In this document: piece after piece, positions 1-64,000 of the stretch
Layout of the letters: the number at the start of each line of letters is the position of its first letter
Position numbering within the stretch: the first letter of the stretch is position 1
Source of the DNA: Nitrospirota bacterium
Lineage (GTDB): Bacteria > Nitrospirota > Thermodesulfovibrionia > Thermodesulfovibrionales > Dissulfurispiraceae
Reading direction: 5' to 3'
Length of the DNA: 64,000 nucleotides
Assembly (NCBI GenBank): GCA_015233365.1
Contig: JADFXU010000003.1
Span: 41,307 to 105,306 of the forward strand
Position numbers and translations under genes: made by a program
The notes under the pieces: model-generated
What the model was told of the DNA's origin: nothing
The model's input: the letters and a program-made list of their open reading frames with translations, nothing else
The model's database searches: none

Positions 1-689
1 CCGTAGAGCATTATCCCCGGCCTGACCGCATCATAGTGGGCTTCCGGAAGCGACATCACCGCCGCGCTGTTCGCCAAATGACACACAGGGATATGCAACC
101 CGGCCGCAGACAGATTCTTCCTCAGCGTATCGAACACACTGATCTGGGAACGTGCAAAAGAGAGATATTTAAGGTCGGCATCGCAGAAATGGCTCATCAT
201 CCCTTCGATATTGATTCCCTGCAGCCGGGAAATCTCGATGATGACTTTTTCACACTCCGAAATGTCACAGCAGTTGTCAGGGACACATCTGAGGCCGAGC
301 CTCCCCATGCCGCTGTCCACTTTGATATGCACTGTGATATGCCGCCCGCGTCTGACCGCCTCGCGCGACAGATCATATGCCGCTTTCAGCGTCCCGACAA
401 CAGGAGTAAGATTGTATTCAAAGGCTTCCTTGACGTCCGGATCAAAAAGCACGAGAATCGGAGCTGATATCCCGGCCTCTCTCAGTTGTATGGCCTCATT
501 CATAAACGCAACCGCAAGATATTCGGCCCCATCTCCGACCAGCCTTTTGGAGACCTCGACAGCGCCGTGCCCGTAAGCATCGGCCTTGACCACAGCGATG
601 ACCGGCCTGCCCCCGGTCATTTGCCTGATCACCCCAAAATTATGGGACACCGCCTGTAAATCTATCTCAGCAACAAGTCCTCTTTCCAT
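1..689 (-). CDS. alr: alanine racemase, N-terminal ~229 codons (C-terminus runs off the left edge)
   Basis: The reverse-strand frame from ATG 689-687 reads MERGLVAEIDLQAVSHNFGVIRQMTGGRPVIAVVKADAYGHGAVEVSKRL... VVKADAYGHG is the PLP-lysine motif of alanine racemases. It is missing from the ORF track because there is no stop inside the window. Plus-strand ORFs 36..467 and 211..576 are shadows of it. Confidence 0.9.
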   Translation of the reverse strand, partial: MERGLVAEIDLQAVSHNFGVIRQMTGGRPVIAVVKADAYGHGAVEVSKRLVGDGAEYLAVAFMNEAIQLREAGISAPILVLFDPDVKEAFEYNLTPVVGTLKAAYDLSREAVRRGRHITVHIKVDSGMGRLGLRCVPDNCCDISECEKVIIEISRLQGINIEGMMSHFCDADLKYLSFARSQISVFDTLRKNLSAAGLHIPVCHLANSAAVMSLPEAHYDAVRPGIMLY

Positions 690-1315
690 ATTCTTTTATT
701 GATTGCCTCATAATCTTCCACAGTATTGATATTTACAAATGATCTGCCCTCAGGGTCTATTTCCCGTATATCAGGTTCGTCGATGAAATAAGTCCTCACG
801 TCGCGCAAAAACCGGACCATCGACGTTTTCTCATGCATAACAGCATCCTCCAGAACAGGCAGAAGCGTTTGTGAATATATGCCCGACAAAGGCTGAGGTT
901 TGTTGTTGAAAACAGGCACAACCGCGTCGCAGGGCCCATATTCTCCGCAGTAACGCAGCCGTCTTTGACGAATGAATGTGATGACCTCTCTGTTCAGAAA
1001 AGGCATATCGCAGGCCACAACAAAAACACCCGGCCCCTTTGCATTAATCAGCGCAGAATAAATTCCTGACATTGGCCCTCTGGAGGCCAACACATCGCCG
1101 ACAAGCGTCGCTCCGAAATGCCCGGCAAGTTCAAAGTACGGTCCGGGGTCATTGGTGCTGATGAATACTTCCCTGAATAATTCCTTAAGCAGTCGAAGAT
1201 TCCCTGCAATAATAGGTGTGCCTTCGATGTTTATGAAGCTTTTTAATTCCGGAAATCTCCGGTTCCTGCCCCCGGCGAGAACAACCGCGGCAGAGACCTC
1301 TTCACACTCGCTCAT
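662..1315 (-). CDS. mobA: molybdenum cofactor guanylyltransferase (MobA-like NTP transferase)
   Basis: 217 aa. N-terminal VVLAGGRNRRF nucleotide-binding loop, ACDMPF motif and MobA-like length. Overlaps alr by 28 nt and amrB by 4 nt, consistent with an operon. Confidence 0.7.
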   Translation of the reverse strand: MSECEEVSAAVVLAGGRNRRFPELKSFINIEGTPIIAGNLRLLKELFREVFISTNDPGPYFELAGHFGATLVGDVLASRGPMSGIYSALINAKGPGVFVVACDMPFLNREVITFIRQRRLRYCGEYGPCDAVVPVFNNKPQPLSGIYSQTLLPVLEDAVMHEKTSMVRFLRDVRTYFIDEPDIREIDPEGRSFVNINTVEDYEAINKRIWKEDLLLR

Positions 1316-2115
1316 TTTACAACTACCCCGGCATACCCGACGACATGATCGTAATCGCCGCTAGCCTCAGCCGACGTCGCGTATTTCACAAGTCGGGCCT
1401 CCAGTGCGCCCAAGGCCTTTGCCGCATAAAGCATTATCGTCGCTGGAATAAAGCCGCACATGGAAATATTCCGGTCCGTCACAATGGTATAAAGCCCTTC
1501 GGGGTTCAGATCAAGCATTTCACGGAGGGCAAGGTCATCGAGTGTCCTGGCAAGCGCATCAGAGACATAATGACTCATGTCCGAACTTGCCACAATTACC
1601 ACCTCGCGGCCCGAATTCCTGACAGCCCTCGCTATACCTTCTCCGATGCTCCGGCAGTCTTTCAGCGAGGCGTTCATTACAGTAACAGGCACTATCCCGA
1701 CGCTGTCCGAAAAATAGGAGATAAACGGCAACTGGACCTCAAGGGAATGCTCGAACTGGTGTGCCTGCGTGTCCCTGGACATGTCAGGGACCTCTGCCGC
1801 AATAGCTCCGGCCAGTTCCTCATCAATAGGCAGTATCCCGGTGGGAATCTCCCATTCCCCCGATGCCATCAGAGAGAGGCGTGGACCGAGCCCGGTATGA
1901 TTAGGCCCCAGGAGGATAAAAGTCTCGGGGAAGCTTATCGACGAATAGACTGCGCCGGCCACATAACCGGAATACATAAGACCGGCATGGGGCGAGAGAA
2001 TGCCGATCGCTTTCTCCCTGACTGCGTCCCTGCTGACATACTGCTCAACCTGGCTCTTCAAGCGTGTTGCCGTACCATAATAAAACTGTCCTGCTACAGC
2101 GGGAGGTCTCCTCAT
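1312..2115 (-). CDS. amrB: AmmeMemoRadiSam system protein B (MEMO1 family)
   Basis: 267 aa. N-terminal PAVAGQFYYG signature, plus the HAG...Y and SSDMSHY motifs typical of the Memo/AmrB family. Confidence 0.8.
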   Translation of the reverse strand: MRRPPAVAGQFYYGTATRLKSQVEQYVSRDAVREKAIGILSPHAGLMYSGYVAGAVYSSISFPETFILLGPNHTGLGPRLSLMASGEWEIPTGILPIDEELAGAIAAEVPDMSRDTQAHQFEHSLEVQLPFISYFSDSVGIVPVTVMNASLKDCRSIGEGIARAVRNSGREVVIVASSDMSHYVSDALARTLDDLALREMLDLNPEGLYTIVTDRNISMCGFIPATIMLYAAKALGALEARLVKYATSAEASGDYDHVVGYAGVVVK

Positions 2116-3485
2116 CAGTACACCTCTTCTTCAGCCTCGTATGATACGCCGGAGTAATCTACAAACTTGGTGCAATTAGACAGAAAAGTAAGATTAATCA
2201 CACCGGTGGGCCCGTTTCTCTGCTTGGCGATATCGATTTTAATAACATTCCTGACCGCAGGGTTATCCTTGGCCTGCTCGCCGTCCCTGTAGATAAATAT
2301 GATGACATCGGCATCCTGTTCGATAGCGCCCGATTCCCGTATGTCGGCCAACGTCGGTTTGTTCCCGCTCCGCTGCTCCACAGCCCTGTTGAGCTGACTC
2401 AAGGCGACCACCGGTATTTTCAGTTCTTTGGCAAGGGCCTTCAATGAGCGGGATATTTCCGCTATCTCCTGCTCCCGGCGCTCCAGGTTTCCCCTGCTTC
2501 TCATCAGCTGAAGGTAATCGACTACTACAAGGCTCAGCCCGCGGTGCTCCATCTTGAGCCTCCTTGCCTTGGCCCTTATTTCAAGGACCGTAAGACCCGA
2601 AGAATCATCGATAAAAATGGGGGCTTCGGAAAGCCTGCCTGCCGCGCTTGTGAGTTTCGGCCAATCCTGCCTGTTGATAAACCCTTTCCTCACGTTCGAG
2701 GAATCGACCATGCTTTCTGAGCAGAGCATTCTCATCACTAACTGTTCCTTGGACATTTCCAGGCTGAATACTGCAACGGTTTCCTTCATTTCGATGCCCA
2801 CATGCTGGGCAATATTAAGCGCAAACGCGGTCTTGCCCATGCCGGGTCTCCCCCCGATGATGATCAGTTCGCCCGGCTGAAAGCCCGCGGTCAGCTCATC
2901 GAGGTCTTTGAAACCGGTAGGCACTCCGGTAATCGCCTCTTTTTTGTCATAAAGGTGCTCGATCAATTTAAAGGTGTCTTTAACCACGTCCTTCATGCTG
3001 GCGAAAGAGGTTTTGGTCCTCTTGTCAGCTATATCGAATATGACTTTTTCCGCGTAGTCAACCATCTCGTCCGCCTCAAGATCATCCTCATATACCTTTG
3101 TGTTGATATGCGTAGCAGTCTGTATCAGGGACCTGAGCAGCGACTTCTCACGGACTATTTTCGCATGAAAACGTATGTTTGCAGATGTGGGGATACTGTC
3201 GGCCAGGGTTGACAGGTACGCAATGCCCCCTACGGCATCGAGTTCATCAGTCTTTCTCAGGTGATCGGTGAGCGTAATAATGTCGATGGGATCGTTCTTG
3301 TTGAAAAGATCGAGCATTGAGTTATACAAGCGCCTGTGAGATTCTCTGTAGAAATCCTCGGGTGCCAGCATTTCGAGGGCCTTGGGCAGGGCCTCGTTGT
3401 CAAAGATTATCGCACCGAGAACAGACTGCTCTGCCTCGATGTTCTGGGGAGGCAATTTATCTATGCTTACTCCGGAATCCTTCAC
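2115..3485 (-). CDS. dnaB: replicative DNA helicase
   Basis: 456 aa. PPQNIEAEQSVLGAIIFDNEA N-terminal DnaB motif, Walker A GGRPGMGKTAF, and the RecA-like C-terminal domain (SLEMS, VVDYLQLM). Confidence 0.95.
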   Translation of the reverse strand: MKDSGVSIDKLPPQNIEAEQSVLGAIIFDNEALPKALEMLAPEDFYRESHRRLYNSMLDLFNKNDPIDIITLTDHLRKTDELDAVGGIAYLSTLADSIPTSANIRFHAKIVREKSLLRSLIQTATHINTKVYEDDLEADEMVDYAEKVIFDIADKRTKTSFASMKDVVKDTFKLIEHLYDKKEAITGVPTGFKDLDELTAGFQPGELIIIGGRPGMGKTAFALNIAQHVGIEMKETVAVFSLEMSKEQLVMRMLCSESMVDSSNVRKGFINRQDWPKLTSAAGRLSEAPIFIDDSSGLTVLEIRAKARRLKMEHRGLSLVVVDYLQLMRSRGNLERREQEIAEISRSLKALAKELKIPVVALSQLNRAVEQRSGNKPTLADIRESGAIEQDADVIIFIYRDGEQAKDNPAVRNVIKIDIAKQRNGPTGVINLTFLSNCTKFVDYSGVSYEAEEEVY

Positions 3486-3553
3486 TTTTCACCGTTCATT
3501 GTTCACCATTCACTGTCTGCCGTTAACGGCGAACGGTCAACGGTGAACCTGTC

Positions 3554-3997
3554 TTATTCACTGACCACCTGGACCGTAAACTGGGCGGAGACTTCAGGAT
3601 GGACTTTAACACCCACCGTATAACTTCCCAGTCTCTTGATCGGCTCTTCGAGGACAATCTTTTTCCGGTCGACATCCAATCCTTCCTTCTTGAGCGCTTC
3701 AGCTATATCCATGGCAGTAACAGAGCCGAAAAGCTTCTCTTCCTCCCCGACCTTCGCTTTAATTGTAAGCGTAACAGCCGACAGTTTTGAAGCCACTTCC
3801 TCGGCGCCCGATTTCGCCTTCTTCACCACTTCCTGTATCTTTCTCTTCTCATGTTCCAGGGCCTTGATATTTTTGGGATTAGCTTCCAAAGCCAGCCCTC
3901 TCGGTATCAGAAAATTGCGCGCATATCCATCCTTGACGGTCAGCATTTCTCCTATGTGACCAACGTCTTTAACATCTTCCTTAAGAATAACCTTCAT
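3554..3997 (-). CDS. rplI: 50S ribosomal protein L9
   Basis: 147 aa. [36 protein letters not shown] is the canonical bL9 N-terminus. Confidence 0.95.
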
Positions 3998-4294
3998 ACC
4001 AAGAATCTCCTTTCACTGTCAAATTTGACGGTTTCGTATGGTTTTTTATGTCTTTAATAGTATAAACGATCACAAATGAAAATAGGAAATCAGTAGTTGA
4101 TGCCGGGCGGGAGTCGAGATCGCTGAGCTTTTAAAAAGCACATCTCTGATTCATCACCTGACGTTGATCACGGATTTTATCGATTGACGGTAAAAAGAAA
4201 CGCCGGGGCGGTAAAAAGCAGCGCAGCTAAAACTCCATATAGCCGGGGCAGCAGGTCATTGATATGTCCGCTCTTTTCGTGGTAATCTGCCGTT

Positions 4295-7288
4295 ATGCCG
4301 AAAAAGCCAAGTCCCTTAAAAGCCTTAACTTTGAAAACCAAAATCACCTGCCTGGTGCTCCTGCTGTTTTTGTGCAGCATCTGGGTGCTGACGTTCTTTA
4401 TCTCAAAGCGATTGGAACATGAAATGACAGTCCAGATAGAAGCACAGCAGTTCTCAATCGCATCGTACATCGCTGATAGTATTGAAGGCCAAGTCAGGTT
4501 GCGTATTAATTCGCTGACGGCAATTGCCAACATGATCACCCCGGAACTCCTGGCCAACCCCGGTAAACTAAGGGAGTTTCTGTATGTCAGGCCTTTGTTG
4601 GCAACCCTGTTTCAAACCGGGGTTGAGGTGATTTCCAGGGAAGGCATAGGAATTGCCGATTATCCTGTATTACAGGGGCGAGCAGGATCGTCACGTTCAG
4701 AACTCGAATATTTCAAAGAGGTGGTCGCTACCGGAAAACCGGTGGTGGGAAAGCCTTGGATCGGTCGATTTTCGAACAAACGCGTCATCTCTTTTGCCGT
4801 TCCTATTCTTAACCCATCAGGCAAATTTATCGCTGTGTTGGCAGGTTATACATTGCTGTCCGACCCGGCGCTGCTGGGTTCAATCGGAAACTTGGCATAT
4901 AAAGACTTCTCCGACAGACTCACGTTGGTATCTCCCAAATATCGCATGATTGTTACGGGCACTGATCAGACAAGAATAATGACTCCGACACCGGAACCAG
5001 GGGTGAATCCTCTGCATGACAAATTCATGGCAGGCTTTGAAGGTTCAGGAATCTATGTCAACTCACGAGGAATCAGAATGCTTTCATCCGGTAAACAGAT
5101 CCCGACGCCAGGCTGGTTTGTCCGATTGGGACTGCCGACAGAAATGGCATTTGCTCCGATTCATTCCATGCAGAACTGGATTTATTCCATGGCCTTAGGC
5201 CTATCAATAGTAAGTTCGGTACTTGTATTGCTGCTTATCAGGCAAGCAATGCGTCCACTCTATGTTGCAAACAGACTAATAAAGGATATTACTGAGGAAC
5301 GTTTGCCGCCGCAGGATATACCTGTTACTCAATATGATGAGATCGGTCAGCTGCTCACCAGTTTCAATTTGCATCTTCGGTACCGCAAGCAGGTGGAAGC
5401 TGAAAGGGAACAGTTTTACAAATTCTTCCAAGCTTCTTCCGACCTGATGGTAATCGCCGATCCAAATGGGGCTTTTATGAAGACAAACCCTACCTGCACT
5501 GAAATCCTTGGATACTCCGAAACGGAGCTCGTAGCAAAGCCTTTCATAGAATTCATTCATCCTGAGGACAAGCAGTCAACCCTTGATGAAATGGCAAGAC
5601 AACTGCAGAGGGGCTTTTCGCTGAACTTTGAGAACCGATATATATGCAAGGACGGTTCTGTCAAGTGGCTATCATGGCGTGCAACCTATGTTAAAGATGA
5701 AGGGATCACCTATGCCACAGCGCGTGATATCACCGAAATGAAGCTGACGGAGGAGGCGCTGCATAATAGCGAGGCATTTATAAAGAACATTCTTCAAACA
5801 GTAGATGAGGGATTTATTGTCGTTGACAGGGACTATAGAATACTGTCTGCCAACAGGGCGTATTGCAGTTCCGCAAATTTAAGTGCAGAGCAGGTTCTGG
5901 GACGGACGTGTCACGAAATCTCCCATCATCTGCAAATACCGTGCTTTGAGACCGGGGAAGAGTGTCCGGTCAGGCGGGCCTTCGAAACCGGTGATACTTG
6001 CATCGCTTCACATACTCATTTTCTTCATGGCGGCGACAAACGATATGTAGAGATAAAGGCGTTCCCTGTCAGGGACACAACAGGGAATGTGGTATCGGCC
6101 ATCGAGACTATCAATGATATAACTGAGAGGACACTTCTGGAGGACCAACTCAGGCATGCACAAAAACTGGAGTCTTTAGGAACCCTTGCCGGCGGCGTTG
6201 CTCATGATTTCAACAACATATTGACTGCTATAATCGGATATGGCGGCATGATGGAAATGCGCATGGCGAAGGACGATCGAAACATTCCTTATATCAGAGA
6301 GATAATTGCTGCCGCGGATCGCGCAGCTCACTTAACCCAGGCGCTGCTAATTTTCAGCAGGAAGCAGATTGCCGAGATGAAGCAGGTAGGCATTAATGAG
6401 CTGATAGAAGGTATGAGGAAAATGATTCTGAGACTGATCGGCGAGGACATAGACACGAACATTTCTATTTCGGGCGGTAAACTGGTGGTCATGGGAGATT
6501 ACGGGCAGTTGGAACAGGTCCTGATGAACTTAGCGACGAATGCCAGAGACGCCATGCCTGATGGCGGTTCGTTGAGCATTAGAACTGAAATGCATGAAAT
6601 GGACAGCGAATTTATTGAGATTCACGGGTTTGGAAAACAGGGGAAGTATGCCCTGATTTCGGTCTCCGACACAGGAGAAGGGATGGATGAGACGACCCGC
6701 GAAAGAATCTTTGAGCCTTTTTTCACGACAAAAGGTGTTGGCAAAGGCACGGGGCTTGGGCTTTCAATCGTCTACGGCATAGTCAAGAAACATAATGGCT
6801 ATATCAACTGCTACAGCGAACCCGGCAGTGGAACGACATTCAAGATATATTTGCCGGTTGTCAGGGAGGAATTGGTTGACGCGGAAGAGGCAGTTGACAG
6901 CCCAATAGAGGGCGGAAGCGAGACAATCCTGATAGCGGACGATGATGATAGCGTAAGGGGGTTAACCATAGAGTTGCTTGAAAGGTATGGCTACACGGTC
7001 ATAGAGGCGCGGGACGGCGCTGAGGCAGTAGTCAAATTCCTTGATCATAAAGAAAAGGTTAATCTTGTGCTTCTGGACGTGATAATGCCTAAGAAAAGCG
7101 GGAGAGAGGCATTTGAGGAGATTAGAGACATACGGAGTGATGTAAAGATCCTTTTCATCAGCGGGTATACTGAAGATATCATTCAACGGAAGAGGATCAT
7201 AGAGGATCAGTTACCGTTCCTCCAGAAGCCGGCGAAACCGAAAGAACTACTGGGTAAAATACGAGAGATTTTGGATGCGAAGAAGTAG
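4295..7288 (+). CDS. hybrid sensor histidine kinase (TM-flanked periplasmic Cache-like domain, HAMP, 2 PAS, HisKA, HATPase, C-terminal receiver)
   Basis: 997 aa. Two TM segments flank a ~270-aa extracytoplasmic region. PAS repeats, one carrying a CHEISHH...C...CP Cys/His motif. H-box [11 protein letters not shown], then N/G boxes ([24 protein letters not shown]). The REC domain has ILIADDDD...[11 protein letters not shown]. Confidence 0.85.
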
Positions 7289-7509
7289 GACTACAGTTTT
7301 CTGCCCTTGGTGATATGCCGGTGAAGTATACTCTAGGAAGCGTCTCTTCCAAGTAGAAACGTTGCCATTTGAGCATTCCGCCAAGAAGTCCGTACCGCGG
7401 ACATTTGACCAGATGTGTTGAGTTCACATCCTAACCCTTATGCCACACTGAGCAATTCGTGTAGCAACCTAAGTTAAGCAAATTGCGACTGAATTGATGG
7501 ATGATTAAT

Positions 7510-8721
7510 CTACTCATTCTTATCAGGTAAAGCAGGGATATAGACATGAACAATCGTCCCTTCCTCAAGTTCAGATTCAACAACAATATGTCCTTTGTGA
7601 GCCTTTACTATGGAATAACAAAGGGCAAGGCCAAGGCCAACTCCGCTCCTATAATCCATCTGTTTTGTAGTAAAATACGGCTCAAAGACATTTGGGAGAT
7701 TTTCTTTAGCTATGCCGACCCCGTGGTCTTTAACTAATATTTCTATATAGCGTCCTTCTTGCAGAGGCAGCAGGTCGTGGCGGCTGATAATTAAGTTCTT
7801 TGCCATGATATCAATAACCCCTCCGTTTGGCATGGCATCACTTGCATTTTCAACCAATTCTCGTATTACCTGGGAAATCTGTCTCTCGTCTATTTCGGCA
7901 GACCACAGATCATCCGGAATTGATAAATTGAACCTGTAGTTTGAATTTTTTGCTAATAGTCCTGATAAATCCTGTAATAATCGGAGAAGTGACAATGTCT
8001 TTTTTACTACTGTGACGCCTGATGCAAATTGATCCAGTTGATGAGTCAATTCTTTCGCTTTAACGCAAGCACTTTCTGCAACTGTCAGATACTCATGAGC
8101 CTGTTCGGAAGGTGGAACAAGTGCCTTGGATAGCGATATGTACCCTAAAATTGACGTCAACAGGTTGTTAAAATCATGAGTTATGCCTTTTGTAAGTATG
8201 GAGATCGATTCAAGTTTACTGTTCTTTAAGAGTTCCTCCTCCATTTTTTTCCGCTCGGTTATGTCCCTGCAAACAGTCAGAATCCTGTCGGTTTCCGAAG
8301 TCCGCAAGACAGTGGCATTTATTTCCAAGGGCGTAATTTTGCTTTCTTTGTCAACATAATCGATTTCCAAATTGCGGACAAAACCAAGTTCAAAGCACTT
8401 TCTGACCTCCTCGGCATTTCGTTCCAGATCATGTTTCGCAGTCCATTCCACGACATTCTTTCCAAGTATTTCTTCCAGCCCGAGGTGCCCGGTCATCCTC
8501 ACATATTCCTGATTTGCGTCAATTACTCTGCCCTGGCTGTCAAGAATGACGTAGCCTGTGTTTGTCATTTCAATAAGTAATTTGTATTTCTCTTCGCTCT
8601 CAAGCACCATTTTTTTTGAGCGGCTATGTCCGCTTTCTGATTTCTCTAAATGTTTGATTTCTTTATGAAGCATTTTAAGTTTGTCGGGCAATTCTTCTTT
8701 TGTTTTATCGGTATCCGTCAT
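7510..8721 (-). CDS. cytoplasmic PAS sensor histidine kinase
   Basis: 403 aa. Coiled-coil N-terminus, a PAS domain, H-box ITHDFNNLLTSILG and an HATPase domain (ENASDAMP, DHGVGI, GVGLGLA). Confidence 0.85.
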   Translation of the reverse strand: MTDTDKTKEELPDKLKMLHKEIKHLEKSESGHSRSKKMVLESEEKYKLLIEMTNTGYVILDSQGRVIDANQEYVRMTGHLGLEEILGKNVVEWTAKHDLERNAEEVRKCFELGFVRNLEIDYVDKESKITPLEINATVLRTSETDRILTVCRDITERKKMEEELLKNSKLESISILTKGITHDFNNLLTSILGYISLSKALVPPSEQAHEYLTVAESACVKAKELTHQLDQFASGVTVVKKTLSLLRLLQDLSGLLAKNSNYRFNLSIPDDLWSAEIDERQISQVIRELVENASDAMPNGGVIDIMAKNLIISRHDLLPLQEGRYIEILVKDHGVGIAKENLPNVFEPYFTTKQMDYRSGVGLGLALCYSIVKAHKGHIVVESELEEGTIVHVYIPALPDKNE

Positions 8722-8871
8722 GTTTAGCCTCTTACAACAAACTGTTTATTCCTAATAACAATTATATAATGAAAATATCCACATGGGTAATTCCGTGTGT
8801 AATTCCGTGGACACAATATTTAATTCTTAACAGAGAAAGGGAAGATAAGTAGTGTGTCCCCGGAATTCGGT

Positions 8872-9018
8872 TCAGGTCTTAACCAATTGCAACCACAGAT
8901 AAAGGCTCTTGGTAGATATCCCAAGCCTTTTGCACGCTTCCCGTACACCGTACCCACGCTCAACTACCTGCTTGACCGCCTCAGCCTTGAACTCCTCCGT
9001 AAACCTCCGGTTCGACAT
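8872..9018 (-). pseudogene. relic of an IS3-family transposase OrfA (HTH part only, 48 codons)
   Basis: The reverse strand reads MSNRRFTEEFKAEAVKQVVERGYGVREACKRLGISTKSLYLWLQLVKT*. This matches the conserved N-terminus of IS3/IS911 OrfA proteins (xRRxFxxEFKxxAV...G.S...L..W) but stops after the HTH, and no orfB follows. It is flanked by short inverted pieces (AATTCCGTGGACAC and GTGTCCCCGGAATT, roughly 8797-8866). Confidence 0.55.
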
Positions 9019-9144
9019 AGACACCTCCTGGTATGCTTCCAATTATACCTTTAAATGTGTCTACCAAACCAGGGGAACTCCATTTATAGTATGATAAAGT
9101 ATCATAATGCCCAGAGATAAGTTTGTTATACCGACGAATCTATT

Positions 9145-10239
9145 ATGAAAGCTTTAAGAAGATATCTCAATAGTCAACGCCCTTCGTTGTTCGCGTTTCT
9201 GTCATTAGTTTGGGTCTTTCTCATCGGGGTTATTGATTACATGACGGGCGTACAGATTAGTTTATCTATATTTTATCTGATGCCCATTGCCTTTGCAGCC
9301 TGGTTTGTTGGGAAAAGAGTTGGTGTATCAATAGCCATTGCAAGCGTTGTAGCCTGGCTTTCCTGTGAGTTACTGTGGAACATCCCCTATTCAAACCCTT
9401 TTATCCCCTACTGGAATGCAGCGGTTAGACTGAGCGTTTTTATTATTATTGTTTTTCTTCTCTCGAAAATCAAAACGTTCAACCGAAATCTGGAAGAAAA
9501 GATACAAGAGAGGACTGCCGCTTTAATTGCGGAAGTTGACGAACGCAAACTGGCCGGGGAAAAAATTCTCAGTTATCAAAAAGACCTCCAAATGCTCATG
9601 CAAAGATTATCATTATTGGAAGAACAAAAAAGAAAAGAAATCTCCGAAGAACTGCACGATAACATCGGTCAAACCCTCGCTCTGTCAAAAATCAAACTCA
9701 CATCGTTGCAACAATCGACTTCTTGTCCCGATATCTCCAGTGAATTGAAAGAGATAAGAGAATTGATTGAGCAGTCGATCCAATTTACAAGATCCTTATC
9801 TTTTGAGCTCAGTTCTCCTATCCTCCACAAATTGGGTTTTATAGCGGCCATAAAGTGGCTCTGTGAGCATTTTAAAGAAAAATATGGGATCACGATTGAA
9901 TTCACTCACGATGATATTTTCAGGCAATTAGACGCTGATAAAAACGTTCTTCTTTTCAAAACGATACAGGAGCTGTTAATAAATATCGTCAAACATGCGA
10001 ATACACATATGGCAAGAATCACTATGACAAGCGAAGGCAACAACCTGCGGATTGAGGTCAAAGACGAGGGGGTTGGCTTGGATACTTCGAATGGCGATTA
10101 TAATAGAAAAGGAAGCCTTGGATTATTTATCATAAAGGAGCGAATAAATTATCTCGGAGGTACGTTTGAGATAGCCTCTGAACCCAAATGCGGAACCCGG
10201 TGCACCATAGTTGTTCCTTATAAAAGAGAGATGGTATGA
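9145..10239 (+). CDS. membrane sensor histidine kinase, HisKA_3 (NarX/LiaS-like) class
   Basis: 364 aa. Four N-terminal TM helices and a coiled coil. H-box ELHDNIGQTL (HisKA_3) and an HATPase_c domain (NIVKHAN, DEGVG). Confidence 0.85.
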   Translation: MKALRRYLNSQRPSLFAFLSLVWVFLIGVIDYMTGVQISLSIFYLMPIAFAAWFVGKRVGVSIAIASVVAWLSCELLWNIPYSNPFIPYWNAAVRLSVFIIIVFLLSKIKTFNRNLEEKIQERTAALIAEVDERKLAGEKILSYQKDLQMLMQRLSLLEEQKRKEISEELHDNIGQTLALSKIKLTSLQQSTSCPDISSELKEIRELIEQSIQFTRSLSFELSSPILHKLGFIAAIKWLCEHFKEKYGITIEFTHDDIFRQLDADKNVLLFKTIQELLINIVKHANTHMARITMTSEGNNLRIEVKDEGVGLDTSNGDYNRKGSLGLFIIKERINYLGGTFEIASEPKCGTRCTIVVPYKREMV

Positions 10240-10886
10240 ATGTAAACATTCTCATTGCCGATGACCACAGGATTATGCGCGAGGGCCTTCGCGCACTGCT
10301 TGAAAAGCAAAATGACTTTGAAGTTATTGCCGAGGCAGGTGACGGAAGGACGGCTGTCAGGCTTTCCCGGGAACTCTCTCCGGATATCGTGATTATGGAT
10401 ATAAGCATGCCGGAATTAAACGGAATAGAAGCAACCAGAATGATCATAACGAAGAATCCTCACACAAAGGTCATTGCGCTGTCAATGCTTTCCAGCAATA
10501 ATTTTGCAATCGAAATGTTCAAAGCAGGATGCTCAGCCTATATCCTCAAGGATTGCGCTTGGGAAGAGCTGGTTTATGCCATTCATACGGTTTTAAATGG
10601 TCAAATCTATTTAAGCCCCGTTATGGCAACCTCTTTCATGAAAGACTTTCTCCAGAAATCCGGGAAGGAAACTCCGCTCTCGGCCTTTTCGATCCTTACA
10701 AACAGAGAGCGCGAAGTTTTGCAGCTTTTTGCCGAAGGTAAATCTACAAAGGAGATTGCAGCCCTTCTGCAGGTAAGCCCGAAGACCATTGAGACACAAC
10801 GGCAGAGTATCTTCAGCAAGCTTAATATCAAAAGCGTGGCCGAACTTACCCGATATGCTATAAGAGAGGGACTAATCTCACCGTAA
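10236..10886 (+). CDS. NarL/LuxR-family response regulator (REC + LuxR HTH)
   Basis: 216 aa. ILIADDH...VIMDISMP receiver domain and a C-terminal LTNREREVLQLFAEGKSTKEIA GerE/LuxR HTH. ATGA overlap with the preceding kinase. Confidence 0.9.
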   Translation: MNVNILIADDHRIMREGLRALLEKQNDFEVIAEAGDGRTAVRLSRELSPDIVIMDISMPELNGIEATRMIITKNPHTKVIALSMLSSNNFAIEMFKAGCSAYILKDCAWEELVYAIHTVLNGQIYLSPVMATSFMKDFLQKSGKETPLSAFSILTNREREVLQLFAEGKSTKEIAALLQVSPKTIETQRQSIFSKLNIKSVAELTRYAIREGLISP

Positions 10887-11120
10887 TCCCTGTCGCACGA
10901 CGTTTTTGCCTTTCCTCTATATCTTCGACCCATTTCGCACCCATAATTTATCCGGATCAGGAATTTTCTGATTTCATGCTTCTATATTCCTGATTGATAA
11001 ACCCCTCAGGAATAGGTTTTACTTTGAATATTCTTCGTGCCCCGTGATCATGCCGCGGGAGCCGTGCATCATCTGGATAGTGAAGCAGTGATCAGCACTG
11101 TCGAGGGGAGGAGGAGGAAC

Positions 11121-11246
11121 ATGGAGAGGAAGAATATCGCAGAGTTCGGAAGGATATTACTTCATGTCCTTATAACGGGCAGTGTCGTGTATGGAGTTGA
11201 TGATGCTGCTTTGAAAAAGAGGAGCATAACGATATTTCACCATTAG
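11121..11246 (+). CDS. hypothetical 41-aa protein (speculative)
   Basis: The ATG is preceded by a very strong SD (GGGGAGGAGGAGGAAC). The peptide is MERKNIAEFGRILLHVLITGSVVYGVDDAALKKRSITIFHH. No recognisable family. Confidence 0.2.
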   Translation: MERKNIAEFGRILLHVLITGSVVYGVDDAALKKRSITIFHH

Positions 11247-11309
11247 TAGAGAATTCTCCATACATAGGACTTTTTGTATTGCTCCTGCTGGGAGGAGGTA
11301 TTTATAAAT

Positions 11310-11726
11310 ATGGAGAAATTTTGTGATAGTGATTTATACATTTCGATTTTTATAGTTGGCATCGTATTGACCGCGTTTGCTGCAGTTGCGTTATTCATAA
11401 ATCTTCCTCATACCAAAGGAACCAGATGGGAGTTATATGAAGCAAGCGACAAAGCCGCCGTTTATTATGATACGCGTTCAATCAGGCCGCTTTCATCTAA
11501 TCGTAAGTTAGTGAGGATTAAGGTTGTTTATACACCGGATGGGGTTCGGGATAATGTTGCAAAAATGGGTGAAACATATGCAGGCATTAAGGAAACTAGA
11601 AAATTATATGAAGTAAACTGCAAAGAGAGAAAAGTTTCCCTTCAGGGAACAGCATCTAATGCTGAAATAGAAATACCGACGATTCAGGTAAGAGGCGAGG
11701 ATTTATTCAAATCCATTTGCGACTAA
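11310..11726 (+). CDS. membrane-anchored hypothetical protein with a surface-adhesin-E-like fold pattern
   Basis: One N-terminal TM helix. The W-x-L/Y...YYDxxSI...V..KV......YEVNC pattern resembles Adhesin_E-type domains and is shared with ORF 40783..41271. The region looks AT-rich by eye. Confidence 0.5.
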   Translation: MEKFCDSDLYISIFIVGIVLTAFAAVALFINLPHTKGTRWELYEASDKAAVYYDTRSIRPLSSNRKLVRIKVVYTPDGVRDNVAKMGETYAGIKETRKLYEVNCKERKVSLQGTASNAEIEIPTIQVRGEDLFKSICD

Positions 11727-12105
11727 TTCCCGGCATAGACAGCGGCAAGGAAATCAATTGTTAATAATTCAGAATGATAGCTGCTTCAGAATTGAGGTTT
11801 TTCTGATATATCAGATGTCATATAAAAGCATTTACAGACAAGTCCTAACGCCTTCCAGATAAACAAGGGGGAATAAGTGCCTATACCTTTTATAAAATCG
11901 ATGCTCAAAAAGTCAGAGAACATGCGGTGCTGCTTCTGTTTTATGTGCTTTACACTATGTGGTAGGGCTAAGGCATTTTCTATACATTCGAGAGAGTGGG
12001 CCTCAACATGAAAAAATTCAAGATCAGGAAGGAAGTGTAGAACCAAAAGGGTTGCATGGTGCAATTATTATTGCTGCCTCAGGGCAAACAAGTTCGGAGA
12101 GAAAA

Positions 12106-12348
12106 GTGACAATAGAAGCTATCAACAGAATAGTTGATAAAGATCTTGGCGGAATACTAAGCGATGAAGAAGTAAAAGTCATTTCAAAATGCGTCGAGTG
12201 GCTACAGGCCGCGGAAAAAGTAGATTTGAGTTATAAAGAAGTTAAAACCGTGGCTACAAAGGCACATCAATTCTATGAAGCGAATCAACCGGAAGGTGGT
12301 TTTTATAACAAAGTATATATACTATTCAAAGCGCTTCGGAAAACATAA
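12106..12348 (+). CDS. hypothetical protein (start uncertain; the open frame extends back to 11959)
   Basis: The frame is open over 11959..12348. GTG 12106 follows GGAGAG. No family recognised. Confidence 0.3.
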   Translation: MTIEAINRIVDKDLGGILSDEEVKVISKCVEWLQAAEKVDLSYKEVKTVATKAHQFYEANQPEGGFYNKVYILFKALRKT

Positions 12349-12349
12349 G

Positions 12350-13141
12350 TTAAATACATGAGTCAAACGTCCCTGTAAATTCCCGGCATGTTACAAAGTG
12401 TCCTTTTTTCTTCAGCCAATGGAGATAGGTCCCAAGCTTACTTAGCATCTTTTCGCCATTAGGGTATTTCACCAATGCCGGGACACGCCACGCTCCGATA
12501 TCGGCAAATTCCCACGGATGGAAAAAAATATTCAGATAACCATCGTTCTTAAGGGACCATGATGATATTATCTTGAAAAACCAGAGCGGCGTATGCTTAA
12601 AACTCAACCAGAAAAGCGGGTACCGGATTACAGGGCTCGCAGAAACAGGCAGGTTCAGTAAATCCCCTCTCCGGTATGGCAAGCGCGGTTTTCCCAGGTT
12701 CATGTATCGTCCGGGAAGCCATATCGGGTTTTCCGAAGAACTGTAGGTATATCCCGCTTCCAAAAGGTCGGTTTGATTGACCGGACTAAATCTTGGGCTT
12801 CGGAACCCGTATATTTCTGCTCCTGTCAATGCCTCGATTTCGATGCGTGAGCGCAGCAAATTGTCCCTGTCGGGAACTGCGTCATGTAGGCCGTGAGAAG
12901 CTATTTCGTGTTTCCGCATTATTCTTTCCATGAGGTCCGGCCTGGATTGAGCAAAGAGTAAAGTTGTAAAGCAGGTTGCGCGGATGTCCAAACGATCAAG
13001 GAGGTCGAGCACCCGAAGCAGCCCTTCACTCGAAATCCTGATCTGATCCGGGAGACTTATATCTTGTCCATATTCAAGCGGCAAGTCGAATTCTTCGACA
13101 TCAAAGCTCAGCAGAACGCGCCTAGTGCTCCAATCAGTCAT
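12350..13141 (-). CDS. polysaccharide deacetylase family protein (CE4-like)
   Basis: 263 aa. LLSFDVEEFD N-terminal motif plus the EIASHGLHD and FHPWEF motifs typical of NodB/DUF3473-type deacetylases. Overlaps the upstream glycosyltransferase gene by 8 nt. Confidence 0.75.
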   Translation of the reverse strand: MTDWSTRRVLLSFDVEEFDLPLEYGQDISLPDQIRISSEGLLRVLDLLDRLDIRATCFTTLLFAQSRPDLMERIMRKHEIASHGLHDAVPDRDNLLRSRIEIEALTGAEIYGFRSPRFSPVNQTDLLEAGYTYSSSENPIWLPGRYMNLGKPRLPYRRGDLLNLPVSASPVIRYPLFWLSFKHTPLWFFKIISSWSLKNDGYLNIFFHPWEFADIGAWRVPALVKYPNGEKMLSKLGTYLHWLKKKGHFVTCREFTGTFDSCI

Positions 13142-15266
13142 ACCTGCCCGTCAGGTTTCTCCATCGGATAAGGATGACTTCCCGGAACATGAACATCGAC
13201 ATTGCTAAAAGCTTCCACCCTTTCTTGTAGACGTGATCTTCTCCGTCCGATACCTCGACTTCATCGATGCTGAAACGGTATTTTTTGGCAAGAAAAAGCA
13301 GCTCCGCATCGAAACTGAACCCGTTCACATGGCTCTTCCCGAAGATTTTAATTGCGGCTTCCCTGCGAAGGCCCTTCAAGCCGGCCTGGGTGTCCTGGAA
13401 GGGAAGACCGAGAAAATACCTCACCATCCCGTTAAACAATGTCCCGAGAAAAGCCCTTACAGCCCCGGTCCGCCCCATCAAACGCGCAGAAAGGCTGCGA
13501 GAGCCGATTACTACATCCGCGTTCCTCAACCGCCTCTCGATCAGTTTCAAATACCTCGGCGGATAAGCCATGTCAGCGTCCATAAAGCAGTATGCATCGG
13601 CCTCTACCATACGGGAACCGTTTCTGATTGCATATCCCTTGCCTTTGTTCTCCTCCTGCCTGTAAAAAGAGACCTTCTCCGTCTTCCGGTTTTGCAGGGC
13701 AGTCCTGAGCACCTCTGAAGTGCCGTCACTGGAACCATCGTCGACAAAAATAAAATGATACGCAGGATTCCGCTCCGAGAACCTGATTATGGATTCCACT
13801 GACCGAACGATGGTCTCTCTTTCGTTAAAGGCCGGCAAAACAACCGCTATACTGCGTATTTCAGCCGGGTCTGTGCCGCGCATAGGAGCAGGAGCAAAAG
13901 ACCCTACCCTGGTCTGCCTGAGCATTATCAAACTTGCGGCCCATAAAGTGATCGTACTGAACAGCACGAGACCGAAATCACGGAGGTACAGAAAAAAAAG
14001 AGCCCTGTCTATAGATGTCAGAATATGGCTTACCGCAACAAAGCAAAAAACAGCCTTCCACTCAACCGGCATATTGCCGTATTTGTGCCGCTCCCACAGT
14101 ATGCCGACAAGGATAATCACAAGCGGAATCGCCATTGAGACATAGTGAGGATGGAAAATAGGGCTGGACACAAACATCAGCGGGATGAATGCGCTCATGA
14201 ATGCCGCGTCTTTCAGTGTTGCGTCGACCTTTCCAGCAAACCACTTGCCTTTCCATCCGGAAGCGAGCAGTGTTATTGCGATCATGACAAAAGCGATTAT
14301 CCAGTGGGCGACGCGCACACCGGGGTCAGCCACTTTCGGGCGCCTCTTCATTTCAGGATGAATGATATTATGAATCACAACCATGGGTGAGTTGCTGTCG
14401 GTGCTTGTAATGCCTGTGAGTTCTCCGCCGAGACTGCCGCCTGTGTCACCCCTGAACCCGGCCACAAGGGTGTCCCGGTAAAAAGATTCATATGCCCCGA
14501 CTGTCTTCAACGGACCCATAACAATGACAGGCACGACGACCAATCCTGCAAAAAGCCCGGCAGCGCTTCCCAGTACCATTCTCCAGTCGCGCCGCCACAA
14601 AAGGAAAACAAGCAGGAGCACAGGGATCAGTTTTATGCATATCGCTCCGGAGAGCCAGAGACCGGCCCTGAACCGCCTGCCTTCCAGAACAGCAGCCAGG
14701 GCGAAACAGAGCAGGAACCCTATAATCAGTCCGACCTGCCCGCGCATCTGTGAGCGCCCTATAGCCGGAAGAAGAATGAGAAAGGGAATGACCCGCAAAG
14801 CCCACCACTGCCGAGAAAAGCGACGGCGTCCTGAAGCCGCATAACTTGAGGACCGGTTCCCGATGACATTTGCGAGTCTGTGAATGCCCGCAATCCCGGC
14901 GACAACAGTCAAAACGTACCAAATTCCAACGCTTGCCTTATAAGGCAAATATCCCGTTCGGTCCACACCGTCAGGGGGATCGGCGAACGGGGTCATCAGG
15001 ATAGCAAACAACGGCGGGTAAACGTAGTGCAGGTCGCGGTCATCAGTGATCTTGTATATGTCATGACCTGAGTTGACCGCCCATGCCGCCCGAAAGTAAG
15101 GACCGACATCGGTCATGCGTCTCTGCAAGTATGCTCCGCGAAACTCGACCCATATACCCAAAACGATAATAACAGTCACAAGCAGTACAAGCCCGATCTT
15201 ATGGGATGTACGAAGGGGTTCCGGTTGATTTTCCATCCAGGGTGTCGACACGGCAGTTTTCTCCAA
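13134..15266 (-). CDS. fusion protein: N-terminal polytopic GT-C (GT87/DUF2029-like) domain + C-terminal GT2 polyprenyl-phosphate glycosyltransferase-like domain
   Basis: 710 aa. About 12 predicted TM helices lie in the first ~460 aa, with YVYPPLFA and KLIPVLLL motifs as in DUF2029. The rest is a GT-A domain (VVLPAFNERETI...FVDDGSSDGT...MDADM). The track start is a TTG; ATG 15236 is an alternative. A TTGATA-N18-TATAAT promoter-like site lies at about 15280-15310. Confidence 0.75.
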   Translation of the reverse strand: MEKTAVSTPWMENQPEPLRTSHKIGLVLLVTVIIVLGIWVEFRGAYLQRRMTDVGPYFRAAWAVNSGHDIYKITDDRDLHYVYPPLFAILMTPFADPPDGVDRTGYLPYKASVGIWYVLTVVAGIAGIHRLANVIGNRSSSYAASGRRRFSRQWWALRVIPFLILLPAIGRSQMRGQVGLIIGFLLCFALAAVLEGRRFRAGLWLSGAICIKLIPVLLLVFLLWRRDWRMVLGSAAGLFAGLVVVPVIVMGPLKTVGAYESFYRDTLVAGFRGDTGGSLGGELTGITSTDSNSPMVVIHNIIHPEMKRRPKVADPGVRVAHWIIAFVMIAITLLASGWKGKWFAGKVDATLKDAAFMSAFIPLMFVSSPIFHPHYVSMAIPLVIILVGILWERHKYGNMPVEWKAVFCFVAVSHILTSIDRALFFLYLRDFGLVLFSTITLWAASLIMLRQTRVGSFAPAPMRGTDPAEIRSIAVVLPAFNERETIVRSVESIIRFSERNPAYHFIFVDDGSSDGTSEVLRTALQNRKTEKVSFYRQEENKGKGYAIRNGSRMVEADAYCFMDADMAYPPRYLKLIERRLRNADVVIGSRSLSARLMGRTGAVRAFLGTLFNGMVRYFLGLPFQDTQAGLKGLRREAAIKIFGKSHVNGFSFDAELLFLAKKYRFSIDEVEVSDGEDHVYKKGWKLLAMSMFMFREVILIRWRNLTGRYD

Positions 15267-15352
15267 TAACGTTAACGGCTGTAATGTATTATAGCTGCAT
15301 CATTTGCCGCGTATCAACACCAAAATTGAAAAAATGCATATGTGTGGAAGGA

Positions 15353-15519
15353 ACCGGCATGGGCAGGCTGTTTATCGGCCCGCTAAAACTTACCTTACCA
15401 ACACAATGTTCCTTGAAATTGCGCTATTCGAGGACATTCTCGGTTGGGGCTCGGCGTTACTCGCCCCCGCTCCAGTACACCCGTGCTATCGTTCCAATAA
15501 ACAGCCTGCCCATGCCGGT
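15353..15519. repeat. foldback element E1: 23-bp perfect inverted arms around a 121-bp core
   Basis: ACCGGCATGGGCAGGCTGTTTAT (15353-15375) is the exact reverse complement of 15497-15519. The core contains an internal hairpin, CCAAC-A-CAATGTTCCTTGAA/loop/TTCGAGGACATTC-TCG-GTTGG. Confidence 0.9.
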
Positions 15520-15573
15520 CCAATTTATTATTAAATTAATGACAGGATAAGGGGCGTCTCCTGTCCTCCTTGG

Positions 15574-16431
15574 TCAGAAAATCAGACGCTGGCGGGCCGC
15601 TTCATACAGGCAAACGGACACAGCCATGGCGACATTCAGGCTTTCGGCCCTGCCTATCACTGGGATCCTGAACAGCAGCCCGGATTTCTTCAGCAGGACA
15701 GCGCCTATGCCATGCGCCTCGTTTCCGAAAACAACAGCCACGGGCGTCCTGAAATCGGTTTCATAGAGAGAACGCGAGGCGTGGACATCCGCTCCATAGA
15801 GCATGATCCGCCTGTCCGACAGAAACTCAATTAGTTCTTCAATTTCTGCAAAGAGCACCGGCACGGTGAAAATGCTGCCCGCCGACGCCCTGATCGCTTT
15901 AGGCATGAATGGATCGCACGTCCCCGGTGTCAGCAGTACAGCATCTGCGCCTGCTGCATCGGATGCCCGGATAATAGTCCCGATATTGCCGGGGTCCTGT
16001 ATGCCGTCGCATATAACAAGCAATGGTATGTTCTTTGGCGATATCGCGTCAAGCGCAACAGTTTTAAGCGAAAGCACTGCCGCGATGCCCTGCGGCGTTT
16101 CGGTGTCGGCAAGTCTCTCGATGACCCGCCTGGATGTTTCGACAAGCTTGACGGATGTTTCCTTCAGCAGTTTTAAAAGCTGCCGCCCTCCACCCGAAGA
16201 AGAAAACTCTTCAGTGAAAAAAACGTGTTTCAGGTCCGCAATGGGGGAAGCATGCGCCATTTCCACAAGATGTGGGCCTTCAACTATAAAAACACCTTCT
16301 CTGTGCTTCCTGCGTTTTTCCTTTATTTTAAGAGCTTCCCTGATCAGCGGATTCGACGTGCCCGAAACCCTGCGCCCGGAAAAGTCTGACGGCCTCCCTG
16401 CTGTGGATCGTGAAGCGACGTTATCTTTCAT
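15574..16431 (-). CDS. TrmH/SpoU-family RNA 2'-O-methyltransferase (RlmB-like)
   Basis: 285 aa. SpoU substrate-binding N-domain followed by C-terminal SpoU methylase motifs (DGIQDPGNIGTIIRA, VVFGNEAHG, IPVIGRAESLNVAMA). Confidence 0.85.
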   Translation of the reverse strand: MKDNVASRSTAGRPSDFSGRRVSGTSNPLIREALKIKEKRRKHREGVFIVEGPHLVEMAHASPIADLKHVFFTEEFSSSGGGRQLLKLLKETSVKLVETSRRVIERLADTETPQGIAAVLSLKTVALDAISPKNIPLLVICDGIQDPGNIGTIIRASDAAGADAVLLTPGTCDPFMPKAIRASAGSIFTVPVLFAEIEELIEFLSDRRIMLYGADVHASRSLYETDFRTPVAVVFGNEAHGIGAVLLKKSGLLFRIPVIGRAESLNVAMAVSVCLYEAARQRLIF

Positions 16432-17294
16432 AGAGATATTTTGAACGGCGAAGGGGTAAACGTGATAATAAAGATCACCAGGGCCAGCAGTCCCACTGCT
16501 CTTCTTTTCGGGTCAAGAGGAGATTCCCAGTGCAGTACCGGCGGATGCTTTATACCGAGAACGAGCATCAGGACCGCCCATATGAGCCATCCTTCCCACC
16601 CGGAAAAACCAAGCAGAGAGGAAAGGCCGAGAACAGCCAGCAACACGACAAGGCACCGGGACACATAATGCTGCCGCTCGCCCAAAATCGCATATGCGAT
16701 ATGGCCCCCGTCAAGCTGACCGATAGGTATAAGGTTGAGAGAAGTTATGAAAAGTCCTATCCATCCGGCAAAGGCAACCGGATGGAGCAGGACATCGTAG
16801 TGTTCCGGCGTGACACCGAGGACCATACGGGAGAGCAATGAAAAAAGAATGGAATCGCCCAATGAAAGCGTGCCTTCCCCCCCTTGCGCCAGCGGAATGA
16901 CTTTCGATATGCTGAGGCCGATAACACAAGCCACCACGGAAACAATGAAGCCTGCGATCGGTCCCGAGGCTCCGATGTCGACAAGGGCCTTCCGGGTGAT
17001 GATCGGCGACTTCATTTTGATAAACGCGCCGAAAGTCCCGAAGATGGAGGGCGCCGGAATAAAATATGGCAGTGTCGCAACAGTGTGATTTTTTCTGGAT
17101 GCAATATAATGGGACAGCTCATGACAAAGCAATATAGTCATAAGCGTTCCCGCAAAAGGCAGCCCTTCAACAATTCTGCCCGGCGATTTAATGATATTGA
17201 TTCCCTGCTGAAGCGCACCCGCTGATAACGTTGACAGAAAAGTCAGGATGAAAAGACCTATATGAACATAAGGGATCCTGCGCCCATTGACCAT
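16428..17294 (-). CDS. site-2 protease family (peptidase M50) membrane metalloprotease
   Basis: 288 aa, polytopic. Contains the HELSHY zinc motif and the LNLIPIGQLDGGH motif. Confidence 0.85.
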   Translation of the reverse strand: MVNGRRIPYVHIGLFILTFLSTLSAGALQQGINIIKSPGRIVEGLPFAGTLMTILLCHELSHYIASRKNHTVATLPYFIPAPSIFGTFGAFIKMKSPIITRKALVDIGASGPIAGFIVSVVACVIGLSISKVIPLAQGGEGTLSLGDSILFSLLSRMVLGVTPEHYDVLLHPVAFAGWIGLFITSLNLIPIGQLDGGHIAYAILGERQHYVSRCLVVLLAVLGLSSLLGFSGWEGWLIWAVLMLVLGIKHPPVLHWESPLDPKRRAVGLLALVIFIITFTPSPFKISL

Positions 17295-17297
17295 GGC

Positions 17298-18659
17298 CTA
17301 TCGCCTCCCGCCGGTCATCAGTTTGCCTTTCACATCATAATCGTAAGCATCGGTAATTTCAACAGTGACAACATCACCTGTATTTACCGTGTCTTTTTTC
17401 CTCCGCCTCTCCGTGTCATTTTTTTCTTTTTCTATTATGACCATCCCGTCTATCTCCGGAGCATGCGAGTAGAGCCGCGCAAGAATAACGTCTTCCGCCG
17501 CCTCATCGACAATTGCCCTGAAGCGCCTGCCGACAAGTTCCCTGTTCTTTTCGAGCGAAATAAGCGCCTGCCGCTTCATGATTTCTTCAAATCTCCCGGC
17601 TTTCACCTTCCCGGGCACCTGTCCTTTAAGTGCAGCGGACGGCGTGCCTTCTTCCTTTGAGAACATAAAAGCGCCGAGCCTGTCAAAACGCATCTCCTCG
17701 ACAAAATCTACAAGCCCGTTGAAGTCCTCTTCCGTCTCGGACGGGAAGCCGACAATAAACGTAGTCCTGAGCGCAACTCCGGGTATCTCGTAGCGAAGTT
17801 TTCGTATGAGCTTGCGATATTCACTCCGAGTTCCCCTCCGCCCCATGAGCCTCAATATCCTGTCTTCAGAATGCTGGAGCGGGATGTCGAGGTACTTCTG
17901 AATTTTGTCCCCGCCAGCAATGCATTCGATCAAAGCCTCGCTGATCGCCGTGGGATACAGATACAACAGCCGGATATAAAAATCTCCGGGCAAAGATTCC
18001 AGATCGTGCAACAGCGCGACAAGGTCATACCCGTCGAGATCTCTGCCGTAACTCGTAATATCCTGGGCCACCAGGATTAATTCTCTTACCCCCGCCTGAA
18101 TGTACCCGGTCGCCTCAGCCATTATCAGTTCGGGGCGGATACTCCTGAATTTCCCCCGTATCGAGGGAATGACGCAGAAGGTGCACTTCTTGTTACACCC
18201 CTCTGCAATTTTCAGATAAGCGTAGGAAGAGGCCGTAGGGGAGGCTACAGGCGATAGGCTATGGGCTATAGATATTCTACTTTCACGTATTGCCTTTTGC
18301 CCCTTACCACCAGCCATATTTTTCTTGCAATATTCGATAATCTGAGCTTCCTCCCCTACCCCCCAAATCGCGTCGATTTCGGGGATTTCTTTTAACAGGT
18401 CGTCCCTGTACCGTTTGGCAAGGCATCCGAAAACAAGGAGTTTTTTCTTCCCTCCCTTGACACTCGCAAGCCTGAGGACCTCTTCCACAGACTCCTTCTT
18501 TGCGTCATTGATAAAGCCGCAGGTATTCACAAGGAGTATATCCGCATCACCCTCGCTATCCGAACTGACGAAGCCTTGTGCTGCGAATGCCTTGGCCAAA
18601 TGCCCTGAATCGGCAGTATTCTTTGGACATCCAAGAGTAGTAATGTGTATTTTAAGCAC
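17298..18659 (-). CDS. rimO: ribosomal protein S12 methylthiotransferase
   Basis: 453 aa. N-terminal TLGCPKNTADS (UPF0004), radical-SAM CNKKCTFC motif and a C-terminal TRAM domain. Confidence 0.9.
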   Translation of the reverse strand: MLKIHITTLGCPKNTADSGHLAKAFAAQGFVSSDSEGDADILLVNTCGFINDAKKESVEEVLRLASVKGGKKKLLVFGCLAKRYRDDLLKEIPEIDAIWGVGEEAQIIEYCKKNMAGGKGQKAIRESRISIAHSLSPVASPTASSYAYLKIAEGCNKKCTFCVIPSIRGKFRSIRPELIMAEATGYIQAGVRELILVAQDITSYGRDLDGYDLVALLHDLESLPGDFYIRLLYLYPTAISEALIECIAGGDKIQKYLDIPLQHSEDRILRLMGRRGTRSEYRKLIRKLRYEIPGVALRTTFIVGFPSETEEDFNGLVDFVEEMRFDRLGAFMFSKEEGTPSAALKGQVPGKVKAGRFEEIMKRQALISLEKNRELVGRRFRAIVDEAAEDVILARLYSHAPEIDGMVIIEKEKNDTERRRKKDTVNTGDVVTVEITDAYDYDVKGKLMTGGRR

Positions 18660-18781
18660 TTGGATTATTATATCAAAGCGCGTTCTAATTTTCCCTTACA
18701 CCTGTCGTGTTCTTATTTACATGAGGCTGCGGCTGTGCCGTTGTTGCAGTAAATGGATAATTCTGATAATCTTTCCTTGTT

Positions 18782-20902
18782 ATGTCATTCAAGGAAGCGC
18801 GCCTCAAGGATTCATTGAATCTCCTGATCATCTTCCTGATTCTCATTATTGCCGTCAATATCATGGGATACGTTTATTATCAAAACCAAAAGGACCACAT
18901 CACTAAAGAAAAACAGAATGAACTCCTGGCCATAGCTGATCTGAAGGTGGCCCAGATTGTTAACTGGCGCAACGAACGTCTGTCCGATTTATCCTTTATC
19001 AGTGACAACCCTCTGGTTGTTTCCCAACTTCATCAGTGGCTGCTCGACCCTAAGAAAAATAGGCTGAAAGAAGAGATATTGGCATGGATGAGGTCTTTGC
19101 ACAGGAACTTCAGTTATGACCGCGTGATCATTGTAAACTCTGCGGGAAGCTTACGACTTTTGATACCCGAAGGGCAGGAAGTCTTTGGGCCCAACGATAA
19201 AAGGCTGATAGCCGAGACAATAAAGTCCGGAAAGACGATCTTTTCGGACCTTTACAGGAGCAAGCTTGAGAAGGCCACCCGCCTCAGCCTCGTTGCGCCT
19301 ATTATTGTCCGTGCGGGGCAGAATAGAGGATTACCGGACGGGGCCTTCCTGCTTCGTATCAACCCTTATGTCTTTCTCTACCCGCTTGTTCAATCATGGC
19401 CTACACCGAGCCCTACTGCTGAGACACAGCTGGTCCGGCGGGAAGGCGATGAAGTGCTCTTTCTTAACGAGCTTCGCCATCAAAAGAACACGGCACTCGC
19501 CCTCCGGTGTCCTGTAAAGGAAAAAAACCGTGTTGCAGCCATGGCCGGAAGAGGTGTGGTTGGTATCGTCGAGGGAGTCGATTATCGCGGGGTCAGGGTC
19601 CTTGCGGCAATAAAACCCGTGCCTGGGTCGACGTGGATAGTCATTTCCAAGGTGGATGCGGAAGAGGTCTATGCACCCGTTCGGGAACGTTTCTGGATTG
19701 TTGTGCTCCTGGGGGGAGTTTTGCTGGTCGCTGCAGGGGTGGGCGTCGGGCTGGTCTGGAGCGATCAGCAAGCCCGGGCATACCGTAAACAATACGAGGC
19801 AGAACTCGAAAAACTCGCTCTCATCCGCCATTTTGAATATATCACCAGGTACGCCAATGATATAATTCTAATGACCGGCAGGGACGGCAGGATAATAGAG
19901 GCCAACGAAAAAGCAATTTCGTCCTATGGATATACGCGGGACGAATTGCGTCATGCCAATATGACCGACTTGCAGTCCCCGGACTCACTGGAGAATTATG
20001 AAATACAAATAAAGCGGCTTGAAGGCAGCGCGGAGAAGGGCTTGGTATTTGAAACAGTTCATCGGCGGAGGGACGGTACGACCTTCCCGGTTGAAGTGAG
20101 CGCGAGGGTGATCAGGATTGAAGGGGCCGACTTTTTTCAGAGTATCATCAGGGATATCAGCGAGCGGAAGCAGGCTGAAGACAAGCTCTCCCGGGCCATG
20201 GAGGAATTGAGCCGTTCGAATGAAGAACTTGAGAAGTTCGCCTATGTGGCGTCGCATGATCTGCAGGAACCGCTCCGCATGGTATCGAGCTTTGTACAAC
20301 TGCTGGAGAAACGGTATAAAGGAAAACTTGATCAGGACGCCGACGATTTCATAAATTTTGCGGTGGACGGCGCCAATCGAATGCAGACATTGATCACAGA
20401 CCTTCTCGCTTATTCCAGGGTGGGGAGACTCGGCAAAAAATTCGGGGAGACTTCCTGTGAGGCTGTGCTTGACCATGCGCTGTCAAACCTGCAGGCGGTT
20501 GTTGAAGAGACCGGTGCAGTCGTTACCCGCGGCCCATTACCGGCAGTGACCGGGGACGACTCCCAGCTTGTGCAACTGTTCCAGAACCTTATAGGCAATG
20601 CGATCAAGTTCTGCAAGGGCCGTTTGCCGAGTATTCATATTTCTGCTGAGCAAAGTGGAAACGCTTGGGTCTTCTCCGTCCGTGACAACGGGATCGGCAT
20701 ACCGCCTGAATATTCTGAGCGCATTTTCTCGATCTTCCAGCGGCTGCACGGCAGGCAGGAGTATCAGGGAACCGGTATAGGTCTTGCAATTTGCAGGAAG
20801 GTCGTTGAGCGGCATGGGGGAAAGATTTGGGTAAAGTCGGAACCTGGCACAGGCTCGACTTTTTATTTTACAATACCTGTGCAAAAGGAGATAAAATCAT
20901 GA
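18782..20902 (+). CDS. sensor histidine kinase (periplasmic Cache-like domain, PAS, HisKA, HATPase)
   Basis: 706 aa. Two TM helices flank a ~290-aa domain, followed by a PAS domain. H-box [14 protein letters not shown], then [15 protein letters not shown] and GTGIGLA. Confidence 0.85.
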
Positions 20903-21348
20903 AGAATACCGATCAGCCTATCGAAATTTTACTGGTAGAGGACAATCCCGGCGACGTTCGTTTGACCGTCGAAGTACTGAAGGATGCCAGAGTTCGTAAC
21001 AATATGAACATGGTCAATGACGGAGCCGAGGCACTGGCCTTTCTAAGGCACGAAGGGAAATACTCTGCCGCCCCGCGTCCGGACCTTATACTGCTTGACC
21101 TGAACCTGCCTAAGAAGGACGGCAGGGAAGTGCTGGCTGAAATAAAGGCTGACCCCGATCTGAAGCGCATCCCAGTGGTCGTGCTGACCGTCTCCAAAGA
21201 TGAAGTGGATATACTGAAGTCCTACGACCTGTATGCCAACTGTTATATTACGAAACCGATCAATCTGGAGCAGTTCATCACTGTAGTGAGATCCATTGAG
21301 GATTTCTGGCTGACCATTGTGAAATTGCCGCCGAACGTCGACAAATGA
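20899..21348 (+). CDS. stand-alone receiver (CheY/Rcp1-like response regulator)
   Basis: The start [19 protein letters not shown] overlaps the kinase stop (ATGA). [14 protein letters not shown] phospho-acceptor region and a KP motif. Confidence 0.9.
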
Positions 21349-22415
21349 ATAATAATGGTATAAGAGTATTATTAATAGAAGACAATCCCGGAGACGCCCG
21401 TCTTATCAGGGAAATGCTGACGGACGCGAAAAGCGTGCCTTTCATACTGGAATGGCGCGGCAGGCTGAGTGAGGGATTGCAGAAGCTGACTCAGGATGGA
21501 GCGGATGTAGTCCTGCTGGATTTGGAATTGCCTGACAGTCAGGGGCTGGACACATATGCGAACCTGCATTCCCAATTTTCGGGCGTGCCGATTGTGGTAC
21601 TGTCCGGCCTTCCCGATGAGTCGCTGGCAGTAAAAGCAGTCAGCGACGGAGCGCAGGACTATTTGGTCAAAGGGCAGATTGACGGCAAACTGCTGGCGCG
21701 TTCCATCAGGTATGCTATCGAGCGCAAGAAATCTGAGGATGAACTGCGGGATGCAAACACTAAATTGCGAAATCTGTACATTAACCTGCAGTCTGCAAGA
21801 GAGGAAGAACGGACCAATATAGCCCGTGAAATACATGATGAACTCGGACAGATTATGACCGCTATCAAGATGGATATAGCGTGGCTGAAAGTAAAATATT
21901 GCGATAACAAAGAGATCTCTGAAAAGGCGTCATCGACATTGAACCTCATTGACGCGACAATAAAATCCATCAAGAAGATATGCACGGAACTGAGGCCGGA
22001 TATACTGGAACATCTGGGACTAGGGGCGGCAATTCAGTGGCAGGCCGAAGAATTCCAGAACAGGACCGGAATCATGTGTGAAGTTACCGTGCAAGAGGGT
22101 ACTGTTGTAGGCAGCGACCGCTCCATAGCGCTGTTCAGGATATTTCAGGAGGCGCTCACAAATGTCCTGAGGCATGCAAATGCAACACAGGTAATAGCAA
22201 ACCTTAAAGCCGGAAACGGCAAGGTAATACTTGAAATCAGTGACAACGGCAAAGGAATTACTGAAGAGGAGATTTCAAAGCCTGATTCCTTTGGACTTTT
22301 GGGCATGCAGGAACGGGTATATCCATGGAAAGGAAGCGTCAATATCAGCGGCAGCACGGACAGGGGCACCAGAATTGAAGTGGTCCTCCCTGTAGAAGAA
22401 ACCCGCTCATTATAA
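21345..22415 (+). CDS. receiver-histidine kinase hybrid (REC + HisKA_3 + HATPase)
   Basis: 356 aa. [10 protein letters not shown]...LLDLELPD receiver domain, then [22 protein letters not shown] (HisKA_3 H-box) and an ATPase domain. ATGA overlap with the upstream receiver gene. Confidence 0.85.
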
Positions 22416-22841
22416 GCTTCTTTGCTTAACCACCGCATGATACACAACTACATATGCGACAATAGCCGACACGAGTCCTATAAGTGTCGAGCCGAAAATA
22501 AAAGGCCACAGAAGAAAACGCACTTCGTTGAACAGATATGAAATACTTATGGCGTGCCATTTCATCGGGGGAATAATTTTATCAATGCCGAGAAGTTTCG
22601 CGCCGAGCCATGTTGCAAAGGTATAAATAGGCACAATCGTCCAGGGGTTAGTAACATAGACTCCGATGATTGTGACAAACTTGTTCATCCTGAACAGATA
22701 TGCAACCCCTACGCCGATTGCAGTATGCAGCCCGAGAACAGGGGACATGCCGATGAAAATACCCATTGCAAAAGAAAGCGCAATCTTTTTCGGAGAATCC
22801 TTGGTGCTGATTACTTCCCTAAGTTTATCCCGTAATGCCAA
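22410..22841 (-). CDS. DUF2062-family membrane protein
   Basis: 143 aa with 3-4 TM helices. GMSPVLGLHT...TNPWT is the typical DUF2062 pattern. Confidence 0.6.
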   Translation of the reverse strand: MALRDKLREVISTKDSPKKIALSFAMGIFIGMSPVLGLHTAIGVGVAYLFRMNKFVTIIGVYVTNPWTIVPIYTFATWLGAKLLGIDKIIPPMKWHAISISYLFNEVRFLLWPFIFGSTLIGLVSAIVAYVVVYHAVVKQRSL

Positions 22842-23892
22842 AGTGCTGGTATCCTTCCGTTTTCAGGGCTGATTCCCTGCCCGAGCGGTCAACGGCAACC
22901 CTCTCCTTTGCCGTAATTTCGCCTATGCAAAATGCATGAACGAGGCCGGGCATTGCTGCAGCTTCGGGAGGGACAGTGAATAAAAGCTCATAATCCTCGC
23001 CGCCGGACGCGGCAAGTTCAAGAGGAGACAACCCCATCTTCGCTGCGGCAAACCGCGCGCTTTCCGATACAGGGATTCTTTCGAGATATACCCGCGCACC
23101 CACGCGGCTTTCATCGCATATCCTGCATAAATCCATGAACAACCCGTCGCTTATATCGATCATCGAGGTAATACAGGGCAACAGCTCACGCACGTCCCTT
23201 GCAACCGGCATCAGATGCCTTGCCAGCAGAGGCTTTATCCTGCTGCCGTCAAGCTTCACGAAACCCTCGCCGTATGTCATAACCATATCGGGCAGAGCAT
23301 CTGCATCTTTCTTCCACTGTTTTACCGCTTCCCTGGATTCGGGGGCGAGTCTCTTCAGCAGTTCCAGCCCGCACGCCGCATCACCAGTTGCCGAAGTCAC
23401 ATAAATCCCGTCGCCGGGAGCAGCCCCGGTTCGCGTGACAATCTTGCCGGCTGTGCCGATTACCGTGGCTGAAAGGACCATGTCATTCCGGGCCGCAGAT
23501 AAATCTCCTCCGAGCAGCGCCACCCCATACCGTCCGGAAGCAAACGCAATGCCGTCGTAAAACTCCCGTAAGAAAGTTTCATCAGTATCCCCTTTCATCG
23601 ACAGAGTAAGGAAGAGGTAGCGCGGAGTGCCTCCCATAGCCATTATGTCACTGACATTAACAGAGACGAGCTTGAACCCGAGATGAAAAGGGGCGGTATA
23701 ACTCAAATCAAAATGGACCCCTTCATGCATCATATCGGCGGTAACCAATACTTTTTCTTTGGGAGGAGCTATAGCAGCGGCATCATCTCCGATACCGATG
23801 ATGATGCCGCTGTCCCCTTGCTGTGCAGGAACGTTAAACCTTCTTCTTATTTCTTCGAGAAGCTTTAATTCTCCGATCTGCCGGAGTTGCAT
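22825..23892 (-). CDS. thiL: thiamine-monophosphate kinase
   Basis: AIR-synthase-like fold motifs [16 protein letters not shown] and GGDLS. I prefer the second Met ([19 protein letters not shown]) as the start; the track start is 23931. Either start overlaps the lon 3' end. Confidence 0.85.
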
Positions 23893-26368
23893 GCGTGACC
23901 TTTGAACGCTTTGTGCTGCGAAGCGTCGCACCAGTTTTTATTGCCTTCCGGTCATTCTTACCGGACGATTTTCTTTTAGGGGCCCCGGCCTTTGCCGCTC
24001 TTTTGGCGACGAGGGCGTTTTTCAATACTTCATCCATAGTATCCACAACCACAAAGGTCATCCCTTCCTTAACATATTTTGGAAGGTCGTCGAGGTCCTT
24101 CTTGTTTCTACGCGGAATAATAACTGTCTTTATTCCCATCCTCTTGGCGGCGAGGGCTTTTTCCTTGAGGCCGCCGATAGGCAGCACCCTGCCCCGCAGC
24201 GTAACTTCACCGGTCATAGCAACATCCTTTCGCACAGCTCTGCCGGTCAATGCAGAGGCAATTGAGGTCCCCATCGTAATTCCGGCTGACGGCCCGTCCT
24301 TGGGAATAGCACCGGCAGGGACATGAATATGCAAATCGATACCGGAAAACGTGTCCTCACTCAACCCGAGTTCGGCTGCGCGGGATTTAATGTAGCTCAA
24401 CGCTGCCTGTGCCGACTCTTTCATAACGTCTCCAAGCTGCCCGGTAAGCGTGAGATTACCCTTCCCCTTCATCATCGTCGCTTCGACATATATGACATCG
24501 CCTCCCGCCTCAGTCCAGGCGAGCCCGGTTGCAACACCGACTTCATTAACCTTCATCTCCTCTTCAGGAAGAAACTTCGGAACTCCAAGATATTTATGAA
24601 CATTTTTTCCAGTCATGACAAATGTCCCGGTCTTCCCCTCGGCAACCAGCTTTGCCACCTTCCTGCACAGATTGGCTATCTCACGTTCAAGATTTCTGAC
24701 GCCGGCTTCCCGCGTATATTGCGATATTATTTGCCGGACGGCAGACTCGCCTATTTGCAGTATCTTTGTGCTTATGCCATGTTCATCGAGCTGCTTGGGT
24801 ACCAGATACTTCTTGGCTATATGGAGCTTTTCCTCCTCGGTGTATCCCGACAAATACAGGATTTCCATCCGATCCCTCAACGGCCCTGGAATAGTGTCGG
24901 CAAGATTACCCGTCGTTATAAACATTACATTGGACAGATCGAAAGGCACGGCCAGATAATGGTCCGAAAAAGAGTTGTTCTGCTCGGGGTCCAGGACTTC
25001 GAGCAGCGCGGAAGACGGGTCGCCCCGGAAGTCCGAACCTATTTTATCGATCTCATCCAGCATGAATACCGGGTTGTTCGTACCGGCCTGCTTAATGCCC
25101 TGTATTATCCGCCCCGGAAGAGCGCCTACGTATGTCCTTCTGTGGCCCCTTATCTCCGCTTCGTCGCGCACCCCTCCGAGAGACATCCTGACAAACTCCC
25201 TTCCAAGAGCGCGTGCAATAGAACGGCCGAGTGACGTCTTGCCCACGCCCGGCGGGCCTATAAAGCAGAGGATCGGGCCTTTCATCTTCTCTTTCAGTTT
25301 CCTGACGCTCAGGTATTCGAGAATCCTTTCTTTCACCTTCTCCAGGTCATAATGGTCATCATTAAGCACCTTTTCCGCTTTTTGTATATCCAGCTGGTCC
25401 TTAGTGCCCTTTGACCATGGTATTTCGGTAAGCCATTCAAGGTATGTCCTTATCGTGCCGGCTTCAGCGCTGTCGGGATGCATCTTCTCGATCCGCTTGA
25501 GCTGTTTCTCGGCTTCTTTCATGACCTTTTCAGGCATCTTCGCATCTTCTATTTTTTTCTTGAATTCCCTCGCCTCTTCCGCGCGCTCATCGATGTCACC
25601 GAGTTCCCGCTGTATTGCTTTCAGCTGCTCCCTGAGGAAGTATTCCCGCTGCGTCTTGTCTATTTCGCCCCGCGCCTCGGTCTGGATCTTTTGTTGAATG
25701 GTCAGCAGTTGGACCTCGCGGCTGAGGATTTCCCCCACCCTCTTCAAACGCCTGACCGGATCCGACATTTCCAGTATTTCCTGCGCCTGGTCGGTCTTAA
25801 GCCCGAGATTGGCAGTAACAAGGTCCGCAAGCCTCCCCGGATCTTCTATGTTCTCGATCACAACCATGACGTCGGGCAGGACCGTTTTTCCAAGGCCCAC
25901 CACTTTATCCATCTGTTCCTTGACATTCCGTATCAATGCCTCGTTTTCAATGGATGTTTCAGCCGGTTTTTCCTCGCTGACCTTCTCAATGTCGGCCATA
26001 AAGAACGGTTCCTGCTGCGTAAATCCGCTTACCCTCGCCTTATTCAATCCCTGAACAAGGATCTTGACCCGCCCGTCAGGGAGTTTCAGCATCCTCATGA
26101 TCATACAAACCGTGCCCATCAAATACAGATCATCGACAGCGGGCGTCTCGACATTCAAATCCTTCTGGGCCAGGAGCAGGACCATCCTGTTGGTATTCAG
26201 GGCGTGGTCGATCGCCTTTATGGATATATCCCTGCCCACAAACAAGGGCAGAATCATATATGGGAAAATGACTATATCCCTGACCGGCAGCACCGGAACG
26301 GTATCTGGGATTTCTACTTCCTTCGTCTCCTCTTTACCGCCAACTTCAGCCATCTTCGATTCCTCCAT
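23834..26368 (-). CDS. lon: ATP-dependent Lon protease (LonA) with a ~50-aa basic C-terminal extension
   Basis: 844 aa. LON N-domain, Walker [10 protein letters not shown], and a proteolytic domain with DGPSAGITM (catalytic Ser). The tail [20 protein letters not shown]...RRNKKKV follows the usual end of Lon proteins. Confidence 0.95.
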
Positions 26369-26421
26369 ACCTTATCAGCACCCCCAAAAAAATTACACAA
26401 CTAATTAGGCCAATTAACGTA

Positions 26422-26808
26422 TTATTCCTTATCTTCAATTTCCTTTTTTACTGTTATTGCTATGGCCCGGCGCTCCAGCTTCGGGAACCTGACGCTTATG
26501 ACGCCGCGCCCGCAAGATGCCGTTCCTTCAGAGACATTCACCGGGACCGGAAATTTTATCACTCTTCTAAAACCTCTTGTGCCGCGTTCCATGCATATAT
26601 ATTTCAGACCGGCATCGCTTTCGCCGTATTTTACTATCCCTTCAAGAATCAGCACATCCCCGTCAGCTGTTACAGATACGTCCTCAGGTCCCACGCCCGG
26701 CAAATCAATTTCAAAAACAAGCTCGCCGTCCGTTTCATAAATGTCCATCAGCGGCCAGACAGACGATTCCGCGTGGTATAAACAGATTCTTTTTTGCACA
26801 CTTTTCAT
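26422..26808 (-). CDS. Hsp20/alpha-crystallin family small heat-shock protein
   Basis: 128 aa. PLMDIYETDGELVFEIDLPGV...G.F.R.I.LP alpha-crystallin domain pattern. Confidence 0.85.
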   Translation of the reverse strand: MKSVQKRICLYHAESSVWPLMDIYETDGELVFEIDLPGVGPEDVSVTADGDVLILEGIVKYGESDAGLKYICMERGTRGFRRVIKFPVPVNVSEGTASCGRGVISVRFPKLERRAIAITVKKEIEDKE

Positions 26809-26809
26809 T

Positions 26810-27676
26810 TTACTGCTTCAATCTCTGTACCATGTACTCCCTGAAATCCCCGGCCAATTCCTTATTCCTGAGAGCAAAGTCAACGGTCGCCTTCAAATAT
26901 CCCAGTTTGTCTCCGGCATCGAACCTGTTGCCTCTGATCAAATAACCGTAAATCACACGCCGGTTCAGCAATGCCCTCAACGCATCGGTAAGCTGGATTT
27001 CGCCGCCGGCGCCGGGTTTCTGTTTTTCAAGAATATCGAAAATATCGGGCGTAAGAATATATCTTCCTATTATAGCCAGATTCGACGGGGCTACCTCGGG
27101 TTTCGGCTTCTCGACCAGATCTTTTATTCTATATACGTCCCCATCGAGCACCCCGTCGATAATACCATACCTGGACACCTCCGATTTGGGGACTTCCTCA
27201 AGGGCAATGACCGGGCATTTCAGTTCATCATACACCCGTATCATTTCCTGAAGCAGAAAACATTCGGGATCTATTACGTCATCGCTCAGTATTACAGCGA
27301 AAGGCTCATCTTTTACAAATGGTTTGGCACAAAGAATCGCATGACCCAGACCAAGCGCAACACGCTGCCTGATGTACGCAAAGTTGACATGGCTCATCTT
27401 GTTGATCTCCTCGAGCAGCTTCTTCTTCCCTGAGTTCCTGAGTTTCTCTTCCAGTTCATAAGCAGAGTCGAAATGGTCTTCTATGGCACGTTTATATTTC
27501 CCCGTTATAACCACAAACTCCTCGATTCCGCAGGCCATCGCCTCTTCAACAGCATACTGAATCAGCGGTTTGTCAATTATCGGCATCATTTCCTTGGGTG
27601 ATGCCTTGGTTGCAGGTAAAAAACGCGTCCCGAGCCCGGCTGCCGGGAATATCGCCTTCGTTATGTTTCGTTTCAT
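26810..27676 (-). CDS. galU: UTP--glucose-1-phosphate uridylyltransferase
   Basis: 288 aa. KAIFPAAGLGTRFLPATKASPKEMMPIIDKPLIQY is the canonical GalU N-terminus. Confidence 0.9.
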   Translation of the reverse strand: MKRNITKAIFPAAGLGTRFLPATKASPKEMMPIIDKPLIQYAVEEAMACGIEEFVVITGKYKRAIEDHFDSAYELEEKLRNSGKKKLLEEINKMSHVNFAYIRQRVALGLGHAILCAKPFVKDEPFAVILSDDVIDPECFLLQEMIRVYDELKCPVIALEEVPKSEVSRYGIIDGVLDGDVYRIKDLVEKPKPEVAPSNLAIIGRYILTPDIFDILEKQKPGAGGEIQLTDALRALLNRRVIYGYLIRGNRFDAGDKLGYLKATVDFALRNKELAGDFREYMVQRLKQ

Positions 27677-27710
27677 CAGTTTATCTCCCTGATTATCAGC
27701 GTTTAATTAG

Positions 27711-27795
27711 TGCCGGAGACGAGACTTGAACTCGTACGAAACTAGGTTTCGAGGGATTTTAAGTCCCTTGCGTCTGCCAATTCCGCCACTCCGGC
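27711..27795 (-). tRNA. tRNA-Leu (anticodon UAA), class II with a long variable arm
   Basis: The reverse complement is GCCGGAGTGGCGGAATTGGCAGACGCAAGGGACTTAAAATCCCTCGAAACCTAGTTTCGTACGAGTTCAAGTCTCGTCTCCGGCA. It has a 7-bp acceptor stem, anticodon stem AGGGA/TCCCT with loop CTTAAAA, and T-arm ACGAG-TTCAAGT-CTCGT. No encoded CCA. Confidence 0.9.
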
Positions 27796-27799
27796 TTCT

Positions 27800-27983
27800 T
27801 AGGGTGTGGTTACAGTTGAACTGGGCATTCCAGCATCTCAGCTTCAGACCATCTTCGGCCGGTCCTCAATCTCAAAATCCTCAATGTAGCTCTGCTACAC
27901 CTCCGGTTTTGCTCAATCGGATCGACCAAATCTGGCCCAAATCTGAGCGCTCTAATGCCCAGTTCAACTGTAACCACACCCTA
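27800..27983. repeat. foldback element E2: 30-bp perfect inverted arms around a 124-bp core
   Basis: TAGGGTGTGGTTACAGTTGAACTGGGCATT (27800-27829) is the exact reverse complement of 27954-27983. It starts 4 nt from the tRNA-Leu 5' end. Confidence 0.95.
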
Positions 27984-28140
27984 GTTAACTGACAAAAATA
28001 GCGCTATTAGAATACGATACTAGAAAACAACGTAAAGTGCAACTTTATTGTTCGTATAATTATATAATATACGAGCCACTCAATTCTCGTCCCGCGGTTT
28101 TTGTGTTAATTTTTTTTTGGGAATATTTGGAGGATATTTA

Positions 28141-29526
28141 ATGATAGACGACGGTTTTTTGCAGGAATTGTTGAAAAGGGCCCTTTCACATGGCGGTGAA
28201 TATGCCGACATTTTTATAGAGCACAGAGAGACAACATCCATACAGCTCGAGGACGACAGGATTGAAAAAGTAATCTCCGGTTCCTTCTCGGGCTTAGGCA
28301 TCCGCCTCATTTATAATGGGAAAACGGCATATGCCTTCAGCAATGATTTTTCGAAGAGTGTCCTTTCAGGACTGGCTGCCACGGTCAGCAAGGCTGCAAC
28401 AGATTCTGAACGGAATATCGTAATGGATATGAAACAGCAGCGGCCCGGGCTGGTTCTTTCAAGCAAAATACCTCCCGCGTCAGTGCCGCTGGACAGGAAA
28501 GTTGCATTGACAAGGCAGGGCAATATGGCCGCCCGGTCCATGGACACCCGGATTAAACAGGTTAATATCATTTACAGGGACTCGCTGCAAAAGGTAAAAA
28601 TGGCTTCTTCAGACGGCATCATCGCAAATGATGAGCGCTCATACACCATGGGGATGGCCCACGTCATCGCTGCGGACGGGGCTTCCATTCAGACCGGGTA
28701 TGAGGCAGCAGGGGGCCTTACAGGATACGAATTATTCGACACATATCCAATGGACACGCTGGCCGAAACAGCGGCCCGGAGGGCCGTCCTGCTGCTGGGC
28801 GCACGAAAAGCTCCGGGCGGCAGAATGCCGGTCATCATCTCCTCTGCTGCCGGAGGGACCATGATCCATGAGGCAATAGGACACGGCCTGGAAGCCGACC
28901 TTGCGAGGCAGGGCTTATCTGTTTACTCAAATAAACTCGGACAACGCGTGGCTTCCCCGGTTGTTACCGTCATTGATGATGCTACAATCCCTGACAAACG
29001 CGGGTCGTTTTCCGTGGACGACGAAGGTGTGCAATCCCAAAAGAATATATTGGTGAGCGAGGGCATTCTCAGCGGTTATATGTACGATAAATACAATGCA
29101 TTTATAGATAAAACCAATTCCACGGGCAACGGCAGGAGAGAATCTTATGAGCACAAGCCGATACCGCGCATGACCAACACCATGATCGCTCCGGGAAACT
29201 TCTCACCTGAGGAAGTGCTGAGGTCCGTTTCGAGCGGCTTGCTCGTAAAAAAGATGGGCGGTGGACAAGTGAATACCGTGACAGGAGATTTTGTCTTCGA
29301 TGTACAGGAAGGGTATCTCATCGAAAACGGCCGCCCCGGTGATCCGGTCAGGGGAGCTACTCTTGTCGGCAACGGCCCGGAGGTTTTATTGTCAATAGAT
29401 ATGGTCGCCTCGGATCTTGGTTTTTCCATCGGCACCTGCGGCAAAGATTCTCAGGGCGTCCCTGTATCAGACGCAATGCCGACATTGAGAATCCCCGAAA
29501 TGGTCGTGGGAGGAGAGGTAAGCTAA
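28141..29526 (+). CDS. tldD: metalloprotease TldD
   Basis: HEAIGHGLEAD zinc motif and PmbA/TldD-family length. ATG 28141 follows GGAGGA, so I prefer it to the track start 28117. Confidence 0.9.
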   Translation: MIDDGFLQELLKRALSHGGEYADIFIEHRETTSIQLEDDRIEKVISGSFSGLGIRLIYNGKTAYAFSNDFSKSVLSGLAATVSKAATDSERNIVMDMKQQRPGLVLSSKIPPASVPLDRKVALTRQGNMAARSMDTRIKQVNIIYRDSLQKVKMASSDGIIANDERSYTMGMAHVIAADGASIQTGYEAAGGLTGYELFDTYPMDTLAETAARRAVLLLGARKAPGGRMPVIISSAAGGTMIHEAIGHGLEADLARQGLSVYSNKLGQRVASPVVTVIDDATIPDKRGSFSVDDEGVQSQKNILVSEGILSGYMYDKYNAFIDKTNSTGNGRRESYEHKPIPRMTNTMIAPGNFSPEEVLRSVSSGLLVKKMGGGQVNTVTGDFVFDVQEGYLIENGRPGDPVRGATLVGNGPEVLLSIDMVASDLGFSIGTCGKDSQGVPVSDAMPTLRIPEMVVGGEVS

Positions 29527-29708
29527 GAGTCCAGAGCTAAGAGCCAAAAGACCAGGAATCTTTAAATTTCTCTGGATTTTAGCTCTTGGCTATTTTCAGA
29601 GTGGCAAAATTGACACAGCATCGAAATTAATCAACACTCTTCCCAATAAGCCGATATTGGATTATATACCTTATTTTATGGCACGCGATTTGCTTTTATT
29701 AGATTTCT

Positions 29709-30593
29709 GTGAGACTGCAACGGACAATCAAGAAAGAAGTTGTTTTTTGCGGCATAGGACTTCATACAGGAAAAAATGCATCTGTACGGCTAAAACCGGC
29801 CCCGCGTGACACAGGCATAGTATTCTACAGGGTAGATAAAGGAACTCTGATAAGGGCAACCATAGCCTCGGTGATAGATACTGCATTCGCAACTACAGTA
29901 GGCTATGATGGCGCAAAAATAAGAACGGTTGAGCACCTTCTGGCAGCGGCCGCAGGACTCGGAATTGATAATCTCATGATCGAAGTCAACGGCCCCGAAA
30001 TCCCCATTCTCGATGGCAGTTCAACAGAGCTTACCGGGATTATTCTTGACGCCGGCATATCAAAGCAAGGTAAGAATATGCCGCATTTAAAAATAATCAA
30101 ACCCGTTGTCTATGAGGATTCCAATGCCAGTGTAATGGCCCTGCCGTTTGAAGGCATGCGTATATCCTACTCCATAAACTTCAACCATCGCATTGTCGGC
30201 CACCAGAAGATGACTTTCGACCTTACCGAAGAGAACTTCGTTAAAGAGATTGCGCCTGCAAGGACATTCGGTTTTCTTAAGGACGTCGAGGCCCTAAGGG
30301 CAAACGGACTCGCAAAAGGCGGGTCTCTCGACAATGCGGTAGTGATTGGCGACGAAGGGATTCTGAATTCTTCGGGACTCAGGTTCTGTGATGAGTTTGT
30401 TCGACACAAAATACTTGATGCTATTGGAGATTTTTCACTTTTAGGGTTTCCTGTACAGGGGCATCTGCTGCTCGAGAAGGCGGGTCATACCGCCAATCTG
30501 AGATTCATAAAGAAGCTTTTAGCATCGCCTGATTGCTTCCAACTCGTTTCCGAAGTTGACCATTTGGACCGGCAAGTTTTAAACTACAGCTGA
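29709..30593 (+). CDS. lpxC: UDP-3-O-acyl-N-acetylglucosamine deacetylase
   Basis: 294 aa, GTG start. QRTIKKEVVFCGIGLHTGK, TVEHLLAA and FVRHKILDAIGD are LpxC signatures. Confidence 0.95.
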   Translation: MRLQRTIKKEVVFCGIGLHTGKNASVRLKPAPRDTGIVFYRVDKGTLIRATIASVIDTAFATTVGYDGAKIRTVEHLLAAAAGLGIDNLMIEVNGPEIPILDGSSTELTGIILDAGISKQGKNMPHLKIIKPVVYEDSNASVMALPFEGMRISYSINFNHRIVGHQKMTFDLTEENFVKEIAPARTFGFLKDVEALRANGLAKGGSLDNAVVIGDEGILNSSGLRFCDEFVRHKILDAIGDFSLLGFPVQGHLLLEKAGHTANLRFIKKLLASPDCFQLVSEVDHLDRQVLNYS

Positions 30594-30601
30594 AAAAAAA
30601 G

Positions 30602-30659
30602 AGGGAATACCCGATTTTCGATCACTCTTCCTTACAAGAAAATCAATCGGGTATTCCCT
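30602..30659. terminator. bidirectional intrinsic terminator candidate
   Basis: AGGGAATACCCGATT (30602-30616) and AATCGGGTATTCCCT (30645-30659) form a 15-bp perfect stem. It is followed by T5 on the plus strand (after lpxC) and T8 on the minus strand (after the micro-ORF). The 28-nt loop is unusually long. Confidence 0.55.
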
Positions 30660-30697
30660 AATTTTTCTACAACTCACACAACTCTTTAAAACTTTTC

Positions 30698-30775
30698 TTA
30701 TTTCTTCTTCGCGGTCTTCTTCGCTGTTGCCTTTCCAGCCGCTTTTTTTGCAGGAGCCTTTTTTGTTGCTGCCAT
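30698..30775 (-). CDS. 25-aa Lys/Ala-rich micro-protein (speculative, histone-H1-tail-like composition)
   Basis: MAATKKAPAKKAAGKATAKKTAKKK*. The ATG lies 7 nt after AAAGGGGGTG (strong SD). The stop is followed by the 30602-30659 hairpin with a T8 run on this strand. Confidence 0.35.
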   Translation of the reverse strand: MAATKKAPAKKAAGKATAKKTAKKK

Positions 30776-30832
30776 TTTATTCACCCCCTTTCAGTCCCGG
30801 AAGTTTATCGCAAAGCATATTCCGGGCCTCCT

Positions 30833-31381
30833 TTATTTAACCCTCCCCAACAGAGTAATCCTCTTCTCTGACAGGATGCGCTTTAAGCTGATATCTTTTT
30901 TCTTTCTTATCTTATAGTCGGATTCCTCGATAACAGAGCAATTTATTTTTTTGCCGAACTTGTTCTCGATATCCTTTAATCCAAACCAAAGTGCAGGCGT
31001 GGACGGACCAATAACAACCAAATCCACTGTCTGGGCCTCTTCCCCCTCGGCATACGCTCCGTAAATGAAAGCGATGGTCACACCATTGGCCCTCAAAAGG
31101 CTTTTCAGCGCGCCGGGGAGTCCAAGAGATTTTGCGATAAGATTTTTCAGCTCGGAGTACAAGGGAGAGTTATCATTGGCCTGGAAATATTTAAGGTTGG
31201 CAACTTTCTCGCTGAACACGATTCCCATCTCTTCAAGTTTATCCAGTTCTCTTTTCACTCCGGACGGGTTCTTTCTTAAGAGTTTTGCGATTTCCCGCAT
31301 GTAAAACTTCTCATCCGGGCTGTTCAACAACAGCGCCAGAACGTCTGCTCGTATGGATGATGAAAATAAACTTTTAAGCAT
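30833..31381 (-). CDS. winged-helix (ArsR-like) DNA-binding protein with a degenerate nucleotidyltransferase-like C-terminal domain
   Basis: 182 aa. N-terminal IRADVLALLLNSPDEKFYMREIAKLL...VKRELDKLEEMGIV wHTH. The C-terminal IYGAYAEGEEAQTVDLVVIG resembles the GSxxRGE...DxD minimal NTase motif but lacks the Ser and Arg. A TTGACA-N17-TATATT promoter lies at 31402-31430. Confidence 0.65.
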   Translation of the reverse strand: MLKSLFSSSIRADVLALLLNSPDEKFYMREIAKLLRKNPSGVKRELDKLEEMGIVFSEKVANLKYFQANDNSPLYSELKNLIAKSLGLPGALKSLLRANGVTIAFIYGAYAEGEEAQTVDLVVIGPSTPALWFGLKDIENKFGKKINCSVIEESDYKIRKKKDISLKRILSEKRITLLGRVK

Positions 31382-31540
31382 CCCTTTTTTCCGTTACCGT
31401 AAATATAAACAATAATATATTTTTTGTCAACAAAAAAATTACATTTTCAAACGATAGTTGTTTTTTATGAAACGATCGTTTTAATAAAGGATACAATAAG
31501 GTGAGGAATGGTCTGTTAAAATGAGGAATAATTCGACAAT

Positions 31541-31569
31541 TTTGTAGAACGATCGTTCCTAAATCTGAA
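31541..31569 (-). promoter_or_regulatory. promoter-like site with an embedded LexA (Cheo-type) box
   Basis: The minus strand reads TTCAGA-N17-TACAAA, and the 17-nt spacer contains GAACGATCGTTC (31547-31558). That 12-mer is identical to the core of the lexA operator at 61733-61744. Related palindromes are AAACGATCGTTT (31470-31481) and AAACGATAGTTG (31449-31460). Confidence 0.4.
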
Positions 31570-31612
31570 TGTTCTGTTCTATATTGCGGACTGATTGTTG
31601 TCAGGAGGGCAT

Positions 31613-32215
31613 TCAGACTTCGATTTCTACTGCTCCCTTTCTCAGCACAACGGGTTCGGAGCCGGAGACATCGACAATGGTTGAGGGCGATTCACTCCCT
31701 GATTCTCCGCCGTCGATGATCAAATCAACAGCATCGCCAAAGTAATTCAGCACCATCGATGCATTTTTGCCCGGGGACCTCCCTGAAATATTTGCGCTGG
31801 TCGCCGTGACCGGAAATCCCGAGGCCTTTGCAAGCCTCAGTGCGAACGATTCCCCGGGCATCCTGACCGCCACCTTGTTTTCATAGACAATGAAATGAGA
31901 GAGGCCCGGGCGTGCCTCGAGCAGCAGCGTAAGGGGACCGGGCCAGAATTTTCTCATCAATAGTACCGCGCTATCCGGGATTGACCGGGCCAGAATGGAA
32001 AGCTGCGCCATATCGCCAATGATCAGGGGCATGGCCTTTTGAAGGGGCCTCTGCTTTATAACGTATAATTTCTGCAATGCGGGACCCATATCATATTTTG
32101 CGCCGAGTCCGTAAAAAGTTTCGGTAGGATAAGAGATAATGCCGCCCTGGCGCAGCATTTGGACCGCGTCAGCCAGCACTTCTTCCAGGTTCTGCCCGGA
32201 GAGCTTTATCATCAT
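31613..32215 (-). CDS. tsaC: L-threonylcarbamoyladenylate synthase (YrdC/TsaC family)
   Basis: 200 aa. PTETFYGLGA, WPGPLTL and SANISG motifs of the YrdC/Sua5 domain. Confidence 0.85.
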   Translation of the reverse strand: MMIKLSGQNLEEVLADAVQMLRQGGIISYPTETFYGLGAKYDMGPALQKLYVIKQRPLQKAMPLIIGDMAQLSILARSIPDSAVLLMRKFWPGPLTLLLEARPGLSHFIVYENKVAVRMPGESFALRLAKASGFPVTATSANISGRSPGKNASMVLNYFGDAVDLIIDGGESGSESPSTIVDVSGSEPVVLRKGAVEIEV

Positions 32216-32868
32216 TTCTTCAGTATGTACGCCGCCTCATCTTTAATAAAAAGGTCCTTTTCATTTTGCGTTTCCCATTTCAATAAAAGCAGCGCCTGTT
32301 CATCACCTATACGGCCCAGGGCCACGGTTGCCTTGAGGCGGACAGCAAAATTACGGTCATGAAGCGCATTGCCCAAATAAGGAACAGCTTCGCGGGCGCG
32401 TATCCTGCCAAGTGATTCTATGGCAGTCTCCCGTATATACATAGTCGAATCATCAAGCGCATCGATAAGCGCATGAATTGACTTTTCATTAGCGTAACCG
32501 CCGAGTCCGGCAACCGCGTGCCATTTGATTGCAGGACAGGAATCGTACGAACCGTTTACCAGGGCAACAGTAACCATCGACTTCCCGCTTGCGGCCAGAG
32601 CGTCCAGCGCCCTGATCCGTATTCTCCAGTCTTCATACAGTTCATTAAACTCATTGATAAGAACCGTCAGCGATCTCTCGTCTTTCATACCGGCGAGTTT
32701 TTCTATAGCCGCTATCCTTTCTTCCTTATTGCCGTTCTTAACGTTTTCAACCAGGAGATCAAACCCGTCTTGAACCGCCGTCGCCCGCCCGGACAGTCCG
32801 GACAGCATAAATATAAATAATAGGACAGCCGCGACCAGTGCGGTGAACGTTTTTCCGACAGACGCCAT
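32212..32868 (-). CDS. secreted HEAT-repeat (PBS-lyase-like) protein
   Basis: 218 aa. Signal peptide followed by repeated xxxRxxAxxALGxIGD-type HEAT units. Confidence 0.7.
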   Translation of the reverse strand: MASVGKTFTALVAAVLLFIFMLSGLSGRATAVQDGFDLLVENVKNGNKEERIAAIEKLAGMKDERSLTVLINEFNELYEDWRIRIRALDALAASGKSMVTVALVNGSYDSCPAIKWHAVAGLGGYANEKSIHALIDALDDSTMYIRETAIESLGRIRAREAVPYLGNALHDRNFAVRLKATVALGRIGDEQALLLLKWETQNEKDLFIKDEAAYILKK

Positions 32869-32978
32869 ACACTTCCTCCTCTACGTCCATTTCCAGGATA
32901 TATTTGTGCACATCCTTTTTACTAGAATATCATAAATATTTAGAAACACGATATACGGCAATGCGTGCCTCAGAATTC

Positions 32979-33007
32979 TTGACGGTCCGGCTTTTTTATG
33001 CGATACT
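32979..33007 (+). promoter_or_regulatory. sigma-70-type promoter candidate for cysK
   Basis: TTGACG-N17-GATACT, followed by SD AAAGGAGG and ATG 33031. Confidence 0.4.
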
Positions 33008-33030
33008 GACACTATAAAAAGGAGGATATC

Positions 33031-33960
33031 ATGTCAAAGATTTTTGATGACATCACTAAGACTACTGGAAACACCCCCCTGGTAAGACTGAATCGCGTCA
33101 CAGCCGGTTTGCATGCCGGCATAATAGCCAAACTGGAATCGTTCAATCCACTTTCAAGCGTAAAAGACCGTATCGGCGTTGCCATGATAGAAGATGCAGA
33201 ACAAAAGGGACTGCTGAAAAACAATTCGGCAATTATTGAACCGACGAGCGGCAATACAGGCATTGCCCTTGCGTTTGCCGCTGCCGCAAAGGGATACAGA
33301 TTAATACTGACCATGCCTGATACCATGAGCATTGAAAGGAGACAACTCCTTCAGGTCTTCGGGGCTGAACTGCACCTGACCCCAGGGGCCGAGGGGATGA
33401 AAGGAGCCATCAAAAAAGCGGAAGAACTACTGAATGCCACGCCCGGAGCATTTATGCCGCAGCAGTTCAAAAACCCCGCCAATCCCGAAATACACCGGCT
33501 CACGACAGCGGAAGAAATATGGAACGACACGGACGGCGGCGTCGACATACTGGTGTCCGGAGTAGGCACCGGCGGTACAATAACCGGCGTTGCCGAAGTA
33601 ATCAGTGAGAGGAAGAAAGATTTCAAGGCGGTGGCGGTAGAGCCCGAAGCGTCTCCTGTGCTGTCGGGAGGCCAGGCAGGGCCGCACAAAATACAGGGAA
33701 TAGGCGCAGGGTTTGTCCCGGAAGTGCTGAATACGAGTATTATAGATGAAGTAATAAAGGTTTCGGACAAGAATGCCGGCATCTGCTCAAGGAGGCTTGC
33801 GAGGGAAGAGGGTATACTTGCCGGCATCTCCGGCGGGGCTGCATTATGGGCTGCGCTGCAGGTTGCGTCGAGGATAGAGAATAAAGGGAAAATGATTGTC
33901 GTGGTTCTGCCTGATACCGGTGAACGGTATCTCTCGACATGGCTTTTCAAAGAAGAGTAA
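33031..33960 (+). CDS. cysK: cysteine synthase A (O-acetylserine sulfhydrylase)
   Basis: 309 aa. [11 protein letters not shown], the PLP-lysine region [17 protein letters not shown] and [10 protein letters not shown]. Confidence 0.95.
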
Positions 33961-34920
33961 ATCATCAGGACATTTATACATCATGACGGGGCCCTCGGTG
34001 ACGTGCTTCTTTCGCTGCCCTGCATCAAATTGCTCAAAAAAGATTCATCCTTTCTCCATATTGCGGGTCAGCCCGCGCAGATGAAATTATTGAAAGAAGC
34101 CGGATACGCTGATGAAGTTTCTGAGGCGGGAAGCGCTTTTTATTCCTCGCTTTACATGGCGACTGTGGAAGACAATACGAGGGAATTCCTTGAACGCTTC
34201 GATCGTGCATTTATCTTTACAGTCTCCCCCGACCGGATACCCGATATTAAAAAAACCATATGCGAGACGACGACTGTCGTCACTATTCCACCGCCCGGCG
34301 TAAGTACGCATGCGGCAGAATTCAGATTTAAACAGCTCGACCCGGAATTGACTATGCCGTCGCCGCTGCTGGACATCCCACCTGCACATCGGGGAAAAGC
34401 TGTGATGCTCCTCGCACAGTCCGGATATAGTCCGGGTCCCGCTCCGCTGATAACGCCCTTGATAGCACTGCACCCCGGCAGCGGTGCGAAAAGAAAATGC
34501 TGGCCACTCGAAAATTACTTTGAACTCATGAAAATCCTGGCAAAGAATTTCGATCCTTTTTTCATAATCCTGGCCGGGCCTGCTGAAGAGCCTTCAATAC
34601 GGACCAGGATAAAACAGTTCATTGAAGCATTTTTCGAAGATAGAAAAAAATCATTGTTTGTGAGCAATGAGGAATTGATCTCCGTTGCAGCAATGCTCCG
34701 CCAATGCCGCCTTTACATAGGCAACGATTCCGGCATAACACATCTGGCCGGAGCGGCAGGAAGTGCCTCGATAGCCCTTTTCGGCCCTACTGATCCGTCT
34801 TTATGGAGGCCCCAAGGCAGGAATGTGCACGTTGTCTCCCCGCCTTTTCCGGGCGGTCCCATATCAGCCATTACGGTAGCAGAGGTGTATGAGAAAGCGA
34901 GAGAGGTGCTTCCGGATTGA
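33961..34920 (+). CDS. glycosyltransferase family 9 (heptosyltransferase-like); start codon unresolved
   Basis: LHPGSGAKRKCWPLENY and GNDSGITHLAGAAG are GT9 motifs. The conserved N-terminal IIR...GALGDVLLSLP motif is encoded at 33961-34002, upstream of the first canonical start (GTG 34003) and directly after the in-frame cysK TAA. Confidence 0.7.
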   Translation: MIRTFIHHDGALGDVLLSLPCIKLLKKDSSFLHIAGQPAQMKLLKEAGYADEVSEAGSAFYSSLYMATVEDNTREFLERFDRAFIFTVSPDRIPDIKKTICETTTVVTIPPPGVSTHAAEFRFKQLDPELTMPSPLLDIPPAHRGKAVMLLAQSGYSPGPAPLITPLIALHPGSGAKRKCWPLENYFELMKILAKNFDPFFIILAGPAEEPSIRTRIKQFIEAFFEDRKKSLFVSNEELISVAAMLRQCRLYIGNDSGITHLAGAAGSASIALFGPTDPSLWRPQGRNVHVVSPPFPGGPISAITVAEVYEKAREVLPD

Positions 34921-36425
34921 AAAAAAGCAGTTGCGATTTCATAGTTTCATTGAATAACGCCGATGTCACAATCCAGGGTCGCACAGTTTTGTCCGGCATC
35001 ACATGGAAACTCAGGCGGGGCGAGCATTGGGCCTTTACCGGCGACAACGGCTCCGGGAAATCAACCCTGCTGAAACTTATCAGGGGTGAACTATGGCCGG
35101 ATGCAGGGAAATCCGTCACAAGGCAGTATTGTTTTGATGGTGAGGTGCAGGAAAGCCCGATAGGTATTAGAAAACGTATTGCCATTGTTTCCTCCGAATT
35201 GCAGGATGCCTACCACCGGAACAAATGGAACATGACCGGCCGCGAGGTCATTTACACCGGCTTTTTCGACAGTGCATGGCTTCATCAGGAACCATCCGGA
35301 GAGCAGAAAACAGAGGCGGAACGGATGTCGCACGCACTGAAGCTGGATAGCCTGCTGAACAGGAAGTTTCTTCAAATGTCCCAGGGTGAAGCCCGGAAAA
35401 TACTTATCGCCCGGGCTTTGGTCGCCCGTCCCGACGTACTGGCATTCGATGAGCCTTGCAACGGACTTGATATGTCCTCAAAAAGAAAAATCCTCGGTCT
35501 GATCGAAGAAATAGCCGCGGCCGGCACAACCGTACTATACGCCACTCACCGCATCGAAGAACTCATTCCGTCCATTACCCATGTCCTCACTATGGACTGC
35601 GGGAAAATAATCAAAAGCGTCAGGCTTCGGGCGTCAAGCGTCGGGCGCAAAAAGCAAAACAGTCATACATCGACTCACAGCGCCCTGCGCCCGATGCCCG
35701 ACAACACTCCTTTGAGGCTTGACGCTCCTTTGACAAGCAGTACTTCGAATTTTTTAATAAACATCAAACACGCCGACATATTCCTGAAACGCAAAAAGAT
35801 ATTGAGCGATATTTCCTGGGTCATGCGAAAGGGTGAGAACTGGGCTGTAATCGGCAGGAATGGCGCGGGCAAATCCACTCTGCTTAAACTGATAGCCGGG
35901 GACGTATACCCTGCCCTCGGCGGAAAAGTGCAGCGGTTCGGCGGAAAGGATAGCGAAGGCCTGCGGAACATACGGAAAAGAATCGCTGTCGTTTCTCCTG
36001 AATTGCAGCGCGATTACTCATACGGGATCAAAGGGGCGGACGTTGTTTTGTCAGGTTTTTTCTCCAGCATAGGACTATATGATAAGGCAACCCGGGACCA
36101 GAAGGACACGGCCCGGCACTGGATGGATTTCTTCAACCTGCTGCACCTCAGTGAACGGCCCATGTCCGGCCTGTCTTACGGCGAGCGGAAAAAGATACTT
36201 ATTGCCAGGGCCATGGTAAGCGGCCCCGACATACTTATACTCGACGAGCCGTGCAGCGGACTCGACAGGGCGGCACGCTCCGAGTTCCTTTCATTCATCA
36301 CGCAGGCCGCAGGCGCCGGAGTGGCCCTTATTGTGGCGACCCATCACCCCGACGAGATACCGGTCTCAATTACTCATATAATGATAATGGACAAAGGCAA
36401 GATTATTTCACAGAAGGCGTTATAG
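34917..36425 (+). CDS. tandem ABC ATPase (two ATP-binding cassettes, ModF-like), no cognate permease nearby
   Basis: 502 aa. Two Walker A motifs (GDNGSGKST, GRNGAGKST), two signature motifs (MSQGEAR, LSYGERK) and two Walker B motifs (LAFDEP, LILDEP). TTG start overlapping the GT9 stop. Confidence 0.85.
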   Translation: MKKSSCDFIVSLNNADVTIQGRTVLSGITWKLRRGEHWAFTGDNGSGKSTLLKLIRGELWPDAGKSVTRQYCFDGEVQESPIGIRKRIAIVSSELQDAYHRNKWNMTGREVIYTGFFDSAWLHQEPSGEQKTEAERMSHALKLDSLLNRKFLQMSQGEARKILIARALVARPDVLAFDEPCNGLDMSSKRKILGLIEEIAAAGTTVLYATHRIEELIPSITHVLTMDCGKIIKSVRLRASSVGRKKQNSHTSTHSALRPMPDNTPLRLDAPLTSSTSNFLINIKHADIFLKRKKILSDISWVMRKGENWAVIGRNGAGKSTLLKLIAGDVYPALGGKVQRFGGKDSEGLRNIRKRIAVVSPELQRDYSYGIKGADVVLSGFFSSIGLYDKATRDQKDTARHWMDFFNLLHLSERPMSGLSYGERKKILIARAMVSGPDILILDEPCSGLDRAARSEFLSFITQAAGAGVALIVATHHPDEIPVSITHIMIMDKGKIISQKAL

Positions 36426-37496
36426 CGTATCGGCTGGAATTATGGCGGTTATTGTTGTTCCCTTGCCCGGGCTGCCGTTTATCCTCAACTCGCCATTACA
36501 GATATATGCACGCTCTCTCATCCCCAAAAGACCGAACGAATTAGTTTTGATAAACAGGTCCTCCGGAATTCCAACACCGTTGTCGGCAATTTCAAGCATG
36601 ATAAAATTGGCCTGCCGGATCAATGCCGCCCTGACCTTCGTCGCCTTTGAATGGCGAAGCACATTTGTAAGGGCTTCCTGGAAAATCCTGAAAAGCACGG
36701 TAGACTGATCTTTGTCAGCAGTGATATTCTCGGGATTGATAGTGACTTCACATTCAATCCCGCTCTTCTTCTGAAATTCCCCGGCCTGCCACTCGATAGC
36801 GGCACCAAGACCCAGATAGTCGAGGATAGCGGGCCTCAACTCCGTACAAATCCTTTTTACGGCAACTATGATCGAATTAACAACATCCACTTCCGCTTTC
36901 ATCTGCTCCGCAACCGCGAAATTCCCGTTGTCCTTTCGAAGTCTTTCCGCCATGAGGGAGAGGTCGATTTTTAAAGCGGTAAGCGCCTGTCCGAGCTCAT
37001 CGTGTATTTCGCGCGCAATATTCGTTCTCTCTTCTTCCCTGGCTGACTGCAGATGAGCTGCAAGAGACCGCAATTGCTCATGAGATTTCTTCAGTTCCCC
37101 GGCTGCTTTCATGCGCTCCGACCGCTCGCTTGCTTCCCTTAAGGCCCTTTGAACGGAAGACGCCAGCCTTGCAATACCGGTTTTCAAAACATAGTCTATG
37201 GCGCCTTTTTTGAGAGTTTCGATGGCAAGCTCTTCGCCCATTTTCCCGGTAACAAAGATAAAAGGTATATCCGGGCATCTTTTTCTTGCAATATCAAGCG
37301 CGGAAAGGCCGTCGAAGTCCGGCAACGAAAAATCGGAAAGAATTATATCAAAGCTGCCCCCATCTATTGCCGTAACAAAATCATTGCGTGACATTACCTG
37401 GCTCACGTCACAGGCGATACCTTCCCCCTCAAGGGTCTCTTTAACCAGTTCGGCGTCAAGCTTATCATCTTCGATGTGCAGGATTCGCAGGGACAT
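36420..37496 (-). CDS. receiver-histidine kinase hybrid (REC + HisKA_3 + HATPase), paralog of 21345..22415
   Basis: 358 aa. ILHIEDD...ILSDFSLPDFDG receiver domain. It contains the same 22-aa H-box block [22 protein letters not shown] as the paralog. Confidence 0.85.
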   Translation of the reverse strand: MSLRILHIEDDKLDAELVKETLEGEGIACDVSQVMSRNDFVTAIDGGSFDIILSDFSLPDFDGLSALDIARKRCPDIPFIFVTGKMGEELAIETLKKGAIDYVLKTGIARLASSVQRALREASERSERMKAAGELKKSHEQLRSLAAHLQSAREEERTNIAREIHDELGQALTALKIDLSLMAERLRKDNGNFAVAEQMKAEVDVVNSIIVAVKRICTELRPAILDYLGLGAAIEWQAGEFQKKSGIECEVTINPENITADKDQSTVLFRIFQEALTNVLRHSKATKVRAALIRQANFIMLEIADNGVGIPEDLFIKTNSFGLLGMRERAYICNGELRINGSPGKGTTITAIIPADTL

Positions 37497-37526
37497 TATC
37501 TTATGATATCCTTCATGATATCAGGA

Positions 37527-37988
37527 CTACCGGGGTTTGCAGTAGCTTTCAGGCATCGTTTCATTGATTATCGCCCAGTACACCCCAGTCTCTTTGATAA
37601 CATCGAAAAACTGATTGAAATCGACCGGCTTCACCACGTATCCGTTAGCGCCGAGATCATATCCGGCAGCTATATCCTGATCTTCATGAGATGAAGTCAG
37701 GATCACAACCGGCACGCACCTGAGCGCCTCATCACTCTTGACCTGCCTGAGCACTTCAAAACCATTTACCTTGGGAAGCTTGAGATCAAGCAGCACTACC
37801 GCAGGATTTCCGCCCGTCCTGCCTGCGAACTTTCCACGGCGGTAGAAGTAATCCAATGCTTCTTCGCCGTCTCTCACAGCCACCACCTCATTGACTATAT
37901 TATTTGAGGCAAGGCTTGTCATTATAAGCTCTAAGTCATAAGGATCGTCTTCGACGAGTAAAATATGCCTCAATTCAGCCATTGTCAC
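37527..37988 (-). CDS. stand-alone receiver (CheY/Rcp1-like), paralog of 20899..21348
   Basis: 153 aa. ILLVEDDPYD...VVLLDLKLPKVNG...YVVKP. Confidence 0.9.
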   Translation of the reverse strand: MTMAELRHILLVEDDPYDLELIMTSLASNNIVNEVVAVRDGEEALDYFYRRGKFAGRTGGNPAVVLLDLKLPKVNGFEVLRQVKSDEALRCVPVVILTSSHEDQDIAAGYDLGANGYVVKPVDFNQFFDVIKETGVYWAIINETMPESYCKPR

Positions 37989-38038
37989 CTCGTTAAGCAG
38001 TTCGTTCAGGCTATTTATATTATATCAGTCCAACTTAA

Positions 38039-38089
38039 AGCACTTCAATTCATAAATACGGTCACACCGTATTCATGAACTGAAGTGCT
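38039..38089 (-). terminator. long stem-loop directly after the stop of the DHH-CBS-nucleotidyltransferase gene
   Basis: 23-nt arms (38039-38061 and 38067-38089) around a 5-nt loop. The two non-Watson-Crick positions are A/C on the plus strand but G-U on the minus-strand RNA, so the stem is complete only in the sense transcript. Only a short U-run (TTT) follows. Confidence 0.5.
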
Positions 38090-40712
38090 AAGTAATTGGA
38101 ACTTTTCCGTACAGCCTTTTAACAAAGCTCAACTCTTCCTCTTTGGTGGCAAGCCTGCCCATCAGTTTCTCATCCAGTATCTTCCCGAAAACTTCTGAAT
38201 AAACCGGCCCGGGCAAAAGGCCGAGGTCCTTCAGGTCGTCGCCTGTTACCGCAGACCGCACATTCCTCAGCTCAATAAGAAAGCGCGATATGGCCTTTTT
38301 CTTTTCGCTGTCCTGTGCCAGAGCCATGATGAACAGCATAACTTCAATATCGCAGTCTTTCAGAACATGATATATTTCCACCGGACTGTCCGGTTTGATC
38401 CTCATTATTATGCCCTGGGCGGTATTCAGTATCCTGAGAATACGTTCGCGGGGCTTCAGCGGAACGGCAAGTCTGCTGAGCGCGGATTCCTGGTCCGCCT
38501 TATTAAGCTTGTAAAGCAGCGCTGCCAGATAAAGCATCTCTTTTTCATAGTGCTCCTCCAAAAAAAGCAGCTCAAACCATGAGATGGCGTCGCGGACGGA
38601 CTGAAGAAAAGCTTCAAGGCCGGAGGAAAATCCGAGGGCCTGGTGAATGACCTTGAGAAGCCCGAAATCGCCCAATCTCTTCAACGCTTTTATAGGGTCG
38701 GTCTCCTTGAAAGTAAGCATAAGCTCGTCATACAGCCTTGAGCCGGACAGCTTCTCAAAAATGTTCATCCTGAGAGCAAGCTTGATAAGATTCTCCGTAT
38801 GTTTCGTAAGCTTGAAACTGAAGCGTTCAGAAAACCGTATGGCCCTGAATGCCCTTGTGGGGTCTTCAACGAAACTCAGGTTATGCAGTACCCTGATGAC
38901 CTTGTCCTTCAAATCACGCTGGCCCCCGAAGAAGTCCAGCAAGAGGCCTATGTTCCTTTTGTTCAGCTTTACTGCAAGGGTATTGATAGTGAAATCCCTG
39001 CGGTACAGGTCTTTCTTTATGGACGAGGTCTCCACCTTGGGCAGCGCTGCAGGCGATTCGTAATACTCGGTCCGCGCTGTGGCGACGTCGATCTTCAGCG
39101 AAGGCAGTATCACCTGCGCCGTGCCGAATTTCTGATGCACTGTAATCCTGGAAGCCGTCTTTTTCCCCAGGGTCCGGGCAAAGGAGATGCCGTCGCCCTC
39201 GACAACAATATCTATATCGAGGTTTTCCTCACCCCTCAACAGGTCACGAACACAGCCGCCCACAAGATACACGGCCATGCCGAGTTCATCACCCGCCTCA
39301 CCTGCCATAACAAGAAATTCATAAATGCGCGCCGGCAACTTTTCTCTGAGAAGACCTGCGATACTCCTGCCAAACCCTTTGTATGTCTCGCCTGTGCCCG
39401 GTTCACGCGCCGAAATCTTGCTCTTTCTCAAAAAATCCTCATAAAGCGACCGGAGCAAATCCGTCCTGGTCACCGCCCCGGCAATCTCATCCCCGCTCAG
39501 CACTGTGACGAACCTCTGATTATTCTCTATCATGTCCTTTTCAATTTCTGCAATGGGCGTATCGGGTCCGGTTGTCAGCGCATCGCTCGTAGCAAAATCC
39601 GAGCACCTGTTCCTCCCGAGTCCGTGAAAGAGCGCCTTCTCGACCACCCCCTTGGTGATGACTCCCCGAAACCTGCCTTCTTTCACTACCGGGAGGGCAT
39701 TGACACCGTAGCGCGTCATCACACGCTCCGCCTCCCTTATGCTGCTGTTCCACTGTACTACAATTACAGGCGTGGTCATTACATCACGCACCATTTTGGC
39801 CGGGCGTATATGCTTGCGCAACATGGCGGTCAACTTTTCTTCCAGGATCTCAAAAGGCATGTCTTTTATAGTGGCCGACGCTGCTTTGGCATGACCTCCG
39901 CCCCCAAATTGGGCCATTATAAGTGCTGCATCGATTTCGGGCACCCTGCTTCGCGCCACCATAAGGATTTTGTCCTGCATACCGATGAGCAATATGACGG
40001 CGTCGCCTTCTTCCATATTCATTATTTGATGTGCCAGGTGCGACACATCACCGAACCCCTCCATCCTGCCTTTGCCTATCTTGATCCGTATGCCCTGAAT
40101 AACGACCTCTTCAAGAGACTTCACCAACTCGTTCAAAAGCGCGAACTCTTCCCTGGAGATATCTTCCTTGAGAAAATCGGAAACAATATTGAGATTGGCG
40201 CCCCGCCTTATAAGATATGCCACTGCCAGAAGATCGCGCGGCGTGGTAGAGGCAAAAAGCAGAGAACCTGTTTCCTGGTATATCCCGAGACACAGGATGG
40301 TCGCTTCAAGTGGACTTAGGGGGATATTCTTTCTCAGGATGATCTCGGCAAAAATGGTCGAAAGCACACCCGTTGTGTCGATAACCTCCACCTCGCCTTT
40401 GATATCCTGCTTTGCAGGGGGATGGTGATCATAAATGTGTATCCTGACACCGGGCCTGGAAAGCAGTTCTTTAAAACTGCCGATACGATCGGGGTGCTTC
40501 GTATCGACAATGATCAGCCGCTTGACCTCCTCGAGCGAAATGTCCTTCAGCCTCCTGATCTCCACGGGCTGAAAAGCATCCACGAAGTCCCTCACCTTTT
40601 TTTCCATGGATCCCGGAAAGACAATAACAGCGTCGGGATAGAGCTTTTTAGCCGCGATGACCGAGGCAAGCGAGTCAAAATCGGTATTGATATGAGAGGT
40701 TATTACATCCAT
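38088..40712 (-). CDS. multidomain DHH-DHHA1 / tandem CBS / poly(A) polymerase-CCA-adding nucleotidyltransferase protein
   Basis: 874 aa. N-terminal ITSHINTDFDSLAS (DHH) and GGGH (DHHA1), two CBS domains, then LVGGCVRDLLRGEENLDIDIVV (PolyA_pol head domain) and a tRNA-NT C-terminal region. Confidence 0.85.
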   Translation of the reverse strand: MDVITSHINTDFDSLASVIAAKKLYPDAVIVFPGSMEKKVRDFVDAFQPVEIRRLKDISLEEVKRLIIVDTKHPDRIGSFKELLSRPGVRIHIYDHHPPAKQDIKGEVEVIDTTGVLSTIFAEIILRKNIPLSPLEATILCLGIYQETGSLLFASTTPRDLLAVAYLIRRGANLNIVSDFLKEDISREEFALLNELVKSLEEVVIQGIRIKIGKGRMEGFGDVSHLAHQIMNMEEGDAVILLIGMQDKILMVARSRVPEIDAALIMAQFGGGGHAKAASATIKDMPFEILEEKLTAMLRKHIRPAKMVRDVMTTPVIVVQWNSSIREAERVMTRYGVNALPVVKEGRFRGVITKGVVEKALFHGLGRNRCSDFATSDALTTGPDTPIAEIEKDMIENNQRFVTVLSGDEIAGAVTRTDLLRSLYEDFLRKSKISAREPGTGETYKGFGRSIAGLLREKLPARIYEFLVMAGEAGDELGMAVYLVGGCVRDLLRGEENLDIDIVVEGDGISFARTLGKKTASRITVHQKFGTAQVILPSLKIDVATARTEYYESPAALPKVETSSIKKDLYRRDFTINTLAVKLNKRNIGLLLDFFGGQRDLKDKVIRVLHNLSFVEDPTRAFRAIRFSERFSFKLTKHTENLIKLALRMNIFEKLSGSRLYDELMLTFKETDPIKALKRLGDFGLLKVIHQALGFSSGLEAFLQSVRDAISWFELLFLEEHYEKEMLYLAALLYKLNKADQESALSRLAVPLKPRERILRILNTAQGIIMRIKPDSPVEIYHVLKDCDIEVMLFIMALAQDSEKKKAISRFLIELRNVRSAVTGDDLKDLGLLPGPVYSEVFGKILDEKLMGRLATKEEELSFVKRLYGKVPIT

Positions 40713-40782
40713 AAAGCATAGGATACCACAGTTTACAAGGTCTGCGGCTAAACCTATTTGTATATTCTCCGATAATATCTAA

Positions 40783-41271
40783 GTGATTAAACGCAGGTCT
40801 GTAATCTACGGGACAATAACAGTTCTCCTGATATTGACGGCGATGACGCTTATGTCGCCGACAGTTGCATACTGTTCTGCAGGAACCAACTGGGTGCTTA
40901 TTGCAAGAAGTGCCGGCAATAAGGATTTTTATATCGACTCAACCACTCTTAAGTATTGCTTATCAAAAATAAAATTACAAATGAAAGAGGAACAGATTGC
41001 AACAGCATGGTTCAAGATAGTTACGGATAAAAACAGGAAGGGCGGCAAAAAAACGGCCGGCCCGGCAGAAAAATATATTAATCAGCAAGTGTCTTATGCA
41101 AAAGCCCTTATTCAGACAGACTGCTACGATTCCACATTGAGAGTCCTTGTCATTTATCTTTTTGATAAAAATGACAAAATGACTTACAGGATTGAGACGT
41201 TGTCATCGAAGTTTGAAGAGATACCCCAGGGGTGCGTCTTCGAGGACATTAAAGACATCATCTGCAGATGA
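40783..41271 (+). CDS. secreted hypothetical protein, surface-adhesin-E-like pattern (paralog-like to 11310..11726)
   Basis: 162 aa, GTG start, signal peptide. NWVLIA...DFYIDSTTLKY...AWFKIV...IQTDCYDSTLRVL pattern. Confidence 0.5.
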   Translation: MIKRRSVIYGTITVLLILTAMTLMSPTVAYCSAGTNWVLIARSAGNKDFYIDSTTLKYCLSKIKLQMKEEQIATAWFKIVTDKNRKGGKKTAGPAEKYINQQVSYAKALIQTDCYDSTLRVLVIYLFDKNDKMTYRIETLSSKFEEIPQGCVFEDIKDIICR

Positions 41272-41448
41272 AGTAAAGGGGACAGATTTCCGGGCAAACC
41301 GGAATGACAAAATTGACAATCTCTCAAATCCTGTGCAAGCCCTCCTTAAATTGACTTATCGCAGGCCAAAATTTTAAAATGTGAGGTACGAGTCATTAAT
41401 TTCAGAGATTTAAGGCTGCTCATTTAAAGACAAAGAGGACGAAAAGAT

Positions 41449-42564
41449 ATGTGCAGACTGGCCGCGATAACATCGAAAGACTACATTTCACCTATGGAAC
41501 CCATCCTTGCCCTTGAAACCATGAAAGAGGGACATGACGGCTCAGGCCTGGGCCTCACGCTCAAAGACCTCGGCGGCGCGTTCGAGAAGCTGAAGAAATA
41601 TCCGGTAATGTCCGGCATCTGCTCGAAGGCCGGTAAGAAAGCGCTTGACGAGTTCATGAAAAAGGAGGGGTTTACCCTGAAATATGAATGGAAACCAAAG
41701 ATAAAACAGGTGAAGGGTATTATCCCCCGCGATTGTTATTTTGCGCGCGCCTATGACTATCCTGCCGCTTACAGAAATAAACCCTTACATGAAAAAGAGG
41801 ACCTTCTCATGAACACGAGACTGGCGCTCCGGAGAATCGGCGAGCCCGACGAGTCGATATTCGTGTTTTCGTTTTATCCTGACGTCCTTACGTTAAAAGA
41901 GGTAGGTGATCCGCTTCAGTTAGCAGAGTTTTTCGGGCTCGAAGATAACGGGCTGAAGGCCAGAATCATTTTGGCCCAGGGGCGACAGAACACGAACTAC
42001 GCGATTTATATGTATGCCTGCCACCCTTTCTTCATCCAGGGCTTCTGCAGCATGACTAATGGTGAAAATACCGCTTTTGTACCCATTAGGGAATTCCTCT
42101 CCAGCAGGGGCTTTCCCGGATACATGGGATACAACAGCGACAGCGAGGTGTTTACTCATATATTGCATTATACGGTAAGACAGTTGCATCTGCCCCTGCC
42201 TTATTATAAAGATATTATAACACCGCTCAAAGCAGCCGAGATCGGGCAGCGGTCCGACAGGGATGCACTGAGGCTTATGAAACAGTCCCTGCGATCTCTC
42301 TGCATAGACGGGCCGAACGTCATCATAGGCTTCACGCCGGACGGCACCTGCTTCATGGTGCACGACTCAAAAAAACTGAGGCCCGGCATAGTGGGAGGCG
42401 TCAAAGGCAAATATGCATTAATGTCCGAAGAGTGCGGCGTCGACAGTGCTCTCCCCAAACGGGACAGGAACAAAGACATTTTCCCGATGAAATACGATAT
42501 GATTACGGTTTCGCCGCACGCACAGGAGGTGAAGGTATGGAACCAGCTTCACGGTCAAATATAA
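41449..42564 (+). CDS. glutamate synthase domain 1 protein (class II glutamine amidotransferase, archaeal-type split GOGAT)
   Basis: 371 aa. The MCRLAAI start places the Ntn nucleophile at Cys2. HDGSGLG motif. Confidence 0.8.
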   Translation: MCRLAAITSKDYISPMEPILALETMKEGHDGSGLGLTLKDLGGAFEKLKKYPVMSGICSKAGKKALDEFMKKEGFTLKYEWKPKIKQVKGIIPRDCYFARAYDYPAAYRNKPLHEKEDLLMNTRLALRRIGEPDESIFVFSFYPDVLTLKEVGDPLQLAEFFGLEDNGLKARIILAQGRQNTNYAIYMYACHPFFIQGFCSMTNGENTAFVPIREFLSSRGFPGYMGYNSDSEVFTHILHYTVRQLHLPLPYYKDIITPLKAAEIGQRSDRDALRLMKQSLRSLCIDGPNVIIGFTPDGTCFMVHDSKKLRPGIVGGVKGKYALMSEECGVDSALPKRDRNKDIFPMKYDMITVSPHAQEVKVWNQLHGQI

Positions 42565-44210
42565 TGTCAGACCATAATCATCAGCTCTCACTGAGAGAGT
42601 TTCCATATATAATCAGATGGCGGGACGACCGTTGCAAGAGGTGCGGCAGATGTACCGCAGTGTGCCCGGTCAAGGCTATTGTCCCGTCAGTAAAAGTCCG
42701 GAGATTTGTCAGTTCCGAAGGACCCGTGCCGACGCCGACAACAGTAAGAATAACAACCCAGATTGTAGAACAGGTCACAGACATAGAGCGTTATTGCACC
42801 GGCTGCGGGAGTTGCACGCTGGTTTGCCCCAATGAAGCAATAGAGCCGGAGCTCAATCCGCAGAACAAGTTCCTCCACTATAAGAACAAAGGCGGCGATG
42901 CCTATAAGCGGGGCGGCAGGAGAAACGACCCTTCCATGTCTACTCTCGACAGGCTGAAATTCACGAGAATTTCGATGCTTACCGATCCTGCTCTTGATGC
43001 TGGAAGGCACGAATTCCGCATACGTTCGCTGCTTGGAAGGATACTGCCGCCGGAGGAAATGCCTATTATAGTGCGCAACGGAACGCTCGAGCTGGACAAG
43101 AAAAGCTCCAGGTTTATTCCACCTGTTCGCGAGATATTCCCTATCATGATCGGGAGCATGTCCATCGGCGCCCTTTCTCCCCCTATGTGGGAAGGACTGG
43201 CAATGGGTGTTGCATATTTGAATGAGGTTGAAGGTCTCCCTGTAGTGATGGCATCCGGAGAGGGCGGCATGCCGCCGCGGCTCCTGCGTTCAAAATACCT
43301 GAAGTATTTCATAATTCAGATAGCTTCGGGCTATTTCGGGTGGGATGAAATAATACATGCCCTGCCAGAAATGGTGGAAGACCCTGCAGCCATCGAAATC
43401 AAATACGGCCAGGGCGCAAAACCCGGCGACGGCGGACTGCTGATGGCCCAGAAGGTTTTGAAGCTTATAGCGAAGATACGCGGTGTTCCGCAGTTCATCG
43501 ATCTCGCTTCGCCTCCTACGCACCAGACAAAATATTCTATTGAAGAGGCAGTGGCAAAGATGATCCAGTCCATGTCGATGGCGTGGGGCTTCAGGGTCCC
43601 CGTGTATCCAAAGATATCCGGCACCAAGACCGCAAAGGCGGTGTTGAACAACCTTGCCAGGAACCCCTATGCAGCGGCACTCAGCATCGATGGTGAGGAC
43701 GGCGGGACCGGCGCGGCCTACAATGTCTCAATGGACAAAATGGGCCACCCTATTGCCTCCAACATCCGTGAGTGTTATCTTGACCTTGTGAAACAGGGCA
43801 AGCAGAACGAGCTTCCGCTGATCGCAGCAGGCGGCATAGGCAAGAAAGGCAATCTGGCTGCAAATACCGCGGCGCTCATCATGCTCGGAGCATCCGCGGT
43901 TGCCATAGGCAAATACATAATGCAGGCGGCAGCAGACTGCTTCGGAGATGAATACAATCGATGCAATCTTTGCAATACGGGAAAATGCCCCCGCGGAATA
44001 ACCACGCAGGACCCCAAGCTCTACCGGAGGCTTGACGCAGATAAAGTTGCCGAGCGCGTGGTAGAGGTCTTCCGGTCCGCCGACGTGGAATTGCGGAAGA
44101 TATTTGCCCCAATGGGCAGGAGCACCGAACTTCCTATCGGCATGTCCGACGGCTTGAGCATCGACGATAAAGCAATGGCAGAGAGGTTGGGGATAAGTTA
44201 TGCGTGCTAA
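42564..44210 (+). CDS. glutamate synthase domain 2 protein (FMN/Fe-S core) with an N-terminal 2x[4Fe-4S] ferredoxin domain
   Basis: The start overlaps the upstream stop (TAATG). CKRCGRCTAVCP and CTGCGSCTLVCP clusters. MSIGALS, KPGDGG and AAGGIG motifs of the GltB FMN domain. Confidence 0.85.
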   Translation: MSDHNHQLSLREFPYIIRWRDDRCKRCGRCTAVCPVKAIVPSVKVRRFVSSEGPVPTPTTVRITTQIVEQVTDIERYCTGCGSCTLVCPNEAIEPELNPQNKFLHYKNKGGDAYKRGGRRNDPSMSTLDRLKFTRISMLTDPALDAGRHEFRIRSLLGRILPPEEMPIIVRNGTLELDKKSSRFIPPVREIFPIMIGSMSIGALSPPMWEGLAMGVAYLNEVEGLPVVMASGEGGMPPRLLRSKYLKYFIIQIASGYFGWDEIIHALPEMVEDPAAIEIKYGQGAKPGDGGLLMAQKVLKLIAKIRGVPQFIDLASPPTHQTKYSIEEAVAKMIQSMSMAWGFRVPVYPKISGTKTAKAVLNNLARNPYAAALSIDGEDGGTGAAYNVSMDKMGHPIASNIRECYLDLVKQGKQNELPLIAAGGIGKKGNLAANTAALIMLGASAVAIGKYIMQAAADCFGDEYNRCNLCNTGKCPRGITTQDPKLYRRLDADKVAERVVEVFRSADVELRKIFAPMGRSTELPIGMSDGLSIDDKAMAERLGISYAC

Positions 44211-46575
44211 GAAACAAAAAACAGAAGTCAAAAAACAAAAAACAGGGCAAATTGCCGATAAGACTCTAAAGGGTCTGATAAACGGCAGGAGAGTGCCTTC
44301 GCGCATACTCGAAGAACAGATACAACAGGCGGTCCTGGACGGTGACAGGGAGATTCGTATCATTGCCGACGGACAGCACGGCATAGGAGGCAGGATCTGG
44401 CCAAGAAGTGAAACAGTGAGAATAATGGTTGAAGGCACTTCCGGACAACGGCTCGGCAGCATGGGAATGTCCGGTACCGAGATCGTAGCAAAAGGAAGCG
44501 TCTCCGATGATACCGGATGGCTCAATTGCGGCGCAAAGATAACCGTTCTGGGAGACACCACCAATGGCGCCTTCAATGCTGCGGCCCAGGGCATCCTTTA
44601 CATCCAGGGCAGCGGGGGCGCGCGATGCGACACCATGACAAAACACAACCCCCGTTTTGATCCTCCTCAATCGTGGTACTTCAGGAACGTGGGAGACTCT
44701 TTTGCCGAGTTCAAGGCCGGAGGCATCTCAGTGGTCTGCGGAGTCAATCCCAGGAACCCCGAGAACATATTAGGGTACCGCCCATGTGTTGGAATGGTAG
44801 GCGGCGCCATATATTTCCGCGGCCCGATACAGGGATACAGCGAAAAAGATGTAAAGCTCGTGGACCTGACACCTCAGGATTGGGAGTGGCTCAGGGACAA
44901 CATGAAGCCCTATCTGGAATCCATCGAACGGATGTCCTTCTACGACGAGCTGACCCGCTCAGCTGAAGATTGGAAGAAGCTCATCGCTTATACGCCGCAG
45001 GAGAAACGGTCCAGAAAATGGTTCAAGATATCGACCACGGATTTCAGAAAAAACATGTGGGAAAAAGAAGTAGGACAGGGCGGCATTTTTGGAGAATACC
45101 TGGACCATGAGCGTACACTGCTGCCCTATATAACTACGGGGACTGACAGGCGCAATAAACCTATATGGACGAATGAGAAATACGACCCTCCATGCGCGTA
45201 TGCCTGCCCCACCAGGATCCCGTCGCACAAAAGGGCGACATTGATAAGACAGGGTTTGCTCCAGGAGGCGCTTGAGCTAGTATTGCGCTACAGCCCTCTT
45301 CCCGCAACGGTATGCGGCCAAATATGCCCTAACCTGTGCATGGAGAGCTGTACCAGGGGCATGATTGACAAGCCTTTGCAGATCGATAAGCTTGGCAGCC
45401 TGGCCCTTGATCTGCCTGCTCCCAGGAAGGAAAAACCTACAGGCCACGCCGTGGCTGTCATCGGCGGGGGGCCGGCAGGACTCAGTGCGGCATGGCAGCT
45501 TGCACTGAAAGGGCATGCGGTGGACCTCTATGAATCAGCCGGCAAGCTTGGCGGCAAAATCGAACTCTGCATCCCGAGGGAACGCCTGCCTCAGGCAATA
45601 CTCGAAAAAGAGCTTTCGCGTTTCCGCGAGCTTGGGGTGAACGTCAACCTGAACACTGAGGTGGACAGGTACAAATTCGATGAAATTTATAAGAACCACG
45701 AACTCGTCGTTATTGCGGTGGGCGCTCACAAGCCGAGGACCATTACTTTCCCCGGCTCAGAGCACTCCTTATCCGCGTACGATTTCCTCAGAGACATCAA
45801 CAGCGGAAAACTTCCGGACCTGAGAGGGCGGAAAGTAGTGGTAATAGGTGCGGGCAATGTGGGGATGGATGTTGCTTCCGAGGCATACAATTACGGCGCA
45901 GAATCAGTGATCGCCGTAGATATCCAAAAACCGGCCGCCTTCGGTAAAGAGATGGAAAACGCGATCGCCAAGGGTACCCAGGTCCTCTGGCCCAGGATTA
46001 CTGATCGCTACAGTAAGGAAGAGAGAAAGCTGTATCTCAAAGACGGCTCCTCGCTCGATGCCGACGTTGTGGTCGTTTCAGTTGGTGATACGCCGATACT
46101 CGACTTCCTGCCGCAAGGGATCCATACTGAAAAAGGCTGGTTGACAGTGAATGAAATCGGTCAGACTTCCGATGTCAAAGTATTTGCCATAGGTGACGTT
46201 ACAAATCTTGGGCTTGTAACGCATGCCATCGGCCAGGGAAGGCTTGCAGCAGAGACTATTCATTACCAGTTGATGCATGCGCCCCGCCAGCCCGAAGTCA
46301 GACAGGTAATACCTTACGATCGTATCAAAACAGAGTACTATGACGTTTGCAGAGGAGATTTCCAGCCGGAAAGAGAGGCAAACAAATGCATGTCCTGTGC
46401 CACCTGCCGGGATTGCCATATGTGCGAGGCCACTTGTTACTGGGGCGCGATAAACAGAGTTGAGCAGGAGGGCGGGGCTTATGAATACGTGGTGGATGAA
46501 GACAAATGCATCGGCTGCGGCTTCTGCGCAGGCATCTGTCCGTGCGGCGTATGGGAAATGGTGGAGAACATATAA
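44200..46575 (+). CDS. fusion of glutamate synthase domain 3 (GXGXG) with a GltD-like NAD(P)H oxidoreductase and a C-terminal 2x[4Fe-4S] ferredoxin
   Basis: 791 aa. GQHGIGG...VEGTSGQRLGSMGMSG...GDTTNGAF (GXGXG domain). C-x-C cluster region CAYACP...CPNLC. VAVIGGGPAGLSAA and VVVIGAGNVGMD Rossmann motifs. CMSCATCRDCHMC and CIGCGFCAGICP at the C-terminus. Confidence 0.85.
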   Translation: MRAKKQKTEVKKQKTGQIADKTLKGLINGRRVPSRILEEQIQQAVLDGDREIRIIADGQHGIGGRIWPRSETVRIMVEGTSGQRLGSMGMSGTEIVAKGSVSDDTGWLNCGAKITVLGDTTNGAFNAAAQGILYIQGSGGARCDTMTKHNPRFDPPQSWYFRNVGDSFAEFKAGGISVVCGVNPRNPENILGYRPCVGMVGGAIYFRGPIQGYSEKDVKLVDLTPQDWEWLRDNMKPYLESIERMSFYDELTRSAEDWKKLIAYTPQEKRSRKWFKISTTDFRKNMWEKEVGQGGIFGEYLDHERTLLPYITTGTDRRNKPIWTNEKYDPPCAYACPTRIPSHKRATLIRQGLLQEALELVLRYSPLPATVCGQICPNLCMESCTRGMIDKPLQIDKLGSLALDLPAPRKEKPTGHAVAVIGGGPAGLSAAWQLALKGHAVDLYESAGKLGGKIELCIPRERLPQAILEKELSRFRELGVNVNLNTEVDRYKFDEIYKNHELVVIAVGAHKPRTITFPGSEHSLSAYDFLRDINSGKLPDLRGRKVVVIGAGNVGMDVASEAYNYGAESVIAVDIQKPAAFGKEMENAIAKGTQVLWPRITDRYSKEERKLYLKDGSSLDADVVVVSVGDTPILDFLPQGIHTEKGWLTVNEIGQTSDVKVFAIGDVTNLGLVTHAIGQGRLAAETIHYQLMHAPRQPEVRQVIPYDRIKTEYYDVCRGDFQPEREANKCMSCATCRDCHMCEATCYWGAINRVEQEGGAYEYVVDEDKCIGCGFCAGICPCGVWEMVENI

Positions 46576-46589
46576 GAGTAAGCGATAAG

Positions 46590-46636
46590 CGGCAAAGGGA
46601 AAACCCTGTTCACTGCTTGCTGCTTGCCGGATTTTT
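46590..46636 (+). terminator. weak intrinsic terminator candidate after the glutamate synthase operon
   Basis: CGGCAA...TTGCCG outer stem with an inner AGGG-AAAA-CCCT hairpin, followed by GATTTTT. Confidence 0.3.
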
Positions 46637-46668
46637 ACCGATTACTGATCACTGATTACTTTTAGAGA

Positions 46669-46742
46669 CGGGGCGTAGCGCAGCCTGGTAGCGCACACGG
46701 TTCGGGACCGTGGAGTCGGAGGTTCAAATCCTCTCGCCCCGA
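46669..46742 (+). tRNA. tRNA-Pro (anticodon CGG)
   Basis: CGGGGCGTAGCGCAGCCTGGTAGCGCACACGGTTCGGGACCGTGGAGTCGGAGGTTCAAATCCTCTCGCCCCGA. Acceptor stem CGGGGCG/CGCCCCG, D-arm GCGC/GCGC, anticodon stem CACGG/CCGTG with loop TTCGGGA, and a T-loop TTCAAAT. Confidence 0.9.
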
Positions 46743-46758
46743 TTTTCCTTTACAGATA

Positions 46759-47109
46759 ATGCCTAAACATACACATAAGAAATCATTGAATGAAGCCGCG
46801 TGTCCGGCATGGCTTGAAGGGGACAATAAACTGTTCAAGGGGATCATGGCCGTATTTATCAGGAATGTCCCTCCCCTTATGGATCGGCTAAAGGATGCCC
46901 TTGAAGCAAACGATGCCGTCCAGGTTAAAGTCCTGTCGCATTCGTTGAAGGGCTCGGCATCGATGATCGGTGCGCATCCCCTGCGCGATGCGGCGTTCAG
47001 AGCGGAGAGTGCGGCTATAGAGGGAGACCTCGAAAAAGCACGCGGCTTTTATTGTGAGATGAAAGCAGAGCTTGAGAATGTCCTTGCCGCGTTAAACAGG
47101 ACAAAATAG
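46759..47109 (+). CDS. Hpt (histidine phosphotransfer) domain protein
   Basis: 116 aa. The VLSHSLKGSASMIGA motif carries the phosphorylatable His. There is no obvious SD, so the start could instead be Met 46846. Confidence 0.75.
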   Translation: MPKHTHKKSLNEAACPAWLEGDNKLFKGIMAVFIRNVPPLMDRLKDALEANDAVQVKVLSHSLKGSASMIGAHPLRDAAFRAESAAIEGDLEKARGFYCEMKAELENVLAALNRTK

Positions 47110-47117
47110 GGATTGTG

Positions 47118-48458
47118 ATGAAAACAGTACTGACAGTTGATGACGAAGCGATCGTACGATTTGCCCTCTCCGAAAAGCTGAAGGAGCGCGGCTATTCAGT
47201 GAAAGAAGCGTGCAACGGCAGGGATGCCGTCGCAATCTGCACAAGTGAAACTATCGATGCCGTTCTCCTGGACCTGAATATGCCGGAGATGGGCGGTATC
47301 GAGACCCTCCATGAATTAAAAAAACTGGGCATCGATGTGCCTGTCATCATTGTGACGGCATATGGCGATATACCCACTGCAGTGAAAGCCATCAAACTTG
47401 GCGCTTACGATTTTATCGAAAAACCGCCTCAGGTAAGCAAGCTCTTTGTTACGCTGGAAAGGGCAATGGAAAAGGCGGAACTCGAAAAAAGGGTAAAGAA
47501 TCTTGACACGACGCTGGAGACCTCTTTTGAATGGATGATGGGAAGAAGCACAGCCATGAAAGGAGTGATAGCAAAGGTAAGGCAGGTGTCGTCCAGCGAT
47601 TTTTCCGTGATCCTTCAGGGTGAAACCGGAACCGGAAAGTCATTTCTCGCTAACGCAATACACAACCTGAGCAGAAGGTCCGGCAAGGAGTTTATAAAGG
47701 TCGACATCAGCGTCATACCTGAGAATCTTGTTGAAAGCGAACTTTTTGGATATGAAAAAGGCGCCTTCACCGGAGCCTACAGGAACAAAAAAGGTTATTT
47801 CGAGGTCGCGCGGGAGGGTACCCTTTTTATCGACGAACTCGAAAATATGTCACCATATATGCAGACCAAGCTCCTTAGTGCTGTTGAAGACAGAAAGATA
47901 TTCCCTCTTGGAGGCACCAAGCCGGTGGATATTGATGTGCGCCTGATTTTTGCCGCCAGTAAAGATTTAAAAAAGTCCGTCAGCAAGAAAGAGTTCAGGA
48001 AAGACCTGTTCTACCGGTTGGGCGAATTCATTATCGACATCCCTCCTTTGCGGGAGCGCGTAGAGGACATTCCCCTGTTCGCGCGTAAATTCCTTATAGA
48101 TGCCGCAACAGAGATGAACAAGCAGATAAAGGAGTTCGAGGATGCCATAGCCTGCCTGACCGAGTATCACTGGCCGGGTAATTTAAGGGAGTTGAAAAAT
48201 GTGATAAGGCGGGCGGTGCTCCTCTCGGAAGACGGTGTCATGAAACCAAGCAATGTGAGATTTCTGCTCAAGGAGGGGGAAGACAACACAGAGAATGCCT
48301 CCCTTTTTCCGCTCAGGGAAGCCGTCTCTGCAATAGAGAAAAAAGCCATAAAGGAGGCGCTGCATATCAATAGAAGCAACAAGTCAAAAGCAGCAGCCCT
48401 GCTCCAGATAGATTACAAAACGCTGCTCACAAAAATAAAAGATTACAATATTCATTAG
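47118..48458 (+). CDS. sigma-54-dependent response regulator (NtrC/FleR-type: REC + AAA+ + Fis HTH)
   Basis: VLTVDDE...LLDLNMPEMGG receiver domain. Walker A GETGTGKS, the GAFTGA sigma-54 contact loop (EKGAFTGA), and a C-terminal SNKSKAAALLQIDYKTLLTKIK HTH. Confidence 0.9.
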   Translation: MKTVLTVDDEAIVRFALSEKLKERGYSVKEACNGRDAVAICTSETIDAVLLDLNMPEMGGIETLHELKKLGIDVPVIIVTAYGDIPTAVKAIKLGAYDFIEKPPQVSKLFVTLERAMEKAELEKRVKNLDTTLETSFEWMMGRSTAMKGVIAKVRQVSSSDFSVILQGETGTGKSFLANAIHNLSRRSGKEFIKVDISVIPENLVESELFGYEKGAFTGAYRNKKGYFEVAREGTLFIDELENMSPYMQTKLLSAVEDRKIFPLGGTKPVDIDVRLIFAASKDLKKSVSKKEFRKDLFYRLGEFIIDIPPLRERVEDIPLFARKFLIDAATEMNKQIKEFEDAIACLTEYHWPGNLRELKNVIRRAVLLSEDGVMKPSNVRFLLKEGEDNTENASLFPLREAVSAIEKKAIKEALHINRSNKSKAAALLQIDYKTLLTKIKDYNIH

Positions 48459-48640
48459 AGACTTTAACGCAAGATCATTAACACCTCTTTTATGTCATTC
48501 TGGTCATTGCTCATTACGCATTACTGATCAAGGTTTTTTATGGCATTTTTCCATAGGTACTGGAACAATTCCATAATCAGACTAAACGGCATTACCATAA
48601 CAATACAGATCATTCAATAGGTTAATCCATAATTCTCCGC

Positions 48641-48656
48641 TGGCATATTGATTGCA
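48641..48656 (+). promoter_or_regulatory. sigma-54 (-24/-12) promoter candidate upstream of fliL
   Basis: TGGCAT-ATTGA-TTGCAT matches TGGCAC-N5-TTGCW with correct spacing. Caveat: the -12 element ends only ~12 nt before ATG 48668, which implies an essentially leaderless transcript. Confidence 0.4.
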
Positions 48657-48667
48657 TAATCTTATTT

Positions 48668-49093
48668 ATGATGAAACTAAATAGAGACCAATTAATAAAG
48701 AAAATAGTTTTGCTGATCATTATAGCTCTTCTGGCCGGTTTAAATGCGTGCACAAAATCAACTAGTGCCAGCGAACCCAAAAAAGTTGAAAATGGAGCAA
48801 ATTTTATCATGGAGCCATTTATCTTGAATATTGGGAATCATGGCGATGCAGGGGCCATAAAAGTGACAATAGCTCTCGAACTTACTAATACCTCTTTAGA
48901 GGAAACGGCAAAAAAAAGAACGGCTCAGTTAAGAGATGCGATTATTATACTCCTCTCGACCAGGTCGAAAGAAGACCTTTCCAGTCAGGAAGGGAAACTG
49001 CAACTTAAAGACGAAATACTTCTTCAGGCCAACCAGATAATAAACGAAGGCGCAGTAAGAAATGTCTTTTTCTCGGACTTCGTAATGCAGTAA
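48668..49093 (+). CDS. fliL: flagellar basal-body-associated protein FliL
   Basis: 141 aa. N-terminal TM/lipobox-like LAGLNAC, then the FliL-family core (FILNIG...IKVTIALEL...LRDAIIILLS...VRNVFFSDFVMQ). Confidence 0.7.
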   Translation: MMKLNRDQLIKKIVLLIIIALLAGLNACTKSTSASEPKKVENGANFIMEPFILNIGNHGDAGAIKVTIALELTNTSLEETAKKRTAQLRDAIIILLSTRSKEDLSSQEGKLQLKDEILLQANQIINEGAVRNVFFSDFVMQ

Positions 49094-49128
49094 TCGTCGT
49101 ACCGCGTTCAGCGTACTCTACATACGCC

Positions 49129-49157
49129 TTGTCCAAAAACGATTTTTCCGTTACAAT
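49129..49157 (+). promoter_or_regulatory. sigma-70-type promoter candidate for the corrinoid operon (leaderless geometry)
   Basis: TTGTCC-N17-TACAAT. Only 8 nt separate the -10 element from ATG 49166, and there is no SD. Confidence 0.4.
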
Positions 49158-49165
49158 AAAAGATT

Positions 49166-49804
49166 ATGAACGAGCAGTCCCTTGATCGACTCATCGATGC
49201 CCTGCTGGAAGGAGATCAGTTCCGGGCTTTCGCCGAAGTGGACAGCCTCCGAAACGCCGGCATAGACAATAACCAGATCATTATCAACGGCATTGAGACT
49301 GCAATGGGCCGGCTGGACGCAAAATGCACTTTAGAACAGTTCAATCTGCTCGAAATCATGCTTGTAGGCCGGGCAGTGATGGGAGTCATAAAGATGCTTT
49401 ATCCCGAGTCGCCTCCTGTACCCACAAGAGAAACCGTCATAGTGGCAAGCCTTGAAGGTGATGTTCATGACCTGGGGAAGAACATCGTCAAGACAATCAT
49501 GACCGCCAGGGGATACCGCGTCATTGACTGCGGCAAGGATTGCCCGGTAGACAAGCTGCTCGATACAGCCGTCAGGGAAGAGGCGGCCATAATAAGTATA
49601 AGCGGACTTATAACAAGTGTCATCCCGATGGTGAGACAGGTCATCCCGATGGCGCGGGCCAGAGGTCTGACAAAAGTGAAAGTCCTGGCAGGAGGAGCGG
49701 CATTGAAGCAGGCGTCTGCAGATATTCTTAATGTCGATTACGTGGCCGACTCTGTTTTTGACGGCATACGCTTCCTCGAAGATGGGCCGAAAGGTGAGCA
49801 GTGA
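49166..49804 (+). CDS. cobalamin-binding corrinoid protein (MtaC/MtbC-like: B12-binding_2 cap + B12-binding Rossmann domain)
   Basis: 212 aa. The GDVHDLGKNIV sequence is the DxHxxG base-off/His-on motif. SGLITS and LAGGAAL motifs. Confidence 0.85.
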   Translation: MNEQSLDRLIDALLEGDQFRAFAEVDSLRNAGIDNNQIIINGIETAMGRLDAKCTLEQFNLLEIMLVGRAVMGVIKMLYPESPPVPTRETVIVASLEGDVHDLGKNIVKTIMTARGYRVIDCGKDCPVDKLLDTAVREEAAIISISGLITSVIPMVRQVIPMARARGLTKVKVLAGGAALKQASADILNVDYVADSVFDGIRFLEDGPKGEQ

Positions 49805-50814
49805 ACAGCCTTGAACGGATTAAGGCCGCGACAAGTTTTGTGATACCTGACCGTGTACCGGTAATCGCCCAGGTATTCGGTCACGCTGCTGTCCTTGCCG
49901 GCGTTCCTATAGGAAAGTATGTGAGAGACGGCGACCTTCTGGCGCGCTGCCAGCTAAAGGCACTGGCCCATTATGGCTACGACACCGTTTTCACACTTAT
50001 GGATTCCGGCGTGGAGACTGAAGCCGTTGGTTCACGCCTGAGATACCGTTCAGATATGTATCCTTACGTAGAACACTATGTGATTGCGGATGCCAAAGAA
50101 ATGAATAGTGTTGCCGTACCGGACCCTCAGCGGTCCGGGCGCATGCCGGAAATGCTCAAAGCCGCAAGTTTTCTCCGTTCTGAACTCGGGAACGAGGTCC
50201 TGATCACAGGCTGCGTATTGGGACCTATGACTCTGGCCATGCAGTTGCTCGGACCTGAAAAGGCCCTCTTCCTTGCCGTAGACGATCCCGATTTGTTTGA
50301 CCGCGTTCTTGACTTCGCGGTGGAAGTCGCCATAACCTTTGGCCTGGCCCAGATTGAAGCAGGGGCGCATTTGCCGTTAATATTCGACCCTTCTGCCTCG
50401 CCTGCTGTCATCCCACCGCGTTTTTTCCGGGAATTCGAACTTCCGCGGCTCAGGAGGCTTTTTTCAGCATTCAAGTCAGCAGGATCTTTTGCCAATTGGC
50501 TGCACATCGCCGGTCCGGTCGACCCTATCTGCCCGTATTATCCGGAAGCAGGAGTTGAAATTGCCAATTTAGATTACTGCGTCGACCCATTGCATGCCCG
50601 TAAAATTCTCCCCCGCACCTGCCTTGACGGCAATATCAAACCGCTCTCGTTTATAGAAGCCGAACCAGCCGATGTTGCTGCCGAGTCGGCCAGGCTGCTG
50701 GAACTGTTCAGATCACAAGGCGGCTTTATCCTCTCCTCCGGCTGTGAGATACCACCGGAGTCGAGACCTGAGAATGTTGCCGCCATGGTCTCCGCCCCGC
50801 GTTCAGGGAGGTGA
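49801..50814 (+). CDS. uroporphyrinogen-decarboxylase-family methyltransferase (MtaA/CmuA-like)
   Basis: 337 aa. URO-D fold pattern (PDRVPV..., DSGVETEA, DPSASP, HIAG, LSSGCEIP). 4-nt overlap with the corrinoid protein gene. Confidence 0.8.
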   Translation: MNSLERIKAATSFVIPDRVPVIAQVFGHAAVLAGVPIGKYVRDGDLLARCQLKALAHYGYDTVFTLMDSGVETEAVGSRLRYRSDMYPYVEHYVIADAKEMNSVAVPDPQRSGRMPEMLKAASFLRSELGNEVLITGCVLGPMTLAMQLLGPEKALFLAVDDPDLFDRVLDFAVEVAITFGLAQIEAGAHLPLIFDPSASPAVIPPRFFREFELPRLRRLFSAFKSAGSFANWLHIAGPVDPICPYYPEAGVEIANLDYCVDPLHARKILPRTCLDGNIKPLSFIEAEPADVAAESARLLELFRSQGGFILSSGCEIPPESRPENVAAMVSAPRSGR

Positions 50815-50818
50815 TTTT

Positions 50819-52387
50819 ATGCCGGTTCTGACAGTAAAGCTGCACAAAGAAGACCGGCACATCACCTGCAGGCCGGGCCGGTCGGTCAGGGATGTCCTCG
50901 ATGAAACTGATATACGGGTACGCGCGGGATGCAACGGGATGGGAGCATGCGGACTCTGCCGCATCAAGATCAAGGGCGGTGATATCGGGGAACCCTCGGA
51001 GAATGAATTTACGAGCCTTGGCACGGAACTGCTTTCTCAAGGAGTGCGGCTCGCATGTCAGGTCAAGGCTGATCACGATCTGCAGATCGTGATCCTCAAT
51101 CCGGCCCCGCCATCTGTCTGGCACAGCCTTGACCAGGGCCCTGCACTTTGCCCGGAGGCCGGTCATCCTCTCGGTATGACCGTTGATCTTGGAACCACCC
51201 ACATATCGATTACTTTATTGGACCTCCACGCCAAGCGGCGATTGGCGGGACGCCGGGGCCTGAATCCCCAAACTGCCTGCGGCACCGATGTGCTGACGCG
51301 GCTGATATCGGCAAAATCCATCGACCAGGCCGAAAGGTTGAGCAGCCAGGTTATTCGGGCTATAGGCGATGGCTTGCACGACATCGGTAACAGGGAGGGA
51401 ATAGACATACGACAGGTAGTGCGCGTCGCCCTCGTGGGTAATACCGCTATGCTCGCTTTATTGTCGGGGCAAAATTATCTCGATCTGTTGCAGCCGCGTT
51501 ACTGGACCGAAACCATAAACTGTCTCCCGGTTGAAACAGTCTCCTGGGGCGCAAGCTGGGGAATCAGTCCCGAAGCAGTCATCGAGGTCATTCCTCCCCT
51601 GGCGGGTTTTGTCGGTTCCGATCTTCTGGCCGGCATTATGGCAACGCGCCTGACGGAACAGCCTCCCGGCGCCATTTTAATCGATTTCGGGACCAATTCG
51701 GAAATGGCCCTTTGGGACGGCAAGAATCTCTGGGTGACATCGGCGGCTGGAGGACCGGCCTTTGAGGGGTGCGGCATAACCTGCGGGATGCCGGCAGACC
51801 CCGGCGCCATCTACCGGATCAATCCCGACGCAAAAGGAGCGCCTGCCTTCGACGTGATCGCTGCCTCTGAACCCAAGGGCCTGTGCGGCTCCGGCCTTGT
51901 TGATTTGCTTGCCTTCCTTGTCAAGAGCGGGATATTGAACAATAAGGGACAATTTGCCCCGTCAGTTTCTGAACATGGTTTTACTGTTTACCGCGGTAAC
52001 GTCGATATAGTTTTGACCAAAAAAGACATCGACATCTTCCAGCGGGCCAAAGCCGCCATCGGAGCAGGCATTGAGGTCCTATTGAAGAACGCAGACATGG
52101 GATATCATGAATTGCGGAAGATATTCATAGGCGGTGTTTTCGGCAAATATCTTGATATTGACAATGCCCGGGAGATCGGACTTTTGCCTGCGATTCCCGG
52201 ACACTTTATAGAAACCGCCGGTAACACGGCACTGTCCGGTTGCGAAGCCTTTCTGCTTTCACCGGATGCTGAAGAATGTTTAAAGAAAATAAAGAGCCGG
52301 GCAATTATCGTAAATTTATCTGACTGCACGGATTTCGGGATACTCTTCATGGAGCATCTCTACCTGCGGCAGGTTGCTGCCGTATAA
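50819..52387 (+). CDS. reductive activator of corrinoid proteins (RACo/RamA-like: 2Fe-2S ferredoxin + ASKHA/DUF4445 ATPase)
   Basis: The start MPVLTV follows GGGAGGTG. CNGMGACGLCRI...C plant-type 2Fe-2S motif. DLGTTHI, DFGTNSE and GGPAFEG ASKHA phosphate motifs. Confidence 0.8.
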   Translation: MPVLTVKLHKEDRHITCRPGRSVRDVLDETDIRVRAGCNGMGACGLCRIKIKGGDIGEPSENEFTSLGTELLSQGVRLACQVKADHDLQIVILNPAPPSVWHSLDQGPALCPEAGHPLGMTVDLGTTHISITLLDLHAKRRLAGRRGLNPQTACGTDVLTRLISAKSIDQAERLSSQVIRAIGDGLHDIGNREGIDIRQVVRVALVGNTAMLALLSGQNYLDLLQPRYWTETINCLPVETVSWGASWGISPEAVIEVIPPLAGFVGSDLLAGIMATRLTEQPPGAILIDFGTNSEMALWDGKNLWVTSAAGGPAFEGCGITCGMPADPGAIYRINPDAKGAPAFDVIAASEPKGLCGSGLVDLLAFLVKSGILNNKGQFAPSVSEHGFTVYRGNVDIVLTKKDIDIFQRAKAAIGAGIEVLLKNADMGYHELRKIFIGGVFGKYLDIDNAREIGLLPAIPGHFIETAGNTALSGCEAFLLSPDAEECLKKIKSRAIIVNLSDCTDFGILFMEHLYLRQVAAV

Positions 52388-52390
52388 ATT

Positions 52391-53965
52391 ATGACCGGAC
52401 CATTTTCCGATAAGCAGCAGTTGAAGGCATTTATAAATGCGGCGCAGTATTTTGCCGGCCTGACGTCCGGACAGGACATATGGGAAGAGGCCGGGAAGGT
52501 ACTTGTCAATTTCTTTGGGGCCGACTTTGCAGCTTTTGGAAAATATGGTGCTGACGGAAAAATCGAGATCACACACCGGGCATTTTCCCTGAAGGGCTCA
52601 TCGGCACAGATATCTCAACCTCAGATAATCAAAGCTGTCAGGGATGTTTTCGATAGCGGTTTTCTCACATTCCTGTCTTTTCCTTCCGATGACCCGATAG
52701 CCGCGGCATTCTTTCCCGTGCTTCACGAAAGCCGTGTCATCGCTGTAATGCTGGTGGGTCACATATCGTGCGTGTCCCTGCAGAAGGAAACCCTTGATCT
52801 TTATCTGGCCGCTGCCGGAATTATCGGGGCGACATACTCACGTAAAATTTCCGAGGCTGCGGTCCTGCAGGCCAAGGAAGATTGGGAACAGACATTCGAT
52901 GCAGTTCCCGACATGATTGCCATAATCGACCTTAACTACCGGGTTGTCCGTGCGAATAAAGCTCTGGCAGACAGGTTAGGCCTGAAGCCTGCAGAATGCG
53001 TGGGGCTTACGTGTCATCGTGCATTCCACGGAAAGGATGAGGCACCTGTTTATTGCCCTCACAGCCTACTTATAGAGGATGGACTGGAACACACCACAGA
53101 GGTGCATCTGGATCGGGACTACTTAATAAGCGTCTCGCCATTGTACGATAAGGGCGGGAGGCTGACAGGGGGTGTCCATGTTGCCAGGGACATCACAGAT
53201 CTAAAACAGGCGGAGCATGAGTTGGACCGATTTCGGACACATCTGCAGAAATTGGTGGATGAACGCACCGCAGAGTTGACTGCCGCGAATGAGGAACTTG
53301 AGGGATTCAGCTACTCGGTATCGCACGATCTGAGGGCCCCCATCCGGCATATGATCGGATTCATGGAATTGCTGGAGAAAAGGTGCATAACGCAACTGGA
53401 TGAGACAAGCCTTCATTATCTGACCACGGTCTCAAAATCTGCAAAAAAGCTTGGGATGCTTATTGATGACCTGCTGGCCTTTTCCCGCGCGGGGCGGGCA
53501 GAGATGAAAAAGAAAAGAGTGCGTTTACTTGCTTTAGTTACAGAGGCTGTCCAGGAAATAGAGGATGAACTGAAGGGAAGGCATATTACATGGGAAATCG
53601 ACGAACTGCCTGAAGTTTATGGTGATCGGACAATGCTGGGTCTCGTGCTTTCCAATCTTATCCATAATGCCGCCAAATTCACTCGCGACCGTAAACGGTC
53701 CGAAATAAAGATCGGGTGCCGGGACGAAGGAGATGAATTCATCTTTTTTGTTAAAGACAACGGCGCGGGATTTGACATGAAATACGTGGATAAGCTCTTT
53801 GGAGTATTCCAGCGCCTCCATCACCAGGATGAATTTGAAGGCACCGGCATAGGCCTGGCTAATGTCCGGCGCATCATTTCACGTCATGGAGGGAGGACAT
53901 GGGCCGAAGGTTCAGTGGGACAGGGTGCGACATTTTATTTCAGCCTTCCGAAGAAGACGGCCTAA
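52391..53965 (+). CDS. cytoplasmic sensor histidine kinase (GAF-like N-domain, PAS with a Cys/His motif, HisKA, HATPase)
   Basis: 524 aa. It starts 3 nt after the RACo stop. PAS domain with CHRAFHG...YCPH. H-box FSYSVSHDLRAPIR, then NLIHNAAKF, DNGAGF and GTGIGLA. Confidence 0.85.
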   Translation: MTGPFSDKQQLKAFINAAQYFAGLTSGQDIWEEAGKVLVNFFGADFAAFGKYGADGKIEITHRAFSLKGSSAQISQPQIIKAVRDVFDSGFLTFLSFPSDDPIAAAFFPVLHESRVIAVMLVGHISCVSLQKETLDLYLAAAGIIGATYSRKISEAAVLQAKEDWEQTFDAVPDMIAIIDLNYRVVRANKALADRLGLKPAECVGLTCHRAFHGKDEAPVYCPHSLLIEDGLEHTTEVHLDRDYLISVSPLYDKGGRLTGGVHVARDITDLKQAEHELDRFRTHLQKLVDERTAELTAANEELEGFSYSVSHDLRAPIRHMIGFMELLEKRCITQLDETSLHYLTTVSKSAKKLGMLIDDLLAFSRAGRAEMKKKRVRLLALVTEAVQEIEDELKGRHITWEIDELPEVYGDRTMLGLVLSNLIHNAAKFTRDRKRSEIKIGCRDEGDEFIFFVKDNGAGFDMKYVDKLFGVFQRLHHQDEFEGTGIGLANVRRIISRHGGRTWAEGSVGQGATFYFSLPKKTA

Positions 53966-53977
53966 GGGGTGTTAAAA

Positions 53978-54667
53978 TTAATTATCGCGACTCTCGGGAA
54001 TGTATTTGAGACGTATCTCGACTCTTCTATTCAGTGCCCTCTCTTCCGGAGAATCGTTGGAAACGAGCGGTTTCCGGTCAGCGTTCCCTCTGATATAAAA
54101 CCTTGACGGATCAGCGCCATATTTATCTACAAAGCATTTCAGCACGCTTGCTGCGCGTGCCACCGACAGCTCCCAGTTTGAAGGATAGCGGGATGTATGT
54201 ATGGGAATGTTATCGGTATTGCCGTCGATCTCAACTATGTAAGAAGGATTTTTTTGTATGCTGTCCGCGATCCTTCCGATCAATGAACCGGCTCCGTCGA
54301 ATATCACGGCCTTTCCAGGCGTAAATGTTATATTCTCTCTAAGGGTGATAACGACATCCTTATTTTCGGTGTAGATTTCGACATCCTTCTCCATGCCGAG
54401 TTGCCTGATGCCAAGAGCTATGGCGTCTTTGATTCCGTTTTCGGCCTTGCTATCCGAAACAGCAGGAATGTCCGCGGAAGGCTTGACAGCCGCTGAATTG
54501 CCCGCTGCCGGCCTGCTTCCGTTTTCAGCCTGGCGGGCAATAAGGAACATTACAAAAAAAACCATCAGCAGCGTCATCACATCAGCCATGGTAATAAGCC
54601 AATTACTGTCGCCATCCACCGTGGATCTCGATTGCTCGATAAGCTTCCTGTATGGTGAATTGTTCAT
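53978..54667 (-). CDS. motB: flagellar motor stator protein MotB (OmpA-like C-terminal domain)
   Basis: 229 aa. WLITMADVMTLLMVFFV plug/TM segment with the conserved Asp. The C-terminal OmpA domain has NWELSVARA...NRRVEI. Confidence 0.8.
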   Translation of the reverse strand: MNNSPYRKLIEQSRSTVDGDSNWLITMADVMTLLMVFFVMFLIARQAENGSRPAAGNSAAVKPSADIPAVSDSKAENGIKDAIALGIRQLGMEKDVEIYTENKDVVITLRENITFTPGKAVIFDGAGSLIGRIADSIQKNPSYIVEIDGNTDNIPIHTSRYPSNWELSVARAASVLKCFVDKYGADPSRFYIRGNADRKPLVSNDSPEERALNRRVEIRLKYIPESRDN

Positions 54668-54670
54668 AGA

Positions 54671-55468
54671 TCAGTTCAAACTCTTCGCACTCCTGAGGGC
54701 ATTGATATTCTTGACAACATATCTCTCAGTGTCGGCATCAGAGCAGCCCAAAAGCTTTTCCTCAATTTTTAACGGATATTCTCCTTTGTTGATTTCGACA
54801 ATCCCTTCTACTGTCATTTGCATCAGTTCCTCACAGAGTATGGCCCTCTCCTTAATTTTTGCAGACAGCGGCAATAAAATCAGGTTGGACAGGAAGACGC
54901 CGTAAAAAGTTGACATAAGGGCAATGGCCATGATCGGTATGACTGTTTCAAAGGACTGGAAATGCCTGAATATTTTGATTAAGCTTATGACTGTGCCTGC
55001 GAGTCCGAACGACGGCGTGAGCCGGGCCATCGTCATAAGCACATTCTGGCTTAAGTTAAGGTCGATTATCCTGGTCGCCATTTCCCGTTCCATAGTATTT
55101 CGTATCTCTTCACTTTTATAGCCGTTTAGAAGCATGTTAATCCCGATTTTGAGAAAGGCGTCTTTCGTATCAGAGATGCTGGCTTCCAGTTTTCTTAATT
55201 CACTCTTTCTGTGCATCCTGGCAATCCGGACTATTTCCTGAGTAATATCCTCCCTGGTCCCCACACTCCGGAATGTAGCGATAAGGTCATGGATCGTTGC
55301 AGTTATTCTCTTAACCGGGAAACCGATAAGGAGAGCTGTGGCAGTCCCCCCGATTACAATTAAAAACGCGTCGAAATTGAACAGGACTCCAATCCCCACG
55401 TCTTTGAAAATCATTGAAATCATGGCAAATAAACAGATAGTAGCCATACCGCTCACCAGAAAACCCAT
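54671..55468 (-). CDS. motA: flagellar motor stator protein MotA (MotA/TolQ/ExbB channel family)
   Basis: I chose Met 55468 as the start because it follows GGGGAGGG; the track start is 55495. Four TM helices, with C-terminal PSFGLAGTV...ALMSTFYGVFLSNLILLP. Confidence 0.8.
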   Translation of the reverse strand: MGFLVSGMATICLFAMISMIFKDVGIGVLFNFDAFLIVIGGTATALLIGFPVKRITATIHDLIATFRSVGTREDITQEIVRIARMHRKSELRKLEASISDTKDAFLKIGINMLLNGYKSEEIRNTMEREMATRIIDLNLSQNVLMTMARLTPSFGLAGTVISLIKIFRHFQSFETVIPIMAIALMSTFYGVFLSNLILLPLSAKIKERAILCEELMQMTVEGIVEINKGEYPLKIEEKLLGCSDADTERYVVKNINALRSAKSLN

Positions 55469-55546
55469 TTTACCCTCCCCTACTGCAGCTTTCATCAGAA
55501 ATCAGTCACTGAAAACTCATGTTGTACTGCCGTGGTTTCATTGGAA

Positions 55547-55561
55547 GCAATTGACATGCCC
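55547..55561 (-). promoter_or_regulatory. sigma-54 (-24/-12) promoter candidate for motAB
   Basis: The minus strand reads GGGCATGTCAATTGCT, with GG and GC spaced exactly as in TGGCAC-N5-TTGC. It lies ~80 nt upstream of the motA start. Confidence 0.4.
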
Positions 55562-56046
55562 GCCGGTCATGCAACTGAAATTATGAGGAAATCAATACTT
55601 CGGGGATACCTGGTCGGAGAACGAAAGAGTATTAATTTACCTGCCGGGAAAACTTTTCCCGGGGTGTCCGGGCGTATTAGCCGCAGAACCCGAAGATAGC
55701 AAGCTTGACAAAGAGCGAAGCACTGTATTTTTCAGAATCTTCCCTGACACCGTAGCAGGCAAAACTTGACTAAACTAAAAAAATGATCTATACATCATAA
55801 TTAATAACCAATTCATGCCCTATGCACAAACAACTTGTGCAATTTCCACTAAGGAGGATGATTTATACACGATATCAAACGCATCCTCGTCGTAAGCAGA
55901 ATGACAAAACACTAGCGGTCCATCACAGAATTTCTCCGGCCCGGAGTTACGGGGCTGAACTTTATGTCATTCATGATACTTTGACTCATGGGACAAGTGC
56001 AACGGCCGGCATATATATAAGAATTTATTAAGAAAAGGAGCTTGGC

Positions 56047-56568
56047 ATGAAAAAAATTATTCCCGCAGTTATGGTACTGGCAGCCTTTTGTATTTCGGCA
56101 GTCTCGTCTTCGCTGGCCGCGGAGACCCTGAAGATAGGCATTTTCGACATCCAGAGGATAATGGCCGAATCCCGGACTGTCAAGGGTTACCGCGAGAAGC
56201 TGGCGAATGATCTGGAACCGAAAAAAAAGGCCTTTTTCGCCAAACGGGAAATCGCCAACCAGTTGGGGGAAAAGCTGAAAAAAGATGGGCCATCCATGTC
56301 CGCCTCGGATAGAAGGGCTGCCGAAGACCGGCTCAGCAGCGCAATGCAGGAAATTAAGATAATGAACGAGGACATAAATCTGGATTTCCAGAGGATTAAC
56401 AAGGAGCTTACCCAGCAGGCAGTGGATGGAATATTCAAGGCCGTACGTGATATTGCTTCGAAGGAGAATTATACGGTCATATTCGAGAAAAACCAGGCCG
56501 GAGTTGCATACTCCAAAGGTTCGATTGATATCACGGAAAAGGTCATAAAAGCTTACGACAGCAGGTAA
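56047..56568 (+). CDS. skp: OmpH/Skp-family periplasmic chaperone
   Basis: 173 aa. Signal peptide, then IGIFDIQRIM... and a long coiled-coil region typical of Skp. Confidence 0.85.
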   Translation: MKKIIPAVMVLAAFCISAVSSSLAAETLKIGIFDIQRIMAESRTVKGYREKLANDLEPKKKAFFAKREIANQLGEKLKKDGPSMSASDRRAAEDRLSSAMQEIKIMNEDINLDFQRINKELTQQAVDGIFKAVRDIASKENYTVIFEKNQAGVAYSKGSIDITEKVIKAYDSR

Positions 56569-56730
56569 TCACTTTTCTTTGATCACCATGTCCTCTCACG
56601 CTTCAGCAGCATGTTTGAGTAATAATGGATAACCTATGGAGGAGTGAGTGCTTAATTTTATTATAGTGCAATGGGATCGTTGTCAGTAAACAGAGGTCTC
56701 TATTAATCGCAACTGTGGGGGAGACACGGT

Positions 56731-58740
56731 ATGACAACACAGAATAAATCGGTATGTCTATTACTTTTTACCATTGCTCTCATTGCATATAAGTCAAATC
56801 TGTATGGAGCCGAGAAAGGGCCGGAACAATCCCTTCCGGTCTACCATCTTTCGGTCTCCTTTGACTTAAAAACAAATCTCCTCAGAGGTACGGCAGCAAT
56901 TACTCTGCCGGAACCCGGTAATACGACGGTCTCCTTCGGCAATCTCAGGGTACTGTCAGTCACCCTGAACGGATCTCCCGTGGATTATAAAAAAAGGAAC
57001 GGCCTCTTAAGGGTACCCGGCAAGGGGATACTCAAAATACACTATGAAGGCACCTTCAAGGGCGGACCGGGAAACAGGGGCAGCCTTGAGAATGCAGGCG
57101 TTGTCTCAACCGGCATGGTAAGCGGGCGCGGCGTCTCGCTTACCGGCAACTGGTACCCTGCAATAGACGGCCTTGCATATTATAAACTCACCGCGCTCGT
57201 CCCGGATAATTTCATCGCCATATCAGAAGCGGATGAAATCACTTTAAAGAAAATTGCAGCTGGCAAAGAGTACTCATTTATTTTCCCCCATCCTTTAACC
57301 GGGATAAACCTCGTTGCAGGAAACTACAGGGAGGTCAAAAGTTCCGCGAACGGTATCGGTATTTACACCTACTTTTTCCCTGAGGATATCTCACTTGCCG
57401 CTGACTATATAGAACACACGAAGAAATACCTCAAAATGTATGATGAACTCCTGGTCCCTTATCCGTACAAAAGGTTCTCCGTTGTAGAAAACATCCTTCC
57501 CACGGGCTATTCCATGCCTACATTCACCCTCCTTGGGCAGGAAGTCCTCCGCCTCCCGTTCATTCCGGAGACCTCCCTGGGCCATGAGATTACTCATCAG
57601 TGGTTTGGAAATTACGTATATGCTGATTTCGATAAAGGCAACTGGCTGGAAGCGATTACTTCCTATATGTCCGATCACCTTTACGAGGAGCAGAAAGGCA
57701 GGGGATGGGAGGACAGGAAAAAGATCCTCATCAACTTTCAAAGCTACGTCACTTCTGAAAATGATTTCCCCCTCAGGCAGTTCACCGGGAGGACCGGGTT
57801 TGCCTCTGCGGCAATAGGGTATGGCAAGGGTGCGATGCTTTTTCATATGCTCGAAAATATGGTCGGAAGAGAGACATTCCTTAAATCATTAAGAAAACTC
57901 ATTGAGGACAACAAATTTCAGATGGCATCGTGGGCTGACGTGGAAAAGCCCTTTGAGCTGGAATCCGGCAAGGACCTCGGGTGGTTTTTCAGCCAGTGGC
58001 TCGACCGCAAGGGAGTTCCTTCCTTCGAAATAAGGAATCCAAGTGCTCCAGTTTTGAAAGGAGTTCCGACTGTTTCCTTTGAGCTTGCACAGAGCGGAAA
58101 GCCCTACAGAATTGAATTGCCCGTAAAAATTATTACTGAAAAAGGTGTGATAAAACAGGTGCTGCCGATTGAGAAGGAAAAGCAGCATTTTGATATCAAT
58201 GCAAAAGAGATTCCTTCTGATTTAATTTTCGATGAAAACTACGACGTGCTCAGGAGACTTTCATCCGACGAATTCCCTCCTGTTATTGCGCGGCTGCTCG
58301 GGGATGAAAGAAAGTTGATCGTTTATCCTGAAAAGGAAAAAGAAAAATACGCCAGGCTGATAGCCATTTTCAAAGAAGAGGGATTTATCGCCAAAGAGCA
58401 AGGGGAAGTAGGTGATGGGGATATCAGGTCGTCCTCTCTGTTCGTCCTGGGTTTCGAAAGCCCGGTACTAAGAAGGCTTTTCGGAGCTGTCAGGGAAGGA
58501 GGGCAGGGATTTGTCCTTATTGTAAAGAACAATCCCCTGAACCCCTCGAAGGTTGTAGCCTATGCGCAGGGGACGGCTAAAGAAGAAGTTGACCTCGCTG
58601 CGGAAAAGATATTCCATTACGGGAAGTATTCCTTCATCCGCTTTGAAAAAGGGAGAAATACGGCAAAGGAAATTGCCGGAACAAATCGCGGCATGGTATT
58701 CAATCTCCGGGAACCTGTAGAAGCAAGACGAAAGCCGTGA
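56731..58740 (+). CDS. secreted M1-family metallopeptidase (aminopeptidase N-like)
   Basis: 669 aa. Signal peptide, then the HEITHQWFGN zinc motif with a downstream WLEAITSY glutamate. Confidence 0.8.
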   Translation: MTTQNKSVCLLLFTIALIAYKSNLYGAEKGPEQSLPVYHLSVSFDLKTNLLRGTAAITLPEPGNTTVSFGNLRVLSVTLNGSPVDYKKRNGLLRVPGKGILKIHYEGTFKGGPGNRGSLENAGVVSTGMVSGRGVSLTGNWYPAIDGLAYYKLTALVPDNFIAISEADEITLKKIAAGKEYSFIFPHPLTGINLVAGNYREVKSSANGIGIYTYFFPEDISLAADYIEHTKKYLKMYDELLVPYPYKRFSVVENILPTGYSMPTFTLLGQEVLRLPFIPETSLGHEITHQWFGNYVYADFDKGNWLEAITSYMSDHLYEEQKGRGWEDRKKILINFQSYVTSENDFPLRQFTGRTGFASAAIGYGKGAMLFHMLENMVGRETFLKSLRKLIEDNKFQMASWADVEKPFELESGKDLGWFFSQWLDRKGVPSFEIRNPSAPVLKGVPTVSFELAQSGKPYRIELPVKIITEKGVIKQVLPIEKEKQHFDINAKEIPSDLIFDENYDVLRRLSSDEFPPVIARLLGDERKLIVYPEKEKEKYARLIAIFKEEGFIAKEQGEVGDGDIRSSSLFVLGFESPVLRRLFGAVREGGQGFVLIVKNNPLNPSKVVAYAQGTAKEEVDLAAEKIFHYGKYSFIRFEKGRNTAKEIAGTNRGMVFNLREPVEARRKP

Positions 58741-58773
58741 AAAAGACGACTGGGTATGATATGATAACATTTA

Positions 58774-59610
58774 ATGAAAATCGCAGTCTTAGGGTTAGGC
58801 ATTATCGGAAGCGCCTGGGCGAAAAACCTGATCTCGGACGGCCATGCCGTGCGATGCTGGAACCGGACGCCCAAAGATTTTCCGAACTTTCATGCATCCA
58901 TTCAGGAGGCGGTGGAAGGAGCGGAGGTGATCTTCATCATCGTGGCCGACCCTCCGGCAGTGCAGTCCGTTCTGGATAAGATTCAACCCAGCCTTGGCCG
59001 CGGAGTATTGGTTATTCAATCCAGCACAATTTCCGCCAAATGGACTCGACTCTTCGCCGAACAGGTGCAGCGGACCGGTGCATTGTTTTTGGAAGCACCC
59101 TTTACAGGAAGCAAACTTGCGGCGGAGCAGCGGCAAACCGTTTATTATCTGGGCGGCGAACCGGAAGTCGTCGAAAAGGCGCACCCAATCCTCGAACCTA
59201 TATCCAGTGCCATCCTCCATATCGGGCCGATAGGTTCCGCCAGTTCGCTGAAACTTGCAATGAATCTGAACATTGCCGGCGTCGCCCAAACTTTGTGCGA
59301 GAGCCTGAGTTTGTGCCGGGCAGCGGGAATCCCGGATGAAGTCTATTTCAATGCGCTGGCGCGAAATGCTTCACGTTCAGGAGTTTCTGATCTTAAAGAA
59401 CCCAAGCTGCGTCAGCACGATTACACTCCGCAGTTTTCACTCAAGAATATGGATAAAGACCTTCGTCTGGCACTGGAGACCGCTGCCGATCTCTCAGTGT
59501 CACTCGAACAAACAGGACATCTTAAAAAAATCTACGACCAGGGAATGTCCGCCGGATGGGCGGATGATGACTTCATCGGACTCATGCGCCTCCTTACCAA
59601 CAATACCTAA
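58774..59610 (+). CDS. NAD(P)-dependent oxidoreductase (3-hydroxyisobutyrate/6-phosphogluconate dehydrogenase family)
   Basis: 278 aa. MKIAVLGLGIIGSAWAKNL Rossmann motif and a GSASSLKLAMN catalytic-Lys region. Confidence 0.85.
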   Translation: MKIAVLGLGIIGSAWAKNLISDGHAVRCWNRTPKDFPNFHASIQEAVEGAEVIFIIVADPPAVQSVLDKIQPSLGRGVLVIQSSTISAKWTRLFAEQVQRTGALFLEAPFTGSKLAAEQRQTVYYLGGEPEVVEKAHPILEPISSAILHIGPIGSASSLKLAMNLNIAGVAQTLCESLSLCRAAGIPDEVYFNALARNASRSGVSDLKEPKLRQHDYTPQFSLKNMDKDLRLALETAADLSVSLEQTGHLKKIYDQGMSAGWADDDFIGLMRLLTNNT

Positions 59611-60914
59611 ATTTTTATATTCAGCACCGGCAACCCCAGCCTCTGTCTTTTGTTTTCTCCCCTGAAAAGTTCCGTCGCCCTATGCGGCACATCCCCACGT
59701 TCTCCCTCATGCTGCGCCTGAAGTTTTGTCGGCAAACTTGCTGCATGGTGGACAGTGTACTTCCCGAACTTTTCGGAAAGTTGATCTACCGCGCCATAAA
59801 TCCTGGCCATCTTCTCAATCCTGGCAGGATTATCGAAAAGCGTTTGCTGTATGCCGTCCTCGTGGACAAGTCCGGCAAGAACAACGCCTGTCTGCCGATA
59901 GAGATCGGGTGACCGGTAAATTTGCTTAAATCCCTCTTTCAGGAAACCGAAGAGGTCGGACGGATAGGCGGAAGGCGAGCTTAACTTGATTTCAACGCCG
60001 GTATCCCTGAACTCCTGTGTCCTCAGAAATAAAACAAGTCTCGCAGCCGCGAGCCTGTACCGTCTGGCCTTGATACAGGCATTCTCCAGGTTTTTGGACA
60101 GTTGGGCAAATATAAAAGTCTTATCACATGAAGGCGGGGTGAAAGTTTTTGTTTTGCTTATGGATTGATAACTGCACTTTGATTCAGTGGTAACAGCATA
60201 AACGCTTCTTCCATTGAGTTCATGCCATATCTCCTGATATGGCTTGGAGAGGTGCTTTTTGATGAACTGCTCGTCCTTTCGGGCAAATTGAAGTGCGGTG
60301 ATTATTCCAAATTTTCCCAGGAAAGCCGCGGTATTAGACCCTATTCCCCATACTTTTTCTACCGGCAATTCGGCTATATAAAGATGGATGTCCCTGCCCG
60401 GTATGATGGTCAGTCCGTGGGGCTTCCTATGTTTTGAGCCCGCCTTCGCCAGGACCTTTGAGAGGCTTACGCCGACCGACACGGTAATACCCAATTCCAT
60501 CTCGATAGCTTCCTGCATCTGCTTTGCGATCATTTCGTAAGGGCCGTGAAAGCTTCTCCTGAGGCCCGTAAGATCTACAAATGCTTCGTCTATTGAATAT
60601 TCTTCCACATCAGGAGAAAAGCGCCTGAGTATTTCGAACATCCTGAGAGAAAACAGGCTGTAACTCTCATAATCACTCGGGAGGATAACGGCATCAGGGC
60701 ATACTTTTTTCGCATCAAAGAGCCTCATCCCTCTTTTTACTCCCCGGTTTCTCGCTTCATAACTTGCTGCTGCAACAATGCCACGTTCTTTGCCGGTGAT
60801 TACGGGCTTCCCTTTAAACTCAGGATGTATTGCCTGCTCACAGGACGCAAAAAAAGCGTCTGCGTCCACATGCAGGATAGCCCGGGGCCATGAATGTATT
60901 GTTAAAGGATTCAT
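59607..60914 (-). CDS. Y-family (translesion) DNA polymerase, DinB/UmuC-like
   Basis: 435 aa. ILHVDADAFFASCEQ, SIDEAFVDLTG and GIGSNTA motifs. It lies downstream of lexA on the same strand. Confidence 0.9.
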   Translation of the reverse strand: MNPLTIHSWPRAILHVDADAFFASCEQAIHPEFKGKPVITGKERGIVAAASYEARNRGVKRGMRLFDAKKVCPDAVILPSDYESYSLFSLRMFEILRRFSPDVEEYSIDEAFVDLTGLRRSFHGPYEMIAKQMQEAIEMELGITVSVGVSLSKVLAKAGSKHRKPHGLTIIPGRDIHLYIAELPVEKVWGIGSNTAAFLGKFGIITALQFARKDEQFIKKHLSKPYQEIWHELNGRSVYAVTTESKCSYQSISKTKTFTPPSCDKTFIFAQLSKNLENACIKARRYRLAAARLVLFLRTQEFRDTGVEIKLSSPSAYPSDLFGFLKEGFKQIYRSPDLYRQTGVVLAGLVHEDGIQQTLFDNPARIEKMARIYGAVDQLSEKFGKYTVHHAASLPTKLQAQHEGERGDVPHRATELFRGENKRQRLGLPVLNIKI

Positions 60915-60935
60915 CGTGTTATTTTTAATTTAGAC

Positions 60936-61115
60936 AGTGTAATGAGGATATGTCCCTTCTGCTCAGGCGCTGCGTCTTGACAGTTCTAACGGCTCATTCG
61001 CTACAGTCGCAAAACTCGCCTTCGGCTCAGACATTGCGACTGCTTAACGCTCACTTCGCCGAGAACTGTTACCAAGACTCCGCGATTCGCTCCAGAGACA
61101 CATCCTCATTACACT
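60936..61115. repeat. foldback element E3: 19-bp arms (1 mismatch) around a 142-bp core that itself pairs along most of its length
   Basis: AGTGTAATGAGGATATGTC (60936-60954) pairs with GACACATCCTCATTACACT (61097-61115). Inner pairings are GTCTTG/CAAGAC, ACAGTTCT/AGAACTGT, CGGC/GCCG and CAGTCGCAA/TTGCGACTG. The arm mismatch becomes G-U in the minus-strand RNA. Confidence 0.85.
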
Positions 61116-61121
61116 CATTAT

Positions 61122-61715
61122 CTATTTGTATTTCCTCACTACCGCTGTTACCACTCCTGCTATCTTTAATTCATTTTTCGGTCTTATGGGTTTATACAGG
61201 GGATTTGCCGGTATAAGGCTCACGCTGTCTCCCCTCTTTTTGAGATACTTCATGGTCCACTGGCCGTCGACTTCAGCAATAACTATATCTCCGCTCCTGG
61301 GGACCTGTCCCTTATCGACGATCACCATATCGCCCGGGAGTATGCCGGCCCCGGACATGGAGTCTCCGGACACTTTGAGTAAAAAGGTGGCCTGGGGGTT
61401 TTGTATGAGAAGTGCATCGAGCGACATTGTATCCGCAAGCTCTTCCTCAGCAGGGCTCGGGAACCCTGCCTCCACCGTGCCGAGCACTCTTACCGGCGCT
61501 CCTATAGAGCCGGGTATCAGTCGCCCTTTACGATCTCTTTTTATGACCCCCCTCTGTTCCAGGGTGTTAACAAGTTTAAAAACCGCATTTTTTGAATGCA
61601 GCCCTACCATCACCCCGATTTCAGAGAAACTCGGCATCCTGCCGTTTTTATCCAAAAAAACAGCGATATCTTTGACCCTGCTCCTCATCCTGTCTTCTTT
61701 AACATTCCCCGGCAT
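61122..61715 (-). CDS. lexA: LexA repressor (LexA DNA-binding wHTH + S24 peptidase)
   Basis: LVNTLEQRGVIKRDRKGR wHTH, an AG cleavage-site region (VEAGFPSPA), and the S24 catalytic GDSM...K. I chose Met 61715 as the start because the promoter and operator lie inside the longer track ORF (61769). Confidence 0.9.
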   Translation of the reverse strand: MPGNVKEDRMRSRVKDIAVFLDKNGRMPSFSEIGVMVGLHSKNAVFKLVNTLEQRGVIKRDRKGRLIPGSIGAPVRVLGTVEAGFPSPAEEELADTMSLDALLIQNPQATFLLKVSGDSMSGAGILPGDMVIVDKGQVPRSGDIVIAEVDGQWTMKYLKKRGDSVSLIPANPLYKPIRPKNELKIAGVVTAVVRKYK

Positions 61716-61721
61716 AGTTAA

Positions 61722-61751
61722 ATTATAAAGTGAACGATCGTTCACTGTCAA
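61722..61751 (-). promoter_or_regulatory. lexA promoter with an embedded LexA operator
   Basis: The minus strand reads TTGACA-gtGAACGATCGTTCactt-TATAAT-ttaact-ATG. AGTGAACGATCGTTCACT (61729-61746) is a perfect 18-bp palindrome of the GAAC-N4-GTTC (Cheo box) type. Only 6 nt separate the -10 element from the ATG. Confidence 0.7.
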
Positions 61752-61793
61752 GTTGGCGAATTGGATCATCAGAAATCTATTCGAAACTGATTC

Positions 61794-62003
61794 GTTGCAT
61801 CATTTAAAAATCTATCCAAGAGCAGGCGGGACATTGTGCCGTCGCCTTCGAGCAAGGCGGGATGCCTTCGCACCCCAAAAGTCGAGACTTTTGGGGACCC
61901 CGTTGCGAGATTTGAGCCGAGGCACTGTGTCCTGACTGCTCGACACCACTACATCGAACGCTAATAACCAAATATTCTCGAATAGATTTTTACGTGATGC
62001 AAC
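61794..62003. repeat. foldback element E4: 22-bp arms (2 mismatches) around a 166-bp core
   Basis: GTTGCATCATTTAAAAATCTAT (61794-61815) pairs with ATAGATTTTTACGTGATGCAAC (61982-62003). An extra AAATCTATTCGA (61773-61784) is complementary to 61978-61989. The core holds a perfect 9-bp hairpin, CCCCAAAAG-tcgaga-CTTTTGGGG. Confidence 0.85.
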
Positions 62004-62045
62004 ACGGCTGGAAGGTCAACTATCGGTACCTTGCGGACGACCTGA

Positions 62046-62342
62046 TCAACAACAACTGTTTTTTTTATCGCCACCGCTGCAGTCGCATGAGGGTTCGCCG
62101 CCGGAGATCATACTTTTTATAAGTGCCGCGGCGCAGCCTACCCCTTTGTCTACAGTCAATGCGCCAAAGGGGCAATTGTTTACGCAAGCCCCGCATTCCA
62201 TACACCTGTCTCTGTCCTGAATTACGGCCTTCTTATTACTCAAGGCAAGGACTTCGTGAGGACAAACCTCCAGGCACATCCCGCATCCGGTACAGCTTTC
62301 GGGAAATAATTCAAGACTCGCCGTATTCGACAGATATTTCAT
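62046..62342 (-). CDS. hgcB: mercury methylation ferredoxin HgcB
   Basis: 98 aa from Met 62342 (ATGA overlap with the hgcA stop). Two CX2CX2CX3CP clusters (CTGCGMCLEVCP, CMECGACVNNCP), including the HgcB-typical CMECGA. An extra Cys in GVGCAAAL and a C-terminal ...KKNSCC vicinal Cys pair. Confidence 0.85.
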   Translation of the reverse strand: MKYLSNTASLELFPESCTGCGMCLEVCPHEVLALSNKKAVIQDRDRCMECGACVNNCPFGALTVDKGVGCAAALIKSMISGGEPSCDCSGGDKKNSCC

Positions 62343-63475
62343 AATATACCCCACTGCGTCAGCTTGAACATTGTCAACAAAATAAATGAGACAACAGAAA
62401 ACAGGAGATAGGCGGGAATGGCAATTCTCAGCTCTTTTTTCACTCCCGACATCCCCGTAAACGTAGTTGAGCCCGTGAATTGCAGGGCAATGTATGAACT
62501 TGCCATGGGGAAAAACAGGTACGTGAAAATGAGGAGCAAGGTATTGTACTGCCCCGGAAATAGAATAAATCTTGTTGACAGGGAAATTGCAAGCAGTCCT
62601 GTTATCCATCCCTTGATCGCAAAAGACCTGAATGGGACAAACGGCAGAAGCGCAGGGGTCAACAGCGCACCGGCAAGCACCGATACGAGACCTAAAAGCA
62701 GAAAGGGTAATCCCCCGGCGAATGCATCTCTGAAGAGAATGCCGGAAGGCGCAAGCCCGAAAACAACCAGGATAAATCCCGCATATAACGGGAACTTTTT
62801 CATTGCGGGATTGATCTCCATCGGTGTGAGGACCAATCTGTCGGAGAGGGGAAATTTCACCCTCCGCATTTCCCTTGTTGCTTCATATCCGGCCTTTATG
62901 TAAGCAGGGATATCTTTTGCATGGACAGGCCCGTACAAAACATCAAAACCGGCAGACCGTTTTACTCTGAACGCACTGACACCGGGCGCTCCAAGCTGCG
63001 GGACGATAACACGTCTGTGGTCCACTACTTTGTTCAACTGTGCGACGGAAATCCGTTTTGCCAGTTCGGCGGTGCCAAAGGTGCCCTTTCCCGCAGCACA
63101 CCAGACATTGATACCTTTGGTATCCAGAACAAGAATCCATGCATTAAGGTCTTTAAGTTCACGTCTCAGCATGTCAAAGCTGTACTTGTAGTTGGCGCTT
63201 ACAAGGACATCCGAGTTATTGTCGGGATTACCCGCGGCATATAGACCTGGAACAACTCTATAATCGTCCCTGTATGCAGTGGTCCTGCATTTGAAATGTT
63301 CCCAGTAATCGGTCTTTGAAAGAGTGCTTGAGATTCTGGGGACCGGCCCTACCGGCGTCATCACAGTACCGATCACCCATTCCAGGGCAGGATGAAGGGC
63401 AGGACCGCCGCATTCGCAACAGGATACCGCTTCCTTCTTCCAGTCCAATTCGACCTTTAATTTCAGTTCAGGCAT
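62339..63475 (-). CDS. hgcA: mercury methylation corrinoid protein HgcA
   Basis: 378 aa. The cap-helix signature GINVWCAAGKGTFGT (N-V-W-C-A-A-G-K) sits in a CdhD-like corrinoid-binding domain. It is followed by a C-terminal domain with about 5 TM helices. Confidence 0.9.
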   Translation of the reverse strand: MPELKLKVELDWKKEAVSCCECGGPALHPALEWVIGTVMTPVGPVPRISSTLSKTDYWEHFKCRTTAYRDDYRVVPGLYAAGNPDNNSDVLVSANYKYSFDMLRRELKDLNAWILVLDTKGINVWCAAGKGTFGTAELAKRISVAQLNKVVDHRRVIVPQLGAPGVSAFRVKRSAGFDVLYGPVHAKDIPAYIKAGYEATREMRRVKFPLSDRLVLTPMEINPAMKKFPLYAGFILVVFGLAPSGILFRDAFAGGLPFLLLGLVSVLAGALLTPALLPFVPFRSFAIKGWITGLLAISLSTRFILFPGQYNTLLLIFTYLFFPMASSYIALQFTGSTTFTGMSGVKKELRIAIPAYLLFSVVSFILLTMFKLTQWGIL

Positions 63476-63487
63476 ATTTTGAATTTC

Positions 63488-63787
63488 TCACAATATCTCT
63501 TTTAGTATCGGGCCGAGTTGTACTTTCACCATCTCAACCATGTCTTCAACCTTGATCAAAGTTATACAACACACTTCTCCGTTCTTCTCCCAACTTGTGA
63601 CCGCAAGTTTATCTCCGGCCTTAATCCCGGCTTTTTCCCGCAGCTCCTTGGGCAATACCATTTGCCCCCGCTCATCCACGCTTATAACGGACTCGACTTT
63701 GCAGACAGCATTCGTCTTATTCGTTAACGCACTGCGGGACCGGGTTTCCTGCTTCTTCTTCACTGGATACTCCTTCACGGTATTCAT
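63488..63787 (-). CDS. AbrB/MazE/SpoVT-family DNA-binding protein, apparently co-transcribed with hgcAB
   Basis: 99 aa from Met 63787. VDERGQMVLPKELREKAGIKAGDKLAV is a SpoVT-AbrB swapped-hairpin motif. The stop lies 12 nt before the hgcA ATG. Confidence 0.7.
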   Translation of the reverse strand: MNTVKEYPVKKKQETRSRSALTNKTNAVCKVESVISVDERGQMVLPKELREKAGIKAGDKLAVTSWEKNGEVCCITLIKVEDMVEMVKVQLGPILKEIL

Positions 63788-63790
63788 ACC

Positions 63791-63835
63791 AATCAGATTA
63801 ATCTGATTATACTGATTAGTAAATATTTGTGTCAA
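63791..63835 (-). promoter_or_regulatory. promoter plus palindromic operator candidate of the abrB-like/hgcAB operon
   Basis: The minus strand reads TTGACA-N18-TATAAT (63835-63830 and 63811-63806). A perfect 18-bp palindrome, AATCAGATTAATCTGATT (63791-63808), overlaps the end of the -10 element and covers the predicted TSS, ending 3 nt before the ATG. A third AATCAG half-site lies at about 63812-63818. Confidence 0.5.
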
Positions 63836-64000
63836 TACCAGGCATGTTTGGGAGGTGATCCAGAGCAAAAACAAACTGAGACACTACCGATGTTTGAGTC
63901 TGCAATAACAGCGAGTCAGGGCCGGTTCTTTACATTAACTCAGATCATGATATGATGAATATAAGACGAATATTATCAGAAGACAACAATAGCTTAAATA

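Follow-up and report, generated by a model that had tools for sequence, protein, structure and literature searches.

Small foldback repeats of Nitrospirota, one of them inverted in place between lexA and dinB, as candidate mobile elements

Four intergenic foldback elements, E1 to E4, are found in a MAG-derived stretch of Nitrospirota DNA, which was analysed over its whole length of 64,000 nucleotides and is referred to here as the window. On balance, they are best understood as non-coding foldback repeats of ~160-215 bp that resemble MITEs, ERIC, YPAL and REPINs and fall into at least three separate, low-copy and diverged families, and we hold with modest confidence that at least three of the four stand for formerly undescribed families of small non-coding mobile repeats in the Nitrospirota. 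As far as seen, these families are confined to Dissulfurispiraceae-like Thermodesulfovibrionia. In one lineage, E3 has been inverted without leaving its site between lexA and dinB, two SOS genes, and the hairpins of the E2 and E3 families are maintained through compensatory change. Comparison between genomes further suggests that the elements have moved.

Detection and general properties

An inverted-repeat scan of the window (arms of at least 14 nt, gap of 40-260 nt) yields E1, E2, E3 and E4 as the exact set of pairs scoring 16 or more, while no pair of that score arises in 30 dinucleotide-preserving shuffles, where the top score is 15. A preliminary description of this DNA had placed the four elements; its coordinates are confirmed both by reading and by this independent scan, and the shuffles, which serve as the check on the background rate, uphold its claim that the elements are non-random. 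They are 167-210 bp long, with arms of 19-30 bp that have 0-2 mismatches, all lie between genes, and the window holds no other long inverted-repeat pair spaced 100-170 nt apart. Mechanically called ORFs of 88-114 aa run across them as stop-free frames on the C-rich strand; none was judged genuine, and the lack of stop codons on that strand is their sole cause, so the elements are non-coding, as first described. Likewise, blastn and nhmmer reveal no similarity among the four in either arms or cores, and they are indeed mutually unrelated.

The GC content of the elements is 0.50-0.55 against 0.49 for the window, AT-richness is thus absent, and E2 alone has TA at both ends. With boundary shifts of 3 nt allowed, no direct repeat of at least 3 bp that could represent a target-site duplication was seen at any of 12 elements, the best-preserved copies included; the pair formed by a filled site in the relative L008 and an empty site in the window fits a TAA duplication, ambiguously. 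No transposase, recombinase or reverse-transcriptase domain was detected in the 30 window ORFs scanned against Pfam; the genes beyond these were read through the precomputed Pfam labels of their L008, L009 and L090 orthologues, with a few small ORFs falling outside the Pfam scan. Within this survey, the earlier statement that no mobility gene lies nearby holds.

Rfam covariance models, which include 6S RNA, ribozymes, HEARO and riboswitches, recover two tRNAs only at the gathering score and leave E1-E4 unmatched; in E-value mode chance matches alone appear, the top one being a plant miRNA hairpin on E2 (36 bits vs a cut-off of 140). The cores of E1, E3 and E4 contain no sigma-70-like promoter, the promoter-like match of E2 reaches only 9/12 and overlaps one of its arms, and neither a promoter nor a terminator of its own was found for any of the four. 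Plasmid records yielded nothing similar.

The individual elements

E1 (15353-15519, minus strand) is a 167-bp foldback with perfect 23/23-nt arms and a 121-nt core that is branched rather than rod-like and, unlike the cores of E2, E3 and E4, is not self-complementary. It lies 54 nt past the stop codon of a SpoU/TrmH methylase gene, and the promoter of a GT87/GT2 gene (15317-15288) has its -35 hexamer 35 nt downstream of the element. The orthologous spacer of L009, where SpoU is 91% identical, is devoid of E1, and as blastn and nhmmer found no homologue in the fetched loci of relatives, E1 is an orphan.

E2 (27800-27983, minus strand) spans 184 bp, with a 124-nt core between perfect 30/30-nt arms that can be lengthened to 35 nt at 94%. 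It folds as a G.U-rich rod, more stable on the minus strand (-115.5 kcal/mol) than on the plus strand (-92.1 kcal/mol). The mature 5' end of tRNA-Leu(UAA) lies 4 nt downstream, and E2 is probably within the pre-tRNA-Leu leader. Its site is empty in L090 and L092, and only a short internal-deletion derivative occupies it in L008. A foldback at an unlinked locus of L092 (17128-17336) is homologous to E2 (nhmmer E=2.5e-15), with 82% identity in the core.

E3 (60936-61115, minus strand) is a 180-bp foldback that occupies the whole lexA-dinB spacer, beginning 6 nt past the lexA stop codon and finishing 21 nt ahead of the dinB start codon. Its 19-nt arms have 1 mismatch (22 nt at 91%) and enclose a core of 136-142 nt; the minus strand, which has mRNA sense in the window, is the G-rich and more stable one. 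The relative L001 carries E3 at identical junctions and inverted, with an identity of 175/180 in the inverted sense vs 131/194 in the direct one. The element itself is 97% identical between the two genomes, lexA 86.7% and dinB 85.7%. This is the one documented flip (n=1), a fixed difference between lineages, and the comparison of orientations comes from E3, as E1, E2 and E4 have no orthologous copy.

L092 has an unlinked E3 paralogue at 13720-13933, which nhmmer aligns over positions 4-174 of the 180 (E=1.5e-23), and E3 is missing from L006, L007, L003 and L004. More copies were detected via pseudo-ORFs in Dissulfurispiraceae MAGs; these enter from the same dinB-side flank, have the orientation of the window, and carry repeats that seem to reach into the flank. 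In an exact search, which diverged copies would escape, the 19-mer of the E3 arm occurs once in MAG MFD01476.bin.1.234, the only GTDB representative genome to hold it, and nowhere in the JGI metagenomes. The independent assemblies with E3 comprise an ENA/NCBI MAG contig, a Logan contig and the additional MAGs found via pseudo-ORFs. It was also observed that the lexA-dinB spacer holds hairpins of unrelated sequence in many lineages.

E4 (61794-62003) is a 210-bp composite whose 166-nt core lies between 22-nt arms with 2 mismatches. Homology to its family is limited to 61794-61950. A unique 31-nt stretch follows, and the distal arm (61982-62003), which lies outside the homologous part and 37 nt past the other end of the element, repeats the last 22 nt of the element itself in inverted form. 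E4 is found 42 nt past the stop codon of a 4Fe-4S gene, with the -35 hexamer of the lexA promoter 42 nt downstream of the element. E4 homologues occur in L008 (14849-15007), where the matching site of the window is empty (33960-34003), and in L092 (13481-13648). Nested in E4 is a mini-hairpin module, ACCCCAAAAGTC-GA-GACTTTTGGGG (61872-61897), which is likewise inserted in the L092 copy of the E2 family and recurs at 16938-16963 of L090. Elsewhere in the window, a solo arm copy of another foldback family (63853-63888; 92% over 36 nt) resembles the arms of an L090 foldback (9744-9916) and of an L001 hairpin upstream of lexA.

Homologues, filled and empty sites

A comparison set of ~700 kb of sequence from relatives contains diverged homologues of E2, of E3 and of E4, all in intergenic positions at unlinked loci and 70-82% identical. 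The homology between copies spans arms and core together, at 57-69% identity in the arms and 74-80% in the cores, and profile searches of the ~700 kb gave no further family members. The apparent uniqueness of the four elements comes from the fact that a stretch of 64 kb contains a single member of each family. E1, E3 and E4 are missing from the closest relatives (91-95% protein identity); L006, the closest for the E3/E4 locus, has a LexA that is 95% identical and unchanged synteny, and it is without E4. The comparison of arms and cores with relatives, proposed in the preliminary description, has brought out both copies and empty sites for E2, E3 and E4, and these copies are few, diverged and without duplications rather than numerous, near-identical and flanked by duplications.

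Folding, strand polarity and covariation

The fold energies of E1-E4 range from -79 to -116 kcal/mol, and the cores of E2, E3 and E4 are self-complementary (z-scores of -2 to -7). With two or three sequences per family as the basis, 98% of cells are paired in the E3-family alignment and 12 pairs have changed on both sides, a number equalled in 0/500 shuffles, with 0-1 in slid controls; for the E2 family, pairing extends to 100% of cells, and both sides have changed in 7 pairs. Between E3 and its paralogue, unpaired columns are 88% identical and paired ones 73-75%. The G-rich strand is always the better folder in both families, whichever way the neighbour genes point, and purine-rich symmetric internal loops are conserved (TGAG 24 vs CTCA 5), as are G.U pairs.

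Interpretation

If the elements are mobile repeats, an enzyme with its gene at another place in the genome would mobilise them in trans, and this enzyme would most likely recognise a folded single strand and not conserved duplex ends. Strand polarity and conserved loops suggest so, as do the missing duplications and the faster divergence of arms than of cores. Neither a parent insertion sequence nor such an enzyme was identified in the 64-kb window. Arm-to-arm recombination or gene conversion may keep both arms of a copy perfectly complementary, and the same process could invert the core and extend the repeat outward. Where copies are co-transcribed, for which the tRNA-Leu leader, the lexA-dinB spacer and the 3' ends of the genes for SpoU and ferredoxin are candidates, they are predicted to form long double-stranded RNA rods, and these could change the processing or stability of the flanking messages depending on orientation, as in ERIC and Correia elements. 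The preliminary description had offered three ideas, among which single visible members of several MITE-type families comes closest: the homologues of E2-E4 and the filled and empty sites speak for it. The orphan state of E1, the lack of duplications, a base composition that is not AT-rich and the low copy number count against it.

The elements might instead be structured RNA elements selected by the host, either cis-regulatory hairpins or small RNA genes, an explanation that is unlikely but has an appreciable chance. A few duplications would have spread them, and they would exert their effect on the very transcripts in which they lie. E3 would, for example, adjust the expression of dinB against that of lexA, the processing of pre-tRNA-Leu would be shaped by E2, and the patchiness would come from a regulatory module being gained and lost, not from selfish mobility. 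The 97% identity of E3 in two genomes that reach 86% in the flanking genes, and loops conserved above stems (88% vs 73-75%, with 12 compensated pairs), are the pattern of a host-selected functional RNA and not of selfish DNA. A fixed strand polarity, purine-rich symmetric loops and conserved G.U pairs agree with this, and so do the sense orientation of the more stable strand to the neighbour genes in 4/4 window elements, the LexA-box promoters adjoining 2/3 E3-family and 2/3 E4-family copies, and the unrelated hairpins that the lexA-dinB spacer carries in many lineages. However, the more stable strand is antisense to its neighbours in L001, L092 (fbA) and L008, and a cis-acting RNA role therefore cannot cover all copies. 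Moreover, the closest relatives keep the same operons without the elements, the contexts are unrelated (a tRNA leader, gene 3' ends, positions upstream of promoters), modules are nested in one another in the style of mosaic repeats, and neither an Rfam match nor a dedicated promoter or terminator was found. The earlier idea of a structured class with a covarying closing stem survives in so far as the stems covary, but arms and cores are homologous together and are not free stems around unrelated cores. The remaining idea, invertible switches, has gained from E3 being inverted in place in one relative and has lost from the missing promoters and invertase. Taken as a full account, in which a recombinase encoded elsewhere flips the cores and phase-varies tRNA-Leu, lexA, dinB and the glycosyltransferase gene, it has a slim chance. 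Repeats of 19-30 bp around segments of 120-170 bp are of the usual inverton size, both orientations of E3 occupy identical junctions in related genomes, and 4/4 elements are directly upstream of genes, E1 and E4 at 35-42 nt from strong promoters; against this, the cores of E1, E3 and E4 lack a sigma-70-like promoter, the window has no invertase or integrase gene (30 ORFs vs Pfam, the rest via orthologue labels), the four repeat pairs share no motif for a single recombinase, and the single documented flip is fixed between lineages. Near-palindromic cores also mean that flipping alters little at the DNA level, and unlinked homologous cores with presence and absence among relatives are not inverton behaviour.

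It is very unlikely that the hairpins were made on the spot by local inverted duplication, through template switching or fold-back repair, and are mutually unrelated and immobile. Several hairpins of relatives are built from short tandem units or inverted adjacent sequence, as in L007, where the left arm is a mirror image of the region around the dinB start; the distal arm of E4 copies the element's own end in inverted form, and the repeats of the pseudo-ORF copies of E3 seemingly extend into the flank. As the source of E2-E4, local duplication is nevertheless contradicted by cross-locus homology, since their arms and cores are homologous to unlinked elements in other genomes; it may account for arm growth and not for the origin of the elements. 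Assembly artefacts, that is, chimeric inverted joins or misoriented repeats, have next to no likelihood: in a MAG such as this one, assembly could conceivably misorient a 140-bp core that is flanked by 22-bp repeats, but E3 recurs in independent assemblies, E2 and E4 have homologues in other assemblies, and every element sits inside a long contig, between intact genes.

A bolder form of the mobile-repeat reading, with a small chance of being right, would make the rods of the E2/E3 type a new class of strand-specific structured mobile element. The element would be recognised and copied as a folded single strand, of DNA or RNA, with its conserved purine-rich internal loops, and one arm would serve as the template for the other whenever the closing stem is renewed. 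Such regeneration would explain arms that are perfect within a copy, locus-specific and spreading into flanks, as well as the flipping of the core. If this were true, repeated settling in the SOS-controlled loci of the clade would be implied, and the amount of error-prone polymerase would depend on which way E3 points between lexA and dinB.

Comparison with known systems

Invertons such as fimS, the Bacteroides capsule promoters and the Clostridioides difficile RecV switches have repeats of 10-30 bp and segments of 100-300 bp. The present elements are like them in having repeats around a segment upstream of genes, with E3 in both orientations, and unlike them in having no internal promoter (E1, E3, E4), nearby recombinase or shared repeat motif. 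The attC sites of integrons, which are 57-141 nt long, stand behind gene cassettes, depend on an integron integrase and have RYYYAAC/GTTRRRY core sites at the base of the stem. The analogy to attC lies in a class set by fold and not by sequence, in strand polarity and in unpaired bases. E1-E4 differ in their length of 167-210 nt, their place among housekeeping genes and the lack of an integrase domain in the 30 scanned ORFs, and no attC core sites were seen at their stem bases when the ends were read by eye. Retron non-coding RNAs combine flanking a1/a2 repeats with a reverse transcriptase gene next to them, and the neighbouring ORFs of E1-E4 contain no reverse-transcriptase domain.

MITEs, as defined in two published accounts, are non-coding, shorter than 500 bp and usually of 100-200 bp, with terminal inverted repeats of ~4-30 bp, flanking duplications, AT-richness and TA termini (PMC10969869; PMC2229807). 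E1-E4 have the size, the non-coding nature, the terminal inverted repeats and predicted long stable stem-loops; E2, E3 and E4, but not E1, also have unlinked homologous copies with filled and empty sites, whereas target-site duplications and AT-richness with TA termini are wanting. Target-site duplications fade with age (PMC10969869). Correia/NEMIS of Neisseria, RUP and QMITE are similarly small and non-coding, with terminal inverted repeats of ~24-26 bp, and Correia elements and classical MITEs share the long transcript hairpins and the intergenic and 3' untranslated positions; the Correia hairpins are RNase III substrates (PMC10969869). Classical MITEs differ in being AT-rich, in having duplications of TA or another target, and in conserved termini shared with a parent IS, none of which is seen in E1-E4.

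REPINs, which are REP doublets mobilised by RAYT tyrosine transposases, are likewise hairpin units whose stems are kept by compensatory changes, show no classical duplications and are thought to act as folded single strands, with the transposase elsewhere as a single-copy gene (PMC3116915). In contrast to REPINs, the arms of E1-E4 are not REP palindromes and have no GTAG/CGTC tag; REPIN ends are most conserved and the spacer least, while in E1-E4 cores are conserved above arms, and the large populations of similar REPINs have no counterpart seen here. REPIN-like GTAG-tagged pairs do occur in the more distant relatives L030 and L043.

ERIC (127 bp) and YPAL/RU-2 (~168 bp) are imperfect palindromes of enterobacteria and Yersinia (PMC2229807). 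They differ from E1-E4 in their target-site duplications and their tens to hundreds of copies (PMC10969869), whereas E1-E4 have no duplication found, few copies that are 18-30% diverged, and outer arms of 19-30 bp that are perfect within a copy and diverge faster than the cores. The likeness extends to the size range, the imperfect palindrome over the whole length, the intergenic position, co-transcription with neighbours, occurrence in either orientation and a presence that varies among close relatives. YPAL, moreover, is like E1-E4 in that it is not AT-rich, has no TA termini and inserts at or beside dyad symmetries (PMC2229807). A further feature in which E1-E4 would resemble ERIC and YPAL is the formation of long stem-loops in RNA, whose effect on mRNA stability depends on orientation.

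Four foldbacks beyond the chance background

It is evident on reading the sequence that the four intergenic foldbacks of the preliminary description, E1 (15353-15519), E2 (27800-27983), E3 (60936-61115) and E4 (61794-62003), are present as described, each with terminal inverted repeats (arms) around a core. Of the seven longest inverted repeats that a repeat finder reports for the window, four are E1-E4; in the remaining three the arms overlap or are separated by no more than 8 nt, so that E1-E4 are the longest whose arms stand 100-170 nt apart. When the window was scanned for arms of at least 14 nt separated by 40-260 nt, scored as arm length minus 3 per mismatch, exactly E1-E4 reached a score of at least 16, in keeping with the preliminary description, which saw no comparable structure in the other intergenic regions that it covered. 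The background rate in shuffled DNA, which had been named as a test, was zero at this score in 30 dinucleotide-preserving shuffles of the window (maximum 15).

All four fold as long hairpins (-79 to -116 kcal/mol). The core alone is significantly self-complementary in E2 (z = -7.1 and -3.5), in E4 (z = -2.2 and -4.4) and in E3 (z of about -2 to -2.6), and the core of E1 is branched, with no significant self-complementarity. Rfam at the gathering threshold returned only two tRNAs and no match to E1-E4, and its E-value mode over all four element regions gave chance matches only; the best example, a plant miRNA hairpin at 36 bits on E2, shows that any long hairpin scores against a rod-like covariance model. 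Judged by eye, none of the hammerhead, HDV-like, K-turn and CsrA-type motifs fits E1-E4. The motifs common to E3 and E4 (TCGCCTTCG and CAGGCG), from which the preliminary description had drawn no homology, hint at a relationship that was rejected, being undetected by blastn or nhmmer. Two other hairpins with 22-24-nt arms and short loops, at 38039-38089 and 30595-30666 between convergent or tandem genes, the second of them with runs of A and T on its flanks, have the look of ordinary terminators, in part bidirectional, and not of foldback-family members.

Genomic setting

The window belongs to a Nitrospirota MAG, and its LexA is 100% identical to an NCBI 'Nitrospirae bacterium' protein. The genes adjoining E1-E4 are all on the minus strand, except for TldD next to E2, which is divergently transcribed from the plus strand. 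E1 is bounded on one side by the stop codon of a gene for a SpoU/TrmH methylase and on the other by the promoter of a GT87/GT2 glycosyltransferase gene. E2 is separated by 4 nt from tRNA-Leu(UAA), which lies downstream of it. E3 takes up the spacer from lexA to a dinB-type polymerase gene, and E4 separates a ferredoxin gene from the lexA promoter. This promoter (61722-61751, minus strand) is a perfect 12/12 match, TTGACA-18-TATAAT, and between its hexamers sits the palindrome AGTGAACGATCGTTCACT (61729-61746), a Gram-positive-type LexA box of the form GAAC-N4-GTTC; the layout recurs in the related loci L001, L003, L006 and L007. No sigma-70-like promoter was found inside the cores of E1, E3 or E4. 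A block GTTGCACTTT..TTGTTTT.TAGTATC (27984-28050, minus strand), kept upstream of tRNA-Leu in the window and in the relatives L008, L090 and L092, is probably the tRNA-Leu promoter. E2 is inserted between this putative promoter block and the tRNA, and the conserved block, together with a weak promoter match, would place it in the tRNA leader.

No transposase, recombinase or reverse transcriptase was found in the 30 window ORFs scanned against Pfam, and the remaining window genes, a few small ORFs excepted, were judged from the Pfam labels already computed for the orthologous genes of L008, L009 and L090. The preliminary description, which had seen no transposase, invertase or reverse transcriptase gene nearby, agrees with both.

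Several other features of the window deserve mention. In front of the gene for ribosomal protein L9, at 3488-3548, TTCAC/GTGAAC-type direct and inverted repeats form a dense cluster that may be bound by a regulator. Lon protease is encoded by one intact 844-aa ORF (23834-26368); in L008 (5222-8330) the gene is called as a 670-aa product and several small fragments, which may reflect disruption or sequencing error in that relative. Two GAAC-N4-GTTC-like sites at 31463-31557, conserved in L090 and L092, precede a small HTH-like gene (182 aa, 30833-31381, minus strand) that is probably SOS-regulated.

Filled, empty and flipped sites in relatives

Orthologous regions of relatives, which bear the names Dissulfurispira or Dissulfurispiraceae, were fetched through neighbouring proteins. 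E3 and E4 are both missing from the closest relative, L006, whose LexA is 95% identical and whose CdhD-ferredoxin-lexA-dinB synteny is the same; L009 (SpoU 91% identical) is without E1, and the tRNA-Leu site is empty of E2 in L090 (TldD 83% identical) and L092 (80%). At this site L008 (TldD 92% identical) carries a hairpin with a 23-bp stem. The stem can be aligned with the E2 arms and the ends of the loop with the edges of the E2 core, and this short hairpin is therefore better read as E2 that has lost its interior.

In L001 (LexA 90% identical), E3 occupies exactly the same junctions and is inverted relative to lexA and dinB, with an identity to the window copy of 175/180 in the inverted sense against 131/194 in the direct sense. 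Nucleotide identity between the two loci is 86.7% for lexA and 85.7% for dinB. Import of E3 with its flanks as a recombinant tract was rejected as an explanation, because along the whole of lexA the window is nearer to L006 than to L001 and the high identity of E3 ends at the arms.

The C-rich strand of E3 is stop-free, and its translation could therefore be used as a query against 1.84 billion representative proteins. One cluster of matches consists of mistaken ORF calls over further E3 copies (P0363; P0365, NCBI MGO9105333.1, from a Dissulfurispiraceae MAG; P0366, on five contigs). These ORFs all come into E3 from a flank whose back-translation, CAATTCAGAC, matches the dinB-side flank of L001 exactly, but they read E3 in the orientation of the window; L001 is therefore the flipped lineage, and the flip occurred in place. 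The weaker protein matches come from other organisms, in which units of 186-290 nt are repeated in tandem. Translations of such arrays, weakly similar to E3 halves, are P0361 (Geofilum rhodophaeum WP_146697681.1), P0362 and P0364-P0370, and the units may be distant E3 relatives in tandem or chance matches.

Families at unlinked loci

When all foldbacks were compared with all fetched DNA (about 700 kb; blastn and nhmmer), E3 proved homologous over nearly its full length, arms included, to an unlinked foldback in L092 (13720-13933; nhmmer E = 1.5e-23), and the E2 core was 82% identical to another L092 foldback (17128-17336). E4 matches L092 13481-13648 and L008 14849-15007. The L008 copy has a PALP gene on one side and a GT9 gene on the other, and the orthologous spacer of the window is empty. 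The three E4-family copies have common ends and differing internal modules, and a 25-nt mini-hairpin of E4 recurs as an insert in the L092 copy of the E2 family and again in L090. No relatives of E1, and no further members by the E2, E3 and E4 family profiles, were found in these 700 kb or so.

The seemingly unique sequences are thus single representatives of several repeat families, given that E2-E4 have homologues and the window shows one copy of each. The candidate explanation of single-copy members of several MITE-type families gains support for E2, E3 and E4 from these unlinked homologues; the earlier claim that E1-E4 have no sequence in common stands.

A multi-copy MITE with conserved ends, tried through the exact 19-mer of the E3 arm, was rejected: among the GTDB representative genomes the 19-mer has a single locus, in the L001 MAG, and it is absent from the JGI metagenomes. 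Since arms differ between copies, this exact probe was too strict, and a motif of the conserved core would be more suitable. The core motifs of the E2, E3 and E4 families had no matches in IMG/VR viral contigs, and the four concatenated elements had none among PLSDB plasmids (blastn).

A further family is represented by a solo arm at window 63853-63888 and by a foldback at L090 9744-9916, which separates TldD from the tRNA-Leu promoter and has 34-bp arms around a core of about 105 nt; its arm sequence recurs in L001, where a short hairpin of 72 nt (9898-9969) immediately precedes the lexA promoter. In L092, E4-like and E3-like elements lie side by side next to the promoter of the small HTH-like gene that is probably SOS-regulated, in the order and orientation of E4, lexA and E3 in the window.

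The lexA-dinB spacer as an insertion hot spot

Of 57 distinct lexA-dinB loci (L010-L089 and the window), 20, about a third, have a spacer of 45-1210 nt; in the other 37 it is short, with a median of 23 nt. The long spacers are mostly strongly folding hairpin inserts, unrelated in sequence, which marks the spacer as an insertion hot spot. Some lineage pairs, for example L077/L081 and L039/L041, have a common spacer element with covarying arms, and the outer arm of L077 resembles that of E3. In inserts of more distant relatives (L030 2343-2708, L043 1056-1345, L027, L074 and L066), GTAG-tagged palindromes (GTAGGGGCGAACGGCCGTTCGCCCTTAC) occur as inverted pairs, which are REPIN-like units with long spacers. 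Expanded lexA-dinB spacers suggest a simple natural way to uncouple the SOS repressor from the error-prone polymerase.

Pairing, polarity and the evolution of the ends

Each family alignment comprises two or three sequences, and in those of E2 and E3 the ends have diverged more than the interior. E3 and its L092 paralogue are 69% identical in the arms and 80% in the core, and E2 and its L092 relative 57% and 74%. Pairing is retained: paired cells make up 98% of the E3-family alignment, in which both partners have changed in 12 pairs, over five helices, a count reached in 0/500 shuffles (slid controls 0-1); in the E2 family 100% of cells are paired, with 7 pairs changed on both sides, 6/7 of them in the outer arms. 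A model in which the cores are mobile inserts in pre-existing locus-specific hairpins was rejected, because the arms, too, are homologous between copies (57-69% identity, with compensated changes).

Unpaired columns of the E3 family are 88% conserved, against 73-75% for paired ones. The E2 and E3 families also have a fixed polarity, the same G-rich strand being the more stable by 11-23 kcal/mol in every copy, including copies antisense to their neighbours (L001, and the foldback fbA in L092). This strand has conserved G.U pairs and purine-rich symmetric internal loops, for example GA/GA, GAUUGAG/AGAUUGA and GAAAUGAG/AAUGA, and carries TGAG 24 times against five for CTCA. No consistent strand polarity was found in the E4 family.

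A proposed mechanism and alternatives

The simplest explanation of the polarity, conserved loops, compensated stems, lack of duplications, and fast-evolving but perfectly matched arms is a two-step mechanism. In the first step, an enzyme whose gene lies elsewhere would act on the element in the form of a folded single strand; in the second, the two arms of one copy would exchange sequence by recombination or gene conversion. The flip of E3 would follow from such exchange, as would the secondary distal arm of E4 and what looks, in other E3 copies, like a spread of the repeat into the flank.

In the main rival reading, the E3 family at least would be a structured RNA under selection by the host. 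The 97% conservation of E3 and its conserved loops speak for this; the antisense copies, the lack of a promoter and a terminator, and the absence of E3 from the nearest relatives speak against it; of the structured RNA or DNA class proposed earlier, the compensated stems of E2 and E3 are what survives. The flip of E3 in L001 likewise lends something to the proposed invertible switches, but a classical inverton is unlikely, as there is no internal promoter and no recombinase in the window, the repeat pairs are without a common motif and the cores are near-palindromic. Palindromes formed on the spot are excluded for E2-E4 by homology across loci, and an assembly artefact is excluded by independent assemblies that carry E3 and homologues of E2 and E4.

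Significance and comparison with known repeats

Enterobacteria, Neisseria, pneumococci and pseudomonads have well-studied small palindromic repeats; a full-text search gave no description of any from Thermodesulfovibrionia or Dissulfurispiraceae. The present families depart from the usual rules: they make no target duplication, they contain nested modules, one has been flipped in place, their ends change more quickly than the interior and still pair perfectly, and they have a fixed strand polarity with conserved loops. Should polarity and loop conservation be upheld in a larger census, they would point to mobilisation through a folded single strand, and a gene co-occurring with the families across genomes would be a route to the mobilising enzyme. 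For annotation, the elements explain why MAGs from this clade have oversized spacers and small ORFs that are called spuriously.

Overall, the data fit small foldback repeats of the MITE, ERIC, YPAL or REPIN kind, whose class properties have been described (PMC10969869, PMC2229807, PMC3116915), since the elements are small, non-coding, intergenic and hairpin-forming, fall into families with members at unlinked loci, and differ in presence from one relative to another. Near-identical copies with target-site duplications, by which the preliminary description would have recognised ordinary MITEs, are not what is seen, as no flanking direct repeat of at least 3 bp was found at any element. E1-E4 are thus set apart from members of the MITE class, in that two defining features of MITEs, target duplication and AT-richness, are absent and a third is reversed, the ends being less conserved than the interior.

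Follow-up and report, generated by a model that had tools for sequence, protein, structure and literature searches.

A long hairpin beside tRNA-Leu(UAA) that appears to belong to a multi-copy family of palindromic MITEs

What is a perfect 30-bp inverted repeat doing four nucleotides from the 5′ end of a tRNA gene, and how might the tRNA still be made? The question is raised by a 64,000-nucleotide stretch of Nitrospirota DNA (hereafter the window), in which tRNA-Leu(UAA) lies on the minus strand at 27710–27795 (ARAGORN; Rfam tRNA, 57 bits; alignments). The palindrome, termed E2, occupies 184 bp at 27800–27983 with arms and core included, and a gap of 4 nt (27796–27799) separates it from the mature tRNA 5′ end. 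The intergenic region is flanked by galU (26810–27676, minus strand) and by tldD, whose ATG at 28141 on the plus strand lies 157 bp from E2. According to both the sequence and a repeat finder, the left arm (27800–27829) and the right arm (27954–27983) are exact reverse complements over 30 nt including the flanking TA, and the repeat finder also gives wider arms of 35 nt with 94% complementarity (27800–27834 and 27949–27983). The 28-mer arm occurs at only two places in the window, with none expected from 100 shuffles. The geometry of the original prediction, with exact 30-nt arms, a 4-nt gap to the tRNA and divergent tldD about 160 bp away, is confirmed. Its statement that the core holds no ORF is also borne out, as the reading frames inside E2 (55 and 32 aa) are mechanical only and provide no coding capacity.

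E2 folds as a single long hairpin. The minus strand, which is the sense strand of the tRNA, is the better-folding one (−116.5 kcal/mol, z = −15.5), compared with −93.5 kcal/mol (z = −14.0) for the plus strand. This gap of 23 kcal/mol means that numerous G-U pairs of the minus strand become A-C on the plus strand. Between the arms lies a conserved core of 124 bp (27830–27953), recognized by blastn and by comparison of core and arm identities, with the apical motif GCTACACCTCCGGTTTTGCTC at 27894–27914 on the plus strand. No Rfam family matched E2 at or above its gathering score. The sole sub-threshold match was to a plant miRNA hairpin, MIR6457, an identity that we rejected because its 36 bits compare with a gathering score of 140 and reflect a generic resemblance among long hairpins.

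Could such a palindrome have arisen by chance, or through inverted duplication of local sequence in situ? The lack of any other copy in the window would fit this explanation, but no matches are expected by chance and more than 100 homologous copies exist elsewhere. The first homologue, obtained by low-stringency blastn of the window and four related loci, was a match of 82% over 98 bp at L004:17151–17248, a site unrelated to the tRNA-Leu junction. It covers the core of E2 and not the arms, and is bounded by a different 29-nt inverted repeat. Scanning contigs from one genome per GTDB species with the 21-nt core motif GCTACNCCTNCGGTTTTGCTC, which serves as the family search pattern, yielded at least 119 loci, and an nhmmer profile built from 98 copies (family alignment A2) gave 175 matches in the DNA of those loci. 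Within the window, the profile matched 27796–27983 with E = 6e-41, the sole family copy there. With the core match in L004, the loci from the motif scan and the profile matches in hand, we regard a chance or local origin as ruled out for all practical purposes.

The profile match and the fold energies place the MITE proper, from GGG to CCC, at 27802–27981 (180 bp). Full-length copies among the loci listed span 177–211 bp between the same boundaries, with a median of 179 bp; the copies contain no ORF and are almost all intergenic. Several genomes carry more than one locus (e.g., OY762941.1, JBAYZR01, JAHJDE01, and WFRQ01). As judged from these alignments, E2 is one copy of a widespread family of repeats of about 180 bp, with multiple copies seen in other genomes and a single one in the 64-kb window. 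The MITE reading put forward in the original prediction therefore gains support from homologous copies at unrelated loci in many genomes, and from five relatives in which the junction is empty, as described below.

Among the matches listed, the hosts are MAGs labeled Geobacteraceae, Geobacter, Oryzomonas, Desulfuromonadales, Syntrophobacteraceae, Desulfobacterales, Desulfobulbus, unclassified “delta proteobacteria,” Nitrospirota, and Gammaproteobacteria, and the family-bearing MAGs come from anoxic sediments and soils. Single MAGs labeled Planctomycetota, Actinomycetota, “Pedobacter,” and Promethearchaeota also carry the family, odd labels that may reflect bin contamination. The Promethearchaeota copy (L007) lies in the MAG of an Asgard archaeon. 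The “Pedobacter” MAG JBAYZR01 (Bacteroidota) contributes ten loci (L011, L016, L017, L025, L037, L038, L046, L072, L080, and L089) belonging to two subfamilies, the arms of one of which resemble the Geobacter-type subfamily. Copies in the Asgard- and Bacteroidota-labeled bins reflect either horizontal spread or mis-binning. The family is also a recurrent cause of assembly breaks in short-read MAGs: contigs end inside the element at L008, L015, L016, L041, L042, L062, L068, L070, L081, L090, L094, L104, L109, L110, L113, L116, and L122.

The family shows no clear preference for tRNA genes: among the loci listed, only four have a copy no more than 400 nt from one, about the number expected by chance. 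Copies at L012:997–1187, L099:1813–1998, and L070:4163–4247 lie 74–238 nt away from genes for tRNA-Asn, for tRNA-Lys and tRNA-Glu, and for tRNA-Ser, respectively, and none of them abuts the tRNA as E2 does. An Rfam search of 15 family-bearing loci returned nothing, BLAST of PLSDB plasmids with E2 and with a Geobacter-type copy gave no match, and the characteristic strings of the family were absent from the full texts searched. By Rfam and the searchable literature, the family is apparently undescribed.

The flanks of the copies bear on how the family moved. Among the full copies listed, the 3-bp flanks are identical in 57 of 85, as TAA/TAA in 31 and TTA/TTA in 26. For the 62 listed copies with TWA on both sides, the match is direct in 57 and not in 5. 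Were the flanks part of an inverted repeat, TTA...TAA would dominate; it does not, and the flanks thus represent a 3-bp T(A/T)A target-site duplication. The middle base of the duplicated unit varies among copies and matches on both sides. At E2, the left trinucleotide TTA (27799–27801) occupies the position of this duplication and the right trinucleotide TAG (27982–27984) is a degenerate copy of it, giving an imperfect duplication. The edges of E2 read TA-GGG...CCC-TA, so the TA reported at both ends in the original prediction is present, as the part of the flanking trinucleotides that happens to be palindromic. The IS630/Tc1-type assignment drawn from it does not hold, since IS630/Tc1 elements duplicate TA and the unit of this family is 3 bp, TTA or TAA.

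A direct 3-bp TWA duplication is a classic mark of a DDE transposase and a signature of the IS5 family (IS1031 and IS427 groups) and of eukaryotic PIF/Harbinger elements, to whose relatives the MITEs Tourist and mPing belong. Elements of the IS5 family generate a 3-bp TNA/TWA duplication, and their ends begin with GG(G), as do those of the E2 family. Most subfamilies further carry an A-rich, subterminal ..AATAA.. motif (..GCGAATAA.. / ..GTAAATAA.. of the family), which we take to resemble IS5/IS903-type ends, as a lead rather than a test. By its duplication, the family would be a MITE of the IS5/PIF-Harbinger style, mobilized by a transposase presumably of that type.

A parent element was sought in the fetched loci. 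About 1 Mb of this DNA contained no cognate autonomous IS with matching ends. The ORFs bordering half-copies were a cytochrome gene and an enoyl-CoA hydratase gene, with no transposase among them, and no stray or solo family ends adjoined ORFs or transposases in the same loci. All-against-all clustering of the ORFs from the 119 loci listed revealed no recurrent transposase or other protein family. None of the inverted-repeat-bounded units of 0.6–3 kb encloses a transposase; the one unit of family type consists of two MITEs around amtB. In that unit (L049:1472–3758), the ammonium transporter gene (Pfam Ammonium_transp, E = 3e-121) is bracketed by two inverted family copies and the outer flanks are TAA/TAA, an arrangement that could represent either a composite unit or mere coincidence.

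When E2 arrived at the tRNA can be approached through related genomes. Homologues of the TldD encoded in the window fall in Nitrospirota, near Thermodesulfovibrionales and Dissulfurispira-like MAGs, with Dissulfurispira at about 70%. The galU–tRNA-Leu–tldD junction was compared between the window and contigs of six relatives (L001, L002, L004, L124, L125, and L126). Four of them retain galU, tRNA-Leu(UAA), and tldD in the same order without the element (L002, TldD 83%; L004, 80%; L125, 80%; L126, 76%). A fifth, the short contig L124 (TldD 82%), has tRNA-Leu(UAA) adjoining tldD, again without the element, and galU was not identified on it. In the closest relative, L001 (TldD 92%), a hairpin remnant of about 70 bp occupies the exact E2 site; its arms are homologous to those of E2, the core of about 110 bp is missing, and its flanks are TAA/TAA. 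The tRNA-Leu(UAA) genes of the window, L001, L002, and L004 are identical but for three transition differences. The comparison suggested in the original prediction thus distinguishes five junctions without the element from one with a remnant.

The simplest reading of this pattern would be a single insertion before the split between the window and L001 lineages, with L001 later losing internal sequence. Other family members have undergone internal deletion too, for instance at L118. Conceivably, two related subfamily members inserted independently at the same TWA site. We rejected the notion that the L001 hairpin is an older palindrome later invaded by the core, since arms and core go together in family copies; the position of TWA outside the arms, as in the L001 flanks, opposes it as well. 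The “very recent origin” that had been offered for the perfect arms is contradicted by a homologous-arm remnant at the same site in a relative with 92% TldD identity. As the remnant is shared, the insertion most simply predates the split, and the perfection of the arms needs another explanation.

The arms themselves are peculiar. Among the 88 full copies in the loci listed, those of E2 have the best complementarity and are also the most idiosyncratic: they are of the type GGGTGTGGTTACAG..., differ strongly from those of other family members, and lack the ..AATAA.. motif. Searching JGI metagenomes for arms of the E2 or L001 type gave one chance match, in coding sequence. Between E2 and L001, the arms differ by complementary changes (GGGTGTGG/CCACACCC vs GGACGTGG/CCACGTCC), and the L001 arms have decayed to 73% complementarity. 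If the insertion is shared, some 30% divergence per arm with no mismatch in E2 needs explaining. Selection on pairing, arm-to-arm conversion, and conversion from paralogous copies are candidate causes.

Whether E2 is transcribed depends on where the tRNA promoter lies. The original prediction left two alternatives, a promoter inside the element or a hairpin transcribed as part of a pre-tRNA leader. A block on the tRNA strand, AAGTTGCACTTTCC..TTTTTTAGTATCTTATTA, is conserved in all seven genomes and fits the sigma-70 pattern TTGCAC-N17-TATNNT. In the window, the predicted promoter spans 28014–28042 on the minus strand, with a −35 element TTGCAC at 28042–28037, a 17-nt spacer, and a −10 element TATCGT at 28019–28014, and the start site would be near 28007. 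In the element-free relatives, the block ends about 45–60 nt upstream of the tRNA 5′ end, a roughly constant distance. Its distance to tldD varies between 0 and about 300 nt; in L125 and L126 the block directly adjoins the tldD start codon. The near-constant spacing to the tRNA and the variable spacing to tldD tie the block to the tRNA and not to tldD, and it is very likely the tRNA-Leu promoter, as far as conservation and position can indicate. As a separate observation, L004 (~9760–9990) and L124 (~430–650) contain an extra 200–300 bp of reiterated TATAACC/GGTTATAGG-like units between the promoter block and tldD; this further variable repeat of the junction is absent from L125, L126, and the window.

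In the window, the promoter block lies 30 nt beyond E2. This distal position would put E2 inside the transcribed leader, lengthening it from about 45 to about 212 nt (predicted leader, 27796–28007, minus strand). E2 is thus most likely transcribed within the pre-tRNA leader and then removed. A predicted fold of 27705–28007 on the minus strand shows the E2 hairpin as a unit independent of the tRNA acceptor, anticodon, and T arms, with the 4-nt linker AGAA between the two. The hairpin lacks a following T-run, which argues against an intrinsic terminator. Of the two earlier alternatives, the leader is supported by this inference from seven genomes, and the promoter inside the element is disfavored by the conserved promoter-like block beyond it.

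A variant of the latter would have a hybrid promoter at the upstream edge of E2 drive tRNA-Leu, with the old promoter cut off and the full hairpin never made as RNA. A consensus scan returned a single promoter-like match involving E2, with a −35 element TTGTCA in the flank (27995–27990), a −10 element TACAGT in the arm (27972–27967), a 17-nt spacer, and agreement at 9 of 12 consensus positions on the minus strand. There is a precedent in Neisseria, where, in a passage of PMC2649163, Correia elements are described as creating promoters at their ends. The match in E2 is nevertheless weak, given that the region contains three such sites compared with 1.1 expected from shuffles, and its −10 is not conserved in L001 (CACAGT). 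Moreover, the ancestral block is intact 30 nt upstream, and no terminator stands between it and E2. We therefore consider a hybrid promoter very unlikely.

We consider it likely instead that E2 is a DDE-mobilized MITE that inserted in the transcribed leader of tRNA-Leu and was tolerated there. In this model, a non-autonomous palindromic element of about 180 bp would have been moved by a transposase encoded elsewhere, presumably a cut-and-paste DDE enzyme of the IS5/PIF-Harbinger type. It would have landed between the promoter of tRNA-Leu(UAA) and its mature 5′ terminus, in a common ancestor of the window lineage and L001. The leader of about 212 nt would be transcribed, with the element folding on its own into the long hairpin. 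Whatever the 5′ leader, RNase P removes it, and a perfect duplex of some 20 bp or longer is a substrate for RNase III; RNase P would accordingly free the tRNA, probably aided by RNase III cleavage within the perfectly paired 30 bp. The insertion would be tolerated because the leader is discarded anyway. The analysis shows membership in the family, its target duplication, the pattern of presence and absence among relatives, the location of E2 with respect to a conserved promoter-like block, and the independent fold; the parts of the model that we infer are the type of transposase, the transcription through the element, and the processing enzymes.

The unusual arms invite a different account, in which the hairpin was exapted as a functional part of the leader, for example by giving RNase III a point of entry or by regulating the supply of tRNA-Leu(UAA), and selection on pairing keeps the 30-bp arms perfect. 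Consistent with this account are the arm complementarity, the best of the 88 full copies listed, and the complementary differences from the L001 ortholog. The better-folding strand is also the tRNA sense strand, although an orientation match of this kind has a 50% chance of being accidental, and the base of the hairpin sits 4 nt from the RNase P site. Five related genomes nonetheless do without the element, and L001 has lost the core and let the arms decay. Perfect arms would also be maintained by gene conversion, whether from one arm to the other or with paralogous copies as donors. On balance, we think exaptation improbable, and we retain a tolerated MITE insertion as the preferred explanation of the locus.

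The family as a whole shows unusual features. In the loci listed, it is always the same strand that folds better, in each of the 88 full copies, and the two strands have means of −100.6 and −73.2 kcal/mol. For 41 copies sharing less than 88% identity, RNAalifold gives a 56-pair hairpin with compensatory double changes in 34 of the 56 pairs. In this set, 92.7% of pairing cells are paired compared with 80.6% in shuffles, none of 500 of which reached the observed value, and sliding the partners by one to three columns as a control leaves 31–45% of cells paired. The non-Watson-Crick cells are G-U in 321 cases and A-C in 37; G-U exceeds A-C in 32 pairs and the reverse applies in 9, and some G-U pairs are almost invariant. 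A symmetric internal loop, GAUUGA/GAUUGA, flanks the apical stem and is nearly invariant in A2. It occupies columns 75–80 and 127–132 of the alignment on the better-folding strand, corresponding to about 27871–27876 and 27918–27923 in the window, and could form tandem G-A and U-U pairs; the other strand would have pyrimidine-pyrimidine mismatches there.

The core is also conserved above the arms. E2 and its closest copies among those listed are 79–82% identical in the core and 39–54% in the arms, and family pairs with 80–85% core identity average 55% in the arms, figures in which core conservation is inflated by the search motif lying within the core and in which all copies share ancestry. Pairing favored on one strand and a core conserved above the arms are not predicted for a double-stranded MITE recognized by its terminal repeats.

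These features raise the possibility that the family is a mobile hairpin acting single-stranded, as RNA or ssDNA, with a functional core and arms that need only pair. The uniform strand preference, the pairing and compensatory changes, the excess of G-U over A-C with its near-invariant G-U pairs, the GAUUGA/GAUUGA loop, and the conservation of the core all speak for such an element. Several observations weigh against it. The direct 3-bp TWA duplication is the mark of a DDE transposase, common descent accounts in part for the conserved G-U positions, the search motif inflates core conservation, and paired changes in the arms are expected too if a single transposase must bind both ends. With respect to flanking ORFs, the copies furthermore show no orientation bias (21 sense, 15 antisense, 17 convergent, and 9 divergent; 21 vs 15 is not significant), which argues against selection through host transcripts. 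We hold a single-stranded mode of action to be a minority possibility, tentative yet worth keeping in view. If it applied, E2 would be a copy kept perfectly paired, by selection or arm conversion, that must leave an essential pre-tRNA. The preferred reading remains a DDE-mobilized MITE in the tRNA-Leu leader.

E2 is not the only long hairpin in the window. Others lie at 15353–15519, 60936–61115, and 61773–61989 (167–217 bp, with terminal inverted repeats of 22–33 nt); their sequences are unrelated to E2 and they have no obvious target duplication. The elements at 60936–61115 and 61773–61989 have partial matches of 80–93% at non-orthologous places in relatives (L004:13489–13908 and L001:14856–14921), so the clade carries several MITE-like families. 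Within the 61773–61989 element, a palindromic module, GCACCCCAAAAGTC..GACTTTTGGGGACCCCG, occupies about 61870–61902. The same module is nested in two E2-family copies from other Nitrospirota MAGs (L004:17257–17283 and L112), as if it were a separate mini-insertion.

Together, these results give a concrete and testable picture of a transposon lodged between an essential tRNA and its probable promoter, with 4 nt separating it from the point of RNase P cleavage. The locus offers a natural test of the structured-RNA load that a bacterial pre-tRNA leader can bear, and of the role of RNase III. In addition, a profile of the family would aid the annotation and assembly of its host genomes.

Several described groups of small palindromic repeats invite comparison. 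The ERIC/IRU sequences of enterobacteria are described in part of PMC3184786 as imperfect palindromes of 100–200 bp that are intergenic and often transcribed. These and similar palindromes have no sequence relation to the E2 family and occupy other hosts, and the E2 family has a clear TWA duplication. The MITEs of Thiomargarita were considered as well and set aside, as they have 10-bp direct repeats or TATAG.

Chunjie, from Geobacter uraniireducens Rf4, is 178–235 bp long with a hairpin of about −98 to −130 kcal/mol, according to a section of PMC3184786. Its 21-bp terminal repeats and 9-bp direct repeats, e.g., ACGACCGGT, are given in portions of PMC6042816 and PMC3184786. The E2 family is like Chunjie in its Geobacter host group, its size, and its hairpin stability. 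The description of Chunjie sets the two apart in their repeats, as the E2 family duplicates 3 bp, TWA, and not 9 bp.

Correia elements duplicate TA, measure about 104–157 bp, and are restricted to Neisseria. Their sequence is unrelated to the E2 family, which occurs in several phyla and duplicates TWA. In passages of PMC2649163 and PMC3184786, the Correia/NEMIS elements are portrayed as co-transcribed MITEs with long hairpins that are bound or cut by RNase III and that can affect the expression of adjacent genes. E2 is like Correia/NEMIS and ERIC-type elements in being a hairpin MITE with predicted co-transcription with a neighboring gene, and it is a member of neither group.

Tourist-like/mPing MITEs and bacterial IS5 elements share with the E2 family a small, non-coding form, terminal inverted repeats, and a TTA/TAA duplication; for mPing, a TAA repeat is noted in part of PMC6042816. 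Unlike these elements, the E2 family forms one full-length hairpin, has a core shared across phyla and arms specific to subfamilies, and came without an autonomous partner in the loci searched, and the arms of E2 itself depart from the Tourist/IS5 likeness in lacking the AATAA motif. A conserved core, subfamily-specific arms, and pairing favored on one strand are an unusual combination for a MITE.

Follow-up and report, generated by a model that had tools for sequence, protein, structure and literature searches.

How hgcAB is controlled, and what purpose HgcAB serves, are live questions in mercury biogeochemistry, and methylmercury production is poorly predicted by gene and transcript abundance. 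In Pseudodesulfovibrio mercurii ND132, the regulator of hgcAB is of the ArsR type and is arsenic-responsive (Gionfriddo et al., bioRxiv 10.1101/2022.10.17.512643). Zhang et al. 2023 (PMC10349881) described a different gene, which immediately precedes hgcA in 14 of 35 contigs carrying hgcAB and in 8 of 31 confirmed methylators; they named it TA gene/prlF/abrB and read it as an archaeal toxin-antitoxin regulator, and one of their contigs, from a rice paddy, is ordered prlF-like, hgcA, hgcB, lexA. The hgcAB pair, the family of this upstream gene (hereafter HgcC) and its place upstream of hgcA are therefore already known, and what we add here is a link of the family to arsM, a predicted operator and a set of conserved cysteines.

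We analyzed a 64-kb stretch of Nitrospirota DNA (hereafter the window), in which the ORF calls place hgcC, hgcA and hgcB in a row on the minus strand. The hgcC gene (63488..63763) encodes a 91-aa protein of the AbrB/SpoVT fold with Cys21, the pair Cys65-Cys66 and a C-terminal helix; hgcA (62339..63475) encodes a corrinoid protein of 378 aa with the cap-helix Cys126 and a C-terminal membrane domain; and hgcB (62046..62342) encodes a 98-aa 2x[4Fe-4S] ferredoxin ending in CC. The hgcC TGA lies at 63488-63490, leaving a gap of exactly 12 nt to the hgcA ATG (63475), and the hgcB ATG shares 4 nt with the hgcA TGA in an ATGA overlap (62342-62339). The NCBI annotation starts hgcC at an alternative ATG (63787), giving 99 aa, and the original prediction carried the locus up to 63874, which is the TTG start of the longest ORF. 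The GTG at 63763 is more likely the true start, because a putative Shine-Dalgarno sequence read from the DNA, GAAGGAG (63770..63776, minus strand), stands 6 nt ahead of it and the resulting 91 aa is the length seen most often among the 120 homologues listed. The locus has a GC content of 0.48-0.50, close to that of its flanks (mostly 0.45-0.51, with one segment at 0.545), and a search for a horizontal-transfer signal in GC content thus gave none. An Rfam scan of the 64 kb matched two tRNAs only, none in or near hgcCAB, and neither arsM nor a second hgcC was found elsewhere in the window.

The curated HgcA HMM, which the original prediction had named as the check that could refute it, was run and scored well above its cut-off (NF040863, an NCBIfam equivalog; 395.9 bits, cut-off 275), so the assignment stands. 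One could still suppose that the hgcA-like gene belongs to a paralogous lineage that does not methylate, CFeSP-like or of the fused HgcAB-like kind, and that the organism is not a methylator, given a weak general resemblance: Pfam reports only CdhD, and a sequence search for a solved HgcA structure returned none, the matches being CFeSP gamma subunits only (E ~1e-8). We consider this very improbable, as the protein stays below threshold both on the HgcAB-like fusion model, at 193.5 bits (cut-off 285), and on that for ACDS gamma, at 65 (cut-off 306), and it has an intact NVWCAAGK cap-helix motif at residues 123-130, with the codon of the corrinoid-ligating Cys126 at 63098-63100, a membrane domain and an adjoining true HgcB. 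Kyte-Doolittle hydropathy over 19 residues at a time, which is not a dedicated predictor, gave four strong hydrophobic segments (230-248, 259-277, 313-331 and 351-369) and a weaker fifth at ~288-306, discerned by eye only; the HgcA N-terminus is kept from residue 1 in relatives L001, L002 and L006-L010. HgcB likewise proved to be what had been claimed, reaching 124 bits on NF040864 (cut-off 99), with one CX2CX2CX3CP motif at residue 17 and another, CMECGACVNNCP, at residue 47, as well as Cys70 and the C-terminal CC at 97-98. HgcA, as methyl carrier via Cys126, and HgcB form the established Hg(II)-methylating pair, and this activity is predicted here.

The gene 12 nt upstream of hgcA had been claimed to encode an AbrB/SpoVT-type protein, and HMM, PDB profile and Foldseek searches agree on this fold. 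The product scored 118.9 bits on NF040962, "HgcAB-associated protein HgcC" (cut-off 70), 39 bits on TIGR01439 (cut-off 28.3) and 34 bits on PF04014 MazE_antitoxin, its best Pfam match (cut-off 24.7), and the PF01022 winged helix-turn-helix was absent in both Pfam and NCBIfam searches. Profile matches in the PDB were to Sso7c4, SpoVT and AbrB over residues 23-70, and Foldseek on the AF2 monomer model (pLDDT 78.6) returned SpoVT, AbrB, Sso7c4 and C68 at the top, with probability ~1 and E-values near 0.03. The novelty originally seen in an AbrB-type upstream gene does not hold, the family being already curated as NF040962 and published by Zhang et al. 2023; a literature search on the HgcC name returned nothing relevant. 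Across phyla and domains, HgcC identity is 55-82%, with a near-invariant D-E-R-G-Q-M-V-L-P-K-x-L-R segment that matches DNA-binding AbrB-type proteins and a conserved helix at the C-terminus. Such high conservation is unusual for a small repressor and could mean an extra role touching the enzymes.

To place the locus among its relatives, we compared 80 GTDB loci, which are those closest to the window's HgcC among at least 583 HgcC-family loci and not a random sample. Directly downstream of the hgcC homologue stands arsM, the gene for arsenite methyltransferase, in 43 of these 80 closest loci and hgcAB in 34, the arsM products scoring 341-351 bits on NF008823; among the sampled loci, a link of the HgcC family to arsM is thus no rarer than one to hgcAB. 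The arsM-linked homologues themselves reach 112-133 bits on NF040962, so the HgcC model does not discriminate genomic context, and the curated name is applied to many proteins adjoining arsM rather than hgcAB. A neighbour-joining tree intermingles the proteins from the hgcAB and arsM contexts, and in the closest relative, L001, hgcC-hgcA-hgcB is followed by an arsC-like gene and acr3. A literature search found no report linking arsM with an AbrB, antitoxin, SpoVT or MazE gene. These loci also make clear that bacterial methylators, too, commonly have the AbrB-type gene; among culturable methylators, Methanocella paludicola and Methanomassiliicoccus luminyensis carry it.

The same neighbourhoods bear on the possibility that HgcC serves as antitoxin in a PrlF/MazE-like type II toxin-antitoxin module with which hgcAB is merely co-regulated. 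Labels speak for it, in that MazE_antitoxin is the best Pfam match and relatives are called PrlF by KEGG and COG and, in many cases, "antitoxin PrlF" by JGI. However, no toxin gene adjoining the hgcC homologues recurs in 81 loci, whose only recurrent neighbours are hgcA, hgcB and arsM, and the next gene in the window is hgcA itself. Because the toxin partner is absent, we reject this reading as hardly credible; the structure and profile matches, moreover, favour AbrB, SpoVT and Sso7c4 over MazE, and the C-terminus is a conserved helix, not a variable toxin-binding tail.

The window does contain, as had been noted, two SOS genes downstream of hgcCAB on the same strand: lexA, with 131.8 bits on TIGR00498 against a cut-off of 110.95, and a Y-family polymerase whose best match, DNA polymerase IV, reached 252 bits, below the model cut-off. 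Of the 80 related loci, not one has lexA and a single one has a Y-family polymerase, an arsM-linked locus in which it lies ~3.4 kb downstream of hgcC. A functional association with the SOS response was set aside on these counts, the lexA adjacency recurring in the one published contig described above, and the SOS neighbourhood of hgcCAB looks incidental.

The claim of a three-gene operon is supported by one strong promoter ahead of hgcC-hgcA-hgcB, together with the 12-nt gap and the 4-nt overlap. The -35 hexamer TTGACA (63830..63835, minus strand) and the -10 hexamer TATAAT (63806..63811, minus strand) are separated by 18 nt and match at 12 of 12 positions over 63835..63806. No further promoter-like sites were found on the minus strand from 63806 to 61751, nor any terminators between hgcC, hgcA and hgcB; four terminator-like matches inside hgcA (62703-62793) have weak stems of 5-6 pairs. 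This single sigma-70-type promoter (63835-63806) would thus be expected to yield one hgcC-hgcA-hgcB transcript. In most bacterial homologous loci, TTGAC is found upstream of the first operator box described below, at a distance from ~20 nt (Nitrospirota) to ~30 nt.

Within this promoter, we identified a predicted HgcC operator (63794..63815, minus strand) consisting of three TCWG boxes with a 9-bp period, TCAGTATAATCAGATTAATCTG, where the last base of the -10 hexamer is the first base of box 2 and where a perfect 18-nt palindrome, AATCAGATTAATCTGATT, at 63791-63808 overlaps the array. The pattern TCWG-N5-TCWG-N5-TCWG has one match in the 64-kb window against 0.04 expected. Upstream of 77 homologous genes, successive TCWG cores stand 9 bp apart 103 times, and, when all pairs are counted, cores lie 18 bp apart 84 times, 27 bp apart 36 times and 36 bp apart 23 times. 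At least two TCWGA per 140 nt are present in 82% of the loci versus 2.6% of control windows, and chains of at least three TCWG units in 34 of 78 upstream regions versus four in ~1 Mb of control sequence; a second look at this sequence yielded three such chains, all of them GC-rich runs unlike the operator. Across homologues, the arrays comprise two to five TCWG(A) boxes with an exact 9-bp period; in bacteria they overlap the start site as well as the -10 box, and in archaea they flank a TATA-like "tttaaata". Unless the protein binds DNA sequence-specifically, a periodic operator at the gene's own core promoter in both domains is difficult to account for, and we infer from these sequences that HgcC binds the TCWG boxes of its own promoter.

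Where large gaps separate hgcC from its target gene, a second TCWG array in the gap was not found. TCWG chains elsewhere in the loci, considered as further regulon sites, were few, GC-rich and unlike the operator, and they look like chance occurrences. Against the proposed binding it must be said that a period of 9 bp falls short of a full turn of the helix, whereas proteins lining up on one face of the DNA do not usually have so short a spacing.

The HgcC proteins share a set of cysteines, namely Cys66 in 81 of 81, Cys65 in 77 of 81 and an N-terminal Cys in 79 of 80, with the CC pair (Cys65-Cys66) on the final strand of the AbrB domain and a Cys or CC at the N-terminus. Among 150 representatives clustered at 50% identity, C21 is kept in 108 of 141, C65 in 113 of 146 and C66 in 129 of 146, so that ~12-23% of the distant representatives are without one of these cysteines, and the Zhang supplement includes two confirmed methylators with Tyr or Leu at position 21, in which a CC pair lies further upstream. 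Such residues could also befit a thiol-based metal(loid) chaperone or accessory subunit that supplies HgcAB or ArsM with Hg(II) or As(III), on the model of ArsD and with DNA binding secondary, all the more since HgcC is unusually conserved in sequence across bacteria and archaea, carries the CC pair along with the N-terminal Cys and is paired with one of two enzymes for thiol-binding substrates. We nevertheless regard this as quite improbable as the main role, in view of the exact-period operator at the core promoter of the gene itself in both domains of life and of a fold and D-E-R-G-Q-M-V-L-P-K-x-L-R segment that match those of DNA-binding AbrB-type proteins. The chaperone and regulator roles are not mutually exclusive.

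The best explanation of the locus, and in our judgment a probable one, is an autorepressed hgcCAB operon in which a thiol-binding metal or metalloid would be the releasing signal. HgcC, a 91-aa swapped-hairpin protein, would bind, most likely as an oligomer, to the three TCWG boxes (63815-63794) and, because the array overlaps both the start site and the -10 hexamer, such binding would repress its own operon. The signal that releases it might be As(III), possibly Hg(II): the same family and operator head arsM operons in numerous bacteria and archaea and the cysteines are conserved, which makes a thiol-binding metal(loid) the most likely ligand. Binding at the boxes, the direction of regulation and the nature of the ligand are all points that we infer from sequence.

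An autoregulator that does not sense metals would fit the operator and fold evidence equally well. It could be a constitutive negative-feedback brake or, as all hosts are anaerobes and the cysteines could form disulfides instead, a thiol-disulfide switch responding to oxygen or oxidants. We hold this to be unlikely, given that the family is tied to two metal(loid) methylation systems and not to general anaerobic or redox genes, that an arsC-like gene and acr3 follow the operon in L001, and that the ArsR-type regulator of hgcAB is arsenic-responsive. Metal(loid)-released autorepression remains our preferred reading.

More broadly, and only tentatively, the HgcC family may represent an unrecognized class of thiol-based As(III)/Hg(II) sensors built on the AbrB swapped-hairpin fold, which bind a TCWGA array of 9-bp period at the core promoter and have passed repeatedly from one kind of operon, arsM or hgcAB, to the other in both Bacteria and Archaea. 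If this were true, one signal would switch on arsenic methylation and, in a large share of methylators, mercury methylation too, and arsenic or metalloid stress would be bound up with the native role of HgcAB. At stake is whether arsenic or mercury is the switch for mercury methylation in Nitrospirota, Thermodesulfobacteriota and methanogens, a question made concrete here by a small protein (~90 aa), its three cysteines and a site of 22 bp. At the family level, the picture is one of an AbrB-type gene shared with arsenite-methyltransferase operons, with a defined predicted operator and conserved cysteines.

Compared with the described systems, the window's hgcC belongs to the same family and occupies the same position as the HgcC/prlF gene of Zhang et al., but, in contrast to their archaeal toxin-antitoxin reading, it is bacterial (Nitrospirota) and lacks a toxin. 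The ND132 locus resembles ours in having a small, co-oriented gene upstream of hgcA, there an ArsR-like regulator that is co-transcribed, and the two share a link of the regulator family to arsenic and the same HgcA and HgcB motifs. However, HgcC has the swapped-hairpin AbrB/SpoVT fold, not the ArsR/SmtB winged helix-turn-helix, and it has no recognizable S-adenosyl-homocysteine ligand domain.

The As(III) site of ArsD is formed by Cys12-Cys13-Cys18, that is, a vicinal Cys pair and a third Cys. In sequence, HgcC is reminiscent of this site and of the three-Cys As(III) sites of ArsR in combining a vicinal pair with a further Cys in a small protein heading an arsenic-related operon, but the fold is unrelated. 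AbrB, the SpoVT N-domain and Sso7c4 have the same fold and profile as HgcC residues 23-70; HgcC differs from AbrB and SpoVT in having a short C-terminal helix in place of their C-domains, and its conserved cysteines are absent from the aligned positions of Sso7c4. AbrB is not known to have a clear consensus site, whereas the predicted operator of HgcC is well defined and periodic. MraZ, which has an AbrB-like fold, binds direct repeats ~10 bp apart. Like HgcC, it is a small member of the AbrB superfamily whose gene opens its operon, with evenly spaced repeats at its own promoter, but HgcC scores only 20.8 bits on the MraZ model NF001476 (cut-off 162), and its predicted repeats differ in sequence, have a period of 9 bp and are made up of short palindromic boxes (TCWGA), not direct repeats.

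Three co-oriented minus-strand genes occupy the window's right end, and reading of the ORFs bears out the layout given in the original prediction: 12 nt separate the hgcC TGA (63488-63490) from the ATG of hgcA (62339-63475, 378 aa), and the hgcA TGA overlaps the ATG of hgcB (62046-62342, 98 aa) as ATGA. Failure of a curated HgcA model and a grouping with paralogues had been named beforehand as the results that would count against the identification of hgcA, which withstood both checks: the 378-aa protein scored 395.9 bits with the NCBIfam HgcA equivalog (cut-off 275). It stayed below the cut-offs of two other models, that of the non-methylating HgcAB-like fusion paralogues (193.5, cut-off 285) and that of ACDS gamma (65, cut-off 306), which places it with HgcA, and we consider it very improbable that the gene encodes a non-methylating paralogue. 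HgcA carries NVWCAAGK at residues 123-130, including Cys126, and has a hydrophobic C-terminal half, and HgcB (124 bits with its equivalog, cut-off 99) contains two CX2CX2CX3CP motifs, the second being CMECGACVNNCP, as well as Cys70 and the terminal CC. Judged from sequence, the observation is thus confirmed and the identification of the hgcAB pair is correct. A sequence search for a solved HgcA structure found none, the nearest solved proteins being CFeSP gamma subunits. HgcA has an N-terminal extension that the nearest Nitrospirota relatives share from residue 1 onward. Ahead of the part matched by the HgcA model, this extension holds a CCxC cluster (Cys19, Cys20 and Cys22; residues 19-23, window 63407-63421).

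The hgcC ORF can start at TTG 63874 (the longest), ATG 63787 or GTG 63763. We favor the GTG because, of the 120 homologues listed, more are 91 aa long than any other length; this codon is preceded by GAAGGAG with a 6-nt spacer. The GC content of the locus is near that of its flanks. The product matches the AbrB-family models TIGR01439 and PF04014, in agreement with the predicted identity of the gene 12 nt upstream of hgcA; the description of that gene as less usual did not hold, since it is already catalogued as NF040962, "HgcAB-associated protein HgcC" (118.9 bits, cut-off 70), and published. In the work of Zhang et al. 2023 (PMC10349881), a prlF/abrB/mazE-like gene, described as "TA-associated", immediately precedes hgcA in 14 of 35 contigs; of 31 confirmed methylators, 8 have it, including 6 archaea. 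In a 2026 paper the field is still summed up by the phrase "ArsR in bacteria, toxin-antitoxin in archaea". The locus is therefore a further member of the known hgcC-hgcA-hgcB arrangement, and its interest lies at the level of the HgcC family; relatives of the window protein form 3,742 clusters at 90% identity and, at E 1e-10 or better, 306 representatives at 50% identity.

A survey with one genome per GTDB species yielded at least 583 loci with an HgcC relative, from which the best 80 were taken. Among these 80, hgcA lies directly downstream on the same strand in 34, nearly always followed by hgcB, and in 43 this place is occupied by arsM, encoding a product of ~275 aa that scores 341-351 bits with the arsenite methyltransferase model NF008823 (cut-off 263); of the other three, two lie where their contig stops, and in one arsM is upstream in divergent orientation. 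The arsM-linked family members pass NF040962 with 112-133 bits (loci L052, L039, L036 and L033), equal to or exceeding the hgcAB-linked proteins (118.9 for that of the window), so that the name HgcC is also given where the neighbor is arsM. The hgcAB-linked hosts are Nitrospirota, Thermodesulfobacteriota and other deltaproteobacteria, a spirochaete and a Methanosarcinales archaeon, and the arsM-linked hosts comprise Dehalococcoidia and other Chloroflexi, Thermoplasmata, Methanoperedens, Methanocellales, Bathyarchaeota, Aerophobetes, Aminicenantia, Cloacimonadota, Actinomycetota and Syntrophia. A short and poorly resolved neighbor-joining tree of the 70-residue core puts hgcAB-linked proteins at no fewer than five separate places among the arsM-linked ones, and the nearest neighbor shares the partner gene 70 times out of 78. 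When every ORF within 4 kb was counted, no further recurrent neighbor and no toxin family emerged; a role for HgcC as a toxin-antitoxin component, as the published label would have it, appears highly implausible.

Individual loci differ in further genes. In L001, the closest relative among the best 80 (a Nitrospirota MAG), the next genes after hgcC-hgcA-hgcB on that strand are an arsC-like gene of the low-molecular-weight phosphatase type and acr3 (5749-7258; TIGR00832, 466 bits, cut-off 283); an arsC-like gene is also present in the related locus L004. In L036 (a Syntrophobacter MAG, 2809-4282), arsM and the HgcC-family gene are divergently oriented; behind the latter comes a gene for another SAM-dependent methyltransferase, whose best matches, to the UbiE/MenG and DVU_1556 families, stay below the cut-offs.

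The AlphaFold2 model of HgcC, built with a 25-sequence alignment (mean pLDDT 78.6), has a confident core at residues 20-71, a C-terminal helix at 72-90 and 16 disordered N-terminal residues. Foldseek ranked SpoVT, AbrB, Sso7c4, C68 and Abh at the top and MazE lower, and a profile search of PDB sequences agreed. The stretch D30-E-R-G-Q-M-V-L-P-K-x-L-R42 is almost invariant, even among 50%-identity representatives. The cysteines are kept in both the hgcAB and arsM contexts: all 81 proteins encoded at the loci have Cys66 and 77 of the 81 have Cys65, at least one Cys lies N-terminal to the core in 79/80, and a CC pair occurs there in 70/80. A set of 150 distant representatives gave 108/141 for C21, 113/146 for C65 and 129/146 for C66. 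The positions of Sso7c4 that align with these carry no cysteine.

Upstream of nearly every HgcC homologue in the loci surveyed, we identified an AT-rich array with TCWG(A) cores, a predicted HgcC operator. The step from one core to the next is exactly 9 bp in 103 cases, with 18, 27 and 36 bp making up most of the remainder. Two or more TCWGA per 140 nt were found in 82% of loci versus 2.6% of control windows, and uninterrupted chains of at least three units in 34 of 78 upstream regions versus 4 in ~1 Mb of control DNA; a second look at the control DNA gave three such chains, each of them GC-rich and dissimilar to the operator. In bacteria, the array begins ~20 to 30 nt past a TTGAC -35 element and thus lies across both the -10 box and the start site; in archaea, boxes stand on either side of a TATA-like "tttaaata". 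Because sequence and period stay constant while the promoter type changes, the element belongs with the protein rather than the polymerase. Operator counts are equal in hgcAB-linked and arsM-linked loci. That HgcC is mainly a chaperone or accessory subunit seems improbable to us. In the window, a minus-strand TTGACA-18-TATAAT promoter (63835-63806, 12/12 match) precedes hgcC, and the predicted operator TCAGTATAATCAGATTAATCTG (minus strand, 63815-63794), which includes a perfect 18-nt palindrome (63808-63791), is the sole match to the three-box TCWG pattern in the 64 kb (0.04 expected). In L011, a deltaproteobacterial MAG, a promoter-plus-operator block (cttgacacccatc.tataaatcagtataatcagaatattctgattaggagccaccct) occurs twice in tandem upstream of hgcC (~3790-3990).

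Next to hgcAB, as originally predicted, are lexA (TIGR00498, 131.8 bits) and the gene for a Y-family polymerase (59607-60914, minus strand); both lie downstream on the same strand. Among the best 80 of at least 583 related loci, lexA was found in none and a Y-family polymerase in one. A contig in the supplement of Zhang et al. 2023 (PMC10349881) has the order prlF-like, hgcA, hgcB, lexA, as in the window, and is probably from the same lineage. The structured hgcB-lexA spacer (61770-62045, 276 nt, minus strand) and lexA occupy the positions that match arsC-like and acr3 in L001. As RNA, this spacer is unusually stable (MFE -101.4 kcal/mol, z = -4.59; 0/200 shuffles as stable), with a perfect hairpin CCCCAAAAGTCTCGACTTTTGGGG at 61873-61896, not followed by a T-run, and a 28-nt inverted repeat (61794-61821 versus 61976-62003, 86%); an Rfam search of 61770-62045 gave no match. 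It may act as a terminator despite lacking a U-tract, encode a structured RNA or represent a small mobile insert. A second sigma-70 promoter, TTGACA-18-TATAAT (61722-61751, minus strand, 12/12 match), lies ahead of lexA, with the palindrome AGTGAACGATCGTTCACT (61746-61729) between its hexamers, which gives a GAAC-N4-GTTC SOS box of the kind known from Gram-positive bacteria as the "Cheo" box. Since this promoter is inside the longest lexA ORF (61122-61769), lexA itself probably starts further downstream than 61722. The LexA-like protein scores above the cut-off of a UmuD-type subfamily model too (121 versus 110 bits) and the polymerase is under the cut-off of every DNA polymerase IV/UmuC model (best, 252 versus 381 bits); the two genes may form a cassette with one lexA/umuD-like and one umuC-like member.

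As the most likely mechanism, we propose that hgcC, hgcA and hgcB would be expressed from one promoter as one transcript, and that HgcC would bind the periodic array, which spans the -10 box and the start site, and, when bound, repress the operon, including its own gene. As(III) would be the most economical signal because the family is tied to two enzymes methylating thiol-binding metals or metalloids, L001 adds an arsC-like gene and acr3, and the vicinal Cys pair and N-terminal Cys are kept; Hg(II) would be a chemically plausible alternative. A metal-independent or redox autoregulator is unlikely, albeit with an appreciable chance. A literature search recovered no report of a regulator common to arsM and hgcAB operons, of a defined operator or of conserved cysteines; their combination renders regulation of mercury methylation directly testable. 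The role proposed for HgcC, with As(III) as candidate signal, would parallel that of the arsenic-responsive ArsR-type regulator of hgcAB in P. mercurii ND132, a protein of unrelated fold.
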